32,000 bases of DNA from Candidatus Thorarchaeota archaeon (GTDB lineage: Archaea > Asgardarchaeota > Heimdallarchaeia > Hodarchaeales > Hodarchaeaceae): assembly GCA_048882505.1 (NCBI GenBank), contig JBHLRO010000025.1, positions 9,772-41,771 of the forward strand. The letters run 5' to 3'. This document shows positions 1 through 32,000 of this stretch, piece after piece. The notes below the pieces were generated by a model. That model had not been told where the DNA came from. It did not search any database and saw nothing but the letters and a program-made list of their open reading frames with translations. The position numbers were made by a program, and so were the translations under genes. Numbering within the stretch: the first letter of the stretch is position 1; each line of letters starts with the position of its first letter.

Positions 1-975
1 CATCCCCTGACGATTCAAGCCCCAGCAATTGGAGAATTATTTGCTGTTGATGGAGCCACTGGCGCATTAACGCTCCTTTGGCCTGTCATGTTTGTTGCCA
101 TTGCGTGTGGTGCAGTTAGTGGTTGGCACAGTTTAGTGGGTTCCAGCGGTACTTCGAGACAGCTAAATCTAGAGACTGATGCACTCCCCGTTGCAGCTGG
201 CAGTATGCTTAGTGAGGGAGTACTTGCTTTGGTAGCCCTGGCGGCGTTCTCCGTTGTACCAGGAGCAAGGTACGGTCCTCTTGCGGTAGGAACATTTGTC
301 AATGGTGCCACCATGATGACTCATCCAATTGTGGGTATGATTGGTCTGAACCAAGCAGTTACGTCAGCTCTACTTGCTGCGCTAGTAATTCTGTTTGCCA
401 TTACAATTATGTATGTGGCGCTAAGATTTTTCCGTCTAGCTCTAGCAGAACTTCTAGAACCTGTTCCAGCCTTAAGTGCGGCAGCGAAGAATGTCTATAT
501 TGGTGCCTTTGTAGGGACAGTACTAATGTTTCTGTTTGCGGAGACAAAAGCATTTGTTTGGATGTGGATTCTCTTCGGAGGAGCCAACCAGCTGATGGCA
601 TCTCTGGCTCTAATCCTAGTTACGCTTTGGTTAGTAAGGGAACGGAAACCCCAATGGTTCGTTTCTGGCATTCCTGCGGTGTTTATGTTCGCAACATGCA
701 TTGCTGCGTTACTACTGACCTCCTACAACTTCTTGCTTTTCGCTCTGGATCCATCGGGGGCCCTCGCTAGTGGTTTAATTGGAGCTATCGGGACAACCCT
801 CGCGGGCAGAGGGATCCATGATCCATTGTCAACACCTATGGTTCAGTTAATGAGCGTAGCCTTCCTTGCAATCGCACTGATTCTAGTGATATTAGCTTGT
901 CTGCTCGCATGGGATGCATACAAAGCCTTTCAGACCGGTAGAGCAGAAGCTCCACCTACGGTAACTCCTGCGTGA
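1..975 (+). CDS. cstA: Carbon starvation protein A (CstA) family peptide/pyruvate transporter, 5'-truncated by the window edge
   Basis: Frame 1 is open from base 1 (HPLTIQAPA...) through the ATG at 88. Contains the CstA motifs 'IACGAVSGWHSLVGSSGTSRQL', 'GSMLSEGVLA' and 'WILFGGANQLMASLAL', with many TM segments. Confidence 0.9.
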   Translation, partial: HPLTIQAPAIGELFAVDGATGALTLLWPVMFVAIACGAVSGWHSLVGSSGTSRQLNLETDALPVAAGSMLSEGVLALVALAAFSVVPGARYGPLAVGTFVNGATMMTHPIVGMIGLNQAVTSALLAALVILFAITIMYVALRFFRLALAELLEPVPALSAAAKNVYIGAFVGTVLMFLFAETKAFVWMWILFGGANQLMASLALILVTLWLVRERKPQWFVSGIPAVFMFATCIAALLLTSYNFLLFALDPSGALASGLIGAIGTTLAGRGIHDPLSTPMVQLMSVAFLAIALILVILACLLAWDAYKAFQTGRAEAPPTVTPA

Positions 976-1041
976 AGTGTCTCGCAAGTTGGTTGAAAAT
1001 CCTACCTGTAGTCTCAGGCCAAGTTTCCTTGAGATATCAGG

Positions 1042-1063
1042 TTTCCTCTCCCCCCTTTTTTTT
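1042..1063 (+). terminator. Pyrimidine/T-tract, probable archaeal terminator of cstA
   Basis: TTTCCTCTCCCCCCTTTTTTTT, with T8 at 1056-1063, about 70-90 nt after the cstA stop. Confidence 0.45.
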
Positions 1064-1198
1064 ACATGCCAGGATTGCATTCTCAACAAAACGCACCTAG
1101 AGGAAAAAGTTCCCTAGAATTAATCTAAGATTGATGACCACATAGGGTAACAACGGTGTTGTTACTTTATAGATAGTTTCAGCCCTCTATTTAGGATA

Positions 1199-1798
1199 AT
1201 GACCTTAATACTAAAGATTTTTAATTCATTTTCTCTGAACCGCTCTTTTGTGATTCAATTGAATGACTCTCAAGAAAGCGAAGCGATGGATTATGTACTC
1301 AGATTAATGAGTCTATCTGCCCGAACTAGCCCAAAAACAGCAGGCATTGATGACATTCTACTCAAGATCGTTGTGGGAGAAGAAAAAGGAAAAGTAGTAG
1401 AGGAAATGCACAGGCTTGGAAAGGAACGAGGTATTCCAAATTTCCATCGAGATGCTCGTAGTATTGATAAAAGTCACGGAATGCTCCTTATAGGTATTGA
1501 AAGGAATGCTGGTACCATTAGTTTGAACTGTGGTGCTTGTGGTTTCGATTGTGATGAACTAGATGATATGAAAAAGGAAGGAGCAGATTATTATGGCCCC
1601 AATTGCGCTTATAAACTCCTAGATCTGGGGATCGCTCTTGGATCGGCAGCAAAGACAGCTAGCATCATGAATGCAGATAGTAGGATCATGTATCGTGCAG
1701 CTACAGCTGCGATGAGGATTGGGATTTTTAATGACGTTTCAGTGGCTTTAGCAATCCCAATTTCAGGTACAGGAAAAAATGTCTTTTTTGATCGTTGA
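1199..1798 (+). CDS. DUF2148-family ferredoxin-domain protein (nitroreductase-like with Cys cluster); true start may be downstream
   Basis: 'LMSLSARTSPK', 'NCGACGFDC...GPNCAYKLLDLGIALGSAAKTA', 'DSRIMYRA' and C-terminal 'GKNVFFDR' match the recalled DUF2148 pattern. The first ~20 aa look non-conserved. Confidence 0.75.
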   Translation: MTLILKIFNSFSLNRSFVIQLNDSQESEAMDYVLRLMSLSARTSPKTAGIDDILLKIVVGEEKGKVVEEMHRLGKERGIPNFHRDARSIDKSHGMLLIGIERNAGTISLNCGACGFDCDELDDMKKEGADYYGPNCAYKLLDLGIALGSAAKTASIMNADSRIMYRAATAAMRIGIFNDVSVALAIPISGTGKNVFFDR

Positions 1799-1819
1799 TT
1801 ATCAGTTGGAGTATTAACT

Positions 1820-2173
1820 TTGGCATTAGAAAACCTTTCTAGAGTTTCGTTTTCCGATATGGAACGAATCGATTTAAGAATCAGGGTAAAAAGTGGGATT
1901 GCCTCCATTTTTGGCAAGATATATTTGCATGAGAAATTTGATGTACGCGTTTTTGGTTTCGAGGAAAAAGTCCTTGAAAAGGATCTCGAGTCCTACCTTG
2001 AAAAGGTTGGTCGTGAAGCTTCAGAGAATGGGATAGATTTCAGATCTTCGGTCACAAAATGGGGATGGCTTTGGACGCTCGAAAAGAAAATGTGGGCAGC
2101 AACTTCGGGTGAGGTTCTCTCCCCTCATAGGTGTCCTGCCTGTGTTCTTATGGAGGGATCCCTTCGTAGTTGA
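1820..2173 (+). CDS. Hypothetical protein (TTG start, C-terminal CPAC)
   Basis: 117-aa ORF 21 nt after the DUF2148 stop on the same strand, with GGAG about 9 nt upstream. No family recognised. Confidence 0.4.
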   Translation: MALENLSRVSFSDMERIDLRIRVKSGIASIFGKIYLHEKFDVRVFGFEEKVLEKDLESYLEKVGREASENGIDFRSSVTKWGWLWTLEKKMWAATSGEVLSPHRCPACVLMEGSLRS

Positions 2174-2313
2174 CATCCCAACTATATAATCATAAACCTT
2201 TTTGATTTAGATTTATAAATTGGAATTTATCCTTTTTAATAAAGCCTTATCACTCAGATGTAACAGGAGTAGCAATAGACATCAAAATTATTTCGGATGG
2301 ATCTCCTATGAAA

Positions 2314-3312
2314 CTATAGTGTGATTACATCCGCAACTTTTCCAACAGCGCTCACCCCAAGAATCTCAGTCTCGAATAGGGGAATTTCCGCTAGAACTAG
2401 ATTCCCGAGGTTTTTGTTGATATAATTCATGTAGGTCTCTTGCTGGTTGTAGGCATTCTTCAAATAATCTGTTGATGTTTCTTTTAAAACAATGTCCTTT
2501 GAAATTACCTTATTCACAATGACGCCACCTACTGGGATATCGAAAGAAGATACCATTCGAATGAATCTTTCTACTACAGCAATTGGCAGTGCTAAGGGAA
2601 GAGTTATAAAAAAGAAAGCTGTTTGGTTGGAATCCTTGAGAAGCATTTTTGCAGCCTCTGTCTTCTGTCTGGTTTTAAGTAGATCTGCCATTAGAGGATC
2701 TTTTTCAATTTCCTTCTTTATTCTATCCTTTCGAAAGCTGAGTTGTAACCGGATAGAAAGGGCCTCCTTTCTGGACTGGATCATCCTCCCAAGCCAGAGA
2801 TCATAGAGCTTAGACAATCCAATAAGTCGAATTGCGTTTGCTACAGCAGCGGTATCGAATACCATTACATCAAACTCGTCCTTTCTTTCGATCATCATGT
2901 TTGTCATTTGGTCAAATTGAGCGCTTTCTTCAAAACTGGGATTTGTAGTAGCAATTTCAACAAAAGATTCGGTTTTGACAGGGATATCAGCATATTTTAG
3001 GAAAAAATCAATTTTACGCTTTAGCTCTTTTTTATAATTTTCCACAGTGTCTGTAATATCAATCTCGCATGCCCAAACGTTGTCTAAGCCTTCCAACTTA
3101 GCTACTTTTCCCCTTGGAAGGCGTTGATCAAATAGACTGCTCAATGAGTGAACTGGATTAAGACTGGATAACAGAACGCGTTTTCCCTTTCTAGCGAAGT
3201 CCAATGCAATTGCAGCGGCACTGATTGTCTTACCAACACCTCCTTTTCCCCCTGTGAAAATGTACTTTAAGCTGGGTTTATTTTCTATGAAGGTTCTATA
3301 GGTTTGTGACAT
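2314..3312 (-). CDS. ArsA/GET3/TRC40-family single-domain ATPase with degenerate switch I/II
   Basis: Deviant Walker A 'GGKGGVGKT'. Switch I reads 'SLNPVHSL' (canonical STDPAH) and switch II reads 'FDTAAVANAIRL' (canonical DTAPTGHTLR). Confidence 0.9.
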   Translation of the reverse strand: MSQTYRTFIENKPSLKYIFTGGKGGVGKTISAAAIALDFARKGKRVLLSSLNPVHSLSSLFDQRLPRGKVAKLEGLDNVWACEIDITDTVENYKKELKRKIDFFLKYADIPVKTESFVEIATTNPSFEESAQFDQMTNMMIERKDEFDVMVFDTAAVANAIRLIGLSKLYDLWLGRMIQSRKEALSIRLQLSFRKDRIKKEIEKDPLMADLLKTRQKTEAAKMLLKDSNQTAFFFITLPLALPIAVVERFIRMVSSFDIPVGGVIVNKVISKDIVLKETSTDYLKNAYNQQETYMNYINKNLGNLVLAEIPLFETEILGVSAVGKVADVITL

Positions 3313-3332
3313 TTGACAGATCTCCTAGTTAA

Positions 3333-4355
3333 TCAATCAGGTCTTTCCCAGAGAAATAGATCCTCTGCGACCTTTGTCAGAAGTTCGATTCCCTTGGGTT
3401 CTCGGTCATACATAGGGATTACTGCCAATACCTTGTCACCAAATCGGTCAAATATCGTGTCGAGATGTCTTTGCTGCATCTTTATCTTGTTCTTTAGGAA
3501 GTCAGAAAGAGATTCATTTTCTAATAATTCCGAAGGATATACCTGGTTGACTAATACCCCTGAAATGTTTATTCCAAATTGCTCAAACATATTGATGGCA
3601 CGTTCTGTATCTAGAATTGCCATCTGCTCGGGAATTAGTACCATGAAGAAACCAGTACGATCTTCATTCTGTAGCATCGAACTGAAGAAGTTGAGTCTAT
3701 CCCGAATTTCAATGAGTTCCCCCATGATGGCATCTTCAGCCAAATCCTGCTTTGTTTTTCTCATAAATTTGGCAGCTACTTCCTCGTATTCCTCTGCCTT
3801 CTCTCTCATACCTGTAATCTTTTGAATCCAGCTGCTTAAAACATCTGCAGTAGATACGAAGCGAACTCCATGTCCAAAGGGAGGCATGTCAAATATGTAG
3901 AGTGTATATTTTCCCTCAGACACCAGAGAAACCATGGCATCATAAGTAGCCGATTCGTGCATCGCAGGTTCGGCTTTTGCGCTCTCTATGTAATCCTCTA
4001 TCTCCTCGGGGATCTCTTCGAGCTTGTATAAGTTAAAGATTTGTTGCCTCACGCTTTGTACATAATTCTCAATCTCCCTATCAGCATCGATTTCAGTCAC
4101 AAAGAGGTTCTCTGCGAGTTTGACCTCACCTTTTCCGAATACATCCTTCTCGAACACATCACTTAATGAGGCCTGAGGGTCTGTTGAGAAAACAAGAGTT
4201 TTTATTATTTTCTCTTTAGAGAAGTGAATGGAGGTGGCTGCACTGAGAGTGGTTTTCCCTAATCCTCCCTTTCCTGCAAATATAAGGGTTTGAATATCTT
4301 TTTTTTGGTCAAAAAATTCCGTATAGGTCGAGTATGTATCCTTCACAATTTTCAC
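3333..4355 (-). CDS. ArsA/GET3/TRC40-family single-domain ATPase
   Basis: 'AGKGGLGKTT', switch I 'STDPQASLSD', switch II 'FDMPPFGHGVR', 'VLVNQV'. The protein contains no Cys. Confidence 0.9.
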   Translation of the reverse strand: MKIVKDTYSTYTEFFDQKKDIQTLIFAGKGGLGKTTLSAATSIHFSKEKIIKTLVFSTDPQASLSDVFEKDVFGKGEVKLAENLFVTEIDADREIENYVQSVRQQIFNLYKLEEIPEEIEDYIESAKAEPAMHESATYDAMVSLVSEGKYTLYIFDMPPFGHGVRFVSTADVLSSWIQKITGMREKAEEYEEVAAKFMRKTKQDLAEDAIMGELIEIRDRLNFFSSMLQNEDRTGFFMVLIPEQMAILDTERAINMFEQFGINISGVLVNQVYPSELLENESLSDFLKNKIKMQQRHLDTIFDRFGDKVLAVIPMYDREPKGIELLTKVAEDLFLWERPD

Positions 4356-4396
4356 CTTTACCTAAGAATATACGTGATGACGTCAAATGGTGAACT

Positions 4397-4705
4397 CTAG
4401 TAGAGAGCGTCAGTGAGATCCCTTTCTTTAAGCATCCTCCTTTTCCAAGTCTTGATCTGGGGCACAACGTAGGGCAAGATACGCAGTGAATAATATGGGG
4501 GCAAGATTGGGATACCCATAAGGTCACCAAGGGTGATCAGCATAAACATGTGTTCAAAGTACATCCTACTCTTTAGAGCCTGCCTGGACATTCCATGCAT
4601 CGCTGCTCCGTAGATAAGACGTTTAATAGAAGCTCTTAGCCCCTTAGCCTCACTCTCATTATCAGATTCATCATTATCGGACCTATTTTCTTCAATTCCA
4701 GACAT
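4397..4705 (-). CDS. Small CstA/ArsA-associated protein (CC-star-like family, lacking terminal Cys-Cys)
   Basis: 'HMFMLITLGDLMGIPILPPYYSLRILPYV...W.RRM' resembles the recalled consensus of small proteins encoded between cstA and arsA. First gene of the arsA-arsA operon. Confidence 0.65.
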   Translation of the reverse strand: MSGIEENRSDNDESDNESEAKGLRASIKRLIYGAAMHGMSRQALKSRMYFEHMFMLITLGDLMGIPILPPYYSLRILPYVVPQIKTWKRRMLKERDLTDALY

Positions 4706-4953
4706 CTTATTACCCCATCAAAATTGGTTGGATATCTCTCATTATATTTAAATTTGGTTAAACAAGGAACATAAGCGTTGAAAAGTACAAAGAAATGTTA
4801 AATTTTTTGATTAATATTAAATGCTGATAGCTTTTCTTTCAATGAATGTGAATATATTGATTGTGAAGAATCCTTTTCAACGGAAATACGAGAAATAGAT
4901 TGACCTCAGATAGTGTGATTTGCCTGAGCGTATAAGAGTCAATTATTAATATT

Positions 4954-6078
4954 CTAATTATCGTTTTTAACAACCTGTCCCAATACCTCGCTTAATCTTA
5001 CCACATTCTCGACTCTTGCGGCATGACCCATTAGTCCAATCCGCCAAATTTTTCCCGCAAGGGGACCCAATCCTCCTCCAATCTCTATCTTTTGATTAAA
5101 CCGAAGATAATTACGGGTCTCAACATCATGAATGTTTTTTGGAATTTTTACCGCGTTCAGCATGGGTAGACGGTTTGGCTTTTCTACTAGAAATTCAAGG
5201 TTCAATTCCTCAAACCTTCTCACCAATTCGTTGTGAGCATCGAGGTGCCTCTTGAATACATTTTCAATGCCTTCATTGAATATGAGCTGTAAAGCTCTGT
5301 AAAATGCATAAAGCATATTCGATGGGGCCGTGTGATGATACACTCGCTTCTTCTCTCCGCTCCAATATTGGCTTATTAAATTTACATCAAAATAAAAGTT
5401 TGGGACTCTTTCTTTCCTATTAAGAACGGCAGAAACCGCTCTTTCGGAAAAAGATATTGGTGCTAATCCAGGTGGACATGAGAGGCATTTTTGAGAGCCA
5501 CTGTACACTGCATCCAACCCCCATTTGTCCACATTAACCTCCATACCGCCTAAACTTGTAACACAATCGACTAAGAACAGGGAATCTGTTTCGTTAACGG
5601 CTTTTGCTAAACCTTCGATCGGATTTTTGACCCCGGTGGATGTTTCTCCGTGAACAGCGGCAATTATTTTGTAATCTCGATTCGAAAGCTCTTCTATTAC
5701 TGTTTCTTCCAGAATTGGGGTTCCCCATTCAAATTCTAGGTAATTCACATTTGCTCTGAGTCTTGATGCTACTTCAATCATTCGCTTTCCAAAAATACCG
5801 TTTGCCAAAATCAGTACCGAATCTTTTGGTTCAATCAAATTAACAAAACAAGTCTCCATTCCAGAAGAGCCTGTACCTGACACAGGAAATGTCACAGTAT
5901 TGCGTGTCATGAACAATTTCCTTAGGAGGATTTGAATTTCATCCATTATTTCAATAAAGTAAGGATCTAGGTATCCTAGGGTTTTACAAGTCATAGCGCG
6001 GTATATTTCAGGTGGAACATGCGAAGGGCCCGGTCCCATTAATAATATGTCTTCTATTCCGTCTAAAAGATCTTTCAC
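4954..6078 (-). CDS. Class V PLP aminotransferase (alanine-glyoxylate/serine-pyruvate family)
   Basis: 'LLMGPGPS', 'VSGTGSSGME', 'VHGETSTGV', 'DCVTSLGG', PLP-Lys motif 'SGSQKCLSCPPG', 'YHHT', 'WRIGLMG'. Confidence 0.92.
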   Translation of the reverse strand: MKDLLDGIEDILLMGPGPSHVPPEIYRAMTCKTLGYLDPYFIEIMDEIQILLRKLFMTRNTVTFPVSGTGSSGMETCFVNLIEPKDSVLILANGIFGKRMIEVASRLRANVNYLEFEWGTPILEETVIEELSNRDYKIIAAVHGETSTGVKNPIEGLAKAVNETDSLFLVDCVTSLGGMEVNVDKWGLDAVYSGSQKCLSCPPGLAPISFSERAVSAVLNRKERVPNFYFDVNLISQYWSGEKKRVYHHTAPSNMLYAFYRALQLIFNEGIENVFKRHLDAHNELVRRFEELNLEFLVEKPNRLPMLNAVKIPKNIHDVETRNYLRFNQKIEIGGGLGPLAGKIWRIGLMGHAARVENVVRLSEVLGQVVKNDN

Positions 6079-6293
6079 ATCTATCCAACTCCAATATTGT
6101 GATCCTTAAGTGGAAGTTTCTATTTGTTGATTCTCGTACACCTAATTCAGATTGCATATATTCTGACAAGAGTGCATGTTCGGTTCAAATGGGTTAAGAC
6201 TTTTTTCAAAACTCAAATGTATCAAAGGACGATTCCTGAAGGTGGACAAAAGTTTTCAATCTTCAAACCCATAATATTAGTCGGGGTTTTAAA

Positions 6294-7082
6294 ATGGATT
6301 TAGAACTCACTGGAAAAGTAGCTTTAGTCGCTGCATCTTCTAAAGGACTAGGACGAGCTGTGGCCCTGGGACTTGCAGCAGAAGGAGCAGACCTAATAAT
6401 TTGCGCAAGAAATGAGGACATATTAAACCAAGTCGCCTCTGAAATTAAAGAACTGGGCCGTCAGGTTCTTGTCGTCCCAACAGATCTTACTGAGTACGCT
6501 CAAGTGAAACAACTTGTGGAAAAAGCTCTTGACCGGTTTGGTAGGATTGATATCCTCATAACCAACTGTGGTGGACCTCCATCGGGCACATTTCTGGATT
6601 TTGATGTTGAAGACTGGCAGAATGCTATAAATCTTAGCTTAATGAGCACGATCTTTCTCTGTAGGGAAATTATTCCTATTATGATTAAACAACAGGCAGG
6701 ATGTATAGTTATGAATACCTCAGTTACAGTAAAACAACCAAATACGAACTTAATTCTATCGAATGTTCCTAGAGCGGGGGTAACGGCTCTAGCCAAGACC
6801 CTCAGTAATGAATTTGGAAAGGATAATATTCGTGTAAACGTTGTATGCCCTGGATATACTCGAACTGAGAGGATTTTAAGTCTCGCAGAAGCGCTATCCA
6901 AGAACCGTGGGGTTCCTACTGACGATATTCTCAAGGAATGGGAACAACGGAACGCTCTAAAGCGTATCGCTGAACCGGAAGAATACGCTAACGTGGTCGT
7001 CTTTCTCGCTTCTAAAAGGGCCAGTCATCTGACTGGGGTTACTCTCCAAATTGACGGAGGCCTTGTTCAAGGATTGCTTTGA
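6294..7082 (+). CDS. Short-chain dehydrogenase/reductase, atypical BKR-like subfamily
   Basis: 'ALVAASSKGLGRAVA', 'DILITNCGGPP', 'LSNVPRAG' in place of YxxxK, 'PGYTRTER', 'TGVTLQIDGG'. Confidence 0.9.
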   Translation: MDLELTGKVALVAASSKGLGRAVALGLAAEGADLIICARNEDILNQVASEIKELGRQVLVVPTDLTEYAQVKQLVEKALDRFGRIDILITNCGGPPSGTFLDFDVEDWQNAINLSLMSTIFLCREIIPIMIKQQAGCIVMNTSVTVKQPNTNLILSNVPRAGVTALAKTLSNEFGKDNIRVNVVCPGYTRTERILSLAEALSKNRGVPTDDILKEWEQRNALKRIAEPEEYANVVVFLASKRASHLTGVTLQIDGGLVQGLL

Positions 7083-7565
7083 GCCCAGAGGAATGTAAAA
7101 TCATCCGGAGACAATGCATCCGATATAATCCGTTCTCCAACATCAGTTATATTAATCCACTTATCCAACTCATTTAGGTCTATCTTGTAAACCTAGTTTA
7201 CATTTGATTTCTTGCTGATAACCAGAAGAAATTAACCAGAATGGGCTATATCAAGCAAGATAAGATCAGAAGTTTCAAGAATTCTTTTTGGCTCATCTAG
7301 GTTCACAGACAACATCATCCCTTAATCAATGAGGTGCTAGAATGAGAATTCTTACGTTTTATGTCTCTCCATTTTAAATTGGGCCAATGAAATCCATTAT
7401 TATTAATTTCCTCTACCAAAAGGAACCCAAACCGTGACACGAAATCCGCTTAAAGGGCGTTAAAATGTATCTTCATTAAGTAAAGCACCTCAAACTTTAA
7501 AAATTAAAGTTATGGCGCTTAACCGTACACAATCAGTAAATTCTTTTCTAAAGGTTGGTTGTTTA

Positions 7566-8759
7566 ATGGTTAGCTTTTCTCTTTCCGAGGAACATAAATT
7601 ATTGCAAGAAAGTGTGAAAGATTTCGTGGAACGTGAGGTCGTTCCAAAGGTATCCGACTACGATAAACAACAAAAATCGTTATACCCAGAAATCCTCCCC
7701 AAAATGGGAGAGCTCGGTCTATTGGGAATCTGTATCCCAGAAGCATATGGAGGAGCAGGAATGGATTATTTAGCCCTTGCCTTGGCCTGTGAAGAGCTGG
7801 AACGGGTCGATACAGCTTTACGAGTCGTAATGTCTGTTCATGTGGCGTTAAACAGCTGTACGCTATACCAATGGGGTACTGAGGACCAAAAGAAAAAATA
7901 TTTGGTTCCGCAGGCCCAAGGTAAGAAATACGGGATTTATGGCCTTACTGAATCATGTTGTGGATCAGATCCAGCATCCATGCAAACTCATGCTGTAAAG
8001 GAAGGAGACGGATATGTTCTTAACGGATCTAAGAGCTGGATTTCATTGGTAGACGTCGCTGACAACTTCCTGATATTTGCACGTATGGGTCAAGAAAAAG
8101 GACACAAAGCCATTGCTGCCTTCATCGTAGAAAGAGATTTCGGTGGAGTAGAAACGAGAAGTTTTAAGGATAAACTGGGCATACGAACTGGTGACACCGG
8201 GGAAATTTTCCTCCAAGATGTCCCCGTCCCAGCTGAAAATCTCCTTGGTGAGGAGAGTGAAGGTTTTAAGATCGCAATGACCGCTCTGGATAATGGGCGT
8301 TTCACTGTGGCTGCAGGTGCCTGTGGAACAATCCGTGCCTGCTTAGAGGCCTCCACAGCTTATTGTCACGAACGAAAAGCATTCGGTCAAGAGATAGGTA
8401 GGTTCCAATTGATTCAGGAACACATCGCTGAGATGCAAGCTGGATACGATCAATCTCAACTTTTGGTGTATAAGGCTGCTTGGTTAAAGAATCAAGGAAT
8501 TCGTAATACTCGTGAAACTGCGATGGCAAAGTGGCAGGCTACCAACTATGCGTGTGACGCGGCTGACCGTGCGATACAGATCCATGGGGCAAATGGTTAT
8601 TCAAGTGACTTTTCTGTCGGGCGTTATTGGCGGAACGCGAGAGCAAATACCATCTTAGAAGGAACCAACGAAGTGCAGAAGTTGATCCAGGGATCTTACG
8701 TACTTGGCTATCGTAGAAAGGCCAAATTACGTCACGAAATGCCTGCATACCAACCATAA
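7566..8759 (+). CDS. Acyl-CoA dehydrogenase (possibly glutaryl-CoA/dicarboxylyl-CoA dehydrogenase of the lower benzoyl-CoA pathway)
   Basis: 'PEAYGGAG', 'GLTE...GSD', 'LNGSKSWIS', 'KLGIR', 'RKAFGQEIGRFQ', 'QIHGANGY', catalytic 'ILEGTNEV'. The start is placed at ATG 7566 (MVSFSLSEEH); the ORF track extends it to 7512. Substrate is an inference. Confidence 0.9.
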   Translation: MVSFSLSEEHKLLQESVKDFVEREVVPKVSDYDKQQKSLYPEILPKMGELGLLGICIPEAYGGAGMDYLALALACEELERVDTALRVVMSVHVALNSCTLYQWGTEDQKKKYLVPQAQGKKYGIYGLTESCCGSDPASMQTHAVKEGDGYVLNGSKSWISLVDVADNFLIFARMGQEKGHKAIAAFIVERDFGGVETRSFKDKLGIRTGDTGEIFLQDVPVPAENLLGEESEGFKIAMTALDNGRFTVAAGACGTIRACLEASTAYCHERKAFGQEIGRFQLIQEHIAEMQAGYDQSQLLVYKAAWLKNQGIRNTRETAMAKWQATNYACDAADRAIQIHGANGYSSDFSVGRYWRNARANTILEGTNEVQKLIQGSYVLGYRRKAKLRHEMPAYQP

Positions 8760-8874
8760 AACGACAGAGGTCTATTTTTCGTCCTCTTAGTCTTTTTCTG
8801 AAATTTGATTTTTTCTTAAATAGCAGTGGTATTCTTATGTACTATCATAATATTTTGCTCCATTGTGGTGAGAC

Positions 8875-9834
8875 ATGGCCGAAAGCTCATTGGAGTGGGT
8901 ATTTCCAGTAATTGCTACCGTGATATGGCTTCTATTCTTTGGAAGCGTGGTTGAACAATATCTTCGAAAGCGAAAAACCCATCAGCTTGTCTGGGGGATC
9001 GCTCTATTGATGGTGGTCGTGGTAATGGGAGCAGAGGCCTTGAGCTATTTTCTAGGCGAATGGAATCCATGGCTTTATCGAATCTATTATGTTCTAGCAG
9101 CTTTTCAGGTAACTATCCTAGGTACTGGAGTTATCTACTTATTACGCAGTAGAGAATTAATTAATGAGCAGAACACCTTCGGAGGACTTCTCATATTCGG
9201 AGGGATCTGGCTAGTATTCGGGATCCCGTTCACCTTCTTTGTCTCCCCCGTTTTCTTTGTTATAATTCTATTAGCTTTTCTATATATAGGATTGGCTTTG
9301 ATCTCTTTCTTCACGGAATGGAATACCAGTGGAACCCAGTTTGCGCATCTCTTCGCGTTGACTAATGTAGTTGTTTTCGGTGTTATGATGGTGAGCGCTT
9401 GGAGTTCACCCGTGGACGTGGAAATCCTGAAATCCCTACTCGGACATCAAATAGGGGGAGCTGGTTGGGAAGAATCAACTATTGTTCGGAGTTTTTCTCC
9501 CCTTCTAACAGTACCCGGAGCCTTTGCACTTATAGGAGGAGCCCTCTTTTCATATTTTAAGTTGCAACGTTATCTTAAATACAAAACAGGCCATTATAAT
9601 CCCAAAACTGGAGTTTTCAACCTTTTCTTGGCGGGCGGATCGCTACTACTAGCAACAAGCGGGGTGTTATTACGATTTGGACTTGCAGGCACGCTACTGC
9701 TATATACTGTAAACACCCTAGCAGTAATCCTGATGTATTTTGGATTTCTTGAGTCAGATAGCATCTCTATGCACAAATTGATAGAGGTGTTAACGTTCCA
9801 GTGGCTCCGTAGTTCCGAAACTCAGATTTCCTGA
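8875..9834 (+). CDS. Uncharacterised polytopic membrane protein (about 8-10 TM)
   Basis: Repeated hydrophobic segments. GGTGA SD-like sequence before the ATG. No soluble domain. Confidence 0.75.
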   Translation: MAESSLEWVFPVIATVIWLLFFGSVVEQYLRKRKTHQLVWGIALLMVVVVMGAEALSYFLGEWNPWLYRIYYVLAAFQVTILGTGVIYLLRSRELINEQNTFGGLLIFGGIWLVFGIPFTFFVSPVFFVIILLAFLYIGLALISFFTEWNTSGTQFAHLFALTNVVVFGVMMVSAWSSPVDVEILKSLLGHQIGGAGWEESTIVRSFSPLLTVPGAFALIGGALFSYFKLQRYLKYKTGHYNPKTGVFNLFLAGGSLLLATSGVLLRFGLAGTLLLYTVNTLAVILMYFGFLESDSISMHKLIEVLTFQWLRSSETQIS

Positions 9835-9859
9835 TTGATTTAAAGAAAAGGAAAAGGGA

Positions 9860-11080
9860 TTACGCTGCGTTCAGGGCTTGGTCAAGGTCTGAAATGAGAT
9901 CATCCACATTCTCAATACCGACGGATAACCGAATAAGGCCATCTGTGATTCCAGCTCTTTCTCTTTGAGTTCGTGGAACCATAGAATGGGTCATTGTGGC
10001 TGGATGCTCCACCAAAGTTTCAACCCCTCCTAATGAAACTGCAAGAGAACAGACACGTAAAGATTCTACAACAGTTCGACCTTTTACGATCCCGCCTTTG
10101 ACTTCAAATGAAAGCATCCCCCCATAGCCTCCAACCATCTGTTGAGTTGCCAGTTCGTAGTCTGGATGGGATCTTAACCCAGGATAGAAAACCCGGGCAA
10201 TCTTTGGGTGGTGTTCCAGGAATTGGGCAATTCTCATTGCGTTTTCATTATGGCGCCTGATGCGAACCTCTAATGTCTTGATGCCACGGATTAATAAAAA
10301 CGCGTCAAACGGAGACAAATTTCCTCCGAGCAGTTTCAATGAATGATAACACCTCTCGAAAAGGGATTTTGAATTAACCGAAATTGTCCCTGCCAGAATA
10401 TCCGCATGTCCACCTAGATATTTGGTGGCCGAATGGACCACAATGTCCATTCCCAATTTAATCGGCTGCTGATTAACTGGTGAGGCAAAAGTGCTATCTA
10501 CTACTGAGATAGAACCTGTATCCCTTGCGATGCGAGCTACCTGTTCAAGATTGGTAAGTTTCATAGTTGGGTTCGCCGGGGTTTCTGCATAAATGACTCT
10601 CGTATTCTCCTGAATGGCATCTTTGTATTCTTTGGTATCTCTACCCTGAATGAATGTTGTTTCAAAACCCATTCGTTTCCCTATGGTAGTAAGAAATTCG
10701 TGAGTTCCTCCATAGAGCGAATAGGGGACGATAATATGATCACCAGCTTCAAGTAGCGAAACAAAGACAGTTGAGATCGCGGCCATACCTGAGGATGTGA
10801 TCAACGTTCCATAAGCATATTCCAGGGAATTCATGATTCGGGCTGCGATATCAGTTGTCGGATTTCCCCAGCGAGAATAAAACCAGCCTGATCCATCATA
10901 GATGCGTTCTCGTGAAAGGTGTGCTCCATGGTCAACGGAATCCAAGAGAAAAGTTGATGAAGCAATAATTGGGGGTGTGACCGAGTTGATTGGGCCTCTG
11001 ATAGGGTAACGTTTGACAACGGTTGTCCCCAAACCTTCATTAGACCTATCGTTTGTACTTGAACTATCTTTCATCACCAA
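9860..11080 (-). CDS. Cys/Met metabolism PLP enzyme (methionine gamma-lyase / cystathionine gamma-lyase/synthase family)
   Basis: 'YSRWGNPT', 'SSGMAAI', 'ETPANPT', 'VDSTFASP', PLP-Lys motif 'HSATKYLGGH', 'AVSLGGVETL', 'IRLSVGIE'. The start may be the ATG at 11074. Confidence 0.93.
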   Translation of the reverse strand: MVMKDSSSTNDRSNEGLGTTVVKRYPIRGPINSVTPPIIASSTFLLDSVDHGAHLSRERIYDGSGWFYSRWGNPTTDIAARIMNSLEYAYGTLITSSGMAAISTVFVSLLEAGDHIIVPYSLYGGTHEFLTTIGKRMGFETTFIQGRDTKEYKDAIQENTRVIYAETPANPTMKLTNLEQVARIARDTGSISVVDSTFASPVNQQPIKLGMDIVVHSATKYLGGHADILAGTISVNSKSLFERCYHSLKLLGGNLSPFDAFLLIRGIKTLEVRIRRHNENAMRIAQFLEHHPKIARVFYPGLRSHPDYELATQQMVGGYGGMLSFEVKGGIVKGRTVVESLRVCSLAVSLGGVETLVEHPATMTHSMVPRTQRERAGITDGLIRLSVGIENVDDLISDLDQALNAA

Positions 11081-11348
11081 AACCTCACGTGATTGATTCT
11101 TAGAACTGATTCAAGATTGAATCGTTTCGAACCAAATAAAGGAGTCAATTTTCTTACACACCTTGTAAAGGCCCTTCCTCTGGCCAAAAATACTTTGTTA
11201 AATCCTAAACCGAATCTTTCCACCTCATTCTCCCTGAGCTTCAAAAAGATTGTGAGAGCTGCGCGTGTCTGCAGTTTGTGGTAAAAGCCCTCTAATTATG
11301 AAAATTCTCTTTGATAAACGAACATTCACGAGGCATTAGTTTGCCAGG

Positions 11349-12572
11349 TTACATTCGTAATCCGCCGTCTACTTGAACAACTGATCCAGTCATATAATCT
11401 GAGTCTGAGGATGCAAGGAAAACTGCAATTTTGGCGACATCATTTGGATATCCAATGCGCATTTGGGGAATCTGAGCGATTGTTTGTTCTTTGTAAACGC
11501 TGGGAGTGTTCGCTGTCATGGTTGTTTCAATATAGCCCGGCATAATGCAGTTAACATTAACTTTATAACGGGCTAACTCTCGTGCCGCCGTTTTTGATAG
11601 AGCAATAATGCCCCATTTAGATGCTGCATACGCAGCCTGTCCGACATTTCCGTATTTAGCGGCGGTGGATGTGAAATTGATAATTTTTCCTCCAAGCGGC
11701 CTTTTTGCCATGAAATGAGGTGAGATTGCTCGGATACAATTGAAAGTGCCCTTTAGATTTATGTCCACAACTGTATTCCACAATTCGTCGGTCATTTTAC
11801 TGATCAAGGCACTTCGACTGATGCCCGCATTATTTACAAGGATATCTATCTGGTTGAAAGTTTCCAAAGCTATCTTGATCAGTCGGGCAACGCTATCCAC
11901 ATCGGATACATCACATTGAACCGGAAGGCCTTGAGAGCTTAGGTTTTGAATCTCTTCGACCAGGGAATCAAGATCAGACTTAGTTCGTGCAGCGCAAACA
12001 ACTTTCGCTCCCTCCCGCGCATATTCTAATGCAATTTCGCGGCCTATTCCTTTTCCTGCACCAGTGATAATCGCAATTTTGCCATCTAACCGCTGACGCG
12101 ATTTTACTGAATCCTCATCTTTTTTTTTCTCTTTTTCTTCCGCTGCAGTTAGTATAATATCGCCACGTAACAGCTTGTAGACTACACGATCGCCTTCGAT
12201 GACTTCCGCTTCAACTTTCACCTTCTCTCCAATCTTGAGATTTTCAGAGTTAGAAGCTCCACTCCATGTCACTAGCCTACCCCCTTCTTTTAGTTTAACC
12301 ACGACGTTCGTATAAGGTGCAAAGCGTTCAAATCCAGCAGGTGGGACATATACCTCCGAAAAACTCAAAATTTCACCTTCTCCCGACAACTCGATATGTT
12401 CCATGAATTCGTTGGTTAGACATTTTGCTGTACAGTAAGCTCTTGGGGGGTAATAGAGAGTTCCACACTTTTTACACTTGGTTCCTTCCAGCACATTTTG
12501 CCGTAACTTACTGATGAATCTATCGCCAATCTTTGACTGAGAAACATAGTCACGATATCCAAAGGACTTCAT
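11349..12572 (-). CDS. Fusion: N-terminal DUF35 (Zn-ribbon + OB-fold, thiolase partner) and C-terminal FabG-like SDR
   Basis: aa ~1-135 carry 'CKKC...YPPRAYCTAKC' and the OB fold 'APY..VVVKL.EG'. A charged linker follows (EEKEKKKDED). The SDR from aa ~162 has 'TGAGKGIG', 'NNAG', Ser, 'YAASK' and 'VNCIMPG'. One continuous frame. Confidence 0.9.
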   Translation of the reverse strand: MKSFGYRDYVSQSKIGDRFISKLRQNVLEGTKCKKCGTLYYPPRAYCTAKCLTNEFMEHIELSGEGEILSFSEVYVPPAGFERFAPYTNVVVKLKEGGRLVTWSGASNSENLKIGEKVKVEAEVIEGDRVVYKLLRGDIILTAAEEKEKKKDEDSVKSRQRLDGKIAIITGAGKGIGREIALEYAREGAKVVCAARTKSDLDSLVEEIQNLSSQGLPVQCDVSDVDSVARLIKIALETFNQIDILVNNAGISRSALISKMTDELWNTVVDINLKGTFNCIRAISPHFMAKRPLGGKIINFTSTAAKYGNVGQAAYAASKWGIIALSKTAARELARYKVNVNCIMPGYIETTMTANTPSVYKEQTIAQIPQMRIGYPNDVAKIAVFLASSDSDYMTGSVVQVDGGLRM

Positions 12573-12581
12573 GTCTCATCA

Positions 12582-13733
12582 TCACCGGGAGAAGACGTGA
12601 ACAACACAGTATTGGCCATGCCCACCAACATTATGTGTTAGGCCGATCTCAGCCCCATCAACTTGGCTTTTTCCGGCCTCACCTCGTAATTGTTTAACCA
12701 CACCCACCACTTGGGATGCACCTGTTGCGCCTACAGGATGGCCTTTGGCCTTTAAGCCTCCGTCGACATTTATTGGGATTTTACCCCCGATATAAGTTTC
12801 TCCTTCTTCGATGAATCTTCCACCTTCTCCTCTTTCTGTAAATCCGAGATCCTCATACGCCATAATTTCAGCTATAGTAAAGCAGTCGTGGACGGCTGCA
12901 ACATCAATTTTTTTAGGCTCCATCTTGGATTGGAGATATGCCTGCCGGGACGCTTCCACCGCACTACTTAAATTGCTTAATTCGGGGCGAGTAAGCAAAC
13001 TAAAAGGAGCAGTGGCTGCTCCAAGTCCTTCGATCCAGACAGGCGTATCAGAGAGATGTTTTGCTTTCTCTTCATTGACAACTACCAATGCAGCAGCCCC
13101 GTCAGCATTGGCGCAACAGTCAAACAGACGCAGGGGCGATGCAATCATTCGAGATTCCAGCGCCTTTTCAATAGTAATTTCCTTCTGGAACATCGCCATC
13201 TTATTCATAGCTCCATAGTGGTGATTTTTTACCGCGACAGCCGCCATCTGTTCTGAAGTAGTACCGAATTTAGACATGTGTGCATTTGCGTACATGGCGT
13301 AATAGTTGGCAAAAGTAGTACCAAAAGGAGCCTCCCACTGAACATCACCAGTTCTTCCCATTATTTTAAGAATCTCTGAAGTGGGATTTTCCAGCATTTT
13401 CTGAACACCTAGAACCAAAACGATGTCATGCATGTTTGCTTTGATGAGAGCATATGCAGACCTTAATGCTGCAGCAGAGCTGCTACAAGCGGCTTCCGTG
13501 AGCCATACAGGCTGGGGATTTAATCCTAAATACTCAGTAATGGGTCCTGCGATACTTCTTTGGGTCATGTAGACCGGACTTGCTCCTATGATGGTTGCGT
13601 CAATGTCTTTTTGCGTAATATTTGCATCCAAAAGGGCTTCAGCAAAAGGTTCGAAAGCCAACTCTTGAACTGAAACATCATCACGTCGGCCAAACCGACT
13701 ATTTCCAATTCCAATTATTCCAACTTTGGTCAA
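12582..13733 (-). CDS. SCP2/archaeal-type thiolase (acetyl-CoA C-acyltransferase)
   Basis: Catalytic Cys 'EAACSSS', 'VHDCFT', 'GGLKAKGHPVGATG', 'HNVGG'. Confidence 0.93.
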   Translation of the reverse strand: MTKVGIIGIGNSRFGRRDDVSVQELAFEPFAEALLDANITQKDIDATIIGASPVYMTQRSIAGPITEYLGLNPQPVWLTEAACSSSAAALRSAYALIKANMHDIVLVLGVQKMLENPTSEILKIMGRTGDVQWEAPFGTTFANYYAMYANAHMSKFGTTSEQMAAVAVKNHHYGAMNKMAMFQKEITIEKALESRMIASPLRLFDCCANADGAAALVVVNEEKAKHLSDTPVWIEGLGAATAPFSLLTRPELSNLSSAVEASRQAYLQSKMEPKKIDVAAVHDCFTIAEIMAYEDLGFTERGEGGRFIEEGETYIGGKIPINVDGGLKAKGHPVGATGASQVVGVVKQLRGEAGKSQVDGAEIGLTHNVGGHGQYCVVHVFSR

Positions 13734-13762
13734 TGATTTAGGCTCCAGAAATGTTTAGATTG

Positions 13763-14809
13763 TCATTTTTGGCATAGCACAATTGTTCGAACTCCTTCAC
13801 CTCTTCTCATGACATCAAACGCTTCATTGATTTCCGAAAGAGGGTACTTTCCAGTAACAAGTGGTTTAACCACAATTCTTTTATTTTGAACCAATTTAAT
13901 AATGCGAGGATAGTCAACCGTGCGACATCCCAATGATCCCATGATTTCCATTTCACGAAACATGACTCTTCCTATATCAAAGCCATCCCATCTTTTATGT
14001 GAATACCCTACTGCAACCAATCGTCCTCCAGTCCTTAAGCTGTTGAAGGCCTGTTTCATGGTCACAGGGTTGCCAATGCACTCAAAAGCAACATCTGCAC
14101 CTCCACCAGTAATCTTGCGAATTGCTCCAACGATTGCACGGTCATCCAGATCGGCCGCTGATAAAATCTCAACTGCCCCAAGTTGTTTTGCGATTTCCAG
14201 TTTTTTTGGAATGATGTCCACTGCAATTGCCAATCCGCCAGCCACCTTAATGTTTTGAACCGTGTTTAGGCCTATTCCCCCACATCCGATGACAACAGCC
14301 CAGTCTCCTGGGCGGATCTGTCCACGATTCTTTACCGCATGATATGGAGTGGAAACAGCATCTGATATGATGCAACCCTCTTCTAATGGGATTTCGCCAG
14401 GTAAGGCGAAAATATCTTTGGCTGGGACCATAATCTTTTCAGCAAATCCCCCATCCACATTGGAACCAAAAAACGTTTGATTCGTACAAATGTTCTCACG
14501 ACCAGTCCTACAGTAAAAGCAATTCCCACACGAAATAACCGCAGGAACAAGCACGTGATCTCCTTGTTTAAAAGCGGTGACATCTTCGCTAGTTTCACGA
14601 ACAATTCCTGACATTTCATGTCCCAAAACCAACGGAGGGGATTTACCTGTCGGAACGCCATGATCTAGAAATCCAATATCAGTGTGACAAACCCCACAAG
14701 CCGTTATGTCAATGATTGCTTTTCCTGAAGAGTCACCGAGGTCCGGCGATGGATAGCTTCCATTCAATTTCAAAGGAGCCTTTACCTGTTCAAATATAGC
14801 TGCACGCAT
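13763..14809 (-). CDS. Zn-dependent alcohol dehydrogenase, probably 6-hydroxycyclohex-1-ene-1-carbonyl-CoA dehydrogenase (Had/BamQ-like)
   Basis: 'GVCHTD', 'PLVLGHEMSG', structural Zn 'CGNCFYC...C', 'DAVSTPY', 'GCGGIG'. The 'G-V-x-T...P-L-x-LGHE' and 'PAVISCG' segments resemble recalled Had sequences. Start placed at ATG 14809 (track: 14830). The MDR family call is firm; Had specificity is moderate. Confidence 0.7.
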   Translation of the reverse strand: MRAAIFEQVKAPLKLNGSYPSPDLGDSSGKAIIDITACGVCHTDIGFLDHGVPTGKSPPLVLGHEMSGIVRETSEDVTAFKQGDHVLVPAVISCGNCFYCRTGRENICTNQTFFGSNVDGGFAEKIMVPAKDIFALPGEIPLEEGCIISDAVSTPYHAVKNRGQIRPGDWAVVIGCGGIGLNTVQNIKVAGGLAIAVDIIPKKLEIAKQLGAVEILSAADLDDRAIVGAIRKITGGGADVAFECIGNPVTMKQAFNSLRTGGRLVAVGYSHKRWDGFDIGRVMFREMEIMGSLGCRTVDYPRIIKLVQNKRIVVKPLVTGKYPLSEINEAFDVMRRGEGVRTIVLCQK

Positions 14810-14931
14810 CGGAACCACTTGTTGAAACAAGAAAATCCTGCTGATTTTTAATTGTTCCTGCTAATCTGGTTACATAATAAGTACAGGATTTTACTGAGAT
14901 GGTTTACTCCCGTTTACTCTTCATGCGGCGT

Positions 14932-15603
14932 TTAGAGAAAGACCCCAATTTCGGATAACGATTTTTTCTCTATATTTGGAACCATCGCATCTTCATGGGG
15001 ATATCCTACTGGCATAAGGACATATGGTTTTTCATTGGGAGGTCGATTGAGCAGTGTTTTTAGAACTTTTATGGGTGCCGGAGTATGAGTGACCGTGACC
15101 AGGCCTACATTATGGATCGCCATAATAAGCATCCCTATAGCAATTCCGACGCTTTCCTTGACATAGTAATGCGGGAGTTTTTGCATATTTTCACCAAATG
15201 CATAATCTTGGCGAAAAACTACTATTAGGTAAGGAGCCTCTGTTAAATAAGGTTTTTCCCAATTAGTGGCTAGAGGGGCTAGGGCTTCTCGTTGTGCATC
15301 CGAAATACGGGACTCGTAGAATTCCTTTTCTACTGCTTCTACCGCTACTCGAATTCGGGATTTTATTGAAAGATCGTTAACTACGACGAAGGTCCATGGC
15401 TGTTTATTGGCCCCCGAGGGAGCAGTACCCGCGGTCTTGACAATAGTTTCGATTATTTTTCGGGGTACTGGCTTGGTTGAAAATTTCCTAACAGTTCTCC
15501 GCGTTCGAGCCCATTCGTAGAATTCTGTGGAGCGAAAATCCATTTCATCGGAAGAATAAGTTTTGGGTCTGTATGGGACGAATTCTTTGCTCATTGTAAC
15601 CAA
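14932..15603 (-). CDS. Nitroreductase-superfamily flavoprotein, iodotyrosine deiodinase (IYD)-like
   Basis: 'RRTVRKFS', 'TAPSGANKQPWTFVVV', lid 'EKEFY...TNWEKPYL', 'HYYVKESVGIA', 'VTVTHTP', 'PVGYP'. The start is probably the ATG at 15594. Confidence 0.8.
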   Translation of the reverse strand: MVTMSKEFVPYRPKTYSSDEMDFRSTEFYEWARTRRTVRKFSTKPVPRKIIETIVKTAGTAPSGANKQPWTFVVVNDLSIKSRIRVAVEAVEKEFYESRISDAQREALAPLATNWEKPYLTEAPYLIVVFRQDYAFGENMQKLPHYYVKESVGIAIGMLIMAIHNVGLVTVTHTPAPIKVLKTLLNRPPNEKPYVLMPVGYPHEDAMVPNIEKKSLSEIGVFL

Positions 15604-15829
15604 CTACTTCGTGGTGCCCTTTGGCCAAGAAAATGGTTTTTGGACACCGCTGATAATACCGATAGTACACACAACTGATAATATCTTTATAATCCTTGAG
15701 ATGCTCGCAGCAATGAAATAAACTTTTTAGATCAATGGAATACACGTATACGGGACCTTATCATTCATTAATTTCCAAAGCACATTTCAATTAACATTAA
15801 ATATTACTACCTCAAAATGGCAATTACAT

Positions 15830-16561
15830 ATGTTGTTGGACACGCTGAGCTTCAGAATCGTAAAAGGGGTCGTTTGGACCAAATTTGATGAAGAAATGGG
15901 CCCTGTTCCTGTGGCCTGGGTACCTGATACCCTTTCTGAAGAAATTTTGTTTAGCGTCTCTCTCCGTGGAATGTCTGTCTTCTCAAGTCGTCCTTCCAAC
16001 ATATCGTATGCAAAAATGATTGCTACACTTCCTTTTCCAGAATATGAGTTCTTTTCTATCTCTACAGTCCTTTATGAAGTCTCAGAGTCTCTCAGGGGCG
16101 GATTTGATATAAATCTGGTGACGGTTTTAATCCCCCAACTGATAGTGGAAAATGCATGGCTGGATATACGTCAAATTCAAGGGATTTTTAGGAAGTATTT
16201 TGCTCCCTGGGATGGCAGACCAGTTAACGATAAAGAAAAAATCATCACAGGGGTTGCTTTGGCCATTGATGACATTTTGTGTCGTAAATTCGAGATGATC
16301 GAAGAGGGAGAAAAGGTTAGAGATCAGCTAAACAATTATCTTGAGTCCTACCTTGTAACCTCCCGTGAAGAAAACGATCAACAGCTTATCAAGACACGAG
16401 TAAAAACATTGATTCAATCGTTGGACCGAGTACTAATAGCGGGGGATCATGAACGAATTCAAGAGGCCCTAGACCAACTGAACTATATCTTGAATGAGGG
16501 ATTTGAGGATGAACTAATCATTGCTTACCAGGGTGCCTTTAGCCACTTTTTACAAATATAA
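15830..16561 (+). CDS. Hypothetical protein with N-terminal uDENN/longin-like fold and C-terminal helical region
   Basis: N-terminal beta strand then 'W.KFDEEMGP.P', followed by an alternating alpha/beta pattern typical of uDENN/longin modules. The fold is inferred. Confidence 0.6.
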   Translation: MLLDTLSFRIVKGVVWTKFDEEMGPVPVAWVPDTLSEEILFSVSLRGMSVFSSRPSNISYAKMIATLPFPEYEFFSISTVLYEVSESLRGGFDINLVTVLIPQLIVENAWLDIRQIQGIFRKYFAPWDGRPVNDKEKIITGVALAIDDILCRKFEMIEEGEKVRDQLNNYLESYLVTSREENDQQLIKTRVKTLIQSLDRVLIAGDHERIQEALDQLNYILNEGFEDELIIAYQGAFSHFLQI

Positions 16562-16595
16562 ACCACGAATTAGGTTTCGTCAATCCAATCCATGA

Positions 16596-17366
16596 TTAAC
16601 GATTCTGCCAAACTGGAGATCTTTTTTCAACAAAGGCCTGTAACCCCTCATTAGCATCCTTGGTTTCCATTAGCTCATGCAGGTATAAGTGTTCGATCCG
16701 ACTCAGAATGTGCATGAATTCAACATGAGTTCCTATTTGGAGCGCTTTCTTCGCATATCGTAAAACGACCGCACTTAAGGACCTAAATCTCTGTAAATAG
16801 TTTTCAAAATCCTGATCGAAGGTGGTAGAGGGAAATACGTGATTTATCAATCCATATTTTAGCGCTTCTTGCGCATTCATTGATTCACCATGCATCACAA
16901 GTTCGTAGGCCATTTTCAGTGGTACCAGGTGCGGTAATAGAACCGTTGCCAGTGGGGGAAAGACACCCACTTTGATTTCTGGCTGTCCGAACTTGGCATT
17001 TTCAGAAGCAATCACAAAATCACAAAATAAGGCAACCTCACACCCCCCTCCCAGAGCTGCCCCCTTAACACTAGCTATCGTGGGACAGGGCAAAGAATAA
17101 AATTGTCTGAAGATTTTGTGGAATTCTTCGAGCATGGTCTTGGCTGTATCTCCCATATGCTCTCCTACATCTACTCCTGCGGAGAATGTCCGCCCTGTGT
17201 GTCCAACGACCAGGGCCTTCAACGAATTGTCCTTGGAAAATTCCTCAATCGCCCGATTGATCTCAACCATCATCGCAATGTTAAGAATGTTAAGTTTTCC
17301 ACTGTTTAATATGATTTTGCCAACGTTATCATTTTTAATTACCTGAATCTGTTCGTAGTTCATCAC
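16596..17366 (-). CDS. dch: Crotonase-family hydratase, probably cyclohexa-1,5-dienecarbonyl-CoA hydratase
   Basis: 'NILNIAMM', 'FSAGVDVGEHM', 'ALGGGCE', 'KFGQPEIKVGVFPP', 'LSAVVLRYA', 'LYLHELMETKDANEGLQAFVEKRSPVWQNR'. The EHM motif and C-terminus match recalled Dch/BamR sequences. Confidence 0.8.
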   Translation of the reverse strand: MMNYEQIQVIKNDNVGKIILNSGKLNILNIAMMVEINRAIEEFSKDNSLKALVVGHTGRTFSAGVDVGEHMGDTAKTMLEEFHKIFRQFYSLPCPTIASVKGAALGGGCEVALFCDFVIASENAKFGQPEIKVGVFPPLATVLLPHLVPLKMAYELVMHGESMNAQEALKYGLINHVFPSTTFDQDFENYLQRFRSLSAVVLRYAKKALQIGTHVEFMHILSRIEHLYLHELMETKDANEGLQAFVEKRSPVWQNR

Positions 17367-17722
17367 TTTTTCACCTTCGACTTATTCCAAATACGGGATC
17401 ACCTCGATAAGTATGGTTTTAATAATTGCAGTAGAAGAGCCAAATTTGGAAGCTATGCCCATAAGCTAAAAAAGGAGCTTAGATCCCGATATTCTTCGAA
17501 CGTAATCTGAAGTTGAACTTTTGATTCATTTTTTCCCTTAAGGGCTTCTTTTTTCGCAGATACTATCTCGAATAGTTAAAATGCCTACTTTATATAGATT
17601 TAAACCTCCCCTTCTTGTTTACTTGAAGTACGATTGAACCAATTCTGAAAAAAATTAAAATTACCTATTAAGAGGAAAAATAGATTGTGATTTGGCCGCT
17701 GGGAGATTATATATGCCCTTAT

Positions 17723-18979
17723 TTATTCAATCAAAGGAAAATGGCACGCTACCCAATGATTTGAACGCTGCTCTATGAGTTCTGGTTCATTTTCAATGCA
17801 TTTTGAAGGATCCACGATAGGACAACGAGGATGGAATCTGCAACCTGACGGAGGATTAATTGCATCTGGTACCTCCCCATGCGGCAAATCATATTTCTTT
17901 TCTCCAGGAATAGGTGTCGGAACTGCATCTATTAGGGCTCTCGTATACGGGTGGAGCGGATTTCTGAATATGGCCTCGACCTCTCCCATTTCAACGAGTT
18001 TTCCAACATACATTACCCCTATTCGGTCACCAAAATGCCTTGCTGTGGCCAGATCATGGGTTATAAAGAGAATTGAAAGATTATGTGCTAATTGGAGTGA
18101 TTTCAATGAGTCTAGAATACCTGCGCGTAAACTGACATCCAACATACTTGTAGGTTCATCAGCGATTATTAGCTCTGGATTCAATATTAATGCTCTCGCT
18201 ATGGAGGCTCGCTGCAGTTCACCGCCGCTAACTTCATGGGGAAATTTCGTATAATATTGTTGGGAAGGAGTTAAACCGATTTCTTCAAACACCTCCAGGA
18301 TGCCTGAATCAGCAATTTTTCTTCTACGAAACCAAGAATGATAGAAGTAGCTTCCCAAGGCGACAGTGAAAAGGGACACTCCAAAAAGAGCACTAAGGGT
18401 AACTATTGTCGAATCCTGAATAAAAAACACAAGCGTGAGAGCCAAAAGTGAAATTATACTACTTAAAATAAGAAAAAACTCCGAGTATACGGAGTTACGA
18501 TATCTCTTTCTGACCTCGGTGTCCGTAATCCTATTGTGAATTAATAAGGGATGAAGAACTGCATCCCCCAAACGCATACGTGGATTTAATGAGGAAAAAG
18601 GATTTTGAAAGACGACTTGAGATTTTATATTTCCTTTACGGGGTATTAACTCATTGTGTGTAATTTCATTGTTCTTCCACTTGAATTTTCCTGTTGTGGG
18701 AGTCTCTAAACCAACCAATATATTAGCAGTAGTCGTCTTTCCACATCCAGACTCACCAACCAAGCAGAAAATCTCTCCTTTATTGATTGAAAACGTGATA
18801 TCATCAACAGCTTTCACATATGTCTCTTGTCGAGTGAACAGTCTATCTAGAGTTCCATGCTCAACTGGAAAGTATTTTCTAAGGTTAGTTACTTCTATTA
18901 AAGTCTCCTTTTCTTTCTTATCAATAAGACCTGACATTGTCACTCCCTCACTATCTAAAATGGGATTCATAGGATTCAT
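17723..18979 (-). CDS. dppF: Oligopeptide/dipeptide ABC ATPase (OppF/DppF) with an internal two-TM insertion
   Basis: Walker A 'GESGCGKT', Q-loop 'VFQNP', signature 'VSGGELQR', Walker B 'IIADEP', H-loop 'ITHDL', C-terminal 'GCRFHPRC...C...ACH'. Hydrophobic insert at aa ~165-216. Confidence 0.92.
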   Translation of the reverse strand: MNPMNPILDSEGVTMSGLIDKKEKETLIEVTNLRKYFPVEHGTLDRLFTRQETYVKAVDDITFSINKGEIFCLVGESGCGKTTTANILVGLETPTTGKFKWKNNEITHNELIPRKGNIKSQVVFQNPFSSLNPRMRLGDAVLHPLLIHNRITDTEVRKRYRNSVYSEFFLILSSIISLLALTLVFFIQDSTIVTLSALFGVSLFTVALGSYFYHSWFRRRKIADSGILEVFEEIGLTPSQQYYTKFPHEVSGGELQRASIARALILNPELIIADEPTSMLDVSLRAGILDSLKSLQLAHNLSILFITHDLATARHFGDRIGVMYVGKLVEMGEVEAIFRNPLHPYTRALIDAVPTPIPGEKKYDLPHGEVPDAINPPSGCRFHPRCPIVDPSKCIENEPELIEQRSNHWVACHFPLIE

Positions 18980-19949
18980 GAAACATCAGACATTTGGCAA
19001 TATGTTGACTCTTTGACCCTATCATTATTAGCTCTGGGCTTTCTTTTCTGCAGACATCTTTTACAAAAGTGCACCGATCGGCAAAGGAACATCCTTTCGG
19101 GGGATTTCTTAGATCGGGAGGATGCCCGGGAATAAAACTAAGCTGCTTCTTTTCTTTCTCTTTGACATTGGGAATCGCCTTGATCAAGGCCTGTGTGTAA
19201 GGATGAGCTGGGCTTTCAAAGATAGTAAAGGTATCGCCTACCTCAACTATTTGACCGGCATACATTATGGCAACTCGATTTGTGATTTCCGCTACTACCC
19301 CCAAATCATGTGTAATGTAAATAACTGTCAATTTGTACTCTCTAATGATATCTTTTAGTAGCTGAAGGAGTCTTGCCTGAACCAAAACATCAAGTGCTGT
19401 GGTAGGTTCATCAGCAATAATCATTTTTGGATTCAAAATCAAGGTTAACGCTATTACAATTCGTTGTTGCATTCCGCCCGAAAATTGAAAGGGATTGTCT
19501 TTCAAGCGTGTGGGAGGGATTTCCAAACGGTGTAACAAAGATTTCACTTCTTCCCATTTTTCCTCAGTCCACAGCTCGTGTACTTTCAGAGTATCGATAA
19601 AATGATCTGAAACCTTCTGAAGAGGATTCAGGGCATTCTGAGAAGCCTGAAACACCATAGATATATCAGAACCACGAAGTTTTTCCATTTCCTCCTCGGA
19701 TAGCTGTACCAGATCTTTCTTATTATATAGAATTCTCCCTGAACGAATAACCCCGCCCTGAAGTAGGCCAAGGATTGAATAGCCCAGTGTGCTTTTTCCA
19801 CATCCAGATTCTCCCACCAGGCCTAAAACTTCTCCTTTGTCAATGGTGAGAGAGACATTATCTACCGCTCTCACATTTCCGTCAAGTGTGGGATATTCAA
19901 CGACCAGGTTCTGGATTTCCAATAACGGAGGTTTATCGCTATTTCGCAT
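18951..19949 (-). CDS. dppD: Oligopeptide/dipeptide ABC ATPase (OppD/DppD)
   Basis: 'GESGCGKS', 'FSGGMQQR', 'IIADEPTTALD', 'ITHDL', C-terminal Cys cluster 'GCSFADRC...C...C'. Start placed at ATG 19949 (track: 19997). Confidence 0.93.
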   Translation of the reverse strand: MRNSDKPPLLEIQNLVVEYPTLDGNVRAVDNVSLTIDKGEVLGLVGESGCGKSTLGYSILGLLQGGVIRSGRILYNKKDLVQLSEEEMEKLRGSDISMVFQASQNALNPLQKVSDHFIDTLKVHELWTEEKWEEVKSLLHRLEIPPTRLKDNPFQFSGGMQQRIVIALTLILNPKMIIADEPTTALDVLVQARLLQLLKDIIREYKLTVIYITHDLGVVAEITNRVAIMYAGQIVEVGDTFTIFESPAHPYTQALIKAIPNVKEKEKKQLSFIPGHPPDLRNPPKGCSFADRCTFVKDVCRKESPELIMIGSKSQHIAKCLMFHESYESHFR

Positions 19950-20889
19950 TATTTCGTCTACTGATGAGGGGATTGAACTTATCATTGAGTGCATCACCTA
20001 TAAGTGAAAAAGCAAAGGAGAGAACAAATATCATTAGCCCAGGGAAGAAAATCAGCCAAGGATAGGTGCGAACCCTTGAAAGAGATCTGTTTTCATATAC
20101 ATCATAACCCCAATCAGCTGTTGGAGGTTGTATACCGAGTCCTAGGAATGCTAAACCAGCATTTGTAAGAATTGCATCAGTCATATTGAAGGGAATGATC
20201 GCAATGGTAGAGGCCAAAATATTGGGAGTGATATATCTCAGCAAAATGGTTAACCTACCTGCTCCCATAGTTTTCGCAGCGTCAACGTAACCTTCTTTTT
20301 TTATTTGTAAAACTTGAGCCCGAACCACCCGAAAATACGTCGGAATGTAAACGACCGCAGTTGCAAAAGATACAGCGGCAACTGTTTTTAAGATACCGAA
20401 AGCAGCAAGGTAAATAGCGAAAACTATGGCAAATAATAAGGAAGGAAAAGAATAGATCGCATCTGCTATTAGAGTCAGTAGACGGTCCATTTTTCCCCCA
20501 AAGTATCCCGAAAGGACACCCAAAGGTATCCCAAATATATATGCCAGAATAGTTCCTGAAAACGCCATTAATAACGCTATTCTGGCCCCGTATATTACCC
20601 GTGCGAGTACATCGTAACCCAAGAGATTAGTTCCAAAAGGATGTTCTAAAGAAGGGGGGGCAAAACGTAAACTTGGAAACCGTTCATCGTAGGAATAAGG
20701 GGAAATGACATCTGCAAATAAGGCCATAACCAAAATCATAACAAAGAGAAATATCCCCAAAGTTAACGTTTTATTATATTTTATAGATCTAATAAGGCCG
20801 ATAAACGAGGATTTAACCGATAGACCTTGTTTTTTCGGTGTTAAAGGGGGAGTGACCAATTTTGTTTCACCAAAAAGATTTTCGATCAA
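19939..20889 (-). CDS. dppC: ABC transporter permease (DppC/OppC)
   Basis: 'PPSLEHPFGT..LGYDVLARVIYGARI', EAA loop 'YVDAAKTMGA', 'LAFLGLG', 'IGDALND'. Confidence 0.93.
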   Translation of the reverse strand: MIENLFGETKLVTPPLTPKKQGLSVKSSFIGLIRSIKYNKTLTLGIFLFVMILVMALFADVISPYSYDERFPSLRFAPPSLEHPFGTNLLGYDVLARVIYGARIALLMAFSGTILAYIFGIPLGVLSGYFGGKMDRLLTLIADAIYSFPSLLFAIVFAIYLAAFGILKTVAAVSFATAVVYIPTYFRVVRAQVLQIKKEGYVDAAKTMGAGRLTILLRYITPNILASTIAIIPFNMTDAILTNAGLAFLGLGIQPPTADWGYDVYENRSLSRVRTYPWLIFFPGLMIFVLSFAFSLIGDALNDKFNPLISRRNNAK

Positions 20890-22115
20890 TATGTTATTCT
20901 TGGATCAACTAGTGCATAGTAAATATCACTAATCAAGCTTAACAGACTTACAATAAGAACTGTGACAATTACTACGCCTTGGACTGCAGGATAGTCCTTT
21001 TCTGCAATTGCAAGAAACAAATATCTTCCTAAACCAGGTATATTGAACGTTGTTTCTGTTAGAATTGCACCAGCTAGCAATAGAGCAAACTGAAGACTTA
21101 TCAATCCGATCGTAGGTACCACCGCGTTTTTCAAAGTGTATCGATATATAACAGTTTTTTCGGGGATTCCACGTGATCGTGCGAAGTGAACGTAATCTTG
21201 CTCTAATTGAAAAATCATGTTTGTTCGAACTTGTCGTGCGATTACTGCAGCAATCAGCATTCCTAAAGCTAGACCAGGTAGAATCAGGTGAATGATTATA
21301 TCATAGGTTAAATCGGGGCGCCCACTTAATATGGTATCAATTATCCAAATATTTGTATAATGAGTGAATTCCCCGGTTGCTCCAGCGCTTATCGGGGATA
21401 GTGCGGGGAGAGGAAAAATCATAAACGAAATTATACCGATAACTATCACAAAAAATGAGACTCCAAATAGTTTGTTGGGTTGAACGGAAATACCAGCAAT
21501 CTTGGTTGTATCTCTCTTGTTAATAATCCTTAGAAAAACACCGACTAATAAACTGAAGACTCCCATTATTATGATTATTATAGCTATAGGGCGTAAAAGC
21601 GGACCTAGAAAGCCAGATCTTGAAAACATCATTTGAAGTAAAATTCCTACCAGGAATATAGGGATCGAATAATCACCTATTGTGTACAAGCGAATAGAGT
21701 GGTCCTCTGCTTTGTCTCTTTTAGCACCAGAAACACCACCTAATATAATCCCTAATGGCACACCTATCAAAGTTCCGAAAGTTCCCAACGTCAAAGTGAG
21801 GCCAAATGCCTGTTGAATTTCCGCGGTTACCAAACCATTTGTTCTGAAAGACGTTCCAAAATCAAATGTTACGGCACGAACCAAGAATTCAAAATACTGT
21901 TCATGTAGCGGTTTATTCAGCCCAAATCTCTCCGAAATAAGTTCTACTTGATCGGGTGTCAGTTTCGGATTCAAAACAAGAGCAGGATTTGCCCCAGGTA
22001 GTACACGTAACAAGAAGAAGACGATGGATATTAATAGCCAAATCATAGGAATAAGAAGCACTATCCTTGTAAAAATAAAGGAACGTAATGAGCCCAATTT
22101 TATCAGAATCTCCAA
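20886..22115 (-). CDS. dppB: ABC transporter permease (DppB/OppB) with an extra two-TM insertion
   Basis: 'RVLPGANP', 'GLNKPLHEQY', 'DFGTS', 'HLILP', EAA loop 'DYVHFARSRG', 'GLGRYL', 'DYPAVQG', 'DPRI'. Extra hydrophobic segment at aa ~166-234. Confidence 0.92.
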   Translation of the reverse strand: MEILIKLGSLRSFIFTRIVLLIPMIWLLISIVFFLLRVLPGANPALVLNPKLTPDQVELISERFGLNKPLHEQYFEFLVRAVTFDFGTSFRTNGLVTAEIQQAFGLTLTLGTFGTLIGVPLGIILGGVSGAKRDKAEDHSIRLYTIGDYSIPIFLVGILLQMMFSRSGFLGPLLRPIAIIIIIMGVFSLLVGVFLRIINKRDTTKIAGISVQPNKLFGVSFFVIVIGIISFMIFPLPALSPISAGATGEFTHYTNIWIIDTILSGRPDLTYDIIIHLILPGLALGMLIAAVIARQVRTNMIFQLEQDYVHFARSRGIPEKTVIYRYTLKNAVVPTIGLISLQFALLLAGAILTETTFNIPGLGRYLFLAIAEKDYPAVQGVVIVTVLIVSLLSLISDIYYALVDPRITY

Positions 22116-22320
22116 TTTGTCGTGATTAACCCAATGAAATTCGGTTGGAACGTGTTGGATGAAAGAAACTTTTGCTGATTAGCAAACTGATCATCTTAAA
22201 AATACATATTAGGGAACCCCGTCATCAGTATGAAGTTACGATGGTGTCAGATCCAGTACCATTGGTGTTTACAGATCCGAGTTTTAAGCCTATGTAGTAA
22301 TCAGTCTCACTTCGGCAGAT

Positions 22321-22334
22321 TATATAAAATTTGG
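22321..22334 (-). promoter_or_regulatory. Candidate BRE/TATA for an internal dppB promoter
   Basis: The minus strand reads CCAAATTTTATATA, between the SBP terminator and dppB. Confidence 0.3.
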
Positions 22335-22367
22335 TAGAAATGCAGATCGATGATTATATTTAGGTAT

Positions 22368-22408
22368 GAGAAGAAAAAAAAAAGAAGGAGGGATTGGAAG
22401 AAGAAAGA
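22368..22408 (-). terminator. T-rich terminator after the solute-binding protein gene
   Basis: Purine tract on the + strand (A10 at 22374-22383), which is a pyrimidine/T10 tract on the coding strand immediately after the stop at 22412. Confidence 0.55.
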
Positions 22409-22411
22409 TGT

Positions 22412-24067
22412 CTAATGCTTTCTTCTGGATCTGAGAAAGATCACAACGACCCCAATGGAAATGATTGCGACCAAAGTTGGGAGTGTTTCGAACCCTGGCG
22501 TTGGTGCTGCTGGTGCCACAATAGAGCTATAATGAACATTCTCCGAGGGTTCTAATAGTACACCTGTAACGCCTGGTTGCCATGCAGTAAATTGAGAGAG
22601 CATTGTAAATAGTGGAATTAGTGGAACATCTTGGGCCATCAGTTTTTGGGCATTTTCGGACGCTGTTTTTCTGTTTGCTGCATTTGAATCGGTCAGGATA
22701 GTATCAATGTAGTTGTCCATATTGGTATCAGAATAATTAACACCAAAGCTGACAGAACCCGAACCAAGGAAGGGATCTATATAGTTACTTGCGTCTGGGT
22801 AGTCAAACCACCATCCAAGGAGATAGAAGCCCATGGTTTTTCGCTGATCGAGATATTGGGTCCATTCTACGTTTTTAAGAGTTACATCGAAGAATCCTGT
22901 CGCCTCGAACTGATTTTTCAGCAATTGAGCAACTGAAGCTTCTGTATCCCCATAGTGTGTTGGAGTGTACCACATATCAAGAGCGAATTTATTGGTGTCT
23001 TTAACATAACCAGATTGAGTCATGTTTGCTGCTACGTAAGCTTGCGAAGGGCCGTCCATAAATGTATCTATGTGGCTAGTGAATATCTTTGGAACCATAC
23101 TAAATAGAGGTTCGTTGAAATTATCAAAGACCGTATCAACGATCTCGGTTCGATTAATTGCGGCAGCTAGTCCTCTTCTGACATTAATGTCGGTATACAT
23201 ATCCACGTTGATAAGCAGATACCTAATTCCTGCGGAGGACTTGGTGGCAAATTCCAAGTTATCATTTGCCATTACAGAAGCCATCTCATCAGGCCCAAAA
23301 ACACGATGGGCAACATCGATATCACCATTCTCGAGTGCAGTTAACATCGTGGAAGCATCGGTATAGAATTTTACGATTATTCTGTCGTTTTTAGGTGCGG
23401 TACCGAAGTAGTTTGGATTGGGGACCAAAATAAGTTCGACATCTTTTGTCCACGTATCAATCATATAGGGACCTAGTCCGGCCGGTAGCGTATCTGCAGA
23501 TCGTCCTGATAACTCGTCTGCGGGCAAAGAAATCGTACTAATGGGCCAAGCAACTGTATATACCAATCTTTGGAGAAAAGTAGCATCAGCAATGTTCAAG
23601 TAGATTTTGACATGCGTTTCGTCAACTACCTCGGTTTTGTTAACAACATCTGTCAGTAGAAAGGCAGGTTCTCCATCAGGTAGAGCTAGGACTCGATCAA
23701 TATTCCATTTCACAGCTGTTGCATTGAACGCTGTACCGTCACTGAATTTAATTCCCGTCTTTAACGTAAAAGTATATTCCTTGCCATCAGTGCTAATACT
23801 GTAATCTTCGATAATAGGCCCTTTCTGAGCATCGGTCGAATCCAATGGCATTTCCATTAGTCCATGCGTGATTTGGACGAGGACATTAGACGAAAAATAG
23901 TCGTAAGAGTCCGCTGGATCCAATTTAGTCACTGAATCTGTGGTCCCAATAACAACAGTTCCACCTTGCGCTTGTACGGGTAGAACAGGTGCCATTGCGA
24001 ATAATCCCACACAGAAGACTAAGACTATAAATATAGATAATCTTTTCCTGTTTTTCACAGTGTTCAC
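22412..24067 (-). CDS. dppA: Family 5 ABC solute-binding protein with signal peptide and C-terminal PGF-CTERM-like anchor
   Basis: N-terminal basic plus hydrophobic signal, 'LDPA', 'YTFTLK.GIKFSDGT.FNA..VKWNI.R', 'GLGPY', 'NPNY'. The C-terminus is 'PTPGFE' + TM + 'RSRRKH'. Confidence 0.92.
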   Translation of the reverse strand: MNTVKNRKRLSIFIVLVFCVGLFAMAPVLPVQAQGGTVVIGTTDSVTKLDPADSYDYFSSNVLVQITHGLMEMPLDSTDAQKGPIIEDYSISTDGKEYTFTLKTGIKFSDGTAFNATAVKWNIDRVLALPDGEPAFLLTDVVNKTEVVDETHVKIYLNIADATFLQRLVYTVAWPISTISLPADELSGRSADTLPAGLGPYMIDTWTKDVELILVPNPNYFGTAPKNDRIIVKFYTDASTMLTALENGDIDVAHRVFGPDEMASVMANDNLEFATKSSAGIRYLLINVDMYTDINVRRGLAAAINRTEIVDTVFDNFNEPLFSMVPKIFTSHIDTFMDGPSQAYVAANMTQSGYVKDTNKFALDMWYTPTHYGDTEASVAQLLKNQFEATGFFDVTLKNVEWTQYLDQRKTMGFYLLGWWFDYPDASNYIDPFLGSGSVSFGVNYSDTNMDNYIDTILTDSNAANRKTASENAQKLMAQDVPLIPLFTMLSQFTAWQPGVTGVLLEPSENVHYSSIVAPAAPTPGFETLPTLVAIISIGVVVIFLRSRRKH

Positions 24068-24498
24068 CTTAGCGATGTGCTTATTTAAAACACACGGTTA
24101 ATGTATATTACATCAGGCCTTAAAAGCTTTAGTGCGTGGGCAGAGCTACTTCAAATGAGGGTAGATTATTTGTTGTATATCCAAATAGATTTCGTGGAAT
24201 TTAATCAAAATGGGGCCGCTTCTTGCCCTATTAGGCTTCAAAAAGATTAAATTTCATTTATTCTCTCTTTTAATGGTAATTCCTCAGAGTGACATTAATC
24301 AGAAAAGTTAAAGATTTTTAGTTTGGCGATATACGAAATCTACGAACTTGGTAAATATTTAGGTACTAGATTACTGGGCACTCTCCTCCTCGGCCGAAGA
24401 AATCGATTCTATACTTTGTCACTAGCTGATTTTGAGGAAATGATGCTCAGGAGATAGTTTTTCCCTTTTTATATACCCCAAAGTTCCTTAATTGAGAA

Positions 24499-25005
24499 TC
24501 AGGTAGTCCATTTCGCTATTAGGGCTGGAAAATTTTCGGCAGCGCTTCGGCGTTTCCGCTGGTTAACTTTTTCTGCTTCAATATAAAGGAGTGCTTCAGG
24601 TTCGCAGGTTTTGACGCACTGAGGATCACCTCCACAGAGATCACATTTTATGACTTTCTTTTTTCCCCTTTCAGAGGTGATCGCGACCGCTCCAAATGGA
24701 CAGTCTCTGATACATAGTTTACAGTTTACACACAATTCGTAATCAATAACCAGCGCTTGGGTAATTTCGTCTCGAGATATCGCTTCCCGTTTGCGGCAGG
24801 CGTCCTGACAAGGTGCAGGGGTACACTGATGGCAGAAAATCGGAAGATAACCCCTATCGGCAGAAATTTTAAGGATATGGATTCGTGAAAGAGAGGGATT
24901 TATCACATTCTCATTATAAAGCGAACAAATAGATTCACAGAGGCGACAACCAGTACATTTCTCAGGTTCGACGAAAAGGATTTTTTGCATTCTTCTATTC
25001 ATCAT
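24499..25005 (-). CDS. 4Fe-4S dicluster electron-transfer subunit of AOR
   Basis: Four Cys groups: 'CTGCRLCESIC', 'CHQCTPAPCQDAC', 'CVNCKLCIRDCP', 'KCDLCGGDPQCVKTC'. Directly downstream of AOR. Confidence 0.9.
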   Translation of the reverse strand: MMNRRMQKILFVEPEKCTGCRLCESICSLYNENVINPSLSRIHILKISADRGYLPIFCHQCTPAPCQDACRKREAISRDEITQALVIDYELCVNCKLCIRDCPFGAVAITSERGKKKVIKCDLCGGDPQCVKTCEPEALLYIEAEKVNQRKRRSAAENFPALIAKWTT

Positions 25006-25032
25006 CTTCCTTTATGGGTAAATTTGGATTGA

Positions 25033-26952
25033 TTAGATTATGTAGGTTGGTTCTTGATCCAAAGAGAGCTGTTTCAGTGTGTTCGGTGTGGGAATTCCCT
25101 GATCATTCCATCCATGAAGTCCGTAATACTCATCAAGCATCGTGTTAAATTTCGAACGATCAATCACCTTGCCTTTCACGAGTGGAAATCCCAGCTGCGT
25201 AGGTTCAGTAAAAAACCTTTCAGGTAACGTATCGTCTCCCCTCGAGAACCCCTCTCGCAAATTAAAAAGCCTCTCGATTGTATAAATGCGTTCTCCAGCT
25301 TCCATTAACTGGGTTTTCGACAAATCAAGCCCTGCGGCGTATTTAAGCAATTTGGAAAACTCTTCCCATTTAGGAGAATTGACACTGAGAAACACTGTCT
25401 GGAATTTACAGATTCCCAAGGAATCTGTAATCGCATAGAGTAGTTCTTGCCACCATACCATGCGGCTTTTCCCCTCATAAGATGTGTAATCTGACGATAC
25501 AGGTCCCCCGTAAATTTCTTTTAGAAGATTCTCAGGCAATCCATATAGATCTATTGCTGGCCTACTACGGAGGTGGTCAGCTCCCCGTGTGGCTGTCGCA
25601 ATTCCCAGTGCAAAACTCGGTGTCGGACGTTCATCACTGTGCAAACTACTTAGTCCCTTGACCTGGATTGCGTAACGATCTGAATTTTGACCTATTTCCT
25701 TGATTGCGGAAGGAAAACCTTTAGCCAAGACATCTCCCAGACCTTCTCGGTATGCGATTCGGCGGATCATCTCAAGCATGGCTTCCTCATTTCCCCAAGT
25801 GAGTTCTATACCGTCTGCCATTTTTTTATTCAGTATTCCCTTTTCATAAAGTTCAAAAGCCCACGAAAGTATTCCCCCAGTTTCAAGGGTATCCAAACCA
25901 TACTGATTTACAAGATGATTTGCCACTAGGACTGTATCAAGTTGTTTTACATCCATCATTGTCCCAAACGCCCCCAGAGAGGTATATTCTGGCCCCTCAC
26001 CTTTGATTATACCGTATCCCTTCCTTTCTACTGAGTAGCGATGTCTGCAGGCGATCTGACATCCATAACAGGCTGTCATCCCAGTGGTGAATTTATCCAT
26101 ATTTTCTGGTTCAAGATCCTCTCCGTCTTCAAGCTTATTCAGCTGGAAGTTTTTTGTCCTGATGAGGCCGGTTGTGTTGGTATTGCTGTAAATAATCATG
26201 GTACCCCATCGTGATTGCGCACGAGCCCATCGTGAGTTCATGACTTTCTCATTCATTTCGGTACAATATTTGAGGAGTTCCTTGGGGTGAACAAATTCAA
26301 CACTGTTCGTTCCTCTAGCAGCTATCGCCTTAAGGTTCTTAGAACCCATTACTGCCCCCATCCCTGTTCTTCCAGCTGCGCTTTTCATTCCCGTTCTTAC
26401 GTTCGCAAATCGGACTTTATTCTCCCCAGCGACACCGATTACTAGAGCCTGGATTTCCTCATCTTCATTCTCCGTACGGATTTTATTTTGGGCTTCAAAG
26501 GTATCCATTCCCCACAGGTGGGCAGCATCTCTTAACTCGATTTCTCCATCATTCAAGAAAACATATCGTGGACTATTCGCTTTTCCTCGAATAACCAGGT
26601 GATCAAATCCCGCAAACTTCATTTCGGGTCCGAAAAATCCTCCTATACTAGAGTCTCCAATTCCCCCTGTGATCGGGGATTTTGCAGAAATTTGACTTCG
26701 GCCTGCGCCCAAGGCTGGAATACCCGTAAGCAGTCCAGCACCAACCAAAAGCACATTTTCAGGTCCCAATGGATCTATTTTGGGAGGTAGATGATTGTAA
26801 AGAAGGTACATATTGATCCCCCGTCCACCTACATACTTTTTTCGGATCCCTTTAGGGATTTGACCTATTGAAATCTTCTCCGTGGATAGGTCAATATAAG
26901 CAATTTTACGGTTCCAGACCATTAATCCACCTCGATAGTCATTCTCAATCAT
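25033..26952 (-). CDS. aor: Tungsten-dependent aldehyde:ferredoxin oxidoreductase family protein (AOR/WOR)
   Basis: 'KSPITG', 'GFDHLVI.G', 'AAGRTGMGAVMGSKNLKAI', 'CYGCQIAC', 'EGPEY', 'GLDT', 'RGADH', 'GICKF', 'DDTLPERF', 'YY..HGW'. An alternative start at ATG 26922 has a GAGGTG SD. Confidence 0.93.
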   Translation of the reverse strand: MIENDYRGGLMVWNRKIAYIDLSTEKISIGQIPKGIRKKYVGGRGINMYLLYNHLPPKIDPLGPENVLLVGAGLLTGIPALGAGRSQISAKSPITGGIGDSSIGGFFGPEMKFAGFDHLVIRGKANSPRYVFLNDGEIELRDAAHLWGMDTFEAQNKIRTENEDEEIQALVIGVAGENKVRFANVRTGMKSAAGRTGMGAVMGSKNLKAIAARGTNSVEFVHPKELLKYCTEMNEKVMNSRWARAQSRWGTMIIYSNTNTTGLIRTKNFQLNKLEDGEDLEPENMDKFTTGMTACYGCQIACRHRYSVERKGYGIIKGEGPEYTSLGAFGTMMDVKQLDTVLVANHLVNQYGLDTLETGGILSWAFELYEKGILNKKMADGIELTWGNEEAMLEMIRRIAYREGLGDVLAKGFPSAIKEIGQNSDRYAIQVKGLSSLHSDERPTPSFALGIATATRGADHLRSRPAIDLYGLPENLLKEIYGGPVSSDYTSYEGKSRMVWWQELLYAITDSLGICKFQTVFLSVNSPKWEEFSKLLKYAAGLDLSKTQLMEAGERIYTIERLFNLREGFSRGDDTLPERFFTEPTQLGFPLVKGKVIDRSKFNTMLDEYYGLHGWNDQGIPTPNTLKQLSLDQEPTYII

Positions 26953-27097
26953 CTAAGCCTCTAATTTTCGGTTGGTCGGAACGGGGCCAAGATATTCTGT
27001 AGTTGGTACCGCAAAAAGGACAGGTAGCGTGATCGGAATCGATTTCTTCGATCGGAAATCGTTTCAAACAGTTCAAACATCTAACGGTGTTCGCCAT
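26945..27097 (-). CDS. Small Zn-ribbon protein (50 aa), missing from the ORF track
   Basis: Manual translation: MANTVRCLNCLKRFPIEEIDSDHATCPFCGTNYRISWPRSDQPKIRGLDD*. Has CxxC-x15-CPxC. Starts 6 nt after the MoaD-like stop, and its stop overlaps the AOR ATG. Confidence 0.75.
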   Translation of the reverse strand: MANTVRCLNCLKRFPIEEIDSDHATCPFCGTNYRISWPRSDQPKIRGLDD

Positions 27098-27103
27098 TTT
27101 CCT

Positions 27104-27412
27104 TCACCCTTTAGTTTTGCTAAGAATAATTCCTCCTCCGATTGGTACCGTAAAAACAACAATATCCTCGTGTTGTAACGTGGCCTGCGGTGAGCGAATA
27201 CCTTTACCATTAACCATTATGAGCGCATCATTCGAGATTTGCTCTGTGTCATAATCTATGAGTCCGTTAAACTCCGATCCATATTCATCAGCTAATCTTT
27301 TGATGATTCCTCCTATTGTGGTCTGACCTGGCTTAATCTGTTCAACTATCTCCCTTTTTTTGGTCGCTGTACGGTAATGACCATGAAATATTATTTTTAT
27401 TTGGCTTTCCAT
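27104..27412 (-). CDS. moaD: MoaD/ThiS/SAMP-like ubiquitin-fold protein with an 8-aa extension after the GG motif
   Basis: Beta-grasp pattern 'IKIIFHG.YR...K...E', 'IMVNG', 'TLQHEDIVVFTVPIGGG' followed by IILSKTKG*. First gene of the AOR operon. Confidence 0.8.
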   Translation of the reverse strand: MESQIKIIFHGHYRTATKKREIVEQIKPGQTTIGGIIKRLADEYGSEFNGLIDYDTEQISNDALIMVNGKGIRSPQATLQHEDIVVFTVPIGGGIILSKTKG

Positions 27413-27490
27413 TATTATTCCAGATAATTGGCCAGTCTTAATCTAGGTTTTTGGTGCATTTTGATAAGCCTTCCTCTGGGATTTTCAATC

Positions 27491-29263
27491 CTAAGTCCGA
27501 ATATGGCGGTCATAGTTAAGAATATAGGTGAGCTCTGGTTCGGTTAACCCATAAATCTTCGCCAAAAATCTATCAACTCGGTCCAATAGAAACCTACTTT
27601 TGGACGATTTAAACTCCCCCACTCGCCCGCGGTTAGGATCGAAAACCGCCAATTGAATGTCATTCACATTTTTGGCGAGTCTAAGTATCCTTAATTTATT
27701 GCATTCCAAAGTTTTTTCTTCTGGAAAGGGAAATGGAGTTATTAGAGACCTTGGTAAGTCACGATTATTTCCAAAAGCCGTCCAGAAAAGATAATATAGC
27801 GAGGAATTGAGGATAAGTAGACCAAAATCACGTTGAACTTCTGTTATAAATCCAAGCTGCTTTATCTTAGTACTACGATACGGAAACTCGTGTAATGCAT
27901 GAATGAAGTAGCCTGCAGATTGACGATATTCCAATATGTGCCTTCCAGGACTCATAACATCTCCAAACACCCGAAATTTAGCTGAAAAATCCCTCAAAGT
28001 CATCAAAATATGTCGTTTCACCTTGTGTCCGATTTTGGGCAGCCGCGTCCGCTTATCTCCTGCGCATGACCCGAGTGTTTTTCCTAAACACAATCCTTCG
28101 GTTGATTCATAAGTAATATCGTGAAAGATGGAAGCACGTTGTCCATATGTAAAGCGATGATTAGTACTTGTTCGAATTGGGACTGACGGACCTTTCTCCC
28201 CGATAACAAGAACCACGCGTTCTTCATTGTCAGGGAATAATCGGGAAGGTCGGGTCCCAAAATAAGCCAGGTTAAATTTTCCCGCAGTTCTCATAAGAGT
28301 TCGAACCGAAGTCATTGAGCGGTTGGTAGCTACTGCTCCAGCTAGGATATTACCGATATTGCCGTTCTCTTTCAAGAGATCAAGTTCTCTCTCTAGAAAG
28401 TAACCACAGATATCGCCACAGCCAGCTACCTTATACTTCTCCAAAAAGCCATTGTGATTGCTTTTCATCTTTCTTGGGTTACCAAATGGAGGATTACCGA
28501 TAATTATGTCGAATCCACCTCCCTGATCTTTAAAAACTTCAGGAAAAGCCTCAAACCAATGAAATCCTTGATAGCTGACAATCTGATCTCCATAATGCTC
28601 CTGTTTGTCTATGTCTCTCTCAAAAATATGTCCACACAAGGAATTTCCCACCCGTAGGTTGTCTGTGAGAGACAATTTGATCCAATCAGTTCTCAGGTGC
28701 TCCGAATCATTTATCCATAATTTTAGCCGCAACCTAGCGTAATCTATCGCTTTAGAATTAAAATCAACCCCATATAGATTCTTGGTGACAATTTGGTTTT
28801 TGATTTGAGTTGGTTTGATGGCTAAATTAAGTTCTTTAACGCTCAAATCCCAGATGTCGTATAAAACGTCGGCCGCCGCTATTAAAAACGCACCTGATCC
28901 ACAGGCATTATCACAAACCCTTATTTGGCCAACACATTCTTCCAAAATGGTTATCATAGTTTCGATTGAAGCTTTGGTAAAAAGATCAGGTATATTTTGA
29001 AGAATATTGACATCTGTGATCTTATTCTTAAGAAAAATTTTGTTTGCTTGTTTCAGAATCCACGAATAAATCGTATTCTTGGCTATATAATCTGTAACGT
29101 CGCGGGGAGTGTAGTAAGTACCCGAATTTTTCCGGTCAACATCAGTCATGAACTCTTCAGGAAGCTTCGCAAGATAGTTATCTAGTTCACGATGAGCATC
29201 CTTTCCCTTAAATTCAAAACCACGGTCAGGTAGCAAATATTTCACCGGTTCATTACATTTCAT
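27491..29263 (-). CDS. Eco57I/type IIL-like N6-adenine DNA methyltransferase with TRD, no obvious nuclease domain
   Basis: 'SGTYYTP', motif I 'VCDNACGSGAFL', 'NLYGVD', 'NLRVGNSL', 'FHW...FPEVF', motif IV 'FDIIIGNPPF'. C-terminal TRD-like region 'LILNSSL', 'IYGLT'. Confidence 0.88.
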   Translation of the reverse strand: MKCNEPVKYLLPDRGFEFKGKDAHRELDNYLAKLPEEFMTDVDRKNSGTYYTPRDVTDYIAKNTIYSWILKQANKIFLKNKITDVNILQNIPDLFTKASIETMITILEECVGQIRVCDNACGSGAFLIAAADVLYDIWDLSVKELNLAIKPTQIKNQIVTKNLYGVDFNSKAIDYARLRLKLWINDSEHLRTDWIKLSLTDNLRVGNSLCGHIFERDIDKQEHYGDQIVSYQGFHWFEAFPEVFKDQGGGFDIIIGNPPFGNPRKMKSNHNGFLEKYKVAGCGDICGYFLERELDLLKENGNIGNILAGAVATNRSMTSVRTLMRTAGKFNLAYFGTRPSRLFPDNEERVVLVIGEKGPSVPIRTSTNHRFTYGQRASIFHDITYESTEGLCLGKTLGSCAGDKRTRLPKIGHKVKRHILMTLRDFSAKFRVFGDVMSPGRHILEYRQSAGYFIHALHEFPYRSTKIKQLGFITEVQRDFGLLILNSSLYYLFWTAFGNNRDLPRSLITPFPFPEEKTLECNKLRILRLAKNVNDIQLAVFDPNRGRVGEFKSSKSRFLLDRVDRFLAKIYGLTEPELTYILNYDRHIRT

Positions 29264-29471
29264 TGACCTAAAAATGGTTCCAAAGGAAATTTTGACAATG
29301 TTTTAGAAAATATTACATATTAATAATGTTGCTCACATAATATTTGCAGCGCATTAGTATCTCAACAGATATTGTTCTTTTATCCCTTTTATTATCGTTT
29401 GTGAAATAGCCAGACTTCTATACACTGTATATACCATTTCTTAACTATATTTAACATTTTTACCGTCAACC

Positions 29472-29487
29472 GAAAGCATTTTATAGG
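29472..29487 (+). promoter_or_regulatory. Candidate BRE/TATA of the DUF2080-GNAT-bcr operon
   Basis: GAAAGCATTTTATAGG about 50-65 nt upstream of ATG 29539, with GAGG SD-like sequence at about 29526. Confidence 0.4.
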
Positions 29488-29538
29488 AGTAAATACACAG
29501 TAGCCACTGGGTATGACCTAACCCCGAGGTTCCAAATT

Positions 29539-29793
29539 ATGCCCGAAGCACCCACATCGGCCGCTAAACAAGATGAAAATGAAGGACAATTATTACCAGA
29601 TACGGATGAAGGACGATCTCAAGGTTTAGTTGAGGATCTTCCGTCTGAATTCAAAGTTTTTGGATATGAAATGCTAGATCGTGAGGTGAAAAAAAGTGGA
29701 AACTCCGGGAGAGTATATTTACCGAAAGATTGGATTGGAACCCGTGTTAGAATTATCCGTGCATCCAAGCTCATTGAAAAAGGTGATGAGTAA
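29539..29793 (+). CDS. DUF2080-family small protein (AbrB-like swapped-hairpin motif)
   Basis: 'EVKKSGNSGRVYLPKDWIGTRVRIIR' matches the recalled DUF2080 pattern. Acidic, disordered N-terminus. Confidence 0.75.
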   Translation: MPEAPTSAAKQDENEGQLLPDTDEGRSQGLVEDLPSEFKVFGYEMLDREVKKSGNSGRVYLPKDWIGTRVRIIRASKLIEKGDE

Positions 29794-30289
29794 TCTTGGA
29801 TTAAGCTCCAATTGGAGTCAGGATGCGATGGATTTAACAAAAGAAGTTAAGATCAGAAAGATGACCGAAACAGATATTATTCCCATCGCAACCTTGGAGA
29901 GGCGTATTGCTGGAATATCCAGGCCCAATACGTGGGAAGCAGAGATTCGACATTACCTTGGGGATCCTGAAAGCATTTGCTTGGTTGCAGTGGTAGATGG
30001 TAAGGGTACTGACGAAGTTGTGGGTTTCATGATTGGATCGATTCATGCTTGGTTATTTGGGGTAGAGAGGGGAGGATGGATCGAGGTTCTAGGAGTTGAC
30101 CCAGAACATACCGCAAAAGGAATTGGTAAGAGGCTCGGAGAAGAGATGTTCAAGGAATTCAAACAACGTGAAGTAAAGGTGGTTCACACGTCAGTTGACT
30201 GGTTTCGGTCAACAGACATTCTGGAATTTTTCAAGACCTTGGGAATGGAAAAAAGCGATTTCATCACGCTAAGAAAAGATCTCCAGTAA
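29786..30289 (+). CDS. GNAT-family N-acetyltransferase
   Basis: 'IRKMTE.D', 'VVGFMIG', 'WIEVLGVDPEH.AKGIGKRL' (acetyl-CoA motif A), 'FFKTLG'. The start is ATG 29786 (overlapping the DUF2080 end) or 29828; the track's 29696 start is unlikely. Confidence 0.88.
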   Translation: MSNLGLSSNWSQDAMDLTKEVKIRKMTETDIIPIATLERRIAGISRPNTWEAEIRHYLGDPESICLVAVVDGKGTDEVVGFMIGSIHAWLFGVERGGWIEVLGVDPEHTAKGIGKRLGEEMFKEFKQREVKVVHTSVDWFRSTDILEFFKTLGMEKSDFITLRKDLQ

Positions 30290-30321
30290 TAGAAGCTAGT
30301 TATAGATAATGAGGCAAAAAG

Positions 30322-31548
30322 ATGGCAGAACAGACTTTGGCACCAACTAGGTTGGAAACAGGTCAATTTTTTCCTTTTTCCGAGCAAATGTCGTTAGAAG
30401 ATCTGCTACGAGTTGCTCGCGAATGGATTGAAGACCTTACATTCCAGCATCATCTAGAATGGCGTGAAAAACATAAAACGCCCATCGTCGGGACTTTTCC
30501 AGTATATGTTCCCAAGGAGCTTATTAGCGCCTTTAATATGCTTCCAGTGGCTCTACAAGGTGGGGGGGAATTTCTTGAAATTTCACACGCCGAAGCTTAT
30601 CTTGGTTCATTTATCTGCTCAATTCCAAAGAGTACCTTGGAGTTAGCGTTAGCACATAATGTAAAAGGGTTTGATGGTTTTATTTCACCGTATATATGCG
30701 ATGTAGCCCGTAATCTGGCCGGAGTTTTTGAACGAAATTTTCCACAGATGACAAGTCATATGCTACATTACCCACAAAACATCAATTCCCGTGGAGCAGT
30801 TCCGTACTTGATAGCGGAGTATAACCGACTGATTGCAAAGTTTGAAAAGATAACAGGCAACAAATTTGACCCCGAATCTCTGAGAACACAGATAAAGGTG
30901 TCTAATAGGTGTCAAAAAGCTCTGAAAGAACTTTTGACATATCGTAACTCCTATCCCGGCCGGATGACCATCGATGAGCTTTACCTTATACTACGTTTGG
31001 GGAGTCTCCTTCCTCATCAGGATTATTTGAACGTTTTAAACCATACACTTTCAGAAATTAAACAAAAAGAGAAGGAAAGGCGAGATTTCGTACCGATTAT
31101 TGTGATGGGACCATTCTGCGAACAACCGACCTTGGAGATCGTAAAACTCATTGAAGATGTCGGCTTTTTTGTTGTGGACTTTGATTTTCAAATCGGACAG
31201 AGGTTTATAACGGAGCCAATTTCAGAAGAACTTGATCCACTAGAAGCCCTGGCTACTGCGTATGTGAAACACGCATCAATGCTGCCCACACGACATAATC
31301 CTCAGGGTCGAGCCCATGAAATCCTTACTCGGTTAAAAGAAAGCAGTCCGACCCCCCAAGCTGTGATTTTCCTTACGACAAAGTTTTGCGAGCCAGCCCT
31401 CGAGGATTTTGTACTCTATAAAGAAGCTTTAGAAAAAGAGAGAAATCAAATCCCCTATTTACATGTTGAATATGAGGAACGTTCCTCTAATTTTGAAGAT
31501 GTACGTTTACAGTTTGAAACTTTGTTCGAATCCATACTTTTTGATTAA
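30322..31548 (+). CDS. bcrC: Class I benzoyl-CoA reductase subunit C (2-hydroxyacyl-CoA dehydratase family)
   Basis: 'EDL.F...W', 'PVYVP.E.I.A..MLP...GGG..LEI.H..AY..S.IC.IP.ST.EL.L', 'ICDV.RNL.G', 'PQN', 'FCEQP.L' and 'FCEPAL' all match recalled BcrC consensus. Three candidate 4Fe-4S Cys ligands. Confidence 0.82.
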   Translation: MAEQTLAPTRLETGQFFPFSEQMSLEDLLRVAREWIEDLTFQHHLEWREKHKTPIVGTFPVYVPKELISAFNMLPVALQGGGEFLEISHAEAYLGSFICSIPKSTLELALAHNVKGFDGFISPYICDVARNLAGVFERNFPQMTSHMLHYPQNINSRGAVPYLIAEYNRLIAKFEKITGNKFDPESLRTQIKVSNRCQKALKELLTYRNSYPGRMTIDELYLILRLGSLLPHQDYLNVLNHTLSEIKQKEKERRDFVPIIVMGPFCEQPTLEIVKLIEDVGFFVVDFDFQIGQRFITEPISEELDPLEALATAYVKHASMLPTRHNPQGRAHEILTRLKESSPTPQAVIFLTTKFCEPALEDFVLYKEALEKERNQIPYLHVEYEERSSNFEDVRLQFETLFESILFD

Positions 31549-31569
31549 ACCTCAGGTGATGAAATTAAA

Positions 31570-32000
31570 ATGACTACTACCCTAGATCCAATTGTATCAT
31601 CTCCCCTTCCTGATTTAGAATTTCCAGAGCAAATCGAATTGGGTGCTGGGAGAAATACACAACGGTGGTTAAATAAACACTATTACAGTTATCTAACTGA
31701 ACTTAAGCAGAATAAGCAAAATAGGCCAGTCGCCTACATGTTCGTTGGGGGGAACTTAGTCGAACTGCTGCGCACAATGGGATTTGAATGCGTCTATCCC
31801 GAGATTACCGCATTAGCAACAGCTATTAAACATAACTCATTGGATCCTATCCTAAAAGCGGAGGAATTGGGGTATGGGCTCGACATATGTGGTTATGTCA
31901 AGACAGATATCGGTCTTTCAGTTGTGGGGCCTGGCAAGACTTCTTTCACAGATATACCAAAACCTGATCTCCTAGTATGCAACTTTTCTGGTTGTCTTGT
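31570..32000 (+). CDS. bcrB: Class I benzoyl-CoA reductase subunit B, 3'-truncated by the window edge (not in the ORF track)
   Basis: Manual translation from ATG 31570: MTTTLDP...VAYMFVGGNLVELL...YPEITA...KAEELGYGLDICGYVKTDIG...PKPDLLVCNFSGCL. Matches recalled BcrB motifs (FVxGNLxEL, DxCxYVKxDIG, PDLL....GC). Lies 21 nt after bcrC, in C-B order. Confidence 0.8.
   Translation, partial: MTTTLDPIVSSPLPDLEFPEQIELGAGRNTQRWLNKHYYSYLTELKQNKQNRPVAYMFVGGNLVELLRTMGFECVYPEITALATAIKHNSLDPILKAEELGYGLDICGYVKTDIGLSVVGPGKTSFTDIPKPDLLVCNFSGCL

Follow-up and report, generated by a model that had tools for sequence, protein, structure and literature searches.

A conserved pair of Get3/ArsA-family ATPases at cstA-linked loci, predicted to form a heterodimer with one live and one dead ATP site

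The closest described relatives of the locus analysed here belong to the cstA–cstX–arsA module, which was catalogued by genome comparison by Castillo and Saier in 2010 (PMC2963123). Their cluster 15 includes the pairs Par1/Par2 of Pyrobaculum arsenaticum and Sth1/Sth2 of Symbiobacterium thermophilum, which are adjacent single-domain ATPases of about 330 aa with 25–31% identity, linked to cstA and to a cstX gene encoding about 90 aa (PMC2963123). Asp in the 'SXD' motif, according to that study, 'can be substituted only by N', and it was proposed that the ArsA homologues energise CstA, with CstX serving as a linker (PMC2963123). The window, that is, the whole stretch of 32,000 nucleotides that was analysed, carries a pair of the same family in the same module, with products of 332 and 340 aa that are 28% identical, and with cstX and cstA nearby. 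Hereafter, the two proteins are referred to as the N and D subunits, after the Asn or Asp at the catalytic switch I position. In the 2010 study the D and N paralogues were not separated and neither a heterodimer nor a dead site was proposed, the word 'heterodimer' occurring 0 times in the text. A literature search for experimental tests of this module, or for biochemical data on its members, found none.

The D and N subunits share the fold family and the deviant Walker A motif with Get3/TRC40, a symmetric homodimer that carries Asp in each site and is held together by a CxxC zinc clasp, and the closest structures are those of archaeal Get3 from M. jannaschii (3UG6) and M. thermautotrophicus (3ZQ6), with E-values of 1e-46 to 1e-57. 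In contrast to Get3, the D/N pair consists of diverged subunits, has Asn in one site, lacks CxxC, and coexists in the same genome with a separate canonical Get3 carrying STDPAHS, DTAPTGH and CAYC; moreover, the linked membrane protein at the D/N locus is CstA, while canonical Get3 works with a receptor/insertase of the Get1/Get2 type. Asymmetry of nucleotide sites has precedents. Escherichia coli ArsA combines two homologous halves, A1 and A2, in one unit with non-equivalent nucleotide sites; however, it is a single polypeptide of about 580 aa with Asp in both halves, a three-Cys metalloid site and a place in an ars operon, none of which applies to the D/N pair. In heterodimeric ABC exporters, ATP is hydrolysed at the consensus site, while ATP retained in the degenerate one keeps the two subunits associated; the logic would be the same, but the ATPase fold is unrelated and the comparison is a conceptual one.

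Another relative is the mycobacterial BagAB system (Rv3679/Rv3680), likewise encoded by two adjacent diverged Get3/ArsA-like genes. BagA and BagB reportedly form a heterodimeric complex, crystallised by Hu et al. in 2019 (PDB 6BS3–6BS5). As read from their sequences, BagA has the signature Lys but Glu-Gly in place of Asp-Pro, and BagB has the Asp but a GAGGVGKT motif without the signature Lys, which would leave just one complete site, an asymmetry constructed differently from that between D and N. The window proteins score at best 60.5 bits against the BagA model (NF053622, cut-off 400) and 32 bits against the BagB model (NF053621, cut-off 521), and no CstX-like ORF was found within 1.5 kb of bagAB at six actinobacterial loci. 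BagAB has been connected with tolerance of glycerol and nitric oxide (PMC10597346), and not with CstA.

In the window, the D subunit gene (positions 3333–4355, minus strand), encoding 340 aa with the catalytic Asp kept, lies upstream of the N subunit gene (2314–3312, minus strand; 332 aa), and the two are separated by a gap of 20 bases. Both products exceed the curated cut-offs of the family profiles: the N subunit scores 188 bits with PF02374 (ArsA_ATPase, cut-off 24) and 200 bits with TIGR00345 (GET3_arsA_TRC40, cut-off 135), and the D subunit scores 233 and 220 bits, respectively. The cstX gene is located 41 bases upstream of the D gene (4397–4705, minus strand) and encodes a small protein of 102 aa with the highly conserved core PILPPYYSLR.LPYVVP...WKRR. 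The 3' part of cstA, coding for a permease of the carbon starvation protein A family, occupies positions 1–975 of the plus strand (PF02554, 130 bits); the full gene (L095:8839-10746) encodes 635 aa and scores 323 bits. Here cstA and the ATPase operon are convergent, and the cstA end at 975 is separated from the N gene end at 2314 by 1.3 kb containing two ORFs, while at most other loci cstA lies directly upstream.

The motifs of both ATPases are as the earlier note had read them. On the minus strand from position 3189, the N subunit reads K G K R V L L S S L N P V H S L, with Asn52 of SLNPVHSL encoded by AAT at 3157–3159 (minus strand), a position held in the family by the Asp of STDPAH; in a HMMER alignment Asn52 is matched with the Asp of STDPAH in M. 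jannaschii Get3 (3UG6). Switch II of the same protein is altered to DTAAVAN (residues 153–159; 2836–2856, minus strand) from the family consensus DTAPTGH, while the deviant Walker A motif GGKGGVGKT, including the signature Lys23 (3226–3252, minus strand), is intact and invariant in 49/49 N-type genes. The neighbouring D subunit retains STDPQAS at switch I (4167–4187, minus strand; Asp59 at 4179–4181) and DMPPFGH at switch II (3870–3890, minus strand), in which TAPT is gone but Gly-His is kept.

The locus set analysed comprises 49 N-type and 48 D-type genes, drawn from bacterial and archaeal genomes at species level that represent about 15 phyla. Asn occupies the switch I position in 49/49 N-type genes, as well as in 120/120 database homologues of the N subunit (53–100% identity), and Asp occupies it in 48/48 D-type partners; invariance of Asn on this scale goes far beyond chance. 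Every N-type gene is located directly downstream of its Asp-bearing D-type partner on the same strand (48/48), and since Asn is fixed across pairs that are always adjacent on one strand, the private mutation or assembly error that the earlier note had named as refuting its reading is excluded. Wherever the flank allows, cstX, D and N follow one another in this order on a single strand in 48/48 loci of these phyla: cstX lies upstream of the D gene in 44 of the 48, which are all those with enough upstream sequence, and the arrangement is present in 9/9 Asgard genomes carrying the pair. The gaps between D and N are tiny, with frequent 4-base overlaps, and cstA is found no more than 6 kb from the pair in 40/48 loci.

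Phylogenetic analysis placed D and N in sister clades with mirrored topologies, and archaeal Get3 forms the sister group of the joint D+N clade; the D, N and D+N clades received 99% support each (SH-aLRT for the N clade). Pairwise identities of D and N proteins across loci correlate with r = 0.97. The mirrored sister clades point to a single ancient duplication, after which the two copies were inherited together. Related CstA/CstX-linked loci with a single ATPase carry Asp in 17/17 cases, as STD[PT]AHS; thus, Asn is found only beside a co-encoded Asp partner. A search of longer proteins found no genuine D–N fusion. Three singletons (P0241–P0243) were considered as Rosetta-stone evidence but not counted, since their conserved blocks are broken by stretches rich in Arg, Gly and Pro, as is typical when high-GC metagenome genes are called across frameshifts.

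We consider it probable, at roughly 60%, that the D/N/cstX operon encodes an obligate Get3-like heterodimer with one live and one dead ATP site, linked through CstX to CstA. An obligate heterodimer combining one consensus and one degenerate site, as the earlier note had suggested, would fit three comparative tests, namely the Asp of single-ATPase loci, the pattern of the signature Lys and the conservation of the N pocket. According to this model, in which we infer dimerisation, the dead N site, the binding of CstX and its coupling with CstA, the minus-strand cstX, D and N genes would constitute one operon of a CstA-associated module. The trans-acting signature Lys of N would serve the Asp site, and that of D the Asn site. 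The D-subunit site, made up of Asp59 and of Lys23 donated by N, would be complete and split ATP, while the N-subunit site (Asn52) would bind ATP with no hydrolysis or, as could be the case, with very slow hydrolysis. A permanently filled N site could replace the missing CxxC zinc clasp while the D site cycles; CxxC occurs in 0/48 D and 0/49 N genes, and family members have a median of 0 Cys. The helical subdomains of D and N would form an asymmetric groove in which the hydrophobic, conserved core of a single CstX is seated; turnover of ATP at the one live site would grip this core and then let it go. CstX would join this motor to CstA, either as a fixed adaptor gating or energising transport, or as a client delivered beside CstA. 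Weighing against this model are the absence of a genuine D–N fusion, the convergent position of cstA in the window, and the single origin of the Lys loss in D subunits. A more specific version, tentative and rather unlikely in our estimate, makes D/N a capture/release motor for a CstX hairpin, in which ATP permanently bound in the N site holds the clasp-less dimer together and turnover at the live site switches CstA on or off by removing CstX from the permease or passing CstX to it. If so, it would represent a prokaryotic tail-anchor-style capture that serves regulation rather than targeting, and one subunit would naturally embody the trapped state of Get3 D57N.

The cstX product has 23 invariant columns across phyla. 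Its database homologues bear the precomputed tag PF25952, and a Pfam scan with a library that did not contain PF25952 gave no match. Assignment to the NCBIfam family 'cory-CC-star' was rejected, with a score of 33 bits below the cut-off of 80; a control Corynebacterium genome likewise had no match. In a complex model of D, N and CstX, the latter, as the scored partner, obtained 0.66, with 0.01 for the best control, a score that concerns CstX as partner and not the D–N interface; the mark it reaches is attained by 58/80 solved complexes and also by 2/110 mismatched pairs. Separate runs have no fewer than 60% of contacts in common, with a partner pLDDT of 56 or higher. Confidence for CstX in this model is moderate and may partly reflect memory of solved Get3–client complexes. 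The predicted contacts connect CstX residues 43–102 with residues 98–217 of D and 97–215 of N, so that the model spreads the conserved CstX core over the helical subdomains of D and N and puts the small hydrophobic protein in a helical-subdomain groove. In canonical Get3, a hydrophobic client groove of this subdomain binds a transmembrane segment. When the D chain was swapped for a control, the score dropped to 0.01. Fixed differences between D and N were found at 15 positions, four of which lie in the modelled groove (Y110/L105, Y122/F117, E129/N124 and M132/F127).

All N subunits (49/49) carry the signature Lys, but 2/48 D subunits have lost it; these two, both from Burkholderiales, are otherwise intact and have Gly in its place. 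The two genomes are related, and this loss represents a single evolutionary event. In a D2 dimer such a loss would disable either site, and hence it bears on the possibility that D and N form separate homodimers, D2 being a cycling ATPase and N2 a closed chaperone or holdase of CstX that is permanently locked with ATP. Homologues in the family dimerise readily, Get3 D57N homodimers are closed and stable (PMC12506534), and the complex-model score leaves the D–N interface aside, all of which would suit this arrangement; nevertheless, we regard it as unlikely in view of the strict one-to-one adjacency of D and N, their mirrored phylogenies, and the modelled CstX, which contacts both chains and is lost upon replacement of D. 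The canonical motif halves have also been lost complementarily, D retaining the Asp and Gly-His, and N the switch I His together with, in most bacteria, DTAPT.

Switch II differs consistently between the two types. Gly-His is present in 48/48 D-type genes, while in N-type genes Ala replaces Gly in 49/49 and Asn replaces His in 46/49, with His retained in three. The absence of Gly-His from N argues against a heterodimer in which both sites hydrolyse ATP, Asn52 being tolerated and another residue, possibly one of the partner, activating water. Although NosGet3d with Glu at the switch I position is still active as an ATPase (PMC10248533), and the N-subunit pocket is conserved as strongly as a working site, Asn is no general base, and the earlier note's statement that Asp-to-Asn replacement blocks hydrolysis in Get3 agrees with the documented behaviour of D57N, which binds ATP without hydrolysing it (PMC12506534). 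In addition, two genomes do without the Lys expected to serve the N site, and two live sites appear to us slightly less probable again than separate homodimers.

The Walker B Asp, the P-loop Lys and the A-loop Asn are invariant in both D-type and N-type genes; in the N subunits, the P-loop, Walker B Asp153 and the adenine-contacting Asn267 are invariant in 49/49. Since the mean N–N identity (60%) equals that of D–D (61%), the N pocket shows no relaxation. It is therefore very improbable that the N protein is a pseudo-enzyme without nucleotide binding, acting only as a structural scaffold or adaptor, even though both its switch I and switch II depart from the family consensus. An arsenite-pump ATPase (ArsA) split into two half-genes was rejected: homologues are named 'arsenic transporter' or 'arsenite-transporting ATPase' in the sources and both proteins weakly match ArsA equivalog models, but the scores (TIGR04291 and NF041417) are 84–124 bits against cut-offs of 650–800, both proteins are single-domain, the Cys113/Cys172/Cys422 metalloid site is absent, since D has 0 Cys and N only 1, and no ars genes were recognised among the window ORFs of at least 150 aa, the neighbours being cstA, a peptide ABC transporter and amino-acid catabolism genes.

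For the preferred heterodimer, the comparison predicts one live and one locked site, a trans-acting signature Lys that matters one way only, and a groove occupied by a small protein. Confirmation would provide a natural stable counterpart of ATP-trapped Get3, a second, independently built heterodimer of the Get3/ArsA family besides BagAB, and a first handle on the coupling of an ATPase to the CstA family of peptide/pyruvate permeases. The family is widespread, occurring in about 15 phyla, with N-type members alone in at least thousands of database clusters, as counted among up to 8000 candidates, and cstX in about 3600. The gene module has been known since 2010; sequence comparison now separates D from N and lends good support to the reading of the pair as a probable heterodimer with one dead site. 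The Pyrobaculum loci fall within the D and N clades.

The minus strand of the window carries two adjacent genes for Get3/ArsA-like ATPases, encoding proteins of 340 aa (3333–4355; hereafter the D subunit) and 332 aa (2314–3312; the N subunit), both of which well exceed the curated cut-offs of the Pfam ArsA_ATPase and TIGR00345 GET3_arsA_TRC40 models. The two proteins share 28% identity, and their nearest solved relatives are the archaeal Get3 structures 3UG6 and 3ZQ6. The D protein contains the motifs GKGGLGKT, STDPQAS and DMPPFGH, and the N protein GGKGGVGKT, SLNPVHSL and DTAAVAN; upon alignment to 3UG6, Asn52 of the N protein, encoded by an AAT codon at 3157–3159, is positioned at the catalytic switch I Asp of STDPAH. 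Direct reading of the ORFs, the motifs and this codon confirmed the description of both paralogs in the earlier note in all its elements. A third Get3 encoded in the same genome (G000:C18:39336-40247; L001) is fully canonical, carrying STDPAHS, DTAPTGH and the zinc motif CAYC.

A database search revealed SLNP[VI]HSL and D[CT]AAVAN in all 120 homologues of the 332-aa protein among the matches listed (53–100% identity), originating from Bathyarchaeia, Baldrarchaeia, Thorarchaeota, Hodarchaeota, Thermofilum, Bacillota, and others; the best named homologue, with 82% identity, belongs to 'Candidatus Heimdallarchaeota archaeon B3_Heim', and the source of the window is itself an Asgard archaeon resembling Heimdallarchaeota. 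A scan of species-representative genomes identified 48 loci of the D/N subfamily, including archaeal members from Bathyarchaeia, Caldarchaeales, Pyrobaculum, and Methanoperedens, and bacterial members from Chloroflexota, Bacillota, Acidobacteriota, Gemmatimonadota, Actinomycetota, Myxococcota, Thermodesulfobacteriota, and Burkholderiales. On an alignment that included the window (49 N-type and 48 D-type genes), the switch I residue is Asn in 49/49 N-type and Asp in 48/48 D-type genes, so that, as the earlier note had proposed to check, Asn is fixed in one paralog of each pair. The P-loop Lys, the Walker B Asp and the adenine-contacting Asn are each present in all 49 and all 48 genes, respectively, and the signature Lys in 49/49 and 46/48. 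In switch II, N-type genes have Ala for Gly (49/49) and Asn for His (46/49), and D-type genes keep Gly-His (48/48). The mean identity is the same among N proteins (60%) as among D proteins (61%). Since Asn occurs in all N-type genes and all listed homologues, a private mutation or an assembly error, one of the refuting cases named in the earlier note, is excluded; the pocket around the Asn is under strong purifying selection.

The order small protein–D–N on one strand was found in 48/48 loci wherever the contig extends far enough, with D–N gaps of a few bases and frequent 4-base overlaps. Among 121 Asgard genomes sampled, nine carry an N-type gene, and in all nine a D-type gene with the same motifs lies about 1 kb upstream; the distribution is patchy, covering 8 of 44 genera and two of four genomes of the window's own genus. 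On the maximum-likelihood tree the N clade, the D clade and the joint D+N clade each received 99% SH-aLRT, D+N is sister to archaeal Get3, and branching within the D clade mirrors that within the N clade. Across loci, the pairwise identities of D proteins correlate with those of N proteins (r = 0.97). The tree and the identities together show the pattern expected if one ancient duplication was followed by co-inheritance of D and N.

In 17 related loci from the same scan, a lone ArsA homologue has a diverged CstX-like gene, cstA, or both as neighbours. STD[PT]AHS and the signature Lys are retained in 17/17, and DTAPTGH in the majority; Asn is thus found only where an Asp-bearing partner is co-encoded. 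These single genes, in which STDPAHS is canonical, are part of a second type of cstA/cstX module that has diverged further (L059, L061, L063, L072-L076, L078, L082, L085, and others); the tree, the rooting of which is unsure, places them outside the group formed by archaeal Get3 and D+N.

As a class, deviant Walker A ATPases have a signature Lys that extends into the partner's site. The N subunit would supply this Lys to the Asp site, and its Lys is invariant; the D subunit would supply it to the Asn site, and in two Burkholderiales genomes with otherwise intact D genes Gly takes its place (L040:4901-5989 and L042:4903-5955; GGGGGVGKT, with the switch I Asp and the switch II Gly-His retained). 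Without this Lys both sites of a D homodimer would be crippled, whereas in a D–N heterodimer the damage would be confined to the site that is degenerate anyway; the observation carries modest weight because the loss represents a single evolutionary event. The remaining motifs have decayed in complementary fashion: D kept Asp and Gly-His, but its switch I no longer has the His nor its switch II the TAPT, while N kept the His, and in most bacteria also DTAPT, and lost Asp and Gly-His. The CxxC zinc clasp is absent from both paralogues in every genome examined, and a site permanently holding ATP could stand in for it. In Get3, the D57N substitution 'allows ATP binding without subsequent hydrolysis', leaving the dimer trapped in its closed state (PMC12506534). 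A D–N heterodimer with one dead site has passed every comparative test run and is the reading we infer; as far as could be found, it is absent from the literature.

The mycobacterial Get3-like pair BagAB, which is said to have been crystallised as a complex by Hu et al. in 2019, was compared using four actinobacterial loci passing the BagA equivalog cut-off; genomes flagged as unpublished play no part in the comparison. In these loci, BagA combines GKGGTGKT with a switch I of VEVEG, in which Glu replaces Asp; BagB retains TIDPA, but its GAGGVGKT lacks the signature Lys. By the same cis/trans logic, the BagB site alone would be complete, and a second lineage of the family appears to have arrived at a heterodimer with one consensus site by a different route.

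The 102-aa gene preceding the pair (4397–4705, minus strand) is the gene called 'CstX' by Castillo and Saier (2010; PMC2963123), who described cstA-cstX-(cstY)-arsA clusters by genome comparison and proposed that the carbon starvation permease CstA is energised by ArsA homologues through CstX. They reported adjacent ArsA pairs in Pyrobaculum (31% identity) and Symbiobacterium (25%) and noted of the 'SXD' motif that its Asp 'can be substituted only by N'; the two paralogues were not separated and a heterodimer was not discussed. No later experimental work on the module was found in the literature. The D–N pair belongs to this module, knowledge of which has, since 2010, come only from genome comparison. 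In 40/48 loci, a cstA gene is found no more than 6 kb from the pair, mostly directly upstream on the same strand; in the window, positions 1–975 encode the C-terminal portion of a 635-aa CstA-family permease (PF02554), in an orientation convergent with the ATPase operon. CstX has 23 invariant columns across Bacteria and Archaea and about 3600 database clusters, all unnamed and bearing the precomputed tag PF25952.

The complex of D, N and CstX was modelled with CstX as the scored partner. CstX scored 0.66, a mark reached by 58/80 solved complexes and 2/110 mismatched pairs, versus 0.01 for the best control; at least 60% of contacts are shared between model runs, with a CstX pLDDT of at least 56. 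Residues 43–102 of CstX contact D 98–217 and N 97–215, the helical subdomains of both chains, and replacing the D chain abolished the score. The model supports, without demonstrating, binding of CstX to D–N, and part of the score may derive from likeness to solved Get3–client complexes. D and N show 15 fixed differences, four of which map to the modelled groove; the predicted asymmetry of this groove would suit one asymmetric ligand.

A more diverged second CstX paralogue (57–100 bits) lies beside the first in L008, L009, L011, L019-L042, and other loci; the window's genome has only one. NCBIfam 'cory-CC-star' matches CstX weakly and, below cut-off, also a gene of the control genome Haloferax volcanii; therefore, this tractable archaeon may carry a CstX-like gene. 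The interval between cstA and the ATPase pair contains a DUF2148 (ferredoxin-domain) gene (1199–1798, plus strand); a homologue (138 bits) accompanies the module in an Anaerolineae locus (L009:7695-8204) and in none of the other 47 loci. Directly upstream of cstA, on the same contig just outside the window, is a 235-aa ORF without a Pfam family (L095:7597-8304), with weak homologues (26–29 bits) next to the module in L008, L009, and L011; this ORF is a possible counterpart of the 'CstY' described by Castillo and Saier.

Other genes of the window include an Opp/Dpp-type peptide ABC transporter operon (17723–24067, minus strand), an aldehyde:ferredoxin oxidoreductase with its ferredoxin (24499–26952, minus strand), aminotransferases and acyl-CoA enzymes, together suggesting a peptide/amino-acid fermentation neighbourhood. 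No ars genes were recognised among window ORFs of at least 150 aa, and the gene content fits nutrient uptake rather than arsenic resistance. A 117-aa ORF (1820–2173) and a 319-aa multi-pass membrane ORF (8875–9834), both on the plus strand, have no Pfam family. A protein with an Eco57I/MmeI-type DNA methyltransferase domain (27491–29263, minus strand) is possibly a type IIG/IIL restriction-modification enzyme.

Follow-up and report, generated by a model that had tools for sequence, protein, structure and literature searches.

Genomic context of a thiolase and a DUF35::SDR fusion in an Asgard archaeon favours a role in the lower benzoyl-CoA pathway over fatty-acid synthesis

What does a thiolase do when its likely DUF35 scaffold is covalently joined to an SDR? 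The question is raised by a locus in the window (the whole stretch of 32,000 nucleotides that was analysed) from an Asgard archaeon. The original prediction read the pair as a channelling thiolase-reductase complex that might build acyl chains, with 3-hydroxypimeloyl-CoA oxidation and thiolysis in the lower benzoyl-CoA pathway as the competing reading. The pair is made up of the following features:

11349-12572, minus strand: DUF35::SDR fusion, a single ORF of 407 aa with an ATG start
12162..12572, minus strand: DUF35 domain of the fusion (residues 1-137), with an N-terminal helix, a four-cysteine zinc ribbon and an OB fold (Pfam zf-ChsH2, OB_ChsH2_C)
12093..12161, minus strand: charged, poorly conserved linker of the fusion (about residues 138-160, ~23 residues)
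11349..12092, minus strand: FabG-like classical SDR domain (residues 161-407 and the stop codon; Pfam adh_short, adh_short_C2)
12573..12581, minus strand: 9-nt gap from the stop codon of the thiolase to the ATG of the fusion
12582..13733, minus strand: SCP2/archaeal-type thiolase, 383 aa, TTG start (Pfam Thiolase_N, Thiolase_C_1)

The arrangement is as originally described: the thiolase TGA is followed by nine nucleotides (tgatgagac) and the fusion ATG, and DUF35 is joined to the SDR through a charged linker. Pfam places zf-ChsH2 at residues 22-51 of the fusion (38.5 bits; cut-off 23.2) and OB_ChsH2_C at residues 61-121 (53.1 bits; cut-off 27.1). The top PDB match of the DUF35 part is 6esq_E (E 5e-16), the DUF35 of a thiolase/HMG-CoA synthase complex (PDB 6ESQ), and its OB fold can be aligned to 6esq_E, 3irb_A, and 6ok1_B; DUF35 is, as originally described, an established thiolase scaffold. 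The ribbon cysteines C33, C36, C47, and C51 are invariant in 35 aligned fusions (alignment A1) and in 11 DUF35 relatives. In the SDR part (adh_short at residues 165-356, E 9e-62), the catalytic set was rightly called intact, given that the tetrad N272, S302, Y315, and K319 is invariant in the same 35 fusions, as are residues T170, G171, G175, and G177 of the glycine motif. The domain passes the NCBIfam FabG subfamily model PRK12826.1-2 (228 bits vs cut-off 222) and does not pass the NCBIfam FabG equivalog models (275.9 vs 296 and 266.3 vs 297.75). Its cofactor motifs are TGAGKGIG (residues 170-177) and AART (194-197), with K174 and R196 conserved at ≥90% in the 35 fusions and A195/R196 in the position of D/F in the NADH-dependent 4nbu. 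Judged by its residues, the fused SDR thus carries an NADP(H)-type fingerprint (basic residues and no acid at the end of beta-2).

A stop or frameshift in the linker would have pointed to two genes wrongly joined by assembly or gene calling. We consider such an artefact vanishingly improbable: no point in its support was found, and it is refuted as far as assemblies can show. The same architecture is common to 50 database proteins from independent assemblies (231-425 aa, most 385-425), and it is present in the closed 4.9-Mb genome CP070695. Among 35 homologues, the length of the linker is constant to within two or three residues, even though its mean column identity is only 0.33 versus 0.6-0.94 elsewhere in the fusion. 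Contigs of runs X1 (the probable source), X3, and X4 bridge the linker with substitutions only, and the thiolase/fusion junction is spanned by contigs of all four runs; the bridging contigs show neither insertions nor deletions at either place.

The thiolase, whose N-terminus agrees with that of its homologues, has the CxS nucleophile (C83), HDCF (282-285), and GHP (331-333) in invariant columns (alignment A3). It scores 489 bits on NCBIfam PRK06064 (cut-off 420), its top PDB matches are 7yvy_A (256 bits) and 6esq_A (246 bits), and it does not pass the BbsB model NF053628 (198.8 bits vs cut-off 750). The fusion adjoins a thiolase in every fusion locus that was fetched (L001-L003, L007, L011, L013-L016). 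For the anticipated complex with the thiolase, structure prediction gives a DUF35-thiolase interface with an ipSAE of 0.86 (best control: 0.01). Of 80 solved complexes, 58 attain this mark, as do 2 of 110 mismatched pairs, and the score may reflect the model's memory of solved DUF35-thiolase complexes. Three runs agree in ≥95% of contacts, and the partner pLDDT is ≥88. The DUF35 domain is therefore predicted to dock on the thiolase.

Which 3-oxoacyl-CoA this complex would handle is a matter of genomic context, for which three neighbouring genes are needed:

13763..14830, minus strand: Had-like, Zn-dependent MDR dehydrogenase, on the strand of the thiolase and 29 nt upstream of it (Pfam ADH_N, ADH_zinc_N)
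16596..17366, minus strand: crotonase-family hydratase, Dch-like, member of the conserved cluster (Pfam ECH_1)
7512..8759, plus strand: acyl-CoA dehydrogenase (ACAD), glutaryl-CoA-dehydrogenase-like, member of the conserved cluster (Pfam Acyl-CoA_dh domains)

The top NCBIfam models of these genes are dearomat_had (223 bits, cut-off 338), dienoyl-CoA hydratase (186 bits, cut-off 292), and GlutCoADH_Des (356 bits, cut-off 470), respectively; all three scores lie below the curated cut-offs, which weighs against a ring-cleavage role. No other gene in the genome comes near the MDR as a Had candidate (runner-up: 97 bits). The MDR matches Had (7quy, 173 bits) and ADH (1rjw, 176 bits) in the PDB, and keeps the Zn-ADH motifs CGVCHTD and GHE, the four-cysteine structural site, and an NAD-type Asp after beta-2. 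As a candidate NADPH enoyl reductase it is countered by the Zn-ADH ligands and this Asp. In sister genomes, the MDR also lies next to the thiolase (about 80% identity), with the Dch-like hydratase directly upstream of it.

The domain-architecture search that had been proposed gave the 50 proteins mentioned above and, among 301 Asgard genomes, a narrow taxonomic spread: 14 of the 21 genomes of the same genus and G025 encode the fusion (15 in total), and it was not found in most of the Asgard lineages searched. The fusion is not Asgard-wide and is confined to essentially one genus. All 15 fusion genomes encode Oah/BamA (counted if it passes the curated cut-off or is truncated by a contig end), which otherwise occurs only in G241 (70% complete), a co-occurrence that rests on essentially two lineages and not on independent samples. 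The Oah of the window's own genome scores 570 bits on TIGR03200 (cut-off 464). The fusion is next to Oah or a few kb away in G238, G292, G102, G115, and G181, and the order in sister genomes is Dch-like hydratase, Had-like dehydrogenase, thiolase, DUF35::SDR, (glutaryl-CoA-dehydrogenase-like gene), Oah. G238 carries hydratase, MDR, thiolase, fusion, Oah, and a classical thiolase in an unbroken row of one orientation; in G292, G181, and G102, this set also includes, between fusion and Oah, an ACAD that is 75-77% identical to the product of the gene at 7512..8759.

This co-occurrence (15/15) and the adjacency in sister genomes make the lower benzoyl-CoA reading the better of the two first put forward, and the context favours 3-hydroxypimeloyl-CoA oxidation and thiolysis over fatty-acid synthesis. 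We regard it as probable that the thiolase and DUF35::SDR form a tethered two-enzyme complex of the Dch/Had/Oah branch of anaerobic benzoyl-CoA or alicyclic-CoA degradation, and we infer its physical binding, channelling, substrate, cofactor, and direction as follows. The DUF35 domain would dock on the adjacent SCP2-type thiolase, as free DUF35 proteins do, and the flexible ~23-residue linker would hold the C-terminal SDR by the thiolase active site. Oah would open the ring to 3-hydroxypimeloyl-CoA, the SDR domain would oxidize this product to 3-oxopimeloyl-CoA, probably with NADP+, and the docked thiolase would at once cleave the latter to glutaryl-CoA and acetyl-CoA, with glutaryl-CoA passing to the nearby glutaryl-CoA-dehydrogenase-like enzyme. 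Favourable thiolysis would pull the unfavourable dehydrogenation, and the coupling could also work in reverse. Counting for this role are the motifs, the predicted interface, co-occurrence and adjacency with Oah, the genome's own Oah together with the MDR as its sole good Had candidate, the unfused triads and the precedent of the Bbs enzymes (both below), and the extra SDR: because three classical Hbd/FadB-type 3-hydroxyacyl-CoA dehydrogenases are already encoded elsewhere in the genome, the fused SDR appears to be an additional, dedicated enzyme.

The unfused counterparts were found in the loci with the closest thiolases in other species (79 loci examined among L018-L097). DUF35 is directly downstream of the thiolase in 69 of them and a separate SDR directly upstream in 37; the fusion is absent from all 79, and the triads consist of separate genes in the order SDR-thiolase-DUF35. 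Oah is located within 6 kb in 12 loci, 11 of which have the triad. As in the fusion locus, DUF35 comes right after the thiolase in these Oah-side triads, the SDR is in the operon, and the partners are Oah, a Dch-like ECH, and an MDR. Because such unfused triads exist, the Rosetta-stone logic of the original prediction is valid for a DUF35-tethered dehydrogenase/thiolase complex. Triad thiolases from Thermoplasmata, Desulfobacterales, and other anaerobes are 52-68% identical to the window's thiolase; those of Thermoplasmata, several of them next to Oah, reach 62-68%. The closest relatives of the catabolic island outside the genus are in Thermoplasmatota, a similarity that may reflect horizontal acquisition. 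To our knowledge, unfused triads beside Oah/BamA have not been characterised biochemically. In the SDR tree, unfused triad SDRs make up a main clade, and the fused SDR lies outside it in a clade of its own; the fusion thus recruited a different FabG-like SDR, and the pathway assignment consequently rests on context, not on SDR orthology.

An ACP-independent condensation-reduction module, in which NADPH reduction pulls the Claisen condensation toward fatty-acid or other acyl chains, was weighed against the same evidence and is very unlikely. The Sulfolobus thiolase/DUF35/ketoacyl-CoA reductase complex, mentioned in the original prediction, does exist (bioRxiv 10.1101/2024.07.05.601840), and its reductase ACR is a strictly NADPH-specific FabG-like SDR; the fused SDR shares the K174/R196 fingerprint and groups with generic FabG-like proteins instead of the catabolic triad SDRs. 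The claim that this fingerprint favours reduction holds in so far as the fingerprint is present. However, Oah clusters of Thermoplasmata and Desulfobacterales also encode unfused SDRs with this fingerprint, and therefore the fingerprint is no argument for synthesis. Such a fingerprint is nonetheless unusual for a catabolic 3-hydroxyacyl-CoA dehydrogenase, a point against the ring-cleavage role. Also in favour of synthesis, a search of the 94.6%-complete genome gave no PP-binding (acyl carrier protein) domain, and two MaoC genes are present, but these are on other contigs; the fusion cluster has no MaoC gene, and its hydratase is a crotonase. Against synthesis, moreover, the fusion occurs only where Oah occurs among the 301 genomes (often adjacent to it) and was not found in most Asgard lineages searched, the MDR is unlike NADPH enoyl reductases in its zinc ligands and Asp, and the surroundings of the fusion are catabolic (ACAD, ETF, peptide transporter, AOR). 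Neither acyl-chain synthesis nor the lipid-transition angle of eukaryogenesis is supported.

Within the same catabolic island, the pair could serve another step: the classical thiolase would cleave 3-oxopimeloyl-CoA, and the fused pair would take another 3-hydroxyacyl/3-oxoacyl-CoA couple, the candidates being the pathway's final 3-hydroxybutyryl-CoA/acetoacetyl-CoA couple and an intermediate that is alicyclic or 2-substituted. A classical thiolase does follow Oah by 3-17 nt in five genomes (the window's own, G238, G292, G102, and G181), and it could itself be the 3-oxopimeloyl-CoA thiolase, which speaks against the role proposed here for the pair. It scores on 3-oxoadipyl-CoA thiolase (PcaF) models at 112-113 bits, well below the cut-offs, with acetyl-CoA C-acetyltransferase and BktB models scoring equal to or above PcaF. 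SCP2-type thiolases with DUF35 also use bulky or branched substrates elsewhere (BbsAB, 7pxp; Ltp2, 6ok1). On the other side, in most Oah-linked loci of Thermoplasmata and Desulfobacterales, no thiolase except the one with DUF35 lies within 6 kb of Oah (8 of the 12 Oah loci, and 7 of the 11 with Oah and the triad, have no classical thiolase), and the three Hbd/FadB-type dehydrogenases are already available for C4 steps. We consider the other-step assignment unlikely.

The direction of the ring-cleavage complex also has to be weighed. It could run mainly in reverse, as a fermentative electron sink in which glutaryl-CoA and acetyl-CoA are condensed to 3-oxopimeloyl-CoA, reduced to 3-hydroxypimeloyl-CoA, and converted to cyclohexane-type products; ring formation of this kind reportedly serves as an electron sink in crotonate-grown Syntrophus aciditrophicus. 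The NADP(H)-type SDR, the 60-fold gain in condensation efficiency of the Sulfolobus DUF35 complex, and surroundings that suggest amino-acid/peptide fermentation are consistent with this direction, as is the failure to find a clear-cut ring reductase. The gene content is equally compatible with degradation and direction is not readable from sequence; we regard a mainly ring-forming role as very unlikely. The ring reductase is a weak point of the degradation reading: the BcrC-like gene at the end of the window scores 246 bits (cut-off 421), a BcrB-like fragment lies at the contig end, and these genes rarely recur in the genus. Among 21 other genomes of the genus, only G280 has a BcrC-like gene of similar score (248 bits), and a search of four sister genomes gave no close homologues of the BcrC/B-like genes. 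Other genomes carry an HGD-D gene (126-139 bits) 6-28 kb from the cluster, and the window's AOR is nearer to Pyrococcus AOR than to BamB. There is only a slim chance that the tethered complex condenses and reduces at least part of the time, making ACP-independent acyl chains with a fused Sulfolobus-type core taken from the ring-cleavage pathway or used by both.

If the complex acts in ring cleavage, the triads that are widespread beside bamA/oah in strict anaerobes degrading aromatic compounds are predicted to form a channelling complex that converts 3-hydroxypimeloyl-CoA to glutaryl-CoA, steps so far assigned only by generic similarity. The fusion is independent genetic evidence for an SDR as a physical partner of DUF35-thiolase units, for which the known second enzymes are HMG-CoA synthase, the Sulfolobus ketoacyl-CoA reductase, and the MaoC hydratases of steroid degraders. 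It is also a warning against reading thiolase/DUF35 pairs in Asgard genomes as a sign of fatty-acid synthesis.

Among known systems, AabC/AabD of Aromatoleum sp. CIB and PimE/PimB correspond in their described reactions to the proposed 3-hydroxypimeloyl-CoA dehydrogenase and 3-oxopimeloyl-CoA thiolase steps; they were assigned by similarity to ordinary dicarboxylate beta-oxidation enzymes (PMC9795900) and, unlike the window's pair, have no reported DUF35. In the S. acidocaldarius 'archaeal fatty acid synthase' (KT/DUF35/ACR/MaoC-HCD, Saci_1121/1120/1104/1085), the thiolase/DUF35 subcomplex physically binds ACR, and the DUF35 complex raises condensation efficiency 60-fold (bioRxiv 10.1101/2024.07.05.601840). 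Judged by sequence features only, the window's pair resembles it in combining thiolase/DUF35 with an NADPH-type SDR for the same two chemical steps, and differs in that a single polypeptide contains both scaffold and reductase, in a ring-cleavage context with a neighbouring MDR most like ADH/Had, not an NADPH MDR enoyl-CoA reductase. The Methanothermococcus thermolithotrophicus complex (PDB 6ESQ, 6ET9) likewise uses DUF35 to connect a thiolase with the enzyme acting on its 3-oxoacyl-CoA, but the scaffold is a free 130-aa protein, and the partner is HMG-CoA synthase in mevalonate synthesis. In steroid side-chain degradation, DUF35 alone mediates binding of the thiolase-fold partner in ChsH1-ChsH2-Ltp2 and Shy-Sal (PDB 6OK1; PMC11321319) and is, as here, joined covalently to the enzyme that acts one step earlier; there, a MaoC hydratase precedes DUF35 in the polypeptide and a retro-aldolase is the partner, whereas here DUF35 precedes an SDR and the partner retains thiolase catalytic motifs. 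BbsCD and BbsAB of anaerobic toluene degradation (PDB 7PCS, 7PXP; both among our PDB matches, as 7pcs_B and 7pxp) are separate proteins, BbsCD is NAD-dependent, and the window's thiolase is not a Bbs orthologue, but here too an SDR acts before an SCP2-type thiolase that has a DUF35 subunit, and the two degrade a dicarboxylic CoA ester of an aromatic pathway.

The original prediction placed a thiolase upstream of a DUF35 domain that is covalently joined to an SDR through a charged linker, and Pfam domains and the sequence itself bore out this arrangement, with 9 nt between the thiolase stop codon and the start of the fusion:

12582–13733, minus strand: thiolase of the SCP2/archaeal type, 383 aa, with Pfam Thiolase_N and Thiolase_C_1
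11349–12572, minus strand: DUF35::SDR fusion, 407 aa, in three parts (DUF35 unit, charged stretch, SDR)

The thiolase exceeds the cut-off of NCBIfam PRK06064 (489 bits), and its nearest solved structures are 7yvy_A and 6esq_A (thiolase of the Methanothermococcus thiolase/HMG-CoA synthase complex). Across an alignment of its relatives, the CxS cysteine (C83), HDCF (282–285), and GHP (331–333) are invariant, which we take to be the fingerprint of an active SCP2-type thiolase. The DUF35 unit of the fusion is complete (zf-ChsH2, residues 22–51; OB_ChsH2_C, 61–121), as is the classical SDR (adh_short, 165–356; E = 9e-62), and the charged linker between them spans ~23 residues. The top structural match of the DUF35 part is 6esq_E, the thiolase/HMGCS scaffold (E = 5e-16), followed by SSO2064, ChsH2, BbsA, and PhlB; the SDR part is FabG-like, with 4nbu as its top single-domain structure (215 bits). 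The SDR carries the anticipated intact catalytic set and NADP(H)-type fingerprint: across an alignment of 35 fusions, none of the four ribbon cysteines or the N-S-Y-K residues varies, and K174 (TGAGKGIG) and R196 (AART) reach at least 90% conservation. Only the linker is poorly conserved in this alignment (mean identity 0.33), with its length maintained.

The fusion is genuine. The linker is bridged by contigs of two further samples, and the thiolase/fusion junction by contigs of four runs, in both cases with substitutions only. A homologue search that used words from the DUF35 part alone and admitted only proteins of 223–713 aa returned 50 proteins that share both parts, i.e., zinc ribbon/OB fold and SDR, and are 51–90% identical over the DUF35 part. 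One fusion homologue lies in the closed 4.9-Mb genome CP070695. The organism names that NCBI gives for the 50 homologues (Thor-, Odin-, Hermod-, and Promethearchaeota) hint at a wide distribution. An Asgard-wide occurrence was rejected, because a survey of 301 representative Asgard genomes placed full-length fusions (ORFs of 405–431 aa, 61–92% identical) in 14 of the 21 genomes that belong to the window's genus and in one genome of another family (G025). The genus includes CP070695 (labelled Heimdallarchaeota), and a named relative is Candidatus Hodarchaeum mangrovi. The remaining matches in the survey are free DUF35 proteins (≤50% identical), and four such examples that we fetched are plain thiolase–DUF35 pairs without an adjoining SDR. 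A library of 1.84 billion representatives (50% identity) contains one full-length fusion representative, all other top matches being plain or otherwise-fused SDRs; P0072, P0120, and other longer SDR matches were rejected as DUF35 fusions on account of their Metallophos, lipoyl, or acyltransferase domains. Searches of the literature turned up no account of this particular DUF35::SDR fusion, the nearest being a general remark in a 2010 structure paper on DUF35 homologues in fusion with NAD(P)-binding Rossmann domains (PMC2954200).

In the sister genomes, the thiolase always precedes the fusion and is itself preceded by a Zn-dependent MDR and a crotonase (ECH). The corresponding region of the window, with the nearby acyl-CoA dehydrogenase-like gene (ACAD), is laid out as follows:

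7512–8759, plus strand: ACAD, top model non-decarboxylating glutaryl-CoA dehydrogenase (356 bits, below the cut-off of 470)
8875–11080, between ACAD and fusion: 319-aa ORF without family matches, plus a PLP enzyme resembling methionine-gamma-lyase (434 bits, below the cut-off of 550)
13763–14830, minus strand: MDR, top NCBIfam model Had (223 bits, below the cut-off of 338)
14932–16561, between MDR and ECH: nitroreductase-family gene (BluB/IYD-like, 66 bits), plus a 243-aa ORF that matches no family
16596–17366, minus strand: ECH, top NCBIfam model Dch (186 bits, below the cut-off of 292)
17723–24067: Opp/Dpp peptide ABC transporter, beside the next two genes
24499–26952, minus strand: tungsten-type aldehyde:ferredoxin oxidoreductase (AOR; 375 bits to 1aor) and 4Fe-4S ferredoxin
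30322–32000, plus strand: BcrC-like gene (408 aa), then a BcrB-like fragment running off the contig end

Because MDR, crotonase, and ACAD all fall under their cut-offs, we searched for the hallmark of the lower benzoyl-CoA pathway, the ring-opening hydrolase Oah/BamA. The window's own genome encodes it on another contig, C4, next to a second type of thiolase:

C4, 15276–17605 (neighbourhood L017): Oah/BamA (570 bits; cut-off 464) and, 2 nt on, a classical thiolase

Among the 301 Asgard genomes, Oah is present in 15/15 of those that bear the fusion: 14 exceed the cut-off and the fifteenth (G062) is interrupted by a contig end (452 bits). Only one genome, G241 (70% complete), has Oah without the fusion, and neither was detected in the other six genomes surveyed from the genus. 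In G238, the genes follow one another on a single strand in the order ECH–MDR–thiolase–DUF35::SDR–Oah–classical thiolase, and G292, G181, and G102 carry a glutaryl-CoA-dehydrogenase-like gene between fusion and Oah; all four share the Oah–classical thiolase pair. Unlike in sister genomes, where MDR and ECH are adjacent or one gene apart, the catabolic island is dispersed in the window's own genome.

Other genes around these loci were also compared. AOR and the peptide transporter form a peptide or amino-acid fermentation context; the reading of AOR with ferredoxin as BamBC, the class II reductase, was rejected, the AOR of Pyrococcus being the closer match (375 bits vs 273 for BamB). The BcrC-like gene (246 bits on benz_CoA_red_C; cut-off 421) found a comparably scoring counterpart within the genus only in G280 (248 bits), and other genomes of the genus have a different HGD-D family gene (126–139 bits) 6–28 kb from the fusion cluster. 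The BcrC-like gene was rejected as an obligate cluster partner, given that G256, G238, G292, and G208 yielded no close homologue. About 7 kb from Oah on C4, an ApbA-like 2-oxoacid reductase, an acyl-CoA dehydratase activase, and a HadB/BcrB-like subunit (4335–8189, L017) look like a 2-hydroxyacyl-CoA dehydratase-type set. The genome has a second thiolase/DUF35 pair on contig C5 (6957–8895; 2458–4396 of neighbourhood L098), its DUF35 protein (222 aa) being extended at the N-terminus by ~70 residues. This pair has no adjoining HMG-CoA synthase. Pfam HMG_CoA_synt_C had no match in the genome, but this negative carries little weight, since the model detected only two of four archaeal controls (Haloferax volcanii, Methanosarcina acetivorans).

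To find relatives outside the genus, one genome per prokaryotic species was scanned with the thiolase alignment, yielding 80 loci, 79 of them with a callable thiolase. The nearest thiolases (62–68% identity) belong to Thermoplasmata and Methanomassiliicoccales, and the next-nearest to Desulfobacterales, Desulfatiglandales, Syntrophales, Dehalococcoidia, Bathyarchaeia, and others. DUF35 lies directly downstream of the thiolase in 69/79 loci and a separate SDR (~249 aa) directly upstream in 37/79; a DUF35–SDR fusion was found in none of the 79. Oah (≥55% identical) occurs within 6 kb in 12/79 loci, 11 of which have the complete SDR–thiolase–DUF35 triad, and a protein search showed that the closest free DUF35 proteins likewise sit in such operons. 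Many anaerobes thus keep as three genes what is here two, with DUF35 and SDR joined, so the Rosetta-stone logic of the original prediction holds. One metagenome contig (L006, 723–8879) reads TetR–SDR–thiolase–DUF35–ECH–(ApbA::HGD-D fusion)–BcrAD activase–MDR, i.e., the enzyme set of the fusion cluster plus an unusual ApbA::HGD-D fusion, in surroundings of TetR and multihaem cytochromes.

Based on a maximum-likelihood tree of 99 SDRs, 33 of the 37 triad SDRs, with all 11 Oah-linked ones among them, form one clade (support 100/100), whereas the fused SDR domains make up a separate clade (100/100) on the tree's other side, among generic FabG-like proteins. By its sequence, the fused SDR is not an orthologue of the usual triad SDR; the separate clades indicate that this lineage swapped the separate SDR for a different one fused behind DUF35, and such independent recruitment argues for a strong functional need of an SDR at that place. 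Three ordinary Hbd/FadB-type dehydrogenases are encoded elsewhere in the genome, marking the SDR of the fusion as a dedicated extra. The NADP(H)-type fingerprint, which the original prediction took to favour reduction, does not point to biosynthesis: the Oah-linked unfused SDRs (loci L018–L097) show the same type, the positions that follow beta-2 being basic (INRR, INRK, TRKH) and free of acidic residues. Going by these signatures, NADP+ may be the cofactor of 3-hydroxypimeloyl-CoA dehydrogenase in strict anaerobes.

The proposed thiolase complex was modelled with fusion residues 1–140, giving an ipSAE of 0.86 (best of three controls: 0.01), with at least 95% contact agreement between runs and partner pLDDT of at least 88. 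In a benchmark, this mark was reached by 58/80 solved complexes and 2/110 mismatched pairs. Several DUF35–thiolase complexes are already solved, so the score may stem from the predictor having learnt them, and the predicted interface shows likeness to such complexes rather than binding. AlphaFold2 on the full-length fusion (35-row alignment) gave a mean pLDDT of 56, unusable for fold searches or domain packing.

Most likely, a DUF35-clamped thiolase and a tethered SDR act in the steps from 3-hydroxypimeloyl-CoA to glutaryl-CoA. With a tetrameric SDR and a dimeric thiolase, the expected complex would be a 4:4 assembly of about 350 kDa. The DUF35 domain would clamp the thiolase and the linker would keep the SDR close by; the SDR would oxidise 3-hydroxypimeloyl-CoA, the product of Oah, and the thiolase would at once convert 3-oxopimeloyl-CoA to glutaryl-CoA and acetyl-CoA. 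Thermodynamically, an uphill dehydrogenation is pulled by thiolysis, and we infer that this applies to the DUF35::SDR/thiolase pair. The main uncertainty within the catabolic reading is whether the classical thiolase takes the C7 substrate, since it directly follows Oah in this genus; against this, most Oah-linked loci found in other phyla have the DUF35-associated thiolase as their sole thiolase nearby. Oxidation of 3-hydroxypimeloyl-CoA plus thiolysis, which the original prediction had listed as the competing interpretation, is favoured by Oah in all 15 fusion genomes and its adjacency in G238. The same co-occurrence and ring-cleavage gene context make acyl-chain synthesis with a bearing on the lipid transition in eukaryogenesis unlikely, even though a Sulfolobus assembly of thiolase, DUF35, and ketoacyl-CoA reductase, to which the original prediction pointed, does exist: KT Saci_1121 and DUF35 Saci_1120 bind both a MaoC dehydratase and Saci_1104, a FabG-like reductase specific for NADPH, and an MDR enoyl-CoA reductase closes the fatty-acid synthesis cycle (Schmerling et al., bioRxiv 10.1101/2024.07.05.601840). 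That study does not mention a DUF35–SDR fusion. Overall, the observation and its Rosetta-stone logic stood, and the interpretation was borne out in part, its biosynthetic side being unlikely.

The benzoyl-CoA pathway was predicted earlier for Asgard MAGs (Hermodarchaeota), with the lower steps assigned only generically (PMC8163825). The fusion is set in a catabolic ring-cleavage island that has its closest relatives outside the genus in Thermoplasmatota, and a transfer of the Oah cluster between Thermoplasmatota and this genus is suspected. As in the MaoC::DUF35 proteins ChsH2 and Shy, whose DUF35 domain mediates binding to thiolase-fold partners, DUF35 is covalently fused to another enzyme, theirs being MaoC and this one an SDR; the fusion adds a lineage-specific variation to the known theme of DUF35–thiolase scaffolding.

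Follow-up and report, generated by a model that had tools for sequence, protein, structure and literature searches.

We have found that the 32,000 nucleotides of archaeal DNA analyzed here (the window) probably represent the left two-thirds of a benzoyl-CoA degradation supercluster of about 55–60 kb, a reading to which we give a probability of about 0.78. It would include a four-subunit Bcr/MBR-type reductase, at a site where most related loci inspected carry Bzd-type genes. The source genome (G000) belongs to the Heimdall group of the Asgard archaea, as had been proposed from the DNA letters, and a relative of the same genus is a 'Candidatus Heimdallarchaeota' MAG. The congener set comprised 21 sister species, and all statements on gene order refer to the loci inspected. 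Genes other than those named for the pathway fill about 60% of positions 13763–32000.

Type of the aryl-CoA reductase

Two reductase genes lie at the right end of the window, in the C-B order described by the sequence-only reading:

30322..31548, plus strand: BcrC/MbdN-like gamma subunit (class I aryl-CoA reductase, Bcr type), HGD-D protein of 408 aa
31570..31998, plus strand: BcrB/MbdO-like beta subunit, N-terminal 143 aa only, best hit TIGR02260 (BcrB), gene cut by the contig end

The second gene starts 21 nt downstream of the first, and the contig (C25) ends with the window. The C subunit (Pfam HGD-D, 228 bits) had as best NCBIfam match TIGR02263 BcrC, with 246 bits (equivalog cut-off 421) versus 156 for HadC and 79 for BzdN. 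The B fragment matched residues 1–143 of the 443-aa B protein of the congener G016 at 97.9% identity, and this full-length protein scored 312 bits against TIGR02260 (cut-off 487) versus 167 for HadB and 81 for BzdO. In the PDB comparison the nearest solved structure was the 3-methylbenzoyl-CoA reductase MbdN/MbdO (238 and 232 bits); the values for HadBC were 114 and 134 and for BzdNO 77. A careful IQ-TREE run of 50 rows placed the C subunit in a 31-row clade (UFBoot 100, SH-aLRT 99) that includes two proteins passing the BcrC cut-off (P0130, 518 bits; P0140, 421 bits), and all proteins with HadC as best hit were located outside. The C subunit belongs to an archaeal Bcr-type clade, made up of Heimdallarchaeia and Thermoplasmata, that was separate from the canonical clade (99/94). 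The C subunit has the universal cysteines C99, C126 and C356 plus C266, kept only in the Bcr superclade: it was found in 17 of 17 rows of the superclade checked and was absent from three of four HadC-best and both Bzd-type proteins checked. Two of the three conserved cysteines (107 and 142) fall in the B fragment. Taken together, HMM scores, nearest structure and tree support a Bcr/MBR-type reductase, neither Bzd-type nor a 2-hydroxyacyl-CoA dehydratase, and the earlier preference for a Thauera-type enzyme over Bzd is borne out. A Bzd-type identity was discarded, with only 79–81 bits on the Bzd models.

The remaining two-thirds of bcrB, together with bcrA and bcrD, are absent from the source assembly. 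A contig of G016 spans from the end of C25 (88% nucleotide identity) to the start of another contig of the source genome, C4 (85%). Its order is C (408 aa), B (443), an ATPase of 272 aa (MbdQ-like, 316 bits) and a second, different ATPase of 265 aa, both retaining the two cluster cysteines. The same C-B-A-D set appears in families f2 and f5, and the Thermoplasmata have the same four genes as B-A-D-C. In the sequencing run X1, likely the source sample, a contig of 1412 nt covers positions 4322–5732 of the G016 locus L007, nearly all of bcrB, with about 91% identity to G016, and other contigs cover parts of bcrA and bcrD. We therefore infer both ATPase genes for the source organism from the congener and the short metagenome contigs. 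The latter may partly derive from co-occurring strains, and a G016-like strain is also found in X1.

Like the Thauera-type reductases (BcrCBAD of Thauera aromatica, BadDEFG of Rhodopseudomonas palustris and MbdONQP, PDB 9g87/9gai), the system would consist of two HGD-D core subunits and two different BcrAD_BadFG ATPases in C-B-A-D order. It also shares with them the best HMM and PDB matches, a clade with the BcrC equivalogs, the cysteine ligands including the clade-specific fourth one, and had and oah nearby. It differs in that identity is only ~35–40%, scores are below the equivalog cut-offs, the archaeal clade is separate and the enzyme is known from its genes. It further differs in the absence of a ferredoxin gene beside the operon: neither a dedicated ferredoxin nor a module to reduce it was found next to bcrCBAD. 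BzdNOPQ (Azoarcus/Aromatoleum, PDB 8s02), the type used by the archaeon Ferroglobus placidus, is of the same enzyme class and occupies the same cluster position, but the window subunits are just 18–26% identical to the BzdN/O of congeners.

HadBC/HgdAB with the activator HadI/HgdC (PDB 3o3m, 1hux, 4eht) share the superfamily (HGD-D core, BcrAD_BadFG ATPase) and three cluster cysteines. That the pair were such a 2-hydroxyacyl-CoA dehydratase (HgdAB, HadBC or FldBC type) of amino-acid fermentation would suit the peptide transporter, aldehyde oxidoreductase and aminotransferases of the window; the NCBI pipeline labels the orthologs '2-hydroxyacyl-CoA dehydratase subunit D', and Pfam sees only HGD-D. 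We consider it very improbable, since the HadB and HadC scores are about half of the Bcr ones, the dehydratases form a sister group in another clade and lack the fourth cysteine, and the orthologous operons have two different in-line ATPase genes instead of one separate gene for a homodimeric activator. Moreover, the locus corresponds in position to bzdNOPQ and the transporter operon is an insertion (see below).

Accessory genes and the adjoining contig

The genes assigned to the steps after ring reduction, all of them as candidates, are the following:

7512..8759, plus strand: acyl-CoA dehydrogenase, glutaryl-CoA dehydrogenase-like (NF045552 'glutaryl-CoA dehydrogenase Acd', 356 bits, cut-off 470)
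11349..12572, minus strand: DUF35 (OB/Zn-ribbon)-SDR fusion, candidate 3-hydroxyacyl-CoA dehydrogenase with thiolase scaffold (Pfam zf-ChsH2, OB_ChsH2_C, adh_short)
12582..13733, minus strand: SCP-x-type thiolase (NF004720, 490 bits), lower pathway, putative role in beta-oxidation of 3-hydroxypimeloyl-CoA
13763..14830, minus strand: Had-like Zn-dehydrogenase (TIGR03201 best hit, 223 bits, cut-off 339)
16596..17366, minus strand: Dch-like enoyl-CoA hydratase, candidate cyclohexa-1,5-diene-1-carbonyl-CoA hydratase (TIGR03189 best hit, 186 bits, cut-off 292.5)

The hydratase and the dehydrogenase, already recognized as Dch- and Had-like by the sequence-only reading, are by far the best candidates in the genome, where the next best loci reach 80 bits for Dch and 97 for Had. 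As the BcrC-, BcrB-, Had- and Dch-like hits are all four under the NCBIfam equivalog cut-offs, these names are drawn from best hits, tree placement and gene neighborhood, not from equivalog status. The context is conserved: dch orthologs adjoin had, and in several congener loci oah follows at a distance of a few kb; a had homolog is directly beside bcrC in family f5; a Thermoplasmata cluster has bcrC, then a dch-like and then a had-like gene; and one canonical bacterial cluster has the order had (415 bits)-oah-bcrC-bcrB. The thiolase follows had in all congener loci and precedes bcrC in f2, where DUF35 and SDR are two separate genes at one locus (L008). The acyl-CoA dehydrogenase is found between DUF35-SDR and oah in three congener loci, with the order dch-had-thiolase-DUF35/SDR-ACAD-oah-thiolase; a fourth locus differs from this order only in missing the acyl-CoA dehydrogenase gene. 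Thiolase, SDR and acyl-CoA dehydrogenase are thus present as had been announced, but outside the interval 13763–32000 given for them, all three to the left of 13763.

A true oah, which the window lacks, was located on the adjoining contig (C4:15276-16394; 570 bits, above the cut-off of 464), with a thiolase 3' of it (both within C4:15276-17605). The absence of oah and bcrAD from the genome would have spoken against the pathway; the first is on C4 and the two ATPase genes directly follow C-B in G016. No benzoate-CoA ligase in the genome exceeded the cut-off, the best scoring 221 versus 375 bits.

The reductase site across the genus

From the dehydrogenase gene to the reductase, the window has these further genes:

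14932-15603, minus strand: nitroreductase-family gene (Pfam Nitroreductase)
15830-16561, plus strand: unknown gene between had and dch
17723..24067, minus strand: Opp/Dpp-type peptide ABC transporter, five genes (Pfam)
24499-25005, minus strand: polyferredoxin, accessory module with the next gene
25033-26952, minus strand: tungsten-type aldehyde:ferredoxin oxidoreductase, AOR (Pfam AFOR_N/AFOR_C)
27104..27412, minus strand: MoaD/ThiS-like small protein beside AOR (Pfam ThiS), kept in the congener loci
27491..29263, minus strand: Eco57I-type DNA methyltransferase (Pfam Eco57I/N6_Mtase)
29696..30289, plus strand: GNAT acetyltransferase (Pfam Acetyltransf_1), ending 32 nt before bcrC and with the same orientation

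The AOR is closest to PDB 1AOR (375 bits), and the class II reductase BamB reached only 273; in both genus g1 and family f2 it is kept, together with the polyferredoxin, beside GNAT and the reductase. Several other genes are specific to this lineage. The transporter, located where congeners have a 515-aa CCG/Fe-S protein, is an insertion outside the pathway; the methyltransferase, also inserted, is present in G016 (L007) and absent from the other congener loci; and the nitroreductase and unknown genes are shared only with G016 (L038), most other loci having dch directly beside had. These interruptions, and the missing ligase, could be taken as signs of a decaying remnant or of a binning or assembly chimera in an organism that degrades no aromatics. 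Actually, no ORF is broken before the contig end, the C subunit and Had are 91 and 93% identical to those of G016 without stops, the same supercluster is found in closed single-contig congeners (e.g., G009) and a congener contig bridges C25 and C4, so that a remnant or chimera is hardly credible.

The GNAT gene marks the site of exchange. Its ortholog (53–59% identical) is directly upstream of bzdN in five congener loci and near bcrC in f2. A true bzdN (~490 bits, cut-off 454) was detected in 13 of the 21 congeners, and in four loci a bzdNOPQ-like four-gene set occupies the bcr site after the same GNAT gene; the Bzd loci also carry an 843-aa Fe-S flavoprotein, absent from the Bcr locus. A BcrC-like gene was found only in the source genome and G016, where bcrCBAD follows GNAT, and neither contains Bzd homologs. 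Downstream genes are common across the genus and only the reductase differs. Since the Bcr type is confined to these two genomes and the bzd set stands at the same site in congeners, one class I subtype has replaced the other in place. No description of such a within-genus replacement was found in the literature searched.

A class I aryl-CoA reductase acting on methyl-, halo- or hydroxy-benzoyl-CoA, with a modified downstream route and analogous to 3-methylbenzoyl-CoA reductase, would agree with an MBR (MbdN/O/Q) as nearest structure, BcrC/BcrB scores under the cut-offs, the separate archaeal clade, a short alpha subunit (272 aa, like the 269 of MbdQ) and the nitroreductase gene, whose insertion between had and dch is restricted to the two genomes of Bcr type. 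However, had, thiolases and oah are ~80%-identical orthologs of those that in congeners serve the true Bzd-type reductase, oah scores as a full equivalog, and the PDB contains no canonical BcrCBAD structure, which makes the proximity to MBR partly a sampling effect. A substituted substrate is therefore rather unlikely, and benzoyl-CoA degradation is preferred.

Pathway and previous reports

From family membership and gene context we infer the following route, its substrate, its direction and its electron donor. The reductase, with C and the beginning of B in the window and the rest in the assembly gap, would turn benzoyl-CoA, or a closely related analogue, into cyclohexa-1,5-diene-1-carbonyl-CoA at the expense of reduced ferredoxin and ATP. 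The Dch-like crotonase would hydrate the dienoyl-CoA, the Had-like enzyme oxidize the 6-hydroxy product, and Oah open the ring to 3-hydroxypimeloyl-CoA. DUF35-SDR, the two thiolases and the acyl-CoA dehydrogenase may carry out the lower, beta-oxidation-like part.

Benzoyl-CoA pathway clusters have been reported in Hermodarchaeota, Lokiarchaeota and Heimdallarchaeota (Zhang et al., 2021; PMC8163825) and in Thorarchaeota (PMC8072921), all metagenome-inferred class I reductases with or without dch, had and oah, as here. In the Hermodarchaeota the genes were treated as a bzd cluster and trees were built of bcrN, bcrO and bcrQ (PMC8163825), unlike the Bcr type found here. None of dch, had and oah occurred in the Thorarchaeota bins (PMC8072921), whereas the present genome has candidates for all three. 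A Bcr-type enzyme with accessory genes in an Asgard archaeon had been called notable. The combination is present, but its novelty is weaker because Bcr genes were already reported in three Heimdallarchaeota genomes (PMC8163825), and the Thauera-like reductase, though a believable find, is not without precedent.

A gene for haem-copper oxidase subunit I is present in the source genome, in line with the established pattern of ATP-dependent class I reductases in facultative anaerobes. Judged from its genes, this archaeon has a near-complete set for anaerobic benzoate-type ring breakdown.

Genes of the window and subtype of the reductase

The window covers positions 9772-41771 of contig C25 and ends where this contig ends. 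We scanned all open reading frames of the window with Pfam and NCBIfam models, and every gene named by the sequence-only reading was present. That reading had placed the pathway from position 13763 onwards. The thiolase, SDR and acyl-CoA dehydrogenase do exist but lie to the left of that start, and much of the interval itself consists of accessory or unrelated genes.

Genes of the window, from left to right (window positions)
Left end: CstA, DUF2148, two ArsA/Get3-like ATPases (a tandem pair of 332 and 340 aa, 2314-4355), an aminotransferase and an SDR
7512-8759: acyl-CoA dehydrogenase (ACAD); top match the non-decarboxylating glutaryl-CoA dehydrogenase model, 356 bits versus a cut-off of 470
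Between the ACAD and the next feature: an unknown gene and a Cys/Met PLP enzyme
11349-12572: DUF35-SDR fusion
12582-13733: SCP-x-type thiolase
13763-14830: Zn-dehydrogenase (Had-like)
14932-15603: nitroreductase-family gene (top match BluB-like, weak), then an unknown gene
16596-17366: crotonase (like the dienoyl-CoA hydratase Dch)
17723-24067: Opp/Dpp transporter, five genes
24499-26952: polyferredoxin and aldehyde:ferredoxin oxidoreductase (AOR), next to them a MoaD-like gene
Right of the MoaD-like gene: Eco57I-type methyltransferase, then a GNAT (29696-30289)
30322-31548: HGD-D protein of 408 aa (C subunit)
31570-31998: second HGD-D protein (B subunit), first 143 aa, truncated by the contig end

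The last two genes are on the same strand with 21 nt between them, i.e., two adjacent HGD-D core subunits, gamma then beta. Among NCBIfam models the C protein scored 246 bits with BcrC (TIGR02263), 156 with HadC, 127 with the double-cubane reductase and 79 with BzdN. The full-length B ortholog of the same-genus relative G016 gave 312 bits with BcrB, 167 with HadB and 81 with BzdO. The equivalog cut-offs of BcrC (TIGR02263, 421 bits) and BcrB (TIGR02260, 487 bits) were reached neither by C nor by the orthologous B. Among PDB sequences the top matches were MbdN and MbdO of 3-methylbenzoyl-CoA reductase (MBR), with 238 and 232 bits, compared with 114 and 134 for HadBC and 77 for BzdNO. A reductase of the Bzd type was rejected on the 79 and 81 bits obtained versus cut-offs of about 450 for TIGR03190 and TIGR03191; on the BzdN model the corresponding gene of the congeners (21 species of the same genus) reaches about 490.

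We gathered 150 representatives at 50% clustering, classified 20 plus the paralog of the congeners with NCBIfam, and built a quick tree of the C subunit with 129 rows followed by a careful one with 50. Proteins passing the NCBIfam equivalog cut-offs were used as canonical BcrC references (the plasmid collection had no canonical BCR). In the 50-row tree the C subunit of the window fell in a clade of 31 rows (UFBoot 100, SH-aLRT 99) together with P0130 and P0140, whose scores of 518 and 421 bits reach or exceed the BcrC cut-off. All HadC-best proteins were outside this clade and the Bzd-type proteins were more distant still. Within it, an archaeal sub-clade (99/94) joined Heimdallarchaeia (LC_2, LC_3, Hodarchaeales and this genus) with Thermoplasmata. 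The C subunit has the cluster cysteines C99, C126 and C356, which are universal, and in addition a fourth, C266. This fourth cysteine was found in 17 out of 17 rows checked of the Bcr superclade; both Bzd-type proteins checked lack it, as do three of the four checked that have HadC as best model.

The alternative that these proteins are 2-hydroxyacyl-CoA dehydratases (HadBC/HgdAB) was considered; NCBI annotates the genes in this way, JGI as BcrC. For the Heimdallarchaeota LC_2 and LC_3, the orthologs are already called 'Benzoyl-CoA reductase subunit C' in NCBI records. The scores with HadC (156 bits) and HadB (167 bits) compare with a cut-off of 700-750, the tree excluded the dehydratases, and the orthologous operons carry two in-line ATPase genes and not a single separate activator. 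Two different in-line ATPase genes are a hallmark of class I reductases, dehydratases using one detached activator. Taken together, model and PDB scores, the tree and the cysteine pattern mean that the grouping with HgdAB/HadBC fails and that the Thauera-type reading, as opposed to the Bzd type, holds, as had been proposed from the sequence. The predicted activity of this Bcr-type enzyme is the ATP-dependent two-electron reduction of benzoyl-CoA to a cyclic dienoyl-CoA.

Missing subunits and the assembly gap

The rest of bcrB, bcrA and bcrD were absent from the assembly in a tblastn search of the genome, in which the only two BcrAD_BadFG genes are located on contigs C1 and C4 (28-38% identical). 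The two ATPase genes, which it had been proposed to look for downstream, are found directly after C-B in G016, the MAG 'Candidatus Heimdallarchaeota archaeon TM2S.58', whose C subunit is 91% identical. Its operon (locus L007) has the order C (408 aa)-B (443 aa)-ATPase (272 aa)-ATPase (265 aa). The first ATPase has MbdQ as top match (316 bits), whereas MbdQ and MbdP are about equally good matches of the second. They share 37% identity, and the two cysteines that bridge the [4Fe-4S] cluster are conserved in both. Such in-line pairs of ATPase genes were found in G016, in the genomes G022, G030 and G026 and in one Thermoplasmata locus. The C-B-A-D set is also present in two other families, f2 (L008/L037) and f5 (L031, L032), and the Thermoplasmata locus has the same four genes in the order B-A-D-C.

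The G016 locus aligns to the last 4.9 kb of the contig of the window, C25 (88% nucleotide identity), and to the first 2 kb of C4 (85%), in the same orientation. It bridges the end of one contig and the start of the other, and therefore the gap between them is about 7.3 kb; an assembly break accounts for the absence of the rest of bcrB, bcrA and bcrD. The C4 end of the gap falls inside a repetitive giant gene with FN3 domains (L007 9745-14205; C4 3-1973). Its product has about 1486 aa, a DOMON domain and 11 or more fibronectin-III repeats. The gene separates the bcr operon from the genes of C4, and the repeats match the position of the assembly break at the start of C4. In X1, the likely source run, a contig of 1412 nt spans L007 4322-5732, nearly all of bcrB, with about 91% identity to G016, and bcrA (92%) and bcrD (87.5%) are each partly covered by short contigs. 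A G016-like strain is also in the sample, and these contigs are therefore supportive of, and not proof for, the genome's own bcrBAD.

Downstream genes and conserved neighbours

The ring-opening hydrolase Oah, missing from the window, is found on the adjoining contig (C4 15276-16394), where it scores 570 bits and passes the TIGR03200 cut-off of 464, something that none of 14 control genomes did. A thiolase follows directly. The possibility, raised with the sequence-only reading, that the genome might lack oah can thus be discarded. The crotonase of the window has TIGR03189 (Dch) as its best model, with 186 bits compared to 80 for the next locus in the genome, and still does not reach the cut-off of 292.5. 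Similarly, the Zn-dehydrogenase has TIGR03201 (Had) as best model, 223 bits compared to 97 for the next locus, below the cut-off of 338.65. By these scores no other locus of the genome is a good candidate for Dch or Had. In several congener loci the dch-like gene adjoins had, with oah a few kb away. Regarding benzoate-CoA ligase, the best of nine AMP-ligase loci in the genome gave 221 bits versus a TIGR02262 cut-off of 375.

Similar associations appear elsewhere. A Had homolog directly adjoins bcrC in f5, in Thermoplasmata a Dch-like gene comes next after bcrC and a Had-like gene after that, and a canonical bacterial locus has the order had (415 bits)-oah-bcrC-bcrB. The f5, f2 and Thermoplasmata clusters differ in having, in place of a true Oah, a MenB/BadI/Oah-like crotonase about 30% identical to Oah (L031 7372-8349; L032 5208-6185; L008 3089-4033; L049 5980-7089). 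The MenB, BadI and Oah models match it about equally, at around 185-210 bits, all below cut-off, and this enzyme could be another kind of ring-opening hydrolase. The next genes in f5 code for a fused family-I CoA-transferase and an SDR. DUF35 and SDR, one fused gene in this genus (window 11349-12572), are two adjacent genes in f2 (L008 8501-9684).

Other genes are kept beside the reductase. The GNAT (window 29696-30289; L035, L036, L041-L045) is located directly upstream of the reductase operon, be it Bzd or Bcr, and is also near the reductase in f2. It may regulate the pathway by acetylation; in Rhodopseudomonas palustris, GNATs act on the bad system. The module of AOR, polyferredoxin and MoaD-like protein (window 24499-27412; L033, L035, L036, L044, L008) is kept beside the reductase and GNAT in the genus and in f2, and might oxidize aromatic aldehydes to acids or supply reduced ferredoxin. 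We considered this AOR as a class II reductase (BamB) and rejected it, given 375 bits with 1AOR versus 273 with BamB (4z3w), whose match is split into three stretches; judged by these matches, it is an ordinary aldehyde oxidoreductase.

The genome has further HGD-D proteins. A minimal unit with no second core subunit, in which a single HGD-D protein (HadB-best, 204 bits) is combined with one ATPase and a PaaY-like protein of the gamma-carbonic-anhydrase fold, is found at C4 6039-8793 (L017), L041 10483-13178 and L042 11203-13913, and is kept downstream of the reductase in the genomes G019, G020 and G016. An additional HGD-D pair (382 and 432 aa; contig C9 73477-75908) has no adjacent ATPase, and a solitary BcrAD_BadFG ATPase is located at C1 146335-147087; the two together may be a dehydratase with a detached activator.

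Exchange of reductase subtypes within the genus

We searched 40 relatives and mapped the genes on the fetched loci. The order in the congeners was bzdN-type reductase, GNAT, MoaD, AOR, polyferredoxin, a 515-aa CCG Fe-S protein, dch, had, thiolase, DUF35-SDR, (ACAD), oah and thiolase. The HGD-D gene beside the GNAT in these genomes is a true BzdN (about 490 bits versus a cut-off of 454), followed, in loci extending far enough, by BzdO, two ATPases and an 843-aa multi-cluster flavoprotein. The latter (L045 5367-7898; L041 5724-8276; L042 7240-9765), which comes after bzdNOPQ, has 2Fe-2S, several 4Fe-4S, GltD-like Fer4_20 and FAD/NAD domains and is a candidate ferredoxin-reducing partner. BzdN was detected in 13 of the 21 congeners and Oah in 14, and the only congener with a BcrC-like gene was G016. 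Neither G016 nor the genome of the window had a Bzd homolog or the 843-aa flavoprotein. Across these 22 genomes the two subtypes are mutually exclusive and occupy the same position, and this context strongly supports a role of the Bcr-type enzyme in the pathway that the Bzd-type serves in the congeners.

The two Bcr-type genomes share insertions, namely the methyltransferase and, between had and dch, the nitroreductase-family and unknown genes, the nitroreductase being found at this place only in these two; in their lineage the Opp operon takes the place of the CCG protein. In the Had tree they were nested among or next to two Bzd-type species (SH-aLRT only 90), and the thiolase tree gave no resolution on the direction of the swap. 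We found no description of a Bzd/Bcr replacement within a genus in the literature searched, and this in-place swap is the sole moderately new observation here.

The genome codes for a haem-copper oxidase subunit I (456 bits; contig C17 44215-45567), and because of this gene the organism may be able to respire oxygen; NarG was not detected in the genome (94.5% complete). ATP-dependent class I enzymes are associated with facultative anaerobes, and the oxidase fits this association. A more far-reaching interpretation, which we consider rather unlikely, is that the Bcr-type enzymes of Heimdallarchaeia and Thermoplasmata are a distinct third lineage of ATP-dependent aryl-CoA reductases, with other substrate range or electron-donor coupling than Bcr and Bzd, that in this genus would have taken over exactly the site of a resident enzyme of the Bzd type, with dch, had and oah downstream being kept. 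If true, this would be a natural 'module swap' experiment indicating that two subtypes are interchangeable in one pathway, and oxidase-bearing Asgard archaea would resemble facultative anaerobes that degrade aromatic compounds.

In sediments, the anaerobic degradation of aromatic rings is one of the major sinks for carbon from lignin and pollutants, and the proposed participation of Asgard archaea has so far been based on gene lists alone. A Hermodarchaeota cluster with dch and had has been described in a study that also listed bcr genes for three genomes of Heimdallarchaeota (Zhang et al., PMC8163825), and Thorarchaeota bins with bcr and without dch, had and oah (PMC8072921). From gene content and context we infer that this Heimdallarchaeial genome has a real, coherent and largely complete pathway of the benzoyl-CoA type with a Bcr/MBR-type class I reductase. 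The known chemistry of the pathway is left unchanged, and the conflicting names at NCBI and JGI are a warning on annotation pipelines for these genes. The locus is a fuller and more self-consistent case than bare 'bcr hits': one supercluster, conserved across a genus of Heimdallarchaeia, brings together a four-subunit Bcr-type reductase, the sole good candidates of the genome for Dch and Had, a true Oah and lower-pathway genes. Among sister species, the exchange in place between Bzd-type and Bcr-type enzymes provides natural pairs for the comparison of both subtypes.

Follow-up and report, generated by a model that had tools for sequence, protein, structure and literature searches.

In the standard picture of ABC importers, soluble ATPase subunits contact the permeases through a coupling helix alone. 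The window analysed here, a stretch of 32,000 nucleotides assigned to a Candidatus Thorarchaeota archaeon, contains a DppF/OppF-type ATPase gene whose product has two hydrophobic stretches nested within its ATPase domain. Our question was whether this importer ATPase could itself be a membrane protein. The gene belongs to a minus-strand operon of five genes, encoding a family-5 substrate-binding protein, two BPD_transp_1 permeases, and the ATPases DppD and DppF (Table 1). The order SBP-B-C-D-F is kept in eight complete related operons, and shorter loci agree where they reach. No conserved candidate partner gene was found adjoining in the neighbourhood of the related operons. The genome that holds the window has four Opp/Dpp-type ATPase pairs, and only the window's DppF has the insert; the three other pairs (genome G000, contigs C6:84336-85928, C5:133613-135628 and C1:248344-250275) are ordinary in length. 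The hairpin system is thus one accessory importer among four in this genome.

The core of DppF has the features of its family. Pfam finds ABC_tran (PF00005, 2.9e-27) and oligo_HPY (PF08352, 8.5e-20) in the protein, for which public gene calls begin at Met15 and give 404 aa. A look-up of RNA data listed no set that contains the gene. The Walker A motif, the Q-loop glutamine, the SGGE of the signature, Walker B with its catalytic glutamate, the H-loop histidine and four C-terminal cysteines are all invariant over 49 homologues, which bears out the statement of an earlier note on this DNA that every catalytic motif is intact. In E. coli DppD and DppF, the equivalent four cysteines are the ligands of a [4Fe-4S] cluster (PMC12136057), and judged by alignment the four-Cys region of the window's DppF is the counterpart of the E. 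coli DppF [4Fe-4S] domain. An AF2 model generated from the 49-sequence alignment has a mean pLDDT of 80. It matches E. coli OppF (8z21_D) with a Z of 33.1 and an rmsd of 2.5 over 311 aligned residues, and E. coli DppF (8z1v_D) with a Z of 31.8; the two E. coli matches cover 304-311 residues at 38-40% identity. About 85 structured residues do not align to the E. coli folds, and most of them belong to the hairpin and its stalk. In every feature tested except its predicted membrane integration, DppF is a bona fide PepT-family (TC 3.A.1.5) ATPase.

Direct alignment with DppF of E. coli K-12 places the insert between R138 and E139 of the E. coli protein. This site is in the helical subdomain, after the post-Q-loop helix and before the helix leading to the signature motif, and it confirms the location given in the earlier note. 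The same note had put the extra sequence at about 50 residues; the extra stretch is there, but its size has to be corrected to 67 residues (158-224). When HMMER was run against all solved chains, the alignment came in two pieces that left DppF residues ~150-221 unmatched, with no counterpart in M. tuberculosis OppD, E. coli OppF or E. coli DppF. Within the insert we recovered both of the hydrophobic helices described earlier (window 18341-18478), together with the basic clusters RKRYR and RRRK that flank them, and the partner DppD (348 aa) does align without an insert, as had been claimed. The stalk that leads into the hairpin terminates at the nearly invariant Glu167 (Glu in 48 of the 49 homologues), and the external turn is 2-4 residues long in most hairpin-bearing homologues. 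In the AF2 model this region is a pair of long helices that run antiparallel (154-186 and 190-220; pLDDT of 88-96 by 10-residue block) and break at 187-189. Hydropathy, taken as the Kyte-Doolittle mean over 19-residue windows with a membrane-segment threshold of 1.6, peaks at 2.74 (residues 169-187) and 1.95 (191-209), and never exceeds 1.2 in the rest of DppF. The insert is strongly hydrophobic, and is predicted to be neither soluble nor amphipathic.

Table 1. Operon genes and DppF features, in window coordinates; DppF residues are numbered from the first ATG.
Feature	Window position	Strand	Details
Family-5 substrate-binding protein	22412..24067	-	551 aa; first gene of the operon; SBP_bac_5 6.9e-69
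DppB-type permease	20886..22115	-	409 aa ORF; 386 aa in public call
DppB two-helix insert	21411-21596	-	~62 extra residues; gap against solved DppB chains, from alignment
DppC-type permease	19939..20889	-	316 aa (Pfam)
DppD-type partner ATPase	18951..19997	-	348 aa; no insert (Pfam, alignment)
DppF/OppF-type ABC ATPase gene	17723..18979	-	418 aa, counted from first ATG
Walker A GESGCGKT, residues 75-82	18734..18757	-	Invariant columns
Q-loop Gln125	18605..18607	-	Invariant; aligned to E. coli DppF Q106
Insert relative to E. coli DppF, 67 residues (158-224)	18308..18508	-	Alignment and residue mapping
Basic polar N-terminal stalk, residues 150-167, with RKRYR	18479..18532	-	K+R 0.267 per residue over 49 homologues
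Hydrophobic helix 1, residues 168-187	18419..18478	-	Hydropathy 2.74
Acidic turn QDS, residues 188-190, predicted extracellular	18410..18418	-	Charge counts; AF2 break 187-189
Hydrophobic helix 2, residues 191-213	18341..18409	-	Hydropathy 1.95
Basic C-terminal flank HSWFRRRKIAD, residues 214-224	18308..18340	-	K+R 0.254 per residue over 49 homologues
Signature SGGELQR, residues 251-257	18209..18229	-	S251, G252, G253, E254, Q256 and R257 invariant
Walker B LIIADE, catalytic Glu275	18155..18172	-	D274 and E275 invariant; E275 corresponds to E. coli DppF E187
H-loop His308	18056..18058	-	Invariant
Four-Cys C-terminal region, C380, C386, C394, C412	17744..17842	-	Invariant Cys columns

An unusual insert may also be the product of error or decay: a chimeric assembly, a miscalled gene, a mobile insertion or a pseudogene. 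For this locus such an origin is hardly credible. One contig from a different study spans 17830-18463 with 16 substitutions and no indels, and another, from a second sample of the source study, spans 18461-18797; jointly, these two contigs from other runs cover both insert junctions without indels. The reading frame is uninterrupted, and no catalytic motif is damaged. Sixteen Asgard genomes and about 50 protein clusters have this insert at an identical site, so it is not peculiar to this assembly, and it has been retained across a strongly supported clade (see below).

How far does the hairpin extend? Each of the 51 related proteins inspected has kept it. Insert and hydrophobic segments are both present throughout the 49 most similar protein clusters (51-68% identity, 395-569 aa), and those among them that bear names are labelled Hodarchaeota, Kariarchaeaceae, Heimdallarchaeota, Hermodarchaeota or Promethearchaeota. 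A profile of 95 positions, comprising the insert and its immediate flanks, found, at E <= 0.001, 5 matches among 1.84 billion cluster representatives. These are OppF-type proteins without exception; the insert is thus no common property of DppF families. Among 400 genomes of the same phylum (Asgard), 16 match, the window's own included. Apart from the window's genome, the matches are to 9 of the 21 genomes of its genus and to a few from three further families within its class, and two families of 31 and 135 genomes gave no match. Five same-genus genomes without a match, chosen for high completeness, have only paralogues at 44-54% identity; the entire orthologous operon is missing from them, and they contain no hairpin-less version of the ortholog.

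We also collected OppF loci with a full-length alignment from a species-level genome collection. Only one of the 80 nearest loci, the Asgard one, has the insert. The other 79 have no hydrophobic segment, their maximum hydropathy between Walker A and the signature being below 1.6, and the distance between these two motifs is 102-134 residues, compared with 176 in the window's DppF. The ESM Atlas yielded only large clusters, of 329-377 aa, from which the insert is absent. At many bacterial and archaeal loci, matches of 1500-1850 bp suggested sizeable inserts at first sight, and these were rejected: they are adjacent OppD and OppF hits joined together, or long open frames in high-GC DNA, at loci with a canonical Walker A-to-signature distance and no hydrophobic segment. 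In public annotation the hairpin proteins are labelled as ordinary ATP-binding subunits, and topology-based surveys consequently miss them. A survey of the Asgard transportome mentions the PepT family without such a feature (PMC7997004). The literature covered, which includes work on Asgard ABC peptide transporters and lies mostly outside subscription journals, describes no membrane helices inside an importer ATPase domain. As we found no published description of an importer ATPase with a nested membrane hairpin, the layout appears so far to be undescribed.

Is the hairpin in the membrane? We predict that it is, from its hydropathy, its charge bias and its pattern of conservation. On the scale used above, the membrane helices of DppB and DppC from the same operon score 1.66-3.09. 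Of the 979 residues that make up helix 1 in the 49 homologues, 5 are Lys/Arg and 2 are Asp/Glu (K+R 0.005 and D+E 0.002 per residue). The flanks have a K+R frequency of 0.25-0.27 per residue, and the turn has D+E at 0.31 and K+R at 0.027. The arrangement is that of a hairpin, in which a short turn joins two hydrophobic stretches, each of ~20 residues, and the basic flanks are on the predicted cytoplasmic side. Its charge layout, which as the earlier note proposed follows a positive-inside pattern and does so in all 49 homologues taken together, predicts an N-in/C-in hairpin. Since both halves of the ATPase fold are cytoplasmic, this is the sole hairpin topology compatible with it. With two segments above 1.6 and positive-inside charges, DppF is predicted to depart from the usual description of a soluble, peripheral subunit.

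Conservation within the hairpin was then compared with that of the core. Mean pairwise identity is 0.27 in the helix columns versus 0.70 in the ATPase core, and polar residues are almost absent; columns that are variable yet nonpolar fit exposure to lipid. No conserved polar or ligand-type residues were found inside the hairpin helices in the homologue alignment. Helix 2 has a conserved face made by small residues at 193, 200 and 207, with a 100-degree periodicity (p = 0.002 versus shuffles); for helix 1 the conservation periodicity at 100 degrees is not significant (p = 0.45). Glu167 and Tyr211 hardly vary, and both are predicted to lie at the inner interface. With a peak of 1.95, helix 2 is only moderately hydrophobic, so that it may need helix 1 or a partner for insertion; summed roughly, without regard to position, its values on the Hessa scale come to +0.6 kcal/mol.

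Helices of this length could instead lie outside the membrane, as a soluble hydrophobic hairpin or arm buried in a protein interface, for example between ATPases or between transporter complexes. Antiparallel inserts between the Q-loop and the signature do exist: the coiled coils of Rad50/SMC and the arm of ABC-F are soluble, charged helical inserts that reach DNA or ribosomes. Like them, the window's hairpin is an antiparallel helical hairpin that projects from much the same part of the ABC fold and is tolerated by the core, and the AF2 model, which shows a helical hairpin, says nothing of its environment. Unlike them, it is uncharged, of a length that matches the bilayer, and positive-inside. 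Some 20 positions that stay near-uncharged over 49 sequences while varying freely, with basic flanks and an acidic turn, make a lipid-exposed pattern, and the hydropathy is equal to that of the permease helices. We therefore regard a soluble arm as improbable.

The reading we prefer, to which we give a probability of roughly 60%, is that DppF is a working PepT ATPase and an integral membrane protein by virtue of its nested two-helix hairpin, which anchors it beside DppC. In E. coli DppBCDF, DppF docks on DppC, and N113 and E124 of DppF touch the DppC coupling helix (PMC12136057). By analogy, DppC is the expected docking partner of the window's DppF. Residues N132 and H143 of the latter align to N113 and E124, and the insert begins 14 residues past H143, so that the hairpin would emerge beside the permease-facing surface and, we infer from the alignment, point toward the membrane. 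A basic helical stalk of ~14 residues could span to the inner leaflet. Helix 1 (168-187, 20 residues) would then cross the bilayer, a turn of three acidic residues would lie outside, and helix 2 (191-213, 23 residues) would return through the bilayer to the basic flank and the next subdomain helix. The hairpin would fix DppF in the membrane adjoining DppC and would in effect be a covalent anchor without an end-to-end gene fusion.

The helical subdomain of E. coli DppBCDF rotates by ~20 degrees between states (PMC12136057). A hairpin rigidly continuous with that rotating subdomain would make a second link between motor and permease, this one within the membrane; such a rigid anchor might also hinder the ~20-degree rotation and not help it. 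That the hairpin lies packed beside DppC, anchors DppF and couples motor to permease is what we infer from this geometry. A complex prediction of DppB and DppC with the isolated hairpin (residues 148-226) gave an ipSAE of 0.00 in both runs, which were made without controls and speak neither for nor against such packing.

How does this layout compare with known systems? E. coli DppBCDF (8z1v) and OppBCDF (8z21) share with it the fold, the motifs, the oligo_HPY four-Cys domain and the operon order SBP-B-C-D-F. The solved E. coli DppF and OppF are, however, peripheral and soluble, with no extra residues at the junction where the window's DppF has 67 more and two membrane-type helices. Half- and full-size ABC transporters such as MsbA and Sav1866 have their ATPase and membrane domains fused end-to-end. 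As is predicted for the window's DppF, their ATPase is covalently tied to the membrane, which fixes both stoichiometry and location. Their membrane domain, on the other hand, lies before or after the ATPase and forms the transport path, whereas in the window the helices are nested and the path is that of DppB and DppC. If the ATPase is itself inserted in the bilayer, as is probable, and by the same subdomain whose motion accompanies the ATP cycle, it is a natural experiment on how much freedom this subdomain needs, on how importers assemble and hold together, and on whether force can be transmitted inside the bilayer as well. The hairpin is carried by Asgard archaea of Heimdall/Hod type, a group of interest for the origins of eukaryotes on account of its membrane biology, and we have no evidence tying the hairpin to eukaryotic ABC proteins.

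To place the hairpin in the family, we removed the insert columns from an alignment of 136 ATPases and built a tree (LG+G4, quick search, no bootstrap). On it, 50 of the hairpin-bearing proteins group together as a single clade, of Heimdall/Hod-type Asgard OppF, with an SH-aLRT of 99. The 51st, from a distant Asgard family (locus L102), falls in a poorly resolved sister group with bacterial and Thermoplasmata OppF. The tree is compatible with either one or two origins of the Asgard hairpin.

DppB in the window's operon is enlarged as well. Its extra hydrophobic helices, joined by a basic loop, lie in the external loop after TM3, and the insert is common to six other clusters (Hodarchaeota, Hodarchaeales, Kariarchaeaceae). 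We considered whether the hairpins of DppB and DppF form an obligatory co-evolved pair. This was ruled out, as nine related operons (eight of them distinct) have a hairpin DppF beside an ordinary DppB of 338-353 aa. From the same operons it follows that the DppF hairpin is older than, and independent of, the DppB hairpin. The distant L102 operon combines a hairpin DppF with a DppB of 462 aa (L102 2754-4142, minus strand), in which a hydropathy scan flags two extra segments. Read by eye, the added stretch consists of two hydrophobic repeat units within the loop after TM3, and this DppB appears to be a second, larger enlargement of the permease.

Nested helices are not confined to Asgard archaea. 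An OppF-type ATPase of Thermoplasmata (L110 204-1943, minus strand), from the soil genome G401, has four hydrophobic segments and a distance of 281 residues from Walker A to the signature. It belongs to the same transporter family and, like the window's DppF, has an even number of hydrophobic helices. In the alignment, however, its four helices precede the Q-loop strand, a site different from that of the Asgard hairpin, and the Asgard insert profile did not detect them. A different site and the lack of detection by the profile mean that the L110 insert is independent, and that nested membrane helices arose at least twice in the OppF family. On this sequence comparison the Asgard and Thermoplasmata nested helices are convergent. 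A broader proposal, which we offer tentatively and think possible at best, is that nested hairpins are a recurrent convergent feature of archaeal peptide importers, and that in the Asgard clade the DppF hairpin may seed a bilayer subdomain that couples or gates the motion of the helical subdomain.

Some relatives carry larger versions of the insert or of other parts of the protein. Four homologues have an insert of 151 residues, which probably contains a long external segment. P0125 (L082 4-1638, plus strand) is an OppF-type gene whose 5' part is lost at the contig start; before the usual C-terminal flank it encodes at least ~280 residues that, by eye, consist of repeated hydrophobic hairpin-like units. 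In P0036 (561 aa) the hairpin is accompanied by an extra domain of ~150 residues between the C-terminal cysteines, which Pfam identifies as PAS_4 (PF08448). P0038 is similarly long, at 569 aa, and has no PAS hit on record. Extra sequence also lies between the C-terminal cysteines in the Thermoplasmata OppF proteins of L036, L038 and L110.

Under the tentative broader proposal above, some lineages would have enlarged the hairpin subdomain by a longer external segment, longer hydrophobic repeats or extra DppB hairpins, and this subdomain would give coupling between motor and permease additional to that of the coupling helix. Expansions of the turn, such as the 151-residue inserts and the P0125 repeats, are not obviously needed by a pure anchor, and this brings in the principal rival, in which the hairpin is in the membrane and its main role is regulation or sensing, not anchoring. 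The external end is evolvable, as the four 151-residue inserts show, P0125 has by eye a series of hairpin-like repeats, and DppB has gained extra hairpins in two lineages too. The insert is also part of the subdomain whose position changes in the course of the ATP cycle (PMC12136057), and the length of P0036 and P0038, with the nested PAS-type domain of P0036, suggests that the clade collects regulatory modules. Yet the turn of 2-4 residues in most members is too short to bind anything outside, the helices have none of the conserved polar or ligand-type residues that were looked for, and no conserved partner gene adjoins the operon. We consider a mainly regulatory role unlikely, although it is the alternative to take most seriously, and retain the anchor beside DppC as the better account.

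A DtxR-type repressor gene follows P0125 and also its relative P0123 (L083), and in L083 it is followed by FeoA and FeoB; these neighbours are hints of metal-related uptake. In the window, the binding protein (22412-24067, minus strand) ends in ...TPGFETLPTLVAIISIGVVVIFLRSRRKH, which comprises a PGF-type motif, a hydrophobic stretch and a basic tail, a C-terminus resembling in sequence an archaeal C-terminal sorting or anchor signal.
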